From positions 9,860,001-9,924,000 of the forward strand of contig CM075993.1 in assembly GCA_038087875.1 (NCBI GenBank): a stretch of 64,000 bases of DNA, written 5' to 3'. The notes beneath the pieces are model-generated. The model searched no databases. It saw nothing but the letters and a program-made list of their open reading frames with translations, and was not told the origin of the DNA. How positions within the stretch are numbered: the stretch's first letter is position 1; each line of letters opens with the position of its first letter. Source of the stretch: Malacoraja senta. Taxonomy: Eukaryota. Of the stretch, positions 1 to 64,000 are shown in pieces. The position numbers were made by a program, and so were the translations under genes.

Positions 1-3000
1 ATATCAGGATCCTAAATCCCTCCTGTACCCAAACATCAACGCTGTCCCAATGTTCAGGCCATTGACTCCACCATTGATGTTTGGCTTGAGGATGCAGAGA
101 TTGATACCTGGATTTTTGCGGGCTGTCGCGATGTTAGGATATTGATGGAGATTGTTAGATATTCCAAGTGGGATATTGGCAGTAATATTGGATGTTGAGG
201 GTTACCAGCATAATGGGATACCGGCAGTGATCCCAAATATTAGGATCCTCATAGGGAGTTACAGCGTGGACATAGGCCCTAAAGGCCATCGAATACACTG
301 ACTGTCAACCACCCACTTTACACTAATCCTATATTAATCCCATTGTTTTTTTAACCACGCATATTATCTTCAACTTCCCCAGAGTCTACCACTTACCTAC
401 ACGCTGGGTGTAATTTGCAGTGGACAATTAGCCTACTGACTCTGCAGGAGGATGGGGCCATTCCCGCCGAGTGTGATTGCAGGGAGATGGACGTGGACAA
501 CCCTTCCCCAACAACCTCTGACTGGGGACAATGCAGCAGCTGTCCTGGTTGTACAGCGAGGCTGTAGGATCGAGCATGTGTGGCAGCATTGTGGCACAGC
601 GGTAGAGCTGCTGCCTCCCAGCCCCAGAGAACCGGGTTCGATCCTGACTATGGGGGCTATCAATATGGAGTTTGCACGTTCTCCCAGTGACCGCGTGGGT
701 TTTCCCCGGGTGCTCCGGTTTAGAGAGTCAAAGAGCGAGAGAGTAATACAGTGTGGAAACAGGCCCTTCGGCCCAACGTGCCCACACCGCCCAGCTACAC
801 TAGGCCCAGCTGTCCGCGTTTGGCCCATATCCCTCCAAACCTATCCAGTGTCCTTTCCTTCCACATTCCAAATACACGCAGGTTTTTCAGTTAATTGGCC
901 TCTGTAAAATGGCCCTAATGTCTAGGATAGAACTAGTGTATGGGTGATTGTTGGTCGGTGCGGACTTGGTGGGCCAAAGATCAGTTTCCATCCTGTTCCT
1001 CTGAAATAAATTATTTTAATTTCAACAGATTTTTAGTTCCAGTTTTGTCTGGGACCAAGTGCAGTGGGATTGCCTCGTCCTGGGAGATTGGCCATGGTGA
1101 CCACTGATTCTGCCCAGGCAGGTAAGTGAGTATCACTCAGTGGGATGTGGGAACAGAGAGGCCAACACAATTGAATGCAGGACTAAAGAGGGGAGGGAGG
1201 TAACTCTGAGACGCAATCAGTTAGAGTTAGTGGATAAAACTATGGCCGGTGGAGGTTACTGGAGAATGTGGGGAGGGGGGAGAGGTCACTCTAGATCCAA
1301 GAGAGCAAAAAGGAACGATTGGTGAATGGAGAAAGACCAAGAGAGTGAGGCTGGGAGTTCTGGCTCCCTCTACACCAACCACTAAAAGCAAGTGCGGAAA
1401 CATCACCAGCCAAAGTGCCTAATGGAAGATTGGTTTTCATCTCATGGGGCTGGAGTGTAGAGGGCAGGAAGCCCTGGGCAATTACCAGAAGGTCTCTCTT
1501 CAGCTATTTGTGGATGAAAGACATCTTTACAGGAAGTGTCCTGGTCTCCAGTGAAAGGGTATTTAATCCAGGTTTAACTATAACATCTGTCTTCATAAAT
1601 TTCTTCACAGCTTTTTAATATATGAATTAAATGTACATAATCTGCTTGCATTTATTGGTTGGGGGTTTGAGTACAAGAGTCAGGAAGTCATGTTGCAGCT
1701 GTATAAAATTCTGGTCAGGCCACATTTGGAATGTTGTGTGCAGTTTTGGTCACCCCATTACAGGATACATGTGGTGGCTTTGGAGAGGGTGCAGAGGAGG
1801 TTTGCCAGGGTGCTGCCTGGATTAGAGGGTGATTAGTCCACAAGTCTGAGAGCAGTGGGGAAAAAGCTGTTCTTAAGTCTGGACATCTGGGCTTTCAGGC
1901 TCCTGTATCTTCTCCCAGAAGGGCGAAGAGAGAAAAGGGACTGGCCAGGGTGGCAGGCAACCATCACAATATGTCCAGCTTTCCTGATGCAACATACCAT
2001 GAAGATGGACTGGAAGGAAGTGACGAGCCTGTGATGGACTGGGCTGTGTTCACCACTCTCTGCAGGTTCAGGTGGTCAATAGCAGAGTAGTTGCCATACC
2101 ACATTGAGAAGCATCAGAATACTTTCAATAGCACATCTGTAGAAGTTCAGGAAAATCTCATATGTTCTTGGCCGCCTAAGAAGGTAAATATGCTGATCAC
2201 AGCGTCAGTGTGAAGGAACTCAGCAGGTGAGGCAGCATCTATGGAGCAAAGGAAATAGGCAACGTTTGAAACCCTTCTTCAGACCCGTTTCGGCCCAAAA
2301 CGTTGCCTATTTCCTTCGTTCCATAGATGCCGCCTCACCCACTGAGTTTCTCCAGCATTTTTGTCTACCTTCGATTTTCCAGCATCTGCAGTTCCTTCTT
2401 AAACATCAGTGTGAAGGAATCAGGCAAGGTTGCTGAATTTACCATGTGTCAGCTGAATGACCATGGTTTCCACTAGGAATGGGAAGTGATTTCAGGTCCT
2501 GGGCTCATGTTTAACCATTAAACACCCTCGCCAAACAATGTGAACATTTATTGCATCCCTGCCGTGGGAGTTTAAAACAAATACTCTGCGGGCAGGCTGC
2601 ATCTGTGGAAAGAGAAACAGGGTCAACGTTCCATGTCGGAGACCCCTCGTCAGAACCAAAGATTAACTCTGCTTCTCTTTCCACAGATGCTGACTGACCC
2701 TGCTGAGTGTTTTCAGCATTTTCCAGATTTCCATCATCAGCACTTATTTTGATTTGGCTGTGGTACTTCCCACACTGAGCCAACTCTGGTCTAAGCACAC
2801 TCATGCTGAGATGTGCAAGGACTATGAGTGGTATCATTCAAAGTACAAATCTTTCACCTCTACCCCATTGGACTTTGTGTATGGAACTGATATGCTGCGA
2901 TGCTGAGAATTTGTATTCTGCACTCTGTATCTTCCTCTTTGCTCTATCTTATCTGACCTTGACTTGATTGTGTTATGTATGGTATTATCTGATGTGCTTA

Positions 3001-3530
3001 GCAAGCATGCAAAGCACAGCTTATCAACTAAAGCCATGCTTTGCAATGAGCTGTGCAGAAAGGAACTGCAGATGCTGGTTTCTACCGAAGATGGACACAA
3101 AGTATTGGAATAACTCAACGGGTCAGGCAAGTAAAAATGACGGGGGACGTTTTGGGTCGGGACCCTTCTTCAGACTCCGAGATGCTGCCTGACCCGCAGA
3201 GTTACTCCAGCACTTTGCAACGTGCTGGTCTGTGAGGGCAGGTGAGATCATATCCATGCCTCCTGACGCACGGTGACCCAGTTTCCTCCCAGACTCTGGA
3301 CGGGCGGGTAGATGACGAGAATGGTTCTGACGTCTCGCCAGGAAAGTTAATGAGGGAGTTCAAAAGGCTTCAAAAGAAGCCAATTAAATTAAGAGGACTG
3401 TGCTCGTCCAGAATGATGGGACCATGTCGGGCTTCCTTTTCACACACTTTGGCTCCTTCATAATTTGTGTGCCTGCTACATGTTGGGACAATTCACTCAA
3501 TAACTCCAACGAGTGGTGACTCAAGCATAA

Positions 3531-3547
3531 AGTTCACCCCAGGGTCA
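3531..3547 (+). promoter_or_regulatory. Candidate DR5 retinoic acid response element AGTTCA-cccca-GGGTCA
   Basis: Two perfect RGKTCA half-sites 5 nt apart; AP-1 TGACTCA at 3517-3523; lies in a unique-looking island. Confidence 0.5.
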
Positions 3548-4106
3548 TAGCAGGTGCTGACCATGGCTTAAATGGCAATTTGTAATTAAGTTTGTATGAA
3601 TGGTTTGTTCATAGAATATTAGTCCTTTTATTCGGCAGCCCAGAACGGGGACTGAGCCTCATTCATGGGGTTGCCTGACAAACTGTTTGATTGAACAATA
3701 GTGCAACCACCAACTGGACTTTTCCAAGCTGAGATTCTGCAACATTCCACTGGTCCACGGGCTTTCGCTCCAGTGAAACTGCACGATTACGTCAGAGGCT
3801 CCGTACATTGGGAACTGAGTCATCACTGCCTCCGGAGAAGCAGAGACTTCAAAGTGTTTCCTCTCTGCTGCCTCTTCTGCCACTGCCCTTCCTCACCCTT
3901 AATCAAAAGCGACAGAAGATTCAAAAGTTGTTTTTCATTCTGTTGCATGGTCATTACTGGAACTCTACAGAACCAACTCTTTTGCTCCTGAAACATGAGA
4001 ACATTGGGAACAGCATGAAGTTGATCAGGTTTTCCAACCTCCTCTGATTTTCATGAATATTAAGGCTGATTTGTGCCTCTTCTCTTTACCCCTAATTCAC
4101 CCAACT

Positions 4107-4126
4107 TGACCCTGTGTCCTTGACCT
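4107..4126 (-). promoter_or_regulatory. Candidate composite DR8 RARE AGGTCA-AGGACA-ca-GGGTCA
   Basis: Perfect outer half-sites 8 nt apart, with a degenerate internal half-site giving DR0 and DR2 spacings. Confidence 0.35.
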
Positions 4127-5669
4127 CTCTTTCAATAATAAGCCGAAACCAATACCTACATCTTTCCCATATCTCCGCCATCTCTGAAATAAATAGAGAA
4201 GATACGTGCAGGAAGAAACTGCAGATGCTGGCTTACACCGATGATGGGCACAAAATACTGGAGAAACAGGCAGCATCTCTGGAGAAGAGGAACAGGTGAC
4301 GTTTCGGACCGAGACACGCTCAGTCAGAAGAAGGGTCTCAACCCAAACCGTCACATATTCCTTTTCTCCAGAGAAGATACTTGGACATCTACATGGATAG
4401 TAAATGTCTAGATGGATATGGGCCAGGCATGGTCAAATGGTCCTAGTTTGGAGGGACATGGATGAGTTGGGCCAAAGGACCTGTTTCCCTGCTGTATGAC
4501 TCTATGTCTATGTCTAAGGTGCTGGAAATACTCAGCAGGTCAGGCAGCATCTGTGCAGAGAGAAACATCACCTATGGATTTGTTCCACAAGTGAGGCATT
4601 GAACCTTCTGAATTTTGTAGTCGGCAGGGCAGTACTCTGCATATCGCCAACTTGGACAATTTTACATTTTTATCAAGCCAATTAACCTACAAACCTGCAC
4701 GTCTTTGGAGTGTGGGAGGAAACCGAAGATCTCGGAGAAAACCCACGGGGAGAACGTACAAACTCCATACAGACAGCACCCGTAGTCGGGATCGAACCCG
4801 GGTCTCTGGCTGTAAGGCAGCAACTCTACCGCTGTGCCACCGTGACCGCAACCCATTGGGTTTCCTTGCCTAGGCCAAACTCTGCAACATTGAACAAAAC
4901 TAGAACGATCAACTGGGAAATGTATGAAGCGTCAGCCCGACAGAGGCCATTGAGTCACAGTAACCATGGATGAACGCTTCATGGGCAATGTGCTGACCTT
5001 AAACCCACTGTGTGAAGACATTCACGGATACTCACTCTCTTGCTGTGTACCGAGTGGGGTCTAAAGCAGAGGAAACGTGGGTGCAGTCAGGGGGACAATA
5101 GACTCTGTCATCTCCAGAGTGGAACCCACGGACAGTGAAAAGAACAACTAGCTCACAAGGTGCTATAGAAGTCAACGAGTAGTTTCATTATTGAATGCAC
5201 TGTCGTCTGACTGCCAGTGTCGTAAAGCACAACTAATTTAAATCCAAGATTTAATTATCCAAACGAGGAACTGCAGATGCTGGTTTACAACAACAAAAAA
5301 GACACAAAGTGCTGGGCTCATTCAGCGGGTCAGACGGCATTCCTGTAGAACATGGATAGGTGACATTTCATGTCATGTCTGAAGAAGGGTGCCGACCCGA
5401 AATGTCACAGATCTATTTTCTCCAGAGATTCTGCCTGAACTGCTGAGTTACTGCATCTTTTTTTAGTTTAAATCCAATTTATTATTGGAGTCATGGTATC
5501 ATAGAACTGTACAGCACAGAAACAGGCCCTTTGGCCTATCGTGCCCATATTGGGCCGGTCTCATTTACCTGCATGTGGCTCATTGTCGTCTCAACCCTTC
5601 CTATCTGTATATGTCCAAACATCTTTTGAAAGATGTAAATGTAGAAATTGTTGTGAATTTTATATATAT

Positions 5670-6770
5670 TGACACCGGGTGCAGTAGACGAGGATGGAGG
5701 AGGTGCACGTGAACCTCTGTCTCACCTGGAAGGACTGCTGGGGTTCCTGGATGGAGGTGAGGTTGCAGGGAAAGTACTTGGGGATGGGGTGGTTTGGGTG
5801 GGAAGGGAAGAGTGAACCAAGGAAGGCAGAAAGGGGTGGAGATGGGAGGATGTGACTAGTGGTGGGATCACGTTGGAGATGGCAGAAATGTCGGAGTATG
5901 ACGTGTTGGATGAGGAGGCTGGTGGGGTGAAAGGTGAGGACCAGGGGAACCCTATCCTTGTTCCATCCGGGAGGAGGGGGAGCAAGAGTAGAACTACAGG
6001 AGAGAAGAGTTGAGGGTGAGGGATCCATCTATGACATCTGTTTACTAAAGAAAGAGGATGTCACAGATGTCATTGAATGGAAAGTCTCATCTTGGGAGCA
6101 GATGCGGTGTATACGGAGTAATTGAGAGTAGGGGGTAGCATCTTTGTAAGATGCAGGACGGGTGGAAGTGTAGAAGGTCGGTAGGTTTGTAGTAAACGTC
6201 AGTCGATACTGTCCCCTGTGATGGAGACAGATCAAGAAACAGGAGAGAGGCGCTAGCTGAAGTCCAGGTGAATTCAATAGACAATAGACAATAGGTGCAG
6301 GAGTAGGCCATTTGGCCCTTCGAGCCAGCACCGCCATTCAATGTGATCATGGCTGATCATCCCCAATCAGTGCCCCGTTCCTGCCATCTCCCCATATCTC
6401 CTGACTCTGCTAATTCCAGAGGAGGGTGCAAGTTAGTGATAAAGTTAATAAAATCCACAAGTTTTGCATGGGTGCAGGAGGCAGCCCCGATGCAGTCATA
6501 GATGTAGTGGAGAAAGAGTTGGGGGATGGGGCCACTGCATGCCTGAAACAAAGATTGTTCAACGTAACCGACTGAAAGGCAGCATTGCTGGGGCCCACGT
6601 GAGTACCCATGGCTACACCTTTAACTTGGAGGAAGTGAGAGGTTAACAGAGGAGTTGTTAAGGGTTTGGATAAGTTCCTTTAGGCGGAGGAGAGATAGTA
6701 GAGGGAAATTGGTAGAGTCTTTGTTCAAGGAAGAAATGGAGGGCCTTGAGACTTTCCTGGTGGGTGGTGG
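5670..6770 (-). mobile_element. Degraded Penelope-like element (RT, linker, start of GIY-YIG), interrupted by a CR1 3' end at about 6275-6412
   Basis: Peptides MGT..GPS.A, LFLHYIYDCIG (YIDD-like), DVYYKPTD, PYSQLLRIHRICS, RVPLVLTFHP, FTCTSSILVYC.RC. Confidence 0.85.
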
Positions 6771-7067
6771 AGGTGGAGAGGGACCGGACATCCATGGTGT
6801 GTGGGGTGCATCGGACATATGGGAAGCGACGACAAGGGGGATAGAATGGAACCAAGGTATGTGGAGATGAGTTCAGTGGGGCAGGAGATGGTCTCGCGAG
6901 TCGGTGAGACCTCAGCGGCGGCGGTGGTCGATGGCGCGGGTGGACCGCCATGAGGGGGGGGGGGAGAGAACAAAGGAGGAGCCGGCGCAGGATACTCTGT
7001 CAGTGCCGTTTATGTGGTGACTATTTGTACACATTGGGTATGCAGCAAAGGATTCCACTGTGCCTGT

Positions 7068-8937
7068 GGGAACATAAAAACTGACTGCAAAAGTTTTTAT
7101 AGATATGTGAAGAGAAAGAGATTAGCTAAAACAAATGTAGGTCCCTTGCAGTCAGAAACAGGTAAATTAATCATGGGGAACAAGGACATGGCAGACCAAT
7201 TGAATAACTACTTTGGTTCTGTCTTCACTTAGGAAGACATAAATAATGCCGGAAATAGCAGGGGACCGCGGGTCAAATGAGATGGAGGAACTGAATGAAA
7301 TCCAGGTTAGCCGGGAAGTGGTGTAAGGTAAATCGAATGGATTAAAGGCCGATAAATCCCCAGGGCCAGATAGGCTGCATCCCAGAGTACTTAAGGAAGT
7401 AGCCCCAGAAATAGTGGATGCATTAGTGATAATTTTTCAAAACTCTTTAGATTCTGGAGTAGTTCCTGAGGATTGGAGGGCAGCTAATGTAACCCCACTT
7501 TTTAAAAAGGGAGGGAGAGAGAAAACTGAGAATTACAGACCAGTTAATCTAACATCGGTAGAGGGGAAACTGCTAGAGTCAGTTATTAAAGATGGGATAA
7601 CAGCACATTTGGAAAGTGGTGAAATCATTGGACAAAGTCAGCATGGATTTACGAAAGATAAATCATGTCTGACGAATCTTATAGAATTTTTCGAGGATGT
7701 AACTAGTAGAGTGGATAAGGGAGAACCAGTGGATGTTTTATATCTGGACTTTCAGAAGGCTTTCGACAAAGTCCCACATAAGAGAATAGTATACAAACTT
7801 AAAGCATACAGTATTGGGGGTTCAGTATTGATGTGGATAGAGAACTGGCTGGCAAACAGGAAGCAAAGAGTAGGAGTAAACGGGTCCTTTTCAGAATGGC
7901 AGGCAGTGACTAGTGGGGTACCGCAAGGCTCATTGCTGGGACCCCAGCTATTTACAATATATATTAATGATTTGGACGAGGGAATTGAATGCAACATCTC
8001 CAAGTTTGCGGATGACACAAAGCTGGGGGGCAGTGTTCGCTGTGAGGAGGATGCTAGGAGGCTGCAAGGTGACTTGGATAGGCTGGGTGAGTGGGCAAAT
8101 GCATGGCAGATGCAGTATAATGTGGATAAATGTGAGGTTATCCACTTTGGTGGAAAAACAGGAAAGTAGACTATTATCTAAATGGTGGCCGATTAGGAAA
8201 AGAGGAGATGCAACGAAGACCTGGGTGTCATGGTACACCAGTCATTGAAAGTAGGCATGCAGGTGCAGCAGGCAGTGAAGAAAGCAAATGGTATGTTAGC
8301 ATTCATAGCAAAAGGATTTGAGTATAGGAGCAGGGAGGTTCTACTGCAGTTGTACAGGGTCTTGGTGAGACCACACCTGGAGTATTGTGTACAGTTTTGG
8401 TCTCCAAATCTGAGGAAAGACATTCTTGCCATAGAGGGAGTACAGAGAAGGTTCACCAGACTGATTCCTGGGATGTTCAGGACTTTCATATGAAGAAAGA
8501 CTGGATAGACTCGGCTTGTACTCGCTAGAATTTAGAAGATTGAGGGGGGATCTTATAGAAACTTACAAAATTCTTAAGGGGTTGGACAGGCTAGATGTAA
8601 GAAGATTGTTCCCGATGTTGGGGAAGTCCAGGACAAGGGGTCACAGTTTAAGGATAAAGGGGGAAATCCTTTAGGACCGAGATGAGAAAAACAATTTTTC
8701 ACAGAGAGTGGTGAATCTCTGGAACTCTCTGCCACAGAAGGTAGTTGAGGCCAGTTCATTGGCTATATTTAAGAGGGAGTTAGATGTGGCCCTTGTGGCT
8801 AAAGGTATCAGGGGGTATGGAGAGAAGGCAGATACAGGATACTGAGTTGGATGATCAGCCATGATCATATTGAATGGCGGTGCAGGCTCGAAGGGCCGAA
8901 TGGCCTACTCCTGCACCTATTTTCTATGTTTCTATGT
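7068..8937 (+). mobile_element. 5'-truncated CR1 LINE (RT)
   Basis: ORF 7414..8169 with [22 protein letters not shown]1 3' UTR and TTCTATGT tail; short TGTGCCT TSD. Confidence 0.93.
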
Positions 8938-9556
8938 GCCTTGTCACATGTGACAAAGTATTCCATTCCATGCCTCCATCAATAGAATCTGTCCATGACA
9001 AGGCCACGTTAACCACCTCTGGCCAGTCCCACTCTTTCCAAATGATCACTAATCCTCTCCCTCTGGAATTGTGTCCAATATTTTTCCCACCACTGATTTT
9101 AGGCCCACTGGTCTGTAGTTTCTTCTTTCCTGCTGTCCTTCTTGAAAAGTGGAGACAATGTTTGCCAGCCTCCGTTCATCTGGCACCTCAATTGTCCAAC
9201 AACCCTTGTTACAACACAATGCTTTTCACTGGGCAGTTGTAGACTTTCCTGAAAGCTGCTGCTCCCAATGTTCCTTTGCCTGGTCTTCCCCAATGTTATT
9301 GAAATTTGCCTTTATTACTAGTCTATCCCTTTCCTTTCCATAAAACATGGCGACTCCTGGGTGAGGTCTCCTGTAAGATTTTACCGGGTTATATCCAAAA
9401 CAACACATTTCACTGTACCTCGGTACATGTGACAATAAAGTATCATTGAATATCATCGATCTGTAAAATACGTGAGCTCAGGTCACTATCTCCAACCCTC
9501 TATTTACAGTGCATTCAGAAAGTATTCAGACCCCTTCACTTTTTCCACATTTTGTT

Positions 9557-12406
9557 ACAATAGACAATAGACAATAGGCAATAGGTGCAGGAGTAGGCTA
9601 TTCGGCCCTTCGAGCCAGCACCGCCATTCAATGTGATCATGGCTGATCATCCCCAATCAGTACCCTATTCCTGCCTTCTCCCCATATCCCCTGACTCCGC
9701 TATCTTTAAGAGCCCTATCTAGCTCTCTCTTGAAAGTATCCAGAGAACTGGCCTCCACCGCCCTCTGAGGCAGAGAATTCCACAGACTCACAACTCTCTG
9801 TGAGAAAAAGTGTTTCCTCGTCTCTGTTCTAAATGGCTTACCCCTTATTCTTAAACTGTGGTTACTGGTTCTGGACTCCCCCAACATCGGGAACATGTTT
9901 CCTGCCTCTAGCGTGTCCAAACCCTTAACAATCTTATATGTTTCAATAAGATCTCCTCTCATCCTTCTAAACTCCAGAGTGTACAAGCCCAGCCGCTCCA
10001 TTCTCTCAGCATATGACAGTCCCGCCATCCTGGGAATTAACCTTGTAAACCTACACTGCACTCCCTCAATAGCAAGAATGTCCTTCCTCAAATTAGTGGA
10101 CCAAAACTGCGCACAATTCTCCAGGTGTGGTCTCACTAGGGCTCTGTACAACTGCAGAAGGACCTCTTTGCTCCTATACTCGACTCCTCTTGTTATAAAG
10201 GCCAACATGCCATTCGCTTTCTTCACTGCCTGCTGTACCTGCATGCTTACTTTCATAGACTGATGAACAAGGACCCCCAGATCCCGTTGTACTTCCCCTT
10301 TTCCCAACTTGACGCCATTTAGATGGTAATCTGACTTCCTGTTTTTGATACCAAAGTGGAAAACCTCACGTTTACCCACATTAAACTTCATCTGCCCACT
10401 CCCCCAACCTGTCCAAGTCATCCTGCATTCTCATAGCATCCTCCTCACAGTTCACACTGCCACCCAGCTTTGTGTCATCTGCAAATTTGCTCTTGTTACT
10501 TTGAATCCCTTCATCCAAATCATTGATGTATATTGTAAATAGCTGCGGACCCAGCACCGAGCCTTGCGGTACCCCACTAGTTACTGCCTGCCATTCTGAA
10601 AGGGACCCGTTAATCCCTACTCTTTGTTTCCTGTCTGCCAACCAATTTTCTATCCATGTCAGCACTCTACCCCCAATACCATGTGCCCTAATTTTGCCCA
10701 CTAATCTCCTATGTGAGACCTTATCAAATGCTTTCTGAAAGTCCAGGTACACTACATCCACTGACTCTCCCTTGTCCATTTTCCTAGTTACATCCTCAAA
10801 AAATTCCAGAAGATTAGTCAAGCATGATTTCCCCTTCGTAAATCCATGCTGACTCCGACCGATCCTGTTTGCTGCTATCCAAATGTGCGGCTATTTCATC
10901 TTTTATAATTGACTCCAGCATCTTCCCCACCACCAATGTCAGGCTAACTGGTCTATAATTCCCTGTTTTCTGTCTCCCGCCTTTCTTAAAAAGTGGGATA
11001 AGATTAGCTACCCTCCAATCCACACGAACTGATCCTGAGTTACCCAATCCTCTTGCTTCCCGCTCATCTTTGCTACGTTGTATTTCTTCTCTTTTATTTG
11101 TATACTGTCCCTGACGTCCCTTGTCAGCCACGGTCGCCCCTTACTCCCCTTGGAATCTTTCTTCCTCCTAGGAATGAACTGATCCTGCACCTTCTGTATT
11201 ATTCCTAGAAATACCTGCCATTGTTGTTCCATTGTCATCCCTGCTAGTGTATCTTTCCAGTCAACTTTGGCCAGCTCCTCCCTCATGGCCCCATTAGTCC
11301 CCTTTATTCAACTGTAACACTGACACCTCTGATCTACCCTTCTCCCTCGCCAATTGTAGATTAAACCTGACCATGTTATGGTCACTGCCTCCTAATGGCT
11401 CATTAACCTCAAGTTCCTTTATGAAATCTGGTTCATTACGTAACACTAAATCCAGATTTGCCTTCTCCCTGGTAGGCTCCAATACAAGCTGCTCTAAGAA
11501 TCCATCACGGAGGCACTCTACAAAGTCCCTTTCTTGGGGTCCAGTATCAACCTGATTTTCCCAGTCTACCTGCATGTTGAAATCTCCCATAATAACCACA
11601 GCATTACCTTTGCTACATGCCAATTTTAACTCCTGATTCAACTTGCACCCTATGTCCAGGCTACTGTTTGGGGGCCTGTAGATAAGTCCCACGAGGGTCT
11701 TTTTACCCTTACAATTCCTTAGTTCTACCCATACTGACTCCACATCTGTTTCAATGTCACCCCTTGCAAGGGACTGAATTTCATTTCTCACCAATAGAGC
11801 TACCCCGCCCCCTCTGCCCACCTGTCTGTCTTTTCGATAGGAGGTATATCCTTGAATATTCAGTTCCCAGCCCTGGCCCTCTTGCAGCCATGTCTCTGTA
11901 ATTCCCACAACATCATACTTGCCAATTTCTAACTGAGCCTCAAACTTGTCCACTTTATTTCTTATGCTTCGCGCATTCATATACAGCACTTTGACCTCCG
12001 TATTCACGTCCCCCCTCGCACCGCTCGCAATTGGCCCTGACCTTACTCTTTTATCCATTCTCGAACTTTCCTTCCCATTAATTCGAGAATCTTTTGTAAT
12101 TGTTCCTGTACTCACTTCCCCTTCAACTCCATCTTTATACTCCCAATTTGTCAATCCCTCCCCCCCACTATTTAGTTTAAACCCACACGTGTAGCCCTAG
12201 CAAACCTGCCTGCCAGAATGTCGGTCCCCCTCCAGTTAACGTGTAACCCGTCCCTTTTGTACAGGTCACCACTACCCCAGAGGAGATCCCAGTGATCTAT
12301 AAATCTAAATCCTTGCTCCCTGCACCAGCCCTCAGCCACACATTCAGATCCCCTATCTCCCTGTTCCTGTCCTCACTAGCACGAGGTACTGGCAGCAATC
12401 CAGAGA
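9557..12406 (-). mobile_element. CR1 LINE (EN+RT, internally deleted, frameshifted) inserted in the left TIR of the Tc1
   Basis: ORFs with [50 protein letters not shown]; (CTATTGT)n tail. Confidence 0.93.
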
Positions 12407-13100
12407 CACATTACAGCCTTATTTTAAAATGGATTAAATTCTTTTTTTTTAAATCATCAATCTACACACAATACCCCAGAACGAAGAAGCAAAACAGGTG
12501 TTTAGAAATTTTTGCAAAGTAATTAAAAAGAAATATCACATTTACATAAGTATTCAGACCCTTTGCTGTGACACTCAAAATTGAGCTTAGGTTCATCCTG
12601 TTTCCATTGATTATCCTTGAGATGTTTCTACAACATGATTGGAGTCCACCAGTGGTAAATTAAATTGATTGGACATGATTTGGAAAGGCACACACCTGTC
12701 TATATAAGGTCCCACAGTTGACAGTGCATGTCAGAGCAAAAACCAACCCATGAAGATGAAGGAATTGTCCGTAGACCTCCGAGACAGGATTGTGTCGAGA
12801 CACAGATCTGGGGAAGGGTATAAAACAATTTCTGCAGCATTGCAGGTCCCGAAGAGCACAGTGGCCTCTGTCATTCTTAAATGGAAGAACTTTGGAACCA
12901 CCAGGTAATAGCCGCACATTTTCATAGAGCTTGTCGCCCGGCCAAACTGAGCAATCGGGGGAGAAAGGCCTTGGTCAGGGAGGTGACCAAGAACCTGATG
13001 GTCACTGACAGAGCTCCAGTTCCTCTGTGGAGATAGGAGAACCTTCCAGAAGAACAACTATATCTGCAGCACTCCACCAATCAGGCCTTTATGGTAGAGT

Positions 13101-13860
13101 TAGAAACATAGAAACATAGAAAATAGGTGCAGGAGTAGGCCATTCAGCCCTTCGAGTCTGCACCGCCATTCAATATGATCATGGTTGATCATCCAACTCA
13201 GTATCCTGTACCTGCCTTCTCTCCATACCCCCTGATCCCTTTAGCCACAAGGGCCACATCTAACTCCCTCTTAAATATAGCCAATGAACTGGCCTCAACT
13301 ACCTTCTGTGGCAGAGAATTCCACAGATTCACCACTCTCTGTGTAAAAAATGATTTTCTCATCTCTGACCTAAAAGACTTCCTTATCCTTAAACTGTGAC
13401 CCCTTGTTCTGGACTTCCCCAACATCGGGAATAATCTTCCTGCATCTAGCCTGTCCAACCCCTTAAGAATTTTGTAAGTTTCTATAAGATCCCCCCTCAA
13501 TCTTCTAAATTCTAGCGAGTACAAGCCGAGTCTATCCAGTCTTTCTTCATATGAAAGTCCTGACATCCCAGGAATCAGTCTGGTGAACCTTCTCTGCACT
13601 CCCTCTATGGCAAGAATGTCTTTCCTCAGATTAGGAGACCAAAACTGTACGCAATACTCCAGGTGTGGTCTCACCAAGACCCTGTACAACTGCAGTGGAA
13701 CCTCCCTGCTCTTATACTCAAATCCTTTTGCTATGAATGCTAACATATCATTCCCTTTCTTCACTGCCTGCTGCACCTGCATGCCTACTTTCAATGACTG
13801 GTGTACCATGACACCCAGATCTCGTTGCATCTCCCCTTTTCCTAATCGTCCACCATTCAG
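13101..13860 (-). mobile_element. 5'-truncated CR1 inserted in the Tc1 transposase
   Basis: CR1 ORF2 C-terminus (ORF 13198..13914) and (TTCTATGT)n tail; the transposase resumes at about 13861. Confidence 0.92.
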
Positions 13861-16800
13861 ATGGAAGCCACACCTCAGTAAAAGGCACATGACAGCCCAC
13901 TTGGAGTTTGCCAAAAGGCATGAGAAACAAGATTTTCTGGTCTGATGAAACCAAGATTGAACTTTTTGGCCTGAGTGCCAAGCATCATGTCTGGAGGAAA
14001 CCAGGCACCGCTCATCACCTGGCCAATACCATACCTACAGTGAAGCATGGTGGTGGAAGGATCATGCTGTGAGGATGTTTTTCAGCGGCAGGAACTGGGA
14101 GACTAGTCAGGATCGAGGGAAAGATGAACGGAGCAAAGTACAAAGAGATCCTTGATGAAAACCTGCTCCAGAGCGTTCCGAACCTCAGACTGGGCAGAGG
14201 TTCACCTTCCAACAGGGCAACAACCCTAAGCACACAGCCAAGACAATGCAGGAGTAGCTTTGTGACATGTCTGTGAATGTCCTTGAGTGGCCCAGCCAGA
14301 GCCCGGACTTGAACCCGATCGAACATCTCTGGAGGGACCTGGAAATAGCTGTGCATCGACGCTCCCCATCCGACCTGACAGAGTGTGAGAGGATCTGCAG
14401 AGAAGAATGGGAGAAATGACCCAAATACAGGTGTGCCAAGCTTGTAGCGTCATACGCAAGAAGACTTGAGGCTGTAATCACTGCCAAAGGTGCCTCAACA
14501 AAGTACTGAGTAAAGGGTCTGAATACTTATGTAAATGTGATATTTCAGTTATTTCTTTTTAATTACTTTGCAAACATTTCTAAACACTTGTTTTTGCTTT
14601 TTTATTATGGGGTATTGTGTGTAGTTTGTTGATAAAAACAAATAATTTAATCCATTTTAGAATAAGGCTGTAACGTAACAAAATGTGGAGAAAGTGAAGG
14701 GGTCTGAATACTTTCTGAATGCACTGTAACTGGCTACATTCCCCAACATAATGGCCAGTCACATGGTTCCCTTGTTGGATTATCTACATAAGGTGTTAAA
14801 AATGTCTCCTGAATCTACCTCAAAAATCCCACCTCCTCTGAGCCTTTAACACTAAAGCAATCTCAATTAATGTGTGGGAAATTGAAATTGTGTAGTATAA
14901 TAACCTACTTTTATTTCATCTCTCTGATTTCTGCCTCCGTATATGACATTGCATCTCCTGTTGACTGTTCAGTGGTCTGCAATACACCTCCTAACAAGGT
15001 GACAGTATCATTTTTATTCCCAATCTCTGCCCAGTTGGCCTTAGTTCAGGTGTTTTCTCAGATATCCTCCCTCAAGACTGAGGTAATGCGATCCTTGGTT
15101 AACAGTGCAACATTTCTGCCCCTTTTTACTGCCTCCTCTATCTCCCCTGAACATTTTACCCCCTGGGATATTGGCATGCCAGTCCTGCCCATTCATCAAC
15201 CATGTCTCAGTCATGGTCACAATGTTGTAGACCCCTGTGTCAATGAAAGCTTCAGTTCATCTACTTAACTAGTGATGCTTTAGTTTAGTTTAGGTTTAGT
15301 TCAGTGTACTTTAGCGTAGTTTAGAGATACAGTACGGAAACAGACCCTTCGGTCCACCAAGTCCGCGTCGACCAGCGATCCCCGCACACTTAAACTATCC
15401 GACACACACTAGGGACAATTTATATTTTTACCAAAGCCAATTAACCAACAAACCTGCACGTCTTTGGAGCATGGGAGGAAACCGGAGCACCCAGAGAAAA
15501 CCCACGCAGGTCACAGGGAGAATGTGCAAACTTCATACAGACAAGCACCCGTAGTCAGGATTGAATCTGAATCTCTGGTGCTGTAAGGCAGCAACTCTAC
15601 CACTGTGCCACTGTACTGCTTGATGCTCCTTGCATTAAAGTAGATGCAATTTAGCTTTGAATTGCCTTCACCCACTTGAGTGGTGATTGGGAATACATCA
15701 AACAATTTTACTGTAATTTCCCACTGTAACTTTAACGTCATGAGAGGCAGCACAGTAGCGCAGCTGGCAGAGCTGCTGCCTCACAGCGCCAGAGACCTGG
15801 GTTTGATCCTGACCTTGGGTGCTGTCTGTGTGGAGTTTGCACGTTCAACCATGTGGCCTCATAGGTTTCCTCCGGCGCTCCAGTTTCCTTCCACATCCCT
15901 GTAAATTGCCCCAAGTGTATAGGGAGTGAATGGGAAAGTGGGACAACATAGAACTAGTGTGAATGGGTGATCGATGATCGGCGTGGACCCGGTGGGCTGA
16001 ATGGCCTGTTTCCATGCTGTATCAATATTTCAGCGGTAGAATTGTACCAGGGGCCCATGTGTCTGATGTACTCAAAGCATTATGTATCAATAAGGGAATA
16101 GTTCTGTCACACTAGGGCAATCAGGAGCCATCTATTATAGGAGAATAGTTACTGTATATGATGATAAATTAATAGTCCATTATGTAGGATAAGAAGACAA
16201 ATGTGACATCTTCAGTGAGTCGCCCTGGCTGGGGGAATGGTAGGAGAGGGGATTTGATCTTGAGATGCCACATCTGTTCAGGGCAAGTGGACCATGGTTA
16301 ATGAACGTTATTGATGGTGCTTTAACGCAGTGGGTTACAGAGCAGCAAAGACCAGCAGTGGTTAGTAGTGGCTTCCCCTGGCCAGGATCAGTCGGCCACC
16401 CTGCTTTGTACAGTCACAGTGTGACCCCCATTCTCCTCTGACCCCTGCTGTCCTCCTGCCTGCTGGGACCCCGTCACCGGGAGCCTCTGATCCCCCTGCC
16501 CCCACCGCTGGCTGGGCCGCCTTCCCTGAAGAGCTAGTGGAGACTGACGAAGGGACTCGACCTGACACGCCACCCAGAGATGCTACAGGTCCCGCTGAGT
16601 TACGCCAGCATTTTGTGTCTATCTTCAGTTTCAACCAGCATCTGTAGTTCCTTCCTGTCACATTTTCGAGACTCCAGCCCTGCCTTTTGTGTCTTTTCCC
16701 ACAAGACAGCAGATGTCAGGGCAGAGAGGGCTGGCGAGCAGAGGCACCCCCCCCCCCCCCCCCCCAACAACGCTCCCTCCGTGCCCCATTCCCGTGAAGA

Positions 16801-18249
16801 GCGACCGGAGGACGAGCCGATTGTTCTGGGTGACCATCCATCAACGGTGCCTGTCACGCACCTGCCACCAGCACAAAGGCCTAGCCTCCACGCTGACATG
16901 TCAACCAACAATAAAGGCCAGCCAGCCAGCCTTCAGTCCCATAGACACCACCCCCCCCCCTCCCCAATCACCTCCCCCCAAGGCAATTCCCCCAAGCATT
17001 GAGCCCACCGTCCCTCATTCACTGCCCCAACAAGACAGCGCGGGCCCCTGACCAAGGTGACCCTCATCACTCAACCAGCGGGGACATGCATCTCCATCTG
17101 ACTGTGATTAGCGGTCCGGAAAATAAATGCAGCCCCAGGGCCAGAACAGGACAGGCAGCTTGTTTATATATAGGAGCAGGCAATGTCACATTGCAATGTG
17201 CTCTCACCACAGACTGCAAGCAGGAAAGGCTCATCTATAAACATGTCACTTCCAAGTGCCGGCGTGACTGCTGTGGGTCATTTGTATCTCCTTTTTAAAA
17301 TATTGTACGTGTTGTATTGGTTCTTCATCAAGTTCTTTCTAATTAAGCAAACACACATAGATTTCCCTTTATTTCGTTTCCCTCACCCCTGACTCTCAGT
17401 CTTAAGAAGGGTCTCGACCCGAAACTATTTCTTTTCCCCAGAGATGCTGCCTGACCTGCTGAGTTACTCCAGCTTTTTGTGCCTATCTTCGGTTTAAACC
17501 AGCGTCTGCAGTTCCTTCCCACACATCAATTAACAAGAGAGATATAAAATGCTGGATTAACTCAGCGGGTCAGGCAGCATCTCTGGAAAAAAAGGAATAG
17601 GTGATATTTTGGGTTGAGACCCTTCTTCAGACTCTGGCTTACAAATTAACAAGGCAGCACCACAGTGCAGGGTGGCTGATGGCCTAGTGGGATAGTTGCA
17701 GCCTCACAGCACCAGAGACGTCACCTTGATCTTGACCTCTGGTGCTGTCCGTGTGGAGTTTGCACATTCTCCCTGTGACTGTGTGGGTTTCCTCTTACAC
17801 TCCAAAGACAGGCGGGTTGGTAGGTTGATTGGCCCTCTATAAATTGCCCTTAGTGTGTGGGAAATGGAATAACGTAGAACAAATGAAAATGGGTGATGGA
17901 TGGCTGGTGTGGACTCGTTGGGTCAAAGGGCCTCTTTTCCATGCTGTCTCTAAACTAAACTGAACTAAAACTGTCATTCTAGATAAGTAAACTCTCTGCA
18001 ATTAACTAAACATATTCCATTGACCATGCGGGGTCGTTAACTAAACCCAGTCTTCCTCCCCTCCAGGTCATCCACTATTTGGAGTTGCGAACCCATCACT
18101 CTCCTCTATCCTCTCTGTGTCTCCGTATCCCCCCCCCCAGTAGCACATTGGGGTCCCTGTATGAGTATCTGAAGGTTTTGGCTGCCCTTCAACAACCACG
18201 CTTCTTATATTAGGTCACCCAGTATGAAAGGGGGGGATGGGGTGGAGGG

Positions 18250-18480
18250 GTGCGGGTGGGTAGAGGTGGTTTGCTCCTGGGCCTGGCCATTGTGTCCAGG
18301 CAGCGGGCAGTCGAGGGTTCGACCCTAGTCGACTGCCTGCTTCCCTTCCGGGCCTACGTCCCTGGAGAGGGAGCACGCAGTGACCACGTGGTCGCTGGAG
18401 GCCTGAGTACTGGTCACAGTGGGGGGGGGGGGTCGAGTGTGTTGTGAATAAAGATGACAACATCGTAATTTGATGACTGT
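18250..18480 (+). mobile_element. Tx1/L1-clade LINE ORF2 C-terminal fragment
   Basis: LLLGLA...SRQRAVEG..DCL..FRAYV...LEREHA motif run, ending in a stop. Confidence 0.6.
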
Positions 18481-21390
18481 ATCACAATTGTTGGCGCAAA
18501 ATACAGCCAATGCCTTTAATGGTTGATAAAAGGAACAACTGGTGCCAACTTACAAAAAAAGGCACAAGTGCTGGAGTAACTCAGTGGGTCCGGTAACATC
18601 TCTGTAGAACGTGGATAGGTGACGTTTTGGGTCAGAACCCTTCTTCAGACTGCCCGACCCGCTGAGTCTTTTGTGTGCTTTGTGTTTTTTCTCTGTCGAG
18701 GCACCCTCTCTCATGCCTGCTGGTCTCCCTGGATACCGGGGCCAGAGACCACAGTGGGCTTCATGCCCAAACAATAGCCCAGACAGCGATATAATTTGCA
18801 ACGTACCCCTGTGACACCTCATGCCAAACCACATCACACTAAAAACATTTGCAGCTCCCCCTTCAAACATTCAGATAGACCCAGCCAGAGCAGGTCAATC
18901 TCCCCAAAGTCCCTCAATTAGCCACTTGCATCCTGCAACGGCCTATAACATAAGGTCATAAGTGATTGGAGCAGAATTTGGCCATTCAGCCCATCAAATC
19001 TACTCCACCATTCTATCATGGCAGATCTATCCGTCCCTCCTAACCCCACTCTCCTGCCTTCTCCCCCTGACACCCATAGACTAATCAAGAATCTATCTAT
19101 CTCTGCCTTAAAAATACCCATTGGCTTGGCCTCCGCAGCCTTCTGCAGCAATGAATTCCACAGATTCACCATAGATAACCACACATTATTCTCACTGAGC
19201 GGGACAGTCCATCAAAAGCGAAGCTCCCATTCAAATCCTCTCAGGCTCCACTAATCAGAACTGCCTTTTAGCTCCATTAGCTCCCAAACATGGTGAAGGA
19301 AGCAGTGACCAAGACACCGTGGACAATAATTCGATTATTCCCCCTGGGACCGATGCCCCTCCTCGCTCTAAGCCAGGCTCCTGCAACTCAGCAGCTCACA
19401 AAGATTTGCAGCAAGTCGGCATTGTGATTGTCTCCACTTTCCACGGATGCGCGGGCCCATTTAGAGAGAGAGAAACAGGGGCTTGCAGTAATTACACCGA
19501 CTCCCACCAGCCTGGACTGGAGGCCGCATCAAGTGTGAGGGAACAAGTGCCCTGAAACAAAGGGCTGTGTGTGGGGTCAGGAACTACGTCAGGGACAAAT
19601 CGTCCACCGACCCGAGTCGCCGATCAGTGCCCTTCTCAGAGAGAGGAACCACCGTCTTCTCCCTCTGTCTGAAGAAGGGTCTCGACCCTAAACATCACCC
19701 ATTCCTTCCATCCACAGATGCTGCCTGTCCCGCTGAGTTACTCCAGCATTTTATATCTATCCTCGGTGTAAACCAGCATCTGCAGTTCCTTCCTACGTAC
19801 TATGTTCTATATACCTATGTACATTGACTCTTAGATCCCTCTGCTCTACAACACTCCCCAGAGCCCTACCATTCACTGTGAAGATCTTGCCCCGGTTTGA
19901 CTTGCCAAAATGCAACACCTCGCACTTATCTGTATTATTTTTGTGTTAAATCTTATTGTGTATTGTGTGTTCTTTTTTAATTGCACCGGTGCTGGCAAAT
20001 TCAATTCACTGCACTTATATGTGTATGTGACGAATAAAATTGACTATTGACTAAACTCCATTAACCATTCCTCAGGCCACCTGCCCAGCTGATCAAGATC
20101 CTGCTGTAAATTTTGAAAACCATTTTCGCTCTCTACGATACCACCCGCTTTCGTGATCTCTGTATACTTGCTAATCATGCCTTGTACATTCTCATCCGAA
20201 ACATTGATGTAAACCATAAACAGCAATGGACCCAGCACTGCTCCCTGCAGCACACCACTGGCCACAGGCCCCCAGTCTGAAAAACAACCTTCCATCATTA
20301 CCCTCTGTTTCCTACCATGAAGCTAATTCTCTGTCGAGTTCTCCCTGGATACGATATGATACAAGACGATAGAACTTTATTTATCCCTGCAGGAAAATTG
20401 GTCAAATTGGTCAATTGGATCCCATGTGATCTAACCTTCCAGAGCAGAACTTTATTTTACTCCACTTAACAGTGGGCTCCCTTTCTCCCCTAATGTTTGT
20501 TGATTGAGGATGATCAAAAATTAATGTTTATTTCCTTACCACAAAAGGAGCCATCAAGTTCATATCGCTCTACACAGACTTCTAGTTTCAGGTTTATTTT
20601 TCATATGAAGAAGGCCATTCAGACTGTTAAAGCTGTGCTAGCTCCCAGAGCTCTCCCATCAGTCTTGTTATTGTCATAGAGAGTCATAGAGGGATACAGT
20701 GTGGAAACAGGCCCATCGGCCAAACTTGCGTTTGGTCCATATCCCTCCAAACCTGTCCTATCCATGTACCTGTCTAACTGTTTCTTAAACGTTGGGATAG
20801 TCCCAGCCTCAATTACCACCTCTGGCAGCTTGTTCCTACACCCACCACCCTTTGTGTGAAAAAGTTACCCCTCAGATTCTTATTAAACTTTTTTCCCTTG
20901 TTGCCCTTTGGCCTATTTTCTCTTCTACGACCATCAACTCTCTGCCCAATTCTTGGTCACCCTTGGCTGGAGGACACTTACAGGATTCAATTAAATGACC
21001 AGTTACATGTCTGGTTGTCCATGTTGACTGTATCTGGAATAATAACCATAAGACATAGGAGCAGAATTAGGCCATTCAGCCCTTCGAGTCTACTCCGTCA
21101 TTCAATCATGGCCAATTTATTTTTCCCTCTTAACCCCATTCTTCTACCTTCTCACCGTAACCTTTGACGCCCTTACTAATCAAGAACCTCTCAATGTACT
21201 TTTTAAAATATCCAGTGACGACCTCCACAGCCACCCGTGGCAATGAATTTCACAGATTCACCACCTTCTGGCTGAAGAAATTCTTCCTCATCTCCATTCT
21301 TTGTAAATTCCATTCAAAAGGTGCGTCCTTTTGTACTGAGGTTTTGCCCTCTGGTCCTAGACTATCCCACTACTAGAAACATCCTCTCCA

Positions 21391-21790
21391 CATGGATGCC
21401 CTCCACCGCTCCCTGCCATGGATGCCCTCCACCGAAAACGGTGTCTGAAACGGGCTGGGAAGATCATTAAAGACCCCTCCCACCCCAACCATGGACTGTT
21501 TGCCCTCCTCCCATCAGGGAGGCGGTACAGGAGCCTCAGGTCTCGTACCAGTAGGATGAGGAACAGCTTCTACAATCATACCGTCGCATTGCTGAACTCG
21601 GAGTCCCGCCGATAGATTCCTCCGGTCCCTCCGTCCCCATTGTTTATTATTCTGTATTTTTTTTATTATTCTGTATCCTCTTTTTAAAAAAAAATTCTAT
21701 ATTGCTATACTACGGACTGACGCAAAACTGCATTTCGTTGTACCCATAATCAGTATTTGTGCAATGACATTAAAGTTGAATTGAATTGAC
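21391..21790 (+). mobile_element. Rex1/Babar-type LINE 3' fragment
   Basis: RCLKRAGKIIKDPSHPNHGLFALLPSGRRYRSLRSRTSRMRNSF; (TTGAA)n tail; nested in a CR1 fragment. Confidence 0.8.
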
Positions 21791-23150
21791 ATCCACTCAA
21801 TCTAGACCTTTCATTATTCGGTAGATTTCAATGAGATCCCCCCCTAATCCATCGAAAGTCCAGAAAGTACAGGCCCAGAGCCATCAAACCCTCATTGTTA
21901 ACCCAATCATCTATATCTCATGTTTCCCTTTCCCCTGACTCTCAGCCTGGTCTTGACCCGAAACGTCACCTATTCCTTTTGTCCAAAGAAGCTGCCTGAT
22001 CCACTGAGTTATTCCAGCTTTTTGTGTCTCTCTTCCAGCATCTGCAGTTCCTTCCTACACATTTTTATTAACCTCCTCTGGACCCATTTCAATGCCACCA
22101 CATCCCTCCTCAGATATGGGGTTCAAAACTGCTCACAATATTCCAAATGTGGCCTGACCAGCGTCTTATAAAACCTCAGCATTACATCCTTGCTTTAATA
22201 TTCTAGTCCACTCGAATGAACATTTATATTACATTTGCCTTCCTCACCGCCGACCCAACCTGCAAATTAATCTTTTGGGAATCTTGCGCCAACACTTCAG
22301 ATCATTAACATATAACGCGAATAGTAGCGGATCCAACACCAACCCCACACAAAGGGCTGTGGGTGCATGGGTGGCCAGAGGAGTTGAGATAGTTGAAGCT
22401 GGGACTATCCCAACGTTTAAGAAACAGACAGCTACATGGGTAGGACAGGTTTGGAGGGATATGGACCAAAGGCAGGCGGGTGGGACTGGTGTAGATGGGA
22501 CATGTTGGCCGGTGTGGACAAGGTGGGCCGAAGGGCCTGTTTCCACGCTGTATCACCACTAGTCACCAGCAGCCAACCTGAAAAGGCCCCGTATATTCTT
22601 ATTTTTTGCCTTCTGCCAATTAATTAATCTTCTATCCATGCTGGTACCTTGCCTCTAATATCATGGACTCTCATCTTGTTTAGCAGCATTACATGTGGCA
22701 ACTTAAAGGCCTTCTGAAAAGCCAAGTAAACAACATCCTTTGATTAGCCTGCTTGTTACCTCCTCAAAGAATTCCAACAGATTGGTCAGGCAAGATTTCC
22801 ACTTATCAAGACCCACTGCTAACAGACTCCTGAACGGTCCTCTCATAAACAAAGGTTGTAATCCGGATCTCCCAACCTACCCCAATGTGCAGCTTGCACT
22901 TTTTTTTTTAAACATCTGCACTTTCTCTGTAGCTGTAATGCTCTAACACAATATTTTGCCCTCTGTTTTTTTGTCTCTTTCTACCTGTCATACTTGAGTA
23001 TGGCTTGATTAAACTTGTGTATAGCATGCTTTGACTGGATAGCATACAAAGATTTTCATTGTATCTCAGTACACGTGATGATAATAAACCAATACCAAAC
23101 TGAGGCTCTCTCAATACCAAAAAATGGCTCAATGAAACGAGGATCGCCAA

Positions 23151-23464
23151 GGGCGGCACAGTGGCGCAGCGGTAGAGCTGCTGCCTCACCGTGCCAGAGA
23201 CCCGGGTTCGATCCTGACCAGGGGTGCTATCTGTGTGGAGTTTGCACTTTCTCCCTGTGACCGTGTGGGTTTCCTCTGGGTGCTCCAGTATTCACCCACA
23301 TCCCTGCAGGTTTGTGGGTTAATTGGCTTCTGTGAATTGGTGGTGGGAGTGGATGTGAAAGTGGGATAACATAGAACTGGTGTGAACAGGTGATCGATGG
23401 TTGGCGTGGACCCGATGGGCCAAAGGGCCTGTCTCTCTAAACCGTATCTGTAAACTAAACTAAA
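23151..23464 (+). mobile_element. tRNA-derived V-SINE (HE1-like); representative of about 20 copies (e.g. 590-1005, 4650-4842, 15280-15612, 15745-16022, 17660-17970, 24190-24490, 30075-30362, 36602-36870, 43490-43785, 46090-46342, 48210-48507, 53000-53250, 54260-54535, 55015-55325, 55990-56245, 58044-58364)
   Basis: A box TGGCGCAGCGG, B box GGTTCGATCC, V-domain GTGTGGAGTTTGCA...GGGTTTCC..GGGTGCTCC, CR1-like 3' end GGGCC.AAGGGCCTG and (TAAAC)n tail. Confidence 0.88.
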
Positions 23465-23656
23465 ACACAACAATAGTCAATGAAATAATGATTTCCCAAC
23501 CCCAGGAGATCCTGTGACGGGGAGATCTTTTGACGTTAACAGAGTTGATCTTCTCTGCCCAGACAAGTGGTCTGCATGTACCATGAGACGACAAACTAGT
23601 CTTTCTTTTAAGAAAAGAGACAGCAAATACATTCGAAGATTCATTTTCTTCTTGAT

Positions 23657-23662
23657 TTTATT
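23657..23662 (-). terminator. Polyadenylation signal AATAAA of the CRABP 3' UTR
   Basis: TTTATT on + strand, about 385 nt past the stop codon, in non-repeat sequence. Confidence 0.65.
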
Positions 23663-24045
23663 ATCAGATTCACTCTGTTTCCACACAATTTCAGTCATCT
23701 TTTGGAAATGAGTAATCCAATATCTCTTCAAGAAGCTACAGAGACACAGGCAACAGCTTGAGCATGTGATACATTCGCTGGCATGGGCAGGTGCTTGGCA
23801 GATCTAAGTCAGAAATACTAAAGTCTAAAAGACCAAGTGAGAAGCCGTACACTAAATAATCTATCTGATTCACACATTCACTATTACAGACATGAAAGAG
23901 ATTTCACAACTTTAAAATCAAACACAGTTACACTAAATAAAAACTTGGAATGTCACAGTTTGGCATCAATAACTTGATACACCATGCACAAGGAGGTGCT
24001 TCTGCAGCGAGTGGGCTTTCCCCGCGTGAATGGATGAGGGTGTTG

Positions 24046-41603
<17,558 letters not shown>

Positions 41604-41808
41604 TTTGTGTGAGCGTTGGGGCTGAGGCTGGGCGCTGTGCTGCGTTTATTTGGACGGCGAGGCAGATGCCACACGCTGGCTGCTCGGAGACCACAGCCGG
41701 GATTCCCAGCTGCTCCCTCTCAAACTCTGCTGCTCATTACACGCGGGCTCTCAGCTCTCAATCACACGCCTCCGTCCCAGGGTCCAAACCCCCTCCACGG
41801 CCGCCTGG

Positions 41809-41816
41809 TATTTAAA
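41809..41816 (-). promoter_or_regulatory. TATA-like box (TTTAAATA) of the CRABP promoter
   Basis: AT-rich octamer embedded in CpG/GC-rich DNA about 205 nt upstream of the ATG. Confidence 0.6.
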
Positions 41817-42124
41817 GCGCCGCGTATTTCTCCGTCTCTTTATGTCTGGCCGGTGGGTGGGACCTGTGTCTCCGTCTCCGCTGTCAGACCAAGCTGAAGA
41901 AACTCAGCCGGGATTGGTCGTGGGGAGATAACTAAAGCAGTCTGAAGATGGGTCTCGGCCCGAAACGTCACCCATTCCTTCTCTCCACAGATGCTGCCTG
42001 TCCCGCTGAGTTACTCCAGCATTTTGCCAGCATTTGGTGTCTATTTGGGGTGGGGGTATCTTTCCACAATAGCACAGGCTGCTGAGGTGGTGAACTGATT
42101 GCTTCATCCCTTTAGAGTCATGAG

Positions 42125-42428
42125 AAGTCCAGAACCAGGGGCCCCAGTTTAAGAATAAGGAGTAAGCCATTTAGAACGGAGACGAGGAAACACCTTTTCT
42201 CACAGAGAGTGGTGAGTCTGTGGAATTCTCTGCCTCAGGTGGAGGCAGGTTCTCTGGATGCTTTCAAGAGAGAGCTAGATAGGGCTCTTAAAAATAGCAG
42301 AGTCAGGGGAGAAGGCAGGAACGGGGTACTGATTGAGGATGATCAGCCATGATCACATTGAATGGCGGTGCTGGCTCGAAGGGCCAAATGGCCTACTCCT
42401 GCACCTATTGTCTATTGTCTATTGTCTA
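42125..42428 (+). mobile_element. CR1 3' fragment about 0.3 kb upstream of the TATA-like box
   Basis: CR1 C-terminus, UTR and (CTATTGT)3 tail. Confidence 0.88.
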
Positions 42429-43289
42429 AGACAAAGACGTTGACCCAGGTTTATAACGCCTCCTGTCTTGTGTGGGTCTCAGCCCATTGTTAGTAAGCTC
42501 CCTAGCCTGAGGTGGGGAAAGCTACAAATCCCCTGCTCACCACTCCGGGATTCTCCTCTGTTGAAGTCAGATCTCCTCTGATCCTGCCCCATGCAAACCT
42601 CGGGTCTTTCCAAGCTTGGCCTTCGCTTGTGTTCCTCGGCTTGGGTTTACTGTACGTTGCTATAACTGGGGTTCAGCGCTGGGTTATTCTGCGCATCCGT
42701 CACTTCAGTTTGAATCTACTCTCACTCACTCATTGGGGACGAGCTTGGCGTTTCATGCCCGCTTTCGCACCCACCCCCTTACACTTTCGGGGTAATTTTA
42801 CAGAGGGCCAATTAACCTCCAAACTCACACGTCTTTGGGATGTGGGAGGAACCCGGAACACTTGGAGGAAACCCACGCAGTCACAGGGAGAACGTGCAAA
42901 CTCCACATAGACAGCACCCGCACCCGAGGTCAGGATCGAACCCGGGTCTCTGGCGTTTTACCAGCTGCGCCTCTACCAATACTGGTTTCAGCTCCAGCAG
43001 CCTTGGTTCAATCCTGATGTTTATGAAGGAACTGCAGATGCTGGTTTAAACGGAAGCTAGATGCAGATGGGTCTGAAGAAGGGTCTCGACCCGGAAAGTC
43101 AGTCATTCTTTCTCTCCAGGGACGCTGCCTGACCCGCTGAGTTACTCCAGCATCTTGTGTCTATCTTGGGCTCAATCCTGACTTCCAGTGTGGAGTTTGC
43201 ACCTTCTTATGCTCTTAAGCATGGCTTTGTTCCGGCTGCTGTGGCTTCCTGCCACATCCCAAAGACACGCTGATGGGATGAGACAATAC

Positions 43290-44019
43290 AAATACAAATA
43301 CAAGGCCTCTGCGAGTGGACAATGACCGCTCCACTGTGACTCCGTTTCACACACCAGCCCAATTGTTAGCGGCACATATTCGGGGATAAATTCCTTCCCT
43401 AGTATTTTTAAAGAAGAACAGCGACAATAGTTGGTTGTAAGATAAAATGGGCAGAATGGCCTTATCTTAAGTCATATGTAGTCGTATCGGTTCGTTTAGA
43501 AATACAGCATGGAATCAGGCCCTTCGGCTCACCGAGTCCACACGGACCATCAATCTCCCGTTCACACTAGTTCTATGTTATTCCACTTTCCCCAGTCCAC
43601 ACTCGCCAGTGACAATTATACCAAACCCGCACGTCTTGGGGATATGGAAGGTAACCGGAGCACCCGGAGGAAACCCACGCGGTCACAGGGAGAACGTGCG
43701 AACTCCACACGGACAGCACCCGAGGTCGGGATCGAACCTGGGTCTCTGGCGCCGAGAGGCAGCGGCTCTACCAGCTTCGCCACTGTGAGGACTGGAGATA
43801 CATGTTGGACAGAGCAAGTAAGAACGGCAGATGTCCTTCGGGTGAAGAGACTACAAATATAAATACAAATACAAGGCCTCTGTGAGCGGACAATGACAGC
43901 TCCACAGTGACTCCGTTTCACACACCAGCCCAATTGTTAGCGGCACATATTCGGGGAGAAATTCCTTCCCTAGTATTTTTAAAGCAGAACAGCGACAATA
44001 GTTGGTTGCAAGATAAAAT
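43290..44019. repeat. 159-bp direct duplication (43290-43448 and 43861-44019) separated by a V-SINE
   Basis: 7 mismatches and no indels by manual alignment. Confidence 0.92.
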
Positions 44020-44545
44020 CACAGCTTGTAAAGAATGTGCTGGATGCCAAGTTAGAGCGATTGATTATTGATCGGGATGTGTGACTGGCCTGTCGCCTCC
44101 GGCAGCACCAGGGGCAATGATCAAACTCATCAATCTAACTGCACTGCTGTAAATTATTTCGCAACAAAAGAGAGTCAGAGGTGTACAGATGAGGCTCGGG
44201 GAGCTGGCCTCCCCTTGACAAATTTACTTAAGCTGCAAATAATAAGGCCAGAGGAGATGCTTTGCGTTTATTGATTGAAGAGCAGGCTGGCACCTCGTCG
44301 ATTCCCCAGCCCCGCCTCGGCGAAGGCAATACATCACCTCTTCACACTGCTCGGGAGTAGAGGACAGTCGCTGCCGGGAATTACTGTGGGGTTTTGTACT
44401 CAAATAACACTGGGAAATCAAGTATAAGCAGATCAATGTGGGCAGCAACTGTCTAGTTTAGAGATACAGCGCGGAGTGAAGGGGGGGGGGGGCCTCATCG
44501 AAACCTACAGAATAGTGAAAGGCTTGGATAGAGTGGATACATCCA

Positions 44546-45767
44546 TACATAGGCAATAAGTGCAGGAGTAGGCCATTCGGTCCATCGAGCCAGCACCGCC
44601 ATTCACTGTGATCATGGCTGATCATCCACAATCAGGGGAGTTCCTGCCATCTCCCCATATCCCTTGACTCCGCTATCTTTAAGAGCTCTATCTAACTCTC
44701 TTGAAAGCACCCAGAGAACCGGCCTCCACTGCCTTCCGAGGCCGATAATTCCACAGATTCACAACTCTCTGGGTGAAAACGTTTTTCATCTCAGTTCTAA
44801 ATGGCCCACCCCTTATTCTTAAACTGTGGTCCCTGGTTCTGGACTCCCCCAACATCGGGAACATGTTTCCTGCCTCTAGCTGTCCAATCCCTTAATAATT
44901 TTATGTTTCTATAAGATCCCCTCTCATCCTTCTAAATTCCAGTGAAAACATGCCTAGTCGCTCCATTCTTTCAGCATATGACAGTCCCGCCATCCCGGGA
45001 ATTAACCTTGTGAACCTACTCTGCACTCCCTCAATAGCAAGAATGTCCTCCCTCAATATAGGAGACCAAAACTGCATACAATACTCCAGGTGTGGTCTCA
45101 CCAGGGCCCTGTACAATTGCAGAAGGACCTCTTTGCTCTTATACTCAACTCCTCTCGTTATGAAGGCCAACATGCCATTAGGTTTCTTCACTGCCTGCTG
45201 TACCTGCATGCTTACTTTCAGTGACTGATGTACAAGGACACCCAGATTACATTGTACTTCCCCTTTTCCCAACTTGACATCTTTCCGATAATAATCTGCC
45301 TTCCTGTTCTTGCCTCCAAAGTGGATAACCTCACATTTATCCACATTACACTGCATCTGCCATGCATCTGCCCACTCACCCAACCTGTCCAAGGACATTC
45401 TGCATCCTCATAGCATCCTCTTCACAGTTCACACTGCCACCCAGCTTTGTGTCATCTGCAAATCTGCTAATGTTACTTTTAATTCCTTCATCTAAATCAT
45501 TAATGTATATTATAAGTAGCTGCGGTCCCAGCAACGAGCCTTGCGGTACCCCACTAGTCACTGCCTGCTAATCTGAAAGGGACCCGTTAATCCCTACTCT
45601 TTGTTTCCTGTCTGCCAACCAATTTTCTATCCATGTCAGTACCCTACCCCCAATACCATGTGCTCTAATTTGCCCCACTAATCTCCTGTGTGGGACCTTA
45701 TCAAAGGCTTTCTGAGAGTCTAGGTACACTACAACCACTAGCTCCCCCTTGTCCATTTTACTTGTTA
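44546..45767 (-). mobile_element. CR1 RT fragment nested in an older + strand CR1 3' end
   Basis: ORFs 44901..45756; the host CR1 resumes at 45768-46080. Confidence 0.9.
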
Positions 45768-46961
45768 TGTGGAGAGGATGTTTCCACTAGTGGGAGAGTC
45801 TAGGACTAGAGGTCATAGTCTCAGGATTAAAGGACTTTCTTTTAGGAAGGAGATGAGGAGAAATGTCTTTAGTCAGAAGGTGGTGAATCTGTGGAATTCT
45901 TTGCCCCAGGCTGTGGAGGCCAAGTTAGTGAATATTTTTAAGGCAGAGATAGATTCTTTGATTATTACCGGTGTCAGTGGTTATGGGAAAAAGGCAGGAG
46001 AATGAGGGAGAGATAGATCAGCGGCAGAGTAAATTGATGGGCCGAATGGCCTAATTCTACTCTTATTCCTTATGACCTATGGAAATTGGTCCTTCGGCCC
46101 ACAACTGGTAGGTTAACGGACCAGCGATCCCCGCACACACACTAGGGACTATACCAAGCCAATTAACCTACAAACCTGTACATCTTTGGAGTGTAGGAGG
46201 CAACCAAAGACCTCGGAGAAAACCCACGTGGTCACGGGGAGAAAGTACAAACTCCATACAGACAGCACCCGTAGTCAGGATTGAACCCGGGTCTCTGGCA
46301 CTGTGAGGTAGCAACTCTACCGCTGCGCCACCTTGCTGCCCACCGTCTCCAGCAACTTAGGTTTAGGTTTATTATTGTCACTGTGCGGTGAAAAGCACTG
46401 TTTTGCGTGCTAACCAAACAGACTTTATGTAATACTATACATAAAGTGTAGGAAGGAACTGCAGATGCTGGTTTACACCGAAGATAGACACAAAATGCTG
46501 GAGTAACTCAGCAGAACAGGCAGCATCTCTGGACAGAAGGAATGGGTCCTTCTTCAGACATAAATATATAGTATAGTATAAATATATATAGTATTTATTA
46601 ACAAATACAATCAAGCCAAACTCAAGTGCTGTACAATAGGGTAGAGCAAAGCAGGAGATGTTGAGTGCAGAATATAGCTCTCAGCATGGTAGTGCATCAG
46701 TTCTATAGACAAAGTCCAATATCTGCAATGGGGTAGAGGTGAATCGGACAGGATATAACTTATTGAAGGACAGCCAGAAGGCTGATAACAGAGGAGAGAA
46801 GCTGTTCCTGACTCTGGAGGTGCGCGCTTTCAACCTTCTGTACCTTCTGCTGGATGGGAATAGGGGAGAAGAAGGAATGGCCGGGGGAACAGACACCAGC
46901 CTGCTGACGATGGGGAACCACCTCAAGCCCATGGACCTCTCTATGACTGAAGCCCAAGACT

Positions 46962-47822
46962 GCAATGGGGATGCAGGGTGACTTGACAGGTATGGGGGGG
47001 TGGGCAGATGCATGGCAGGTGAAGGTTAATGCGGATAAATGTGAGGTTATCCACTTTGGTAACAAATACAGGAAGGCAGATTACTATCTAAATGGCGTCA
47101 AGTTGGGAAAAGGGAGTACAACGGGATCTGGGGTCCCTTGTACATCAGTCTATGAAAATAAGCATGCAGGTACAGCAGGCAGTGAAGAAAGCGAATGGCA
47201 TGTTGGCCTTTATAACAAGAGGAATCGAATATAGGAGCAAAGAGGTCCTTCTGCAGTTGTACAGAGCCCTAGTGAGACCACACCTGGAGTATTGTGTGCA
47301 GTTTTGGTCCCCTAATTTGAGGAAGGACATTCTTGCTATTGAGGGAGTGCAGTGTAGGTTTACAAGATTGATTCCAGGGATGGCGGGACTGTCATATGCT
47401 GAGAGAATGGAGCAGCTGGGCTTGTACACTCTGGAGTTTAGAAGGATGAGAGGGCATCTCATTGAAACATATAAGATTGTTAAGGGCTTGGACACGCTAG
47501 AGGCAGGAAACATGCTTCCGATGTTGGGGGAGTCCAGAACCAGGGGCCACAGTTTAAGAATAAGGGGTAAGCCATTTAGAACGGAGACGAGGGAAACACT
47601 TTTTCTCACAGAGAGTGGTGAGTCTGTGGAATTCTCTACCTCAGGAGGCAGTGGAGGCAGGTTCTCTGAATGCTTTCAAGAGTGAGCTAGATAGGGCTTT
47701 TAAAAATAGCATTGGGGATATGGGGAGAAGGCAGGAACGGGGTACTGATTGGGGATGATCATATTGAATGGCGGTGCTGGCTCGAAGGGCTGAATGGCCT
47801 ACTCCTGCACCTATTGTCTATT
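46962..47822 (+). mobile_element. 5'-truncated CR1
   Basis: ORF 47092..47685; CTATTGT tail. Confidence 0.9.
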
Positions 47823-49029
47823 CACCTGGAAGAGTGGTGGGAGATTGGGAGTATGGGGAGGTGGGGGGAAGGGTGAAGGGGAGAGGGGGGAGGCGGGGCA
47901 AGAGCTAGCAGGCAACAGTGGATCCGGCAAAGGAGGGTTGATTCATGTGAGATGAGGGTGAAGGCTGGAAGGTGATAAGCGGAGGCAACAATGGGCTGCA
48001 GAATATGAAACTTGTGCTTCATTAAGGTGAAGAGAACTTGGAGTGAATTCAGCACTGGTGTGCAAACCCCAAATCACAGGTTCATTTTAAGAGGACAGTG
48101 ATATTATAATGCCTCTGATGATGGACCTTGGCTCCTCATAGACTCATAGTCATACAGTATATACATCTTTCCCATGCCGACCAAAATGCCCGACTAGAGT
48201 AGTCCCACCTTAGTTTAGTTTAGAGATACAGCGTGGAAATGGGCTCTTCAGCCCACTGAGTCCGTGGCCGACCAGCGAACCCCACACATTAACACAACCC
48301 TACACAAACTAGGGACAATTTACATTTACACCAAGGCACTAACCTGTAAACCTGTACGTCTTTGGAGTATGGACGGAATACGAAGATCTTAGAGAATACC
48401 CATGCAGGGAGAACGTACAAACTCCGTGCAACCAGCACCCATAGTCAGGATCGAACCCGGGTCTTTGGCACTGTAAGGCAGCAACTCCACCACTACGCCA
48501 CCGTGCTGTCCACCTGCCACGTTTGGATCATATCTCTCTATACTTTTCCTATCCATGTATCTGTACCTCCAGTTCAAATGTTCTTCAACAGAGCAGATCC
48601 TTGTCAGAGATCAAAATCAGAAATTTACAACACTGGATAGGCTCAGCGTGTCAGGAGATATCTGTGGAGACAGAACAGAGTCAATGTCTCAGATCAATGA
48701 GCTTCATTCCAATCTTACTTCAATGGCTCATCTGATTCTCTTTGCTTCACCGTGAAGGACCTGTTTTGAAATTACATCTTGCACTTGATTTGAAATGGTG
48801 GAAGTGGCATTTCATATTCATTGCAACATAAACAACCTTTCCCATAGCAAAGGACTCAACATGCTTCACATTGTACTGCAGGGGATGAGGGGTGATCTTA
48901 TACAGGAGCTATAACTCATGAGAGGAATAGATCAGGTAAACACAGTATTTTGCCTAGAGTGGGGGAATCGGGAACCAGAGCACATAGGTTTAAGGTGAGG
49001 GGAGAAAGATTAAATGGGAACGTGAGGGG

Positions 49030-52000
49030 TACTGGGGAGACTTTAAACTAGAATGGTTGGGGGTAGGGACTCAAATAGAGAATGCTATTAGACAGTGTGT
49101 GAGGCAGGAGGCAGAGAGAAGGAAAGCACTCGGACCCAACATGTAGGGGGGGAAGAAGAAAACAATAATAAACAGAGCATAAGAGGTGGTGGGGTTCTTA
49201 AATGGGTGAGCAGAGAAACAGAGGGGTGTAAAATACGGGCGGAAGCAATAGGTAGCAAGGTGAAAAGTAAAAGTGGCAGGCAGACAAATCCAGGGCAAAA
49301 ATCAAAAAGGGCCACTTTCCAACATAATTGTATAAGGGGTAAGAGCATTGTAAAAACAAGCCTGAAGGCTTTGTGTCTCAATGCAAGGAGCATTCGTAAT
49401 AAGGTGGATGAGTTGAACGTGCAGATAGCAATTAATGATTATGATATAGTTGGGATCACGGAGACATGGCTCCAGGGTGACCAAGGCTGGGAGCTGAACA
49501 TCCAGGGATATTCAATATTCAGGAGGGATAGAGAGAAAGGAAAAGGAGGTGGGGTAGCGTTGCTGGTTAGAGAGGAGATTAACGCAGTGGAAAGGAAGGA
49601 CATTAGCTTGGAGGATGTGGAATCGGTATGGGTAGAGCTGCGAAACACTAAGGGGCAGAAAACGCTGGTGGGTGTTGTGTACAGGCCACCTAGCAGTAGT
49701 AGTGAAGTTGGGGATGGCATCAAACAGGAAATTAGAAATGCGTGCAACAAAGGCAAAACAGTTATAATGGTGACTTCAATCTACATATAGATTGGGTGAA
49801 TCAAATTGGCAGGGGTGCTGAGGAAGAGGATTTCTTGGAATGTATGCGGGATAGTTATCTAAACCAACATGTAGAGGAACCAACGAGAGAGCAGGCTATT
49901 CTAGACTGGGTATTGAGTAATGAGGAAGGGTTAGTTAGCAGTCTTGTTGTGCGTGCCCCCTTGGGCAAGAGTGACCATAATATGGTTGAGTTCTTCATTA
50001 GGATGGAGAGTGACATAGTTAATTCAGAAACAACGGTTCTGAACTTAAAGAAAGGTAACTTTGAGGGTATGAGACATGAATTGGCCAAGATTGACTGGCA
50101 ATTAGTTCTAAAAGGGTTGACGGTGGATATGCAATGGAAGGCATTTAAAGACTGCATGGATGAACTACAAAAATTGTTCATCCCCAGTTTGGCAAAAGAA
50201 TAAATCAGGGAAGGTAGTGCATCCGTGGATAACAAGGGAAATTGAGCTCATCTCAAAAGTCAATTTTTAATTATGGTTTAATAATAGGAAAAAAATTAAT
50301 ATTGAAATTTTGGAAAAATACACCAATACCAACGCTCAAAATGTGGATTGCAAGTATGTTGGATACCGCACATCTTGAGGAAATGCGATTCCTCCTAATA
50401 GATAAATTTGACCAATTCATAACGAGTTGGTCTCCATTTGTCGTCTTTTTGGAAACGTATGGTGCAAAACAGGTGTAAAAGCTAATCCGTGACTGCGGAT
50501 GGTCAAGATTATAAATGATCTCCTTCTATTTTCTTTTCTTCTCTTCTTTTCATTTATTCTCTTTCTTCTATTTTCTATGTCTCAACTTTCTTATTTCATT
50601 CTTTATTTTTATTTTTCACACACTATATATCTCACATTTTTCTATTTTTCATTATCTAACTTTTTTCTTTTCTTCTTTATTTCAAAAAATTTTAAAAATA
50701 AGAAGCTGTACTTAAAAGGTATTATGAAAATATGATTGTATACAATTGTACTTACTTCTAATAAAATAAAAATATTTTTTAAAAAAATAACAAGGGAAAT
50801 CAGGGATAGTATCAAAGCAAAAGATGATGCGTACAAATTAGCCAGAAAAAGCAGCATACCAGAGGACTGGGAGAAATTCAGAGACCTGCAGAGGAGGACA
50901 AAGGGCTTAATTAGGAAAGGGAAAATAGATTATGAAAGGAAACTGGCAGGGAACAGAAAAACAGACTGCAAAAGTTTTTATAGATATGTGAAGAGAAAGA
51001 GATTCGTTAAAACAAATGTAGGTCCCTTCCAGTCAGAAACAGGTGAATTGATCATGGGGAACAAGGATATGGCGGACCAATTGAATAACTACTTTGGTTC
51101 CGTCTTCACTAAGGAAGACATAAATAATCTGCCGGAAATAGCAGGGGGCCGCGGGTCAAAGGAGATGGAGGAACTGAGTGAAATCCAGGTTAGTCGGGAA
51201 GTGGTGTTGGGTAAATTGAATGGATTAAAGGCCGATAAATCAACAGGGCCAGATAGGCTGCATCCCAGAGTACTTAAGGAAGTAGCTCCAGAAATAGTGG
51301 ATGCATTAGTGATAATTTTTCAAAACTCTTTAGATTCTGGAGTAGTTCCTGAGGATTGGAGGGTAGCAAACGTAACCCCACTTTTTAAGAAGGGAGGGAG
51401 AGAGAAAACGGGGAATTACAGACCAGTTAGTCTAACATCGGTAGTGGGGAAACTGCTAGAGTCAGTTATTAAAGATGGGATAGCAGCACATTTGGAAAGT
51501 GGTGAAATCATTGGACAAAGTCAGCATGGATTTACGAAAGGTAAATCATGTCTGACGAATCTTATAGAATGTTTCGAGGATGTAACTAGTAGAGTGGATA
51601 GGGGAGAACCAGTGGATGTGTTGTATCTGGACTTTCAGAAGGCTTTTGACAAGGTACCACATAAGAGATTAGTATACAAACTTAAAGCACACGGTATTGG
51701 GGGTTCAGTATTGATGTGGATAGAGAACTGGCTGGCAAACAGGAAGCAAAGAGTAGGAGTAAACGGGTCCTTTTCACAATGGCAGGCAGTGACTAGTGGG
51801 GTACCGCAAGGCTGAGTGCTGGGACCCCAGCTATTTACAATTTATATTAATGACCTGGATGAGGGAATTGAAGGCAACATCTCCAAGTTTGCGGATGACA
51901 CTAAGCTGGCGGGCAGTGTTAGCTGTGAGGAGGATGCTAGGAGACTGCAAGGTGACTTGGATAGGCTGGGTGAGTGGGCAAATGTTTGGCAGATGCAGTA

Positions 52001-52828
52001 TAATGTGGATAAATGTGAGGTTATCCACTTTGGTGGCAAAAACAGGAAAGCAGACTATTATCTAAATGGTGGCCGATTAGGAAATGGGGAGATGCAGCGA
52101 GACCTGGGTGTCATGGTACACCAGTCATTGAAAGTAGGCATGCAGGTGCAGCAGGCAGTGAAGAAAGCGAATGGTATGTTAGCTTTCATAGCAAAAGGAT
52201 TTGAGTATAGGAGCAGGGAGGTTCTACTGCAGTTGTACAGGGTCTTGGTGAGACCACACCTGGAGTATTGCGTACAGTTTTGGTCTCCAAATCTGAGGAA
52301 GGACATTATAGCCATAGAGGGAGTGCAGAGAAGGTTCACCAGACTAATTCCTGGTATGTCAGGACTTTCATATGAAGAAAGACTGGATAGACTTGGCTTA
52401 TACTCGCTAGAATTTAGGAGATTGAGAGGGGATCTTATAGAAACGTACAAAATTCTTATGGGGTTGGACAGGCTAGATGCAGGAAGATTGTTCCCGATGT
52501 TGGGGAAGTCCAGGACAAGGGGTCACAGCTTAAGGATAAGGGGGAAATCCTTTACGACCGAGATGAGGAAAATCTTTTTCACACAGAGAGTGGTGAATCT
52601 CTGGAACTCTCTGCCACAGAGGGTAGTTGAGGCCAGTTCATTGGCTATATTTAAGAGGGAGTTAGATGTGGCCCTTGTGGCTAAGGGGATCAGGGGGTAT
52701 GGAGAGAAGGCAGGTACGGGATACTGAGTTGGATGATCAGCCATGATCAAATTGAATGGCGGTGCAGGCTCGAAGGGCCGAATGGCCTACTCCTGCACCT
52801 ATTTTCTATGTATCTATGTATCTATGTA
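49030..52828 (+). mobile_element. Near full-length CR1 ORF2 (EN+RT), disabled by two frameshifts, an in-frame TGA (51813-51815) and an L1 insertion
   Basis: [39 protein letters not shown]; (TCTATGTA)n tail; inserted into an older CR1 3' end (48880-49030 and 52829-53000). Confidence 0.95.
50243..50786 (+). mobile_element. 5'-truncated L1 with T-rich 3' UTR, AATAAA and A tail
   Basis: 14-bp TSD ATAACAAGGGAAAT (50229-50242 / 50787-50800); peptide KKLILKFWK..PTLKMW...LE...F...WSPF typical of the L1 ORF2 C-terminus. Confidence 0.88.
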
Positions 52829-53483
52829 ACCTTTTTACACAAGGGGGTAGTCGGTGTATTGAACATGCTGCCGGAGGAGGCGAGGCAGGTATTATTGCAA
52901 CATTTAAGAAACATTTAGATAGGTACATGGATAGGATAGGTTTAATGGGATATGGGCCAAAAGCAGGCAGGGTCAATTAGTTTAGATGGGGCATGTTGGT
53001 CAGCACCAACCAGCGATCACCCCATACTCTTAATAGTATCCTACACACTAGGGACAATTTTCAAATTACAGAAGCCAATTAACCTAAAAACCTGCACGTC
53101 ATTGGAGTGTGGGAGGAAACTGGAGCACCCGGAGAAAACCCACATGGTCAAAGGGAAAACGTACAAACTCCACAGACAGCACCCATAGTCAGGGTCGAAC
53201 CCGGGTCTCTGGCGCTGAAGAGCAGCAACTCCACCGCTGCACCACCTTGCCGGTCTGAATGGAGGGCCAAGACATTTGGCTTCTGGAATGGAAGAGGGTC
53301 CAACTGGGGATCTGCCATCAAAGAAGATGTTAATGGCTCTTCCTCATTCTAAAGGCATGAATTCCATCAGTTTGGAGTCAAGTGGGCTCCTTGTCTGATG
53401 ATAATTGAGAATGTTCTAGAATCGCATGCAAAATCACCCGTTAGACTGCTCCATGACATCAGTGACTGGCTTCATCAAAGCAA

Positions 53484-53640
53484 AGGGGGGGGGAGAGAGA
53501 GAGAGAGCGAGAGAGAGAGCGAGAAGGGGAGAGGGAGAGGGAGAGGGAGAGGGAGAGGGAGAGGGAGAGGGAGAGAAAGAGATGGGGAGGGAGGGAACAA
53601 GAGGAAGGAGGGAGAGAGAGCGACAGAGAGAGAAGGAGAG
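53484..53640. repeat. Purine-rich low-complexity tract including (GAGGGA)n
   Basis: Direct inspection. Confidence 0.9.
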
Positions 53641-56600
53641 CACCATTGGCTATGTATTGCCATGTTTGTGATTAACTCCTAGACCCACACACTGAACATG
53701 TAGATTGCATTTCTTGTTCGAAGAATGAATTTCTTACTGGACTTAAATGTCAAGTGTAAGTGATAGTGCAGATGCCAAACTTAGGTGAATACTCCCATCA
53801 TAACTTGGTGCGGTGATGAGGTTTCAGGTTTCTTTTTGAAGTCTGTATGTACATAGTATGCTCTGAGATTGGGAGTGACTGTTCTTTGAAATCCTCCAGC
53901 AATCTGAGTTCCTTGCCTGTCAGTAAGTTCCTTTCAGGCTACTTTCGTGCTAAGAAAATTAGGTCATTTTAAAGCCCTGTCATTTTACAGGAACCCTGAA
54001 TATTTGAGTGCGTAATTTCTTTCCTTCCACTTGGCACGGATGTTAACATTAATAGTTAACTAGGAGTTTCATTATTAATGTAGACAGGGAGAGGTTATTT
54101 TTGTAGAAAATAATGTGCAATGCAGCTCGAAACCTGGAGTGAACCAGGATTTGGCTGACAGCGCAGTGTGTACTGCATTCTGTGTGCTTCCTACTGACAA
54201 CTAGTGACAACAGATGTCCAGTTCCACTAGTGCAGCTCTGCAAACCTGTGGGCCTTTTAGTTTAGAATAGATTACGTTGGAGATACAGAACGGAAACAGG
54301 CCATTCAGCCCACCGAGTGCACACCAACCAACGATCCCCATACACTAGGGACAATTTACAATCTTTACCGAAGCCAATTAAATCTACAAACCTCTAGGAG
54401 GAAACCGGAGCACCCGAGGAGAACCCACGTGGTCACAGGGAGAAGGTATAAACTCCGTACAGACAGCACCCGTAGTCTGGATCAAACCCTGGTCTGCAAG
54501 GCAGCAACTCTACCACTGCACAACTGTGCTGCCCTTTTCCATTGTAACTAACGCATTATTCCAACATACATCTGAATTATGGGCTGCTCAGCCCCTCAAA
54601 CCTATTCCAAGGTTGCGGTTGATCAGATTGTGACCTCCTACCTGCAGTGTTATTTGCTTAGAAGTTATCAATCTTTGCCTTAAAAACATGAAAATACTCT
54701 GCTTCCACTTTTCGACGAGAGATTTCCAAAGGTCCGTGACCAACCGAGATACGAAAATTGGCTTCCTCTCAGACTTAAATGGCCAATCTCTTTACTTTTC
54801 CATACCATGTGGGCTTCAGTTCTTGCTGCTAATCACGTCCAAGTAGTTCCGCACAGCGAGTGACGGGGTGCAGGTTCTCTTTTAATGAACAGATATATCA
54901 TACTTTTCACTTATCGATTACTGTCATCATGCGCGGGTTCCCTGGGCAATCGATGGTCAGCATGGACTTGGTGGGCCGAATGGCCTGTTTCCATGCTGTA
55001 TCTTTCAATAACGTGGTAGCACAGTGGCTGGTAGAGCGCCTCCCTCACAGCCTTAGACACTTGGATTTGATCCTGACGACGGTGCTGTCTGTGTGGAGTT
55101 TGCACCTTCTCCCTGTGACACGTGGGTTTCCTCCGTGTGCTCCGGTTTCCTTCCACGTCCCAAAGACGTGCACGCCTGTAGTTTAATTGACCTCTGTAAG
55201 TTGCCCCGAGTGTGTGGTGAATGGATGAGAAAGTGGGATAACTAGTGTGAACGGGCGACCCGTGGTCGGCGTGGACTCAGTGACCAAAGGACTTTGTTTC
55301 TATGCTGTATCTTTCCATCAATCATTCATTCATGGAGCCAGGGAAGCAGCACTGGTCAAATGGTGTGCAGCAGGGCTTGCTGGGGAAGGACCAAGCAGTC
55401 CTGGAACGGCCTTCTACGTCTGAGGATGAGTCGCTGATACAAAACATCGACTAGTTTCTCTTCCATTGATGCTACTTGACCGCTTGAATTCTTCCAGCAA
55501 TCTCTGGTTTTGATATTTTGGGGCATCAGACACACCTGGAGTGAGGTGGCAAATCAGTAGCACAGGATCACATCAGTGATAAACCACAATCTGCCCATAA
55601 TAGACAGAGCTCAACGATCCTGTAGCTAACAGGTCTGCAGTTGTGCCGTATTACGTTGCGGGTTATGGTGGGCAATAGTGCAGGAGGCGGGCTCCATAAA
55701 CATGTCTATAAACAGGGCCCCGTGTGTGAATGCAACCACAAGTGTTCAACCATAAGTGTCCACTGGGTGATTCATCCTGGCTTTCCCACCAGATCCCAAT
55801 CATCACAGAAGCTAGTGTTTAGTCAATTAGTATCAACCCATGTGATGGCAGGACAGGACAAGCTGAGAGCACGGGACATGGGAATGATAATGTCCCAGAT
55901 GGAGAGCTGAAGACCTGGGCTCCAGAACTAGTTGTGCCTCAGATAAAGCAGTTACAACGATGGCATCTAGCAGACAATGTGGAGTTAGACTTCAGAGATA
56001 CAGCATGGAAACAGGCCCTTCGGCCCACACCGACCAGTGATCACTATGCTACACACACTGGGGACAATTTACAATTTTAGCAAAGCCAATTAACCTACAA
56101 ACCTGCACGTCTTTGGAATGTGGGAAGAACCAGAGCACGTGGAGAAAACCCACGCGGTCATGGGGAGAATGTATAAACTCCATACAGACCGCACCTGCAG
56201 TCAGGATCGAACCCAGGTCTCTGGCGTGTATGGCAGCAACTCTAAAAGCTGGGAGAGGTGGAGGTGGAGGTGACCACTCTTGCCATCAATGGAGCATTTG
56301 ACTGAGTGTGATGTGAAGAAACTATTATCCCAATTATTCCAACTCCAGGCCAATATTGTAGATGATTCTCTGGTCAGTGTCCTGGGTCCAACCAACCTCA
56401 ACTACTTCAATAGGTAGACACAAAATGCTGGAGTAACTCAGCGGGACAGGCAGCATCTCTGGAGAGAAGGAATGGGAAACCCTTCTTCAGACTGATATTC
56501 CAGCCATCATAAGGTCAAAGATGGGGACCTTTCCCCTGAGATCTTATCCAATTTCCTTCTTAAAAGTCTGTCCAAGGAAATTTCTACCATCAGTGAGTTC

Positions 56601-57569
56601 CAGACCAGAACTTTTCTTTACGTGTAAAGGATTCTGCCCACAATTCCACTTTGTATTTTGCCCATCACTTTCAATCTTTGTACTTGGTCCTAATAAGATC
56701 AACTCGATTTTTTGCTCCATCTGGTCCTGTCGTAACATTGCTCATCTCTGGTGAAGCTCCACTCAACCATCTTTGCTCCAGGGGGATCTGTCATGTAACC
56801 TTGCAGTAGACATTCTTCATACTTAGAAATATTCCTCTGAATCTTTTCTGCAAAACTCAAACTGAGGCCAAACCAGTTATGGAAACATAGTGTGGAAACA
56901 GGTCTTTCGGCCCACCTGCCTACATTTGGCCCATATCTCTCTCAACCTTGTTCTCATAGAAATTCACCACAACCATCCTGCTTCTGTTCTCTATCGTTGA
57001 ATCCCAGGATTGGAAATGTTTCACTGACTGTGCTCTTAGCCCATCAGCAGGTACATGTTCCTAAATGTAGCCACAAGGAACTGCAGATGCTGGTTTACAA
57101 GAGGACTCAAAGTGCTGGAGTAACTCAGCAGCTCAGGCAGCATCTCTGGAGAACATGGATCGGTGACGTTTTATGTCAGGGCCCTTCTTCAGACTCAGCA
57201 GAGGCCCTACCTTTGTACCCCACAACTCAACGTGTTCTGATGTAGACCTCTTCTTCCGTCACCGCCACCTCCAGGTTTTCTATGGGAAGGAGTCCTTGCC
57301 TTGACCCCTTCTCCGGACTTCCCCTTCCCTTCCTCATGCACCCACCCTGCCAGCCTTCAACTCTCTCTAGAGCTTTTTATTTCCAACTCCCAGCAAGACA
57401 TCAACTCTTGACTTCTCTACTCCCCTTACTCACTCCGATCTCAACCCCTCTGAACGCAGTCATCTGTTCACTTAGGAGTCTGGAGAAGGGTCCCGAACCG
57501 AAACGTTGCCTATCATGTTCTCCAGAGATGCTGCCTGACCCGCTGAGTGACTCCAGCACTTTGTGTAAT

Positions 57570-59750
57570 TCAACATACAATAAACAAAAAATCAATAAAT
57601 AACCACAGTACTCGTGCAAAAAAACCCCAATGTCCTCAGTGGAACCAAAGACCATGGTCTATAGTTCATAGTTGAGGCTAGTGTTTTGTGGTCTTCAAAA
57701 GCTTAATGGGTGTTCGGAAGTTGTTCTTGAATCTGGCGGTCGTGGGTTTCAAATGTCTGAACCCTTTTTCCGATGGTGGGAGTGAAATGAGAGCATAGTC
57801 TGGGTCTTTCATGATGTTGGCTGCCTTTTTGAAGCAGAGCCATTTATAGATCCCTGCGATGATGGGGAGGTCATTACCAATGATGGAATAGACAGTGTTC
57901 ACCACTCTCGGTAATCTTCATTCCTCAGCGTTCCGAGTCGCTGAACCAGGCTGTGACTCAACCAGTCAATACGCTCCCTACCGTACAAGTTCAAGAGAGG
58001 ATTCGTTAAAGTACCAACTCCCTTCAATCTAATAAGGAAGTAGGGGGGCGATGGTGTGGCGCAGCGGTAGAGTTGCTGCCTTACAGCGCCAGAGACCCGG
58101 GTTCAATCCCAACTACGGGTGCTGTCTGTACGGTGTTTTTACGTTTTCCCTGTGACCGCGTGGGTTTTCTCTGAGATCTTCGGTTTCATCCCACACTCCA
58201 AAGATGTACAGGTTTATAGGTTAATTGGCTTGGTATAAATGTAAATAAATTATCCCTGGTGTGTGTGGGATAGTGCTAAAGTGCAGGGGTCGCTGGTCAG
58301 TGCAGACTCAGTGGGCCGAAGGGCCTGTTTCTGCGCCGTATCTTTAAACTAAATAAAACTAAACCAGAGGCATTGATGAGCTTTTCTTTATGATTGTATC
58401 AATGTGCTGGGCCCAGGACAGATCTTCCAAGACATGCATGCCCAGAAACGAAGGCGCTGACTTTCACCACCATCAACCCATTGATGCAGACAGGTTCATG
58501 GATTGTCAGCTTCCATCTACTAAAGCCAGCAGTCAGCTCCTTGGTCTTGCTGATGTTGAGAGGAAGATTGCTGCTCTGGCACCATTCAATCAGAATTTGA
58601 ATCTCTACTAATACTCTGAGTCATCAGTACCTATTATTTGTCCAAGAACAATAGACCATGGTCTTTGGATCCACTGAGGACGTTGTGGTTTTTTTGCACT
58701 AGTGCTGTGGTTATTTATTGATTTTTTGTTTATTATATGTTGAATTACACAATGTGCTCGAGTCACTCAGTGGGTCAGGCAGCATCTCTGGAGAACATGA
58801 TAGGCAACGTTTCGGGTCGGGACCCTTCTTCAGACTCCTAAGTGAACGGACGACTATGCATTCAAAGGGGTTGAGATTGGAGTGGGTAATGGGGGTAGTT
58901 GGAAGTTGGCATTATTCGTCCAACAACATTTGTCATATGTACTGAAAACACAGCAATGAAATTCTTACTTGCAACAGCATAAAATGTCTGTAATGATGGT
59001 GCTAGCTTAAGGTTTGGCCTGGCCTCTTCTCCCCCTCCAATTTCTTCTGCTATTATACATTACTTTTGTTATTTGTCAGTCCTCTGACACTCTCCTGTAT
59101 CGTTGGCTTAAAGATGGTGTTGGAACTGTGTCTGGCTGCACCGTCATGGGTATAGAGTGCGTAAGACCAGGAGTCTGAATGAGCACACAGCCCTGAGCTC
59201 CTGCAGTGCTGATGGCTGTTTTGGAAGCAATCTGTAGTGACTGTGGTCTGCCAATATGGAAGTATAAGATGCAGTTGCATAGGGATGAACAGAAACACAT
59301 TTTCTTGAGTTTGACAACATTTGGAGTGAAACACATTTTAACTTCAAAAAATCATACAAGAGTCAAGAGTGTTAAATTGTCATATGTACCGTAAACACAG
59401 CAAGATTCTTACTTGCAGCAGCATAAAATGTCCGTAAACACAGTACTCATAGATAACATAATACACAAAAAAAGTTCAATAAATTAAAAAAAGACAACAT
59501 TAGAGCTAAAAAGGCCAAAGTTTCTAGTGAATCCAAGACAGTTCCTAATTTGTATTTTAGTTGATGTTTATTGTGTTCAAGAGGCCGATGCTTGTTCTGT
59601 TCCTGAACCCAGAGGTCATGGTTTTCAGACTCCTATACCTTCTTCCCAATGGTAGGAGTGAAATGAGAACATGGCCAGGGTGGTCTGGGTCCTGGATGCT
59701 GTCTGCCTTTTTGAGGCTGTGACTCCTGTAGATCCCTTCAATGGTGGTCA
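57570..59750 (-). mobile_element. Cluster of rearranged Rex1/Babar fragments
   Basis: KKAANIMKDP..LISLPPS (57678..57905), AQGCVL...LYTHD..ARHSSNTIFK (about 59100-59210), QDPDHPGHVLISLLPLGRRYRSLK (59557..59829). Confidence 0.7.
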
Positions 59751-59968
59751 TACAAGTCTTTATAAATAAACATCTGTAAAAGCCAACTATATTTTCTCCT
59801 AATTGTTTTTTTTTAATCTTCCCCAGCACGGGTTAATCTATGAGACCTGGGTGTGTCAGGCTGCCTCTTGTTGAACAAGGCAGGCGTTTGGCCCACCAGA
59901 GAATCAATGCTTTTGGGGAACGAGCAGGAAGGTGGAGTTGAGATGAACAATCAGATCAGCGATGAATG

Positions 59969-62635
59969 ATAATAATAATAATAATAGATTTTATTTATAT
60001 AGCGCTTTTCAGGACTCAAAGTCGCTTTACATTGAGAGTCAGGAATAAACAAAACAAAATAGAGCAGTAAGACAAAGGGGAGGGGAACATGGGACTAAGG
60101 GTATGCAGAGGTGAAGAGATGGGTCTTGAGGCGAGACTGGAAGATGGTGAGGGACTCAGAATTTCTGACCGGTTGTGGGAGGGAATTCCAGAGCCTGGGA
60201 GCTGCCCTGGAGAAGGCTCTGCCTCCAAAAGTGCAGACGTTTGCTTTCGGAGTGGAGAGGAGACCAGCTGATGTGGATCTGAGGGACCGTGAGGGTTGGT
60301 TGGGGGAGAGGAGGTCAATGAGATAAGGGGGGGGCAGGTTGTTGAGGGCTTTGTAGGTGAGGACCAGGATTTTGTAGGTGATCCGGTGGGAAATGGGAAG
60401 CCAGTGAAGTTCTTTGAGAACTGGGGTGATGTGGTGCCAGGATTTGGTGTGGGTAATGAGTCGAGCGGCTGCATTTTGAACCAGTTGGAGTCGGTTGATG
60501 CTGCTGGAATTGATTCCGAAAAGAAGAGAGTTACAGTAGTCCAGTCGGGAGATGAAGGCATGGATGAGTCTTTCAGCAGCGGGGGGTGTGAGAGAGGATC
60601 TGATCTTTGCAATGTTGCGGAGGTGAAAAAATGATGTTTTGACAACATGGCGGATGTGAGGCTCAAGGGAGAGGGTTCAATCAAAGATCACACCAAGGTT
60701 GCGGGCCTGAGAAGATGGGGAGACAGTGGTGCCGTCAATAGTGAGAGTGGGGTTGTTAATTTTAGTGAGTGTTGATTTGGAGCCAATGAGGAGAAATTCT
60801 GTTTTGCTACTGTTTAATTTAAGGAAGTTGAGTTGCATCCAAGATTTGATGGCTGATAGGCAGGAGTTGATATGGGAGAGAGGGGGGGTGGTGGGGGGAC
60901 TTGGTGCTGAGATAGATCTGGGTGTCATCAGCATAGCAGTGGAAGTCCAGGTTGAAGTGACGGAGTATATGACCAAGGGGGAGGATGTAGATGATGAAGA
61001 GGAGGGGACCAAGAACGGAGCCTTGGGGAACGCCTTGAGTGACAGTGGCTGTGGCAGAGGTGTGGTTGTGGAGAGAGATGAAGTGGGATCGGTTGGAAAG
61101 GTAGGAACGGAGCCAGCTGAGTGCAGAACCTTCAATGCCAAGGTCCCTAAGTCTGGTGAGCAGGATGTTGTGGTTGACGGTATCGAAGGCTGCACTCAGG
61201 TCGAGGAGGATGAGGATATTGAGGGAGCCAGTGTCAGCAGAGGTAAGGAGGTCATTGAGGACTTTGAGGAGAGCAGTTTCTGTGCTATGGAGGGGGCGAA
61301 AGCCAGATTGGAGGGGTTCGAATAGGTTATATGCGAGGAGGTGGGAATGAAGTTGTGACGCGACGATACGCTCCAGGGTTTTTGAAAGAAAGGGGAGGTT
61401 TGAGATAGGGCGGTAGTTAATGAGAGAGGAGGGATCAAGACCAGGTTTCTTTAAGATTGGTGTGACAGCAGCAGTTTTGAAAGCAGAGGGGACAATTCCT
61501 TGGGACAATGAGGAGTTGAAAAGATTAGTGAGGTAGGGGCAGAGAGCAGGGAGGCAGGACTTCAGCAGGGGAGTGGGGAGAGGGTCAATGGAGCAGGTAG
61601 TGGGTTTGGAAGAGCTGATGAGTTTGGAGATTTCAGTAGGGGTGACCGGGTCAAACTGGGAGAGGAAGCAGTGAGGGGGAGGGGTATGGAGATCAGCGGA
61701 GATGTTGAAAGGAGGGGCCTTGGTAGGTGGTGGAGTAGATGCTGGGGAGTCGGGTACAGGGGATAGGGATTGATAGATGGTGCTGATTTTATCAGCAAAA
61801 AAGTGGAGGAATGAGTTGCAGAGGTCCGGAGTGGAGGTAGGGAGAGTGTTGGCTCGAGGCTTGAGGAGATTGCACACTGTGGAGAAGAGGGTTCTGTGGT
61901 TTAGGCAGGGGTCGGTGAATATGGAGGAGAGGTATGCAGATTTAGCAGCAATGAGGGCATCTTTATAGGCAGTGAGGTGGAGTTTGTAAGCTTCATGGTG
62001 GACTGTGAGAGGTGATTTCTTTATGAGTCGTTCAATTCGGCGACCAATCTGTTTCAGCTTACGAAGTGCAGGTGTGTACCAGGGTGAAGATTTATTAAAA
62101 GTTACGGTTCTTGTTTTGAGGGGAGCCAGAGTATTAAGGGAGGTAGACAAGGTGGAATTGAGATGGTTTGTGAGATCATCAGGTGAGATGTGGGTTGAGT
62201 CCAGGGGGAGAGTGGTGGAGAGCAGGTCAGAGAGATGGTGAGGGTCGATGGATTTTAGATTACAGAAGGTGATTACTCGGAGGAAGTGGGGGCGAGGTAT
62301 CGGAGAAGGGATGGTGAACCGTATGAGCTTATGATCAGAGAGGGGGAAGAGGCATGGATGGAGGTCGAGTACCGGTTGATTTGTGGAGCAGACCAGGTCA
62401 AGGATGTGACCTTTATCATGAGTGGGAAAAGTGACGTGCTGAGTGAAAGAGAAGTTGTCAAGTAGAAAAGAGAATTCAGATGCGAACTTACAGGTGGGGG
62501 AGTTCATGTGAATGTTTAAGTCACCAAGTAGCAGCAGACGTGGGGAGAGAGATGAGACAAGTGTGAGGAGTTCAGTGAAGTCAGATAGGAAGGAGGGGTT
62601 TGGTTTAGGAGGCCGGTAAATGAGGATGACTGTCA
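59969..62635 (-). mobile_element. L2 LINE, 5'-truncated within EN, ORF2 nearly intact
   Basis: 613-aa ORF with [36 protein letters not shown]; frameshift at a G-run near 60890; stop at 60677-60679; (ATT)n tail. Confidence 0.95.
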
Positions 62636-63365
62636 TCGTGGTGGTGACAGTCATCCTCATGATGGTGGTGCTGGCTTAAGGGCCGGCCTGGCCTCTTCCT
62701 CCCCCTCCAATTTCTTCTGCTGCTATACATTACTTTTGTTAGTTCCCTGTCTTCTGACGCTCTCCTGAACCAAGGGATGATTGGAAGCTTGGGATGGGAA
62801 AACTTGATTTGAAGCATTGCCTTTCTCGTGCATACGGACAAACACAAATGCGGATGAATTAGTAACAGGAGGGGACCATTTGGCCTCTAGAGCCTGTTCT
62901 TCTGTTCAATGAGAGTGTTGCTGATGTGACTGTAGCCTCCGCTCCCTGTTTACCTGTTTATCTGTGTAGGAAGGAATCTGGTTTACACCGAAGATAGACA
63001 TAAAGTGCTGGAGTAACTCAACGGGTCATGCAGCATCTCTGGAGAAAAAGGATGGCCGATGTTTCGGGTCAGAAGCTTTCTTCAGACTGCACCTATTTTC
63101 TATGTATCTATGTAAGTGGGGGAGGGAGGGGGGGGGGGAGAACTGCAGGTAGGAAAAGGCCCTACTTATCTCTTGCTTCTCTCTGTGCTTATCTGCTTAT
63201 TATTCTTCTGACTTAAAAATCTCCCGTCTCTGCTTCCACCGCTCTTAAGAAACATTGAAATTCAAGTAAATATTTATAAATAATTGGTTAAGAAGGAACT
63301 GCAGATGCTGGAAAAATCAAAGGTAGATAAAAGTGCTGGAGAAACTCAGTGGGTGAGGCAGCATC

Positions 63366-63875
63366 CTGACGGGCACCCGAAAAAGGGACCACATCACCCC
63401 GATCCTGGCCTCTCTCCACTGGCTCCCTGTGCGGTTCCGTATAAACTTCAAGATCCTCCTCCATGTCTACAAAGCCCTCAATGGGCTTGCCCCCACCTAC
63501 ATAAAAAGTCTTCTCACCCACCACTCCACCTCCAGGCCCCTCAGATCGGCCGACTTGGGGTTGCTGAATATCCCGCGGTCTAGGCATAAGCTCAGGGGCG
63601 ACCGCGCCTTTGCGGTTGCAGCCCCTAGACTGTGGAACAGCATCCCCTTTCCCATCAGAACTGACCCCTCCATCGACTCTTTTAAGTCAAGACTAAAAAC
63701 TTATCTATACTCCCAAGCCTTTCCTGACGTTCTCTGAGTGAGGGCTACATGTATATATGTATGTAGTTTGTTTTTGTTTTATGCTATTCTTATAACAAAT
63801 GTAAAGCACTTTGGCCAACGAGAGTTGTTTTTTAAATGTGCTATATAAATAAATGTGACTTCACTTGACTTGACT
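63366..63875 (+). mobile_element. L2 3' fragment inserted into a Penelope-derived tail
   Basis: DHITPILASLHWLPVRFRINFKILL...GDRAFAVAAPRLWN; (TGACT)n tail; the host tail resumes at about 63875. Confidence 0.9.
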
Positions 63876-64000
63876 ATGGAGCGAAGGAAATAGGCAACGT
63901 TTCGGGCCGAAACCTTTCTTCAGACTGAAATGTAACATTCTCTCTCACAGCCAAACTTCTCCACCGGAATAAATATGGCACGGGTTCATGTGGCAGTTCA

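Follow-up and report, generated by a model that had tools for sequence, protein, structure and literature searches.

Complex insertions of endonuclease-positive Penelope-like elements (EN+ PLEs) have been described as carrying an inverted pseudo-LTR (pLTR), an optional tail of 30-40 nt and a target site duplication (TSD) of 8-10 bp (PMC3846280; PMC8557442). The inversion was read as self-priming or left open in these papers: a self-priming antisense template was suggested (Arkhipova 2013, PMC3846280), and the origin of the inverted pLTRs and of the one-sided tail was named an open question (Craig 2021, PMC8557442). For PAc, the Poseidon element of Anolis carolinensis, the accessible part of Frangieh 2024 (PMC11167929) describes cleavage and extension of both strands in vitro, two internal start sites that bound the tail and are equal on both strands, a predicted dimer, and hammerhead cleavage that is dispensable. 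Inverted pLTR, tail and TSD are already published for PLEs.

Inverted pairs and their target site duplications

The window is the whole stretch of DNA that was analysed (64 kb), and all counts of pairs, arms and copies refer to the window alone. Arm matches (n = 57) cover 7.4% of it. The earlier note had regarded inversion as a routine outcome, and this was borne out by 16 inverted pairs beside 19 solo copies examined. Element positions are counted from +1, the A at 28536, and the hammerhead core begins 3 nt further 3'. The pairs are listed without strand.

28534-28540, plus strand: TCAGTCT word at the 5'-end hotspot
28539-28568, plus strand: minimal type I hammerhead motif with CUGANGA, an extra A, a 4-bp helix II, GAAA and a palindromic helix III
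2205-2419: inverted pair, 14-bp TSD (2205-2218/2406-2419); left arm antisense, +2 to +72; right arm sense, +14 to +134 with tail
2583-2744: old inverted pair, no TSD seen; left +3 to +73, right +40 to +122
3039-3227: inverted pair, degraded 15-bp TSD (3039-3053/3213-3227); left +1 to +134 with tail, right +45 to +88
4195-4380: inverted pair, 11-bp TSD; left +14 to +133 with tail, right about -4 to +51
5238-5486: inverted pair, degraded TSD (5238-5256/5468-5486); left +19 to +125 with tail, right +2 to +87
17528-17653, minus strand: single arm, +1 to +98, plus a 10-nt tail-like piece, inside a 10-bp TSD (17528-17537/17644-17653)
18531-18690: inverted pair, no TSD seen; left -1 to +126 with tail, right +56 to +91
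28260-28615: inverted pair with one long arm, no TSD seen; left +36 to +133 with tail, right +1 to +80, preceded by about 170 nt of upstream body
29665-29875: old inverted pair, weakly aligned, no TSD seen; tail on the right arm
32565-32789: inverted pair, 14-bp TSD; left +2 to +95, right +19 to +134 with tail; 3 nt of microhomology at the junction
35180-35332: inverted pair, no clear TSD; left -2 to +37, right +19 to +126 with tail
36199-36354: inverted pair, no clear TSD; left about +27 to +62, right about +15 to +127 with tail
37748-37992: inverted pair, 13-bp TSD; left +1 to +93, right +18 to +134 with tail; six extra bases at the junction
39321-39463: inverted pair with non-overlapping arms, degraded 12-bp TSD (39321-39332/39452-39463), in an older copy of the tail; left +2 to +94, right +107 to +133
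39522-39689: inverted pair, no TSD seen; left +44 to +97, right +19 to +134 with tail
43008-43181: inverted pair with barely overlapping arms, 10-bp TSD; left +91 to +134 (tail), right +2 to +101
57064-57566: inverted pair; left +1 to +132 with tail, right +1 to +91, preceded by a broken reading frame of about 280 nt (57191-57470)

The six further palindromes that the earlier note had listed without TSDs were all true inverted pairs, and five pairs were added to its list (18531, 28260, 35180, 39333 and 57064). Its placement of the junction in or beside the hammerhead motif was confirmed in 16 of 16 pairs, each having at least one arm end at -6 to +36 of the reference. A weak pair at 41893 was excluded from these 16 and included in the TSD count. 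The candidate at 62963 was rejected as a pair since its supposed arm is the 3' tail of a CR1-type element; it was reassigned as a solo copy and the TSD count was rerun. One direct pair is present in the window (30522/30668). The copies at 17374/17535 form a tail-to-tail pair, one copy being nested in an older one.

The five TSDs reported earlier were exact and correctly placed. In a strict search (repeats of at least 10 bp), precisely these five were recovered from 18 candidate pairs, compared to 1 of 306 cross-paired flanks. A relaxed search (score of at least 11) found TSDs for 8 of 17 pairs, compared to 2 of 1260 cross-pairs, the additions being the degraded TSDs at 3039, 5238 and 39321. 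The remaining nine of 17 had none in the relaxed search, in which the pairs at 36200, 39521, 2590 and 29670 scored 6-8. TSD lengths vary from 10 to 16 bp, and the ones at 2205 and 4195 share a few bases with the element. Partner arms, which are approximately 82% alike, share non-consensus alleles at 26 of 615 positions, a count that none of 7324 permutations reached. The claim of one insertion per pair was thus supported, as TSDs exceed chance and subfamily alleles are common to partner arms.

One tail per pair and the source of the template

The 3' ends of the arms fall in two groups, at approximately +87 to +101 and at +125 to +134, and the Penelope tail is on exactly one arm in all 16 pairs (at most 0.5^16 under independent choice of arm). 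In 10 of the 16, each arm carries sequence absent from its partner, which requires two reads of the template and excludes a fold-back copy in those pairs; nested arms were observed in six. Arm overlap is small or absent in several pairs (43018 and 39333), and the arms of these two come together close to the proximal start, a layout expected of two primers on one RNA. The 14 junctions printed are all different. Half of them have no added bases and two to four shared ones, the other seven have short inserts, and they cluster at the self-complementary helix II.

With somewhat better than even confidence, the units are taken to be ORF-less insertion products of an EN+ PLE, each from a single twin-priming event. 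Judging from the TSDs, the endonuclease would nick both target strands 10-16 bp apart. One free 3' end would prime reverse transcription at the more distal of the two internal sites (approximately +134) and acquire the tail, and the other would prime without a tail at the proximal site (approximately +90 to +101) or at nearby microhomology. One cDNA would usually extend to the RNA end at +1, 3 nt before the hammerhead core, and the two cDNA 3' ends may then be joined, either with a few filler bases or by annealing over 2-4 nt of microhomology, frequently within helix II. The resulting product would be a head-to-head pair within a TSD, carrying the hammerhead uncut and with an end not set by it.

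Since the start sites of PAc are the same on both strands, as the accessible part of PMC11167929 has it, the one-tail rule is not predicted from that system. We tentatively hypothesized, as a rather doubtful extension, that a PLE dimer engages the two start sites of a single capped RNA simultaneously, each for a different nicked strand, the proximal cDNA running off at the transcription start and the distal one being completed by strand displacement. If true, the inverted pLTR and the one-sided tail would follow from this dimer step in EN+ PLEs generally, and the thousands of short copies would be a genomic record of the RNA 5' end; a fraction of these copies might transcribe themselves as parasites, with no need for a defined 3' end.

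The earlier note had proposed a SINE-like non-autonomous class. Since those 14 junctions are all different, the palindrome does not propagate itself as a SINE, and the fold-back unit was discarded as a template; a short, non-inverted template starting at +1 is possible. Twin priming on such an RNA, with solo +1 to +134 copies carrying an internal promoter and being copied in trans, departs from the preferred reading only in the RNA source and is considered unlikely. It is supported by the much greater abundance of short copies, with few of 48 arms extending upstream of +1, by one subfamily whose four copies (2211, 39333, 63289 and 63874) are all short, by the internal promoter of Drosophila virilis Penelope (PMC2377424), and by published pLTR-derived non-autonomous elements. 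However, core and tail are common to short and long copies, no subfamily lacking a long parent was found in the window, neither a tRNA-like head nor A and B boxes were seen by eye in the 134 nt, and no tandem or head-to-tail array of the unit was among the 13 TRF rows for the window. As for a long parent, no ORF with a PLE-type RT and GIY-YIG domain was seen by eye among the 31 frames of at least 150 aa in the window. The broken frame at 57191-57470 presumably resembles the N terminus of a PLE protein; Pfam and word searches of this fragment gave no supporting match, and phmmer gave one weak match in its out-of-frame middle and no RT domain.

The 5' ends of the arms and the hammerhead motif

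Arm 5' ends lie at -4 to +4 in 22 of 48 cases (3.6 expected), and the solo copies, whose upstream flanks have no common sequence, show the same hotspot. A second cluster at +12 to +20 is suggestive (7 of 48, 3.9 expected, P = 0.09). Arms that end immediately ahead of the ribozyme motif, and not at its cut site, give a hint of the mechanism of pair formation. On sequence grounds, the RNA 5' end at +1 is probably a transcription start in the pLTR, in which reading the arms would be run-off cDNAs of the "strong-stop" kind. We take the TCAGTCT word to be compatible with an initiator and, with the pyrimidine tract that precedes it, with a 3' splice site as well; a downstream promoter element of the Drosophila type did not fit at canonical spacing. 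A G precedes +1 in several copies, as a copied cap might leave, but the consensus of the X1 loose ends listed has A before 28536.

An origin of the hotspot in splicing (+1/+2 supplying the AG of the acceptor) or in RT stalling at a bound factor or small hairpin is distinctly improbable. In the long copies the core does follow a pyrimidine tract, a word resembling a branch point, and CAG, and a 4-bp hairpin is predicted at -7 to +4. The intron of D. virilis has its end mapped to the 5' side of helix I (PMC4209133), the start lying approximately 120 nt further up. Against splicing, no first-exon sequence common upstream of the core was found among the 25 core matches compared, and the arms retain G, mostly AG, which splicing would remove. 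Against a block, the RT gets past stronger stems further 3'.

The published fold-back reading of head-to-head PLE junctions (PMC3846280), by which one strand (antisense RNA as proposed there, or else the cDNA) folds back on the hammerhead palindrome to serve as template for a second arm, is consistent with the clustering of junctions at helix II and with the six nested pairs. It was judged very unlikely here: for 10 of the 16 pairs, the arm that should be the copy has a more distal 3' end than the arm from which it should have been copied.

In the mechanism of the earlier note, the template ends where the hammerhead cuts (predicted after +31), and this is also the place of inversion. The motif itself was corroborated: the traits of minimal PLE hammerheads are present, including an extra base after A9, G10.1-C11.1 and a palindromic helix III (PMC4209133). 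Pairing was found in 83% of cells across 24 copies, above slid controls, with no covariation beyond shuffles in these copies; Rfam gave no match over the units and nothing at gathering score for the motif. The cut is predicted between 28566 and 28567. There is one arm end at +29 and another at +36, and two X1 contigs among the joints listed connect -2 to +33. However, only 2 of 48 ends lie at +28 to +35 (3.25 expected), one of them an internal deletion, so that the 5' ends pile up at -4 to +4 rather than at the cut, and most arms retain the whole uncut core. In contigs of run X1, from another organism, depth rises 5-fold at 28533-28541, for part of which other subfamilies with differing upstream bodies account, and 1.4-fold across the predicted cut, where there is no step. 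Furthermore, the genomic helix I is only 2 bp, lone minimal motifs were uncleaved in vitro (PMC4209133), and for PAc, in the accessible part of PMC11167929, cleavage is dispensable and no RNA-seq reads end at the cut. It was concluded that cleavage is refuted for the main class of ends and may apply to a minor class; as the general mechanism it is extremely unlikely.

Of the X1 opposite-strand joints listed, 37 of 38 contigs have one side at 28534-28537; partner sides at 28568-28579 were left out, as a divergent subfamily aligns from 28578 and the reference ends at +80. Joints that "go back" to +1 occur in X1 and in X15 (probably DNA), and no partial tandem with an ORF forming pLTRs was seen. 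Exact-pattern scans of metagenome and viral contigs gave no match.

Two independent insertions at one preferred site are extremely unlikely as the origin of a pair: nesting in older copies does occur (39333; 17374/17535) and partner arms differ by approximately 18%, but a single TSD encloses both arms, which share subfamily alleles and exactly one tail.

Comparison with known systems

In L1 twin priming the two segments are not known to overlap, and the second primer can anneal at any position. Priming from both strands (proposed here), an inverted segment in one TSD and junction microhomology are common to L1 and these units; in contrast, most arms here have 35-90 nt in common, and it is the element that fixes the start sites. 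With non-LTR retrozymes (Cervera 2020, PMC7229834; Li 2026, bioRxiv 10.64898/2026.07.22.740005) the units share a short non-coding sequence related to PLE pLTRs and a type I hammerhead. Retrozymes are arranged head to tail, with one hammerhead in each unit, and are cut to unit-length RNAs, whereas the elements here are inverted or solo and do not end at the cut site. A non-LTR retrozyme was rejected on the absence of a head-to-tail array from the 13 TRF rows and of 5' ends enriched at the cut, and a MITE on the asymmetric termini (one tail) and the varying TSD length. The pairs could nevertheless be mistaken for MITEs or conserved hairpins in annotation.

With PAc, a tail bounded by two RT starts downstream of the hammerhead, nicking and extension of both strands (here proposed) and a cleavage that is not needed are in common; inverted pairs, TSD geometry and a 5' hotspot are not described in the accessible part of PMC11167929. 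The twin-priming prediction can be tried in the existing PAc in vitro system. Twin priming of PLEs and a fixed 5' end were not found in the literature, as covered by openly readable papers outside Repbase and Dfam.

Compared to EN+ PLE insertions, the units have in common head-to-head inverted ends, with a tail at one end and an inverted 5'-truncated copy at the 5' end, one TSD around the insert, microhomology at the junctions and a hammerhead motif in the pLTR. They differ in consisting of two ends only (150-220 bp, ORF-less), in being very dense, and in having a constant 5' end immediately before the core. Such minimal pairs provide a countable test, which favours two priming events and a hammerhead cut that is not the end-forming step.

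The repeated end and the geometry of its pairs

A profile of the repeated end of the element gave 57 arm matches occupying 7.4% of the window, the reading frames of which also hold many LINE fragments, presumably of CR1/L2 type. The repeat types suggest that this animal DNA is from a cartilaginous fish. Numbering follows the hammerhead strand and takes the A in TCAGTC as +1; in the long copy, which forms the right arm of the pair at 28260..28615, this base is 28536. The CUGANGA core runs from +4, the predicted cut falls between +31 and +32, and the furthest 3' end is +134. The assignment to the Penelope-like elements (PLEs) is a putative one, based on non-coding marks; protein searches gave no hit in its favor. 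The 3' ends of all arms were mostly in two groups, +87..+101 and +125..+134, and the gap between these matches the optional PLE tail of 30-40 nt described in the accessible text of Craig 2021 (PMC8557442).

The strand at +50..+58 is able to pair with +79..+87 or with +109..+118 (e.g., window 19714-19785), and one of the two 3' end groups follows each partner at a distance of ~10-15 nt; the tail may thus repeat a recognition stem. On 28362-28625, contig sets from runs of other organisms (X1 and X15) gave joints that return from +80 to roughly +43 across 20-30 intervening letters, a pattern suggesting that the downstream stem region is present there as short head-to-tail repeats.

All pairs were head-to-head with their 3' ends facing outward. 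The tail was reached by exactly one arm in all 16 tabulated pairs (the weak candidate 41893 was excluded), and in 10 of the 16 the arms were non-nested, each having sequence absent from its partner, as in the following examples.

Non-nested pairs, with the extent of each arm
32565..32789 (pair 32579): left arm +2..+95, right arm +19..+134
37748..37992 (pair 37761): left arm +1..+93, right arm +18..+134

Since a fold-back copy cannot out-reach the 3' end of its template, the 10 non-nested pairs need two template reads. The nested pairs (6/16) do not discriminate. In pairs 39333 (39321..39463) and 43018 (43008..43181), the arms meet near +90 to +107. The 14 junctions printed all differed from one another, seven having 2-4 shared bases with none added and seven having 2-14 added bases. 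It was concluded that each insertion builds a new palindrome and that the palindrome itself is not what replicates, contrary to the SINE-like class proposed in the earlier note.

Other arrangements were also seen. At 17374-17653, two arms lie tail-to-tail with 9 bp between; the second is flanked by a 10-bp target site duplication (TSD) of its own and, past +1, carries a 10-nt piece that resembles the tail and is oriented the same way. A near-perfect 76-bp palindrome (95%) at 35725-35800 is built from a 20-bp unit and bears no relation to the arms, and a degenerate inverted repeat (~420 bp, 69%) at 15472-15893 had no match to the arm profile. Pairs at 37748 and 39321-39689 stand on either side of an exon that we take to be CRABP-like:

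38436-38614, minus strand: exon of a lipocalin/cytosolic fatty-acid-binding family gene (Pfam PF00061, E 2.5e-9)

Evidence for one insertion per pair

The five TSDs reported previously were all present with the sequences given, and each pair represents one insertion event, as had been proposed. This was deduced from the excess of TSDs together with allele sharing between partners. A strict search found a repeat of at least 10 bp in 5/18 candidate pairs, compared to 1/306 cross-paired flanks and 1/19 solo copies. One candidate, 62963, was dropped as it proved to be a solo copy (62963-63089) with a degraded TSD within a CR1-type 3' tail. With the set so corrected, a relaxed search gave a score of at least 11 in 8/17 pairs, compared to 2/1260 cross-pairs (solo copies scored 10 in 2/19 and 11 in 0/19); no TSD was found by this search in 9/17 pairs. 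Where arms overlapped at 15 or more positions (13 pairs), the two partners carried the same non-consensus base at 26/615 positions, a rate of 0.042 that was above all 7324 permutations (mean, 0.019). A single pair accounted for 7 of the 26, and the sharing may be partly due to conversion between arms.

The 5' ends and the predicted cut

After removal of 8 matches with an alignment score <45 and 1 duplicate, the 5' ends of 48 arms were counted. Ends at -4..+4 numbered 22, compared to 3.6 expected under a uniform null, a value never reached in 200000 simulations. At +12..+20 there were 7 (3.9 expected; P = 0.09), and at +28..+35, around the predicted cut, there were 2 (3.25 expected). Hand inspection showed that 34866 and 30668, among the 22, continue into other upstream bodies and that the end at 46547, among the 2, reflects an internal deletion within a copy beginning at +2, giving about 21 and about 1, respectively. 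The contigs agree in position: over 28362-28625, X1 (90450 records) showed a 5-fold rise in depth, which does not equate to copy number, at 28533-28541 and a 1.4-fold rise across the predicted cut, and X15 was similar. Among the loose ends listed, 440 fell before 28534, a class that takes in subfamilies with differing bodies upstream of TCAG, and 378 before 28536; among the opposite-strand joints listed for X1, 37 of 38 contigs had one side at 28534-28537.

The motif in the window has the features described for the minimal PLE hammerhead by Cervera and de la Pena (PMC4209133): A9 is followed by one extra base, helix II opens with a G-C pair, and a palindrome takes the place of helix III. Across 24 copies, 83% of cells were paired, exceeding slid controls, and no covariation above shuffles was found. 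Helix I of the genomic form is just 2 bp. A single minimal motif showed no cleavage in PMC4209133, and for PAc (Poseidon from Anolis carolinensis) Frangieh 2024 (PMC11167929) reports that insertion does not need hammerhead cleavage and that none of the RNA-seq reads terminated at the cut site. Given the end counts and these published results, hammerhead cleavage, which had been thought to set the template end, is not supported as the end-forming step.

Solo copies also begin at -4..+4, and their upstream flanks share no common sequence; therefore, the peak is not due to partner annealing or a common first exon. The RNA 5' end is probably at +1. TCAGTCT fits the initiator consensus, TCAG is common to subfamilies with differing bodies, and in an RNA starting in the 5' pLTR the RT start sites would be included, 95-135 nt in from the 5' terminus; on these grounds, +1 was read as a transcription start. 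A 3' splice site at TCAGTCT, in place of a transcription start, also fits. A pyrimidine tract precedes the word, and in D. virilis an intron ends at helix I with transcription starting further upstream (PMC4209133 and PMC2377424, as far as available).

Three upstream sequences were noted:

34747-34985, minus strand: arm with +1..+3 deleted and an upstream body of ~120 nt that differs from the ~170 nt of the long copy, indicating at least two long subfamilies
57191-57476, plus strand: broken reading frame, a candidate PLE piece, directly abutting +1 of an arm; the join may reflect a template jump out of the RNA 5' end and into the parent ORF
57417-57667 and 58646-58898: inverted duplication (~250 bp, 91%), local, that takes in ~100 bp of flank as well as one arm and a portion of the upstream frame

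Proposed twin priming and known PLE insertions

For PAc in vitro, both strands were nicked and extended, and two internal start sites bound the tail (PMC11167929, in part). By analogous steps, two nicked target strands would prime at two internal start sites, either of a single RNA or of a pair of RNAs kept together by a dimer; one cDNA would run off the RNA 5' end, and the cDNA ends would anneal, often within the self-complementary helix II. That each pair comprises two priming events is very likely, while towards the full reading, with an autonomous transcript as template, we lean only slightly.

PMC3846280 describes PLEs, among them those of rotifers and flies, that have inverted pLTRs in head-to-head arrangement, a tail on one side, and a TSD of 8-10 bp, and it proposes self-priming on an antisense template as their origin; PMC8557442 names the origin of such structures as open. 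The accessible parts of PMC8969392 and PMC5753468 held nothing further on such units, and neither a twin-priming account nor a fixed 5' end for PLEs was found in the openly accessible literature searched. Retrozymes are tandem arrays (bioRxiv 10.64898/2026.07.22.740005, in part), unlike the units here. The pairs in the window are real and mostly represent the known PLE insertion pattern in a minimal form. What the analysis adds is the rule of one tail per pair, the arms that are not nested, and the hotspot of 5' ends; together they favor twin priming with run-off and lead to the rejection of cleavage as the end-forming step.
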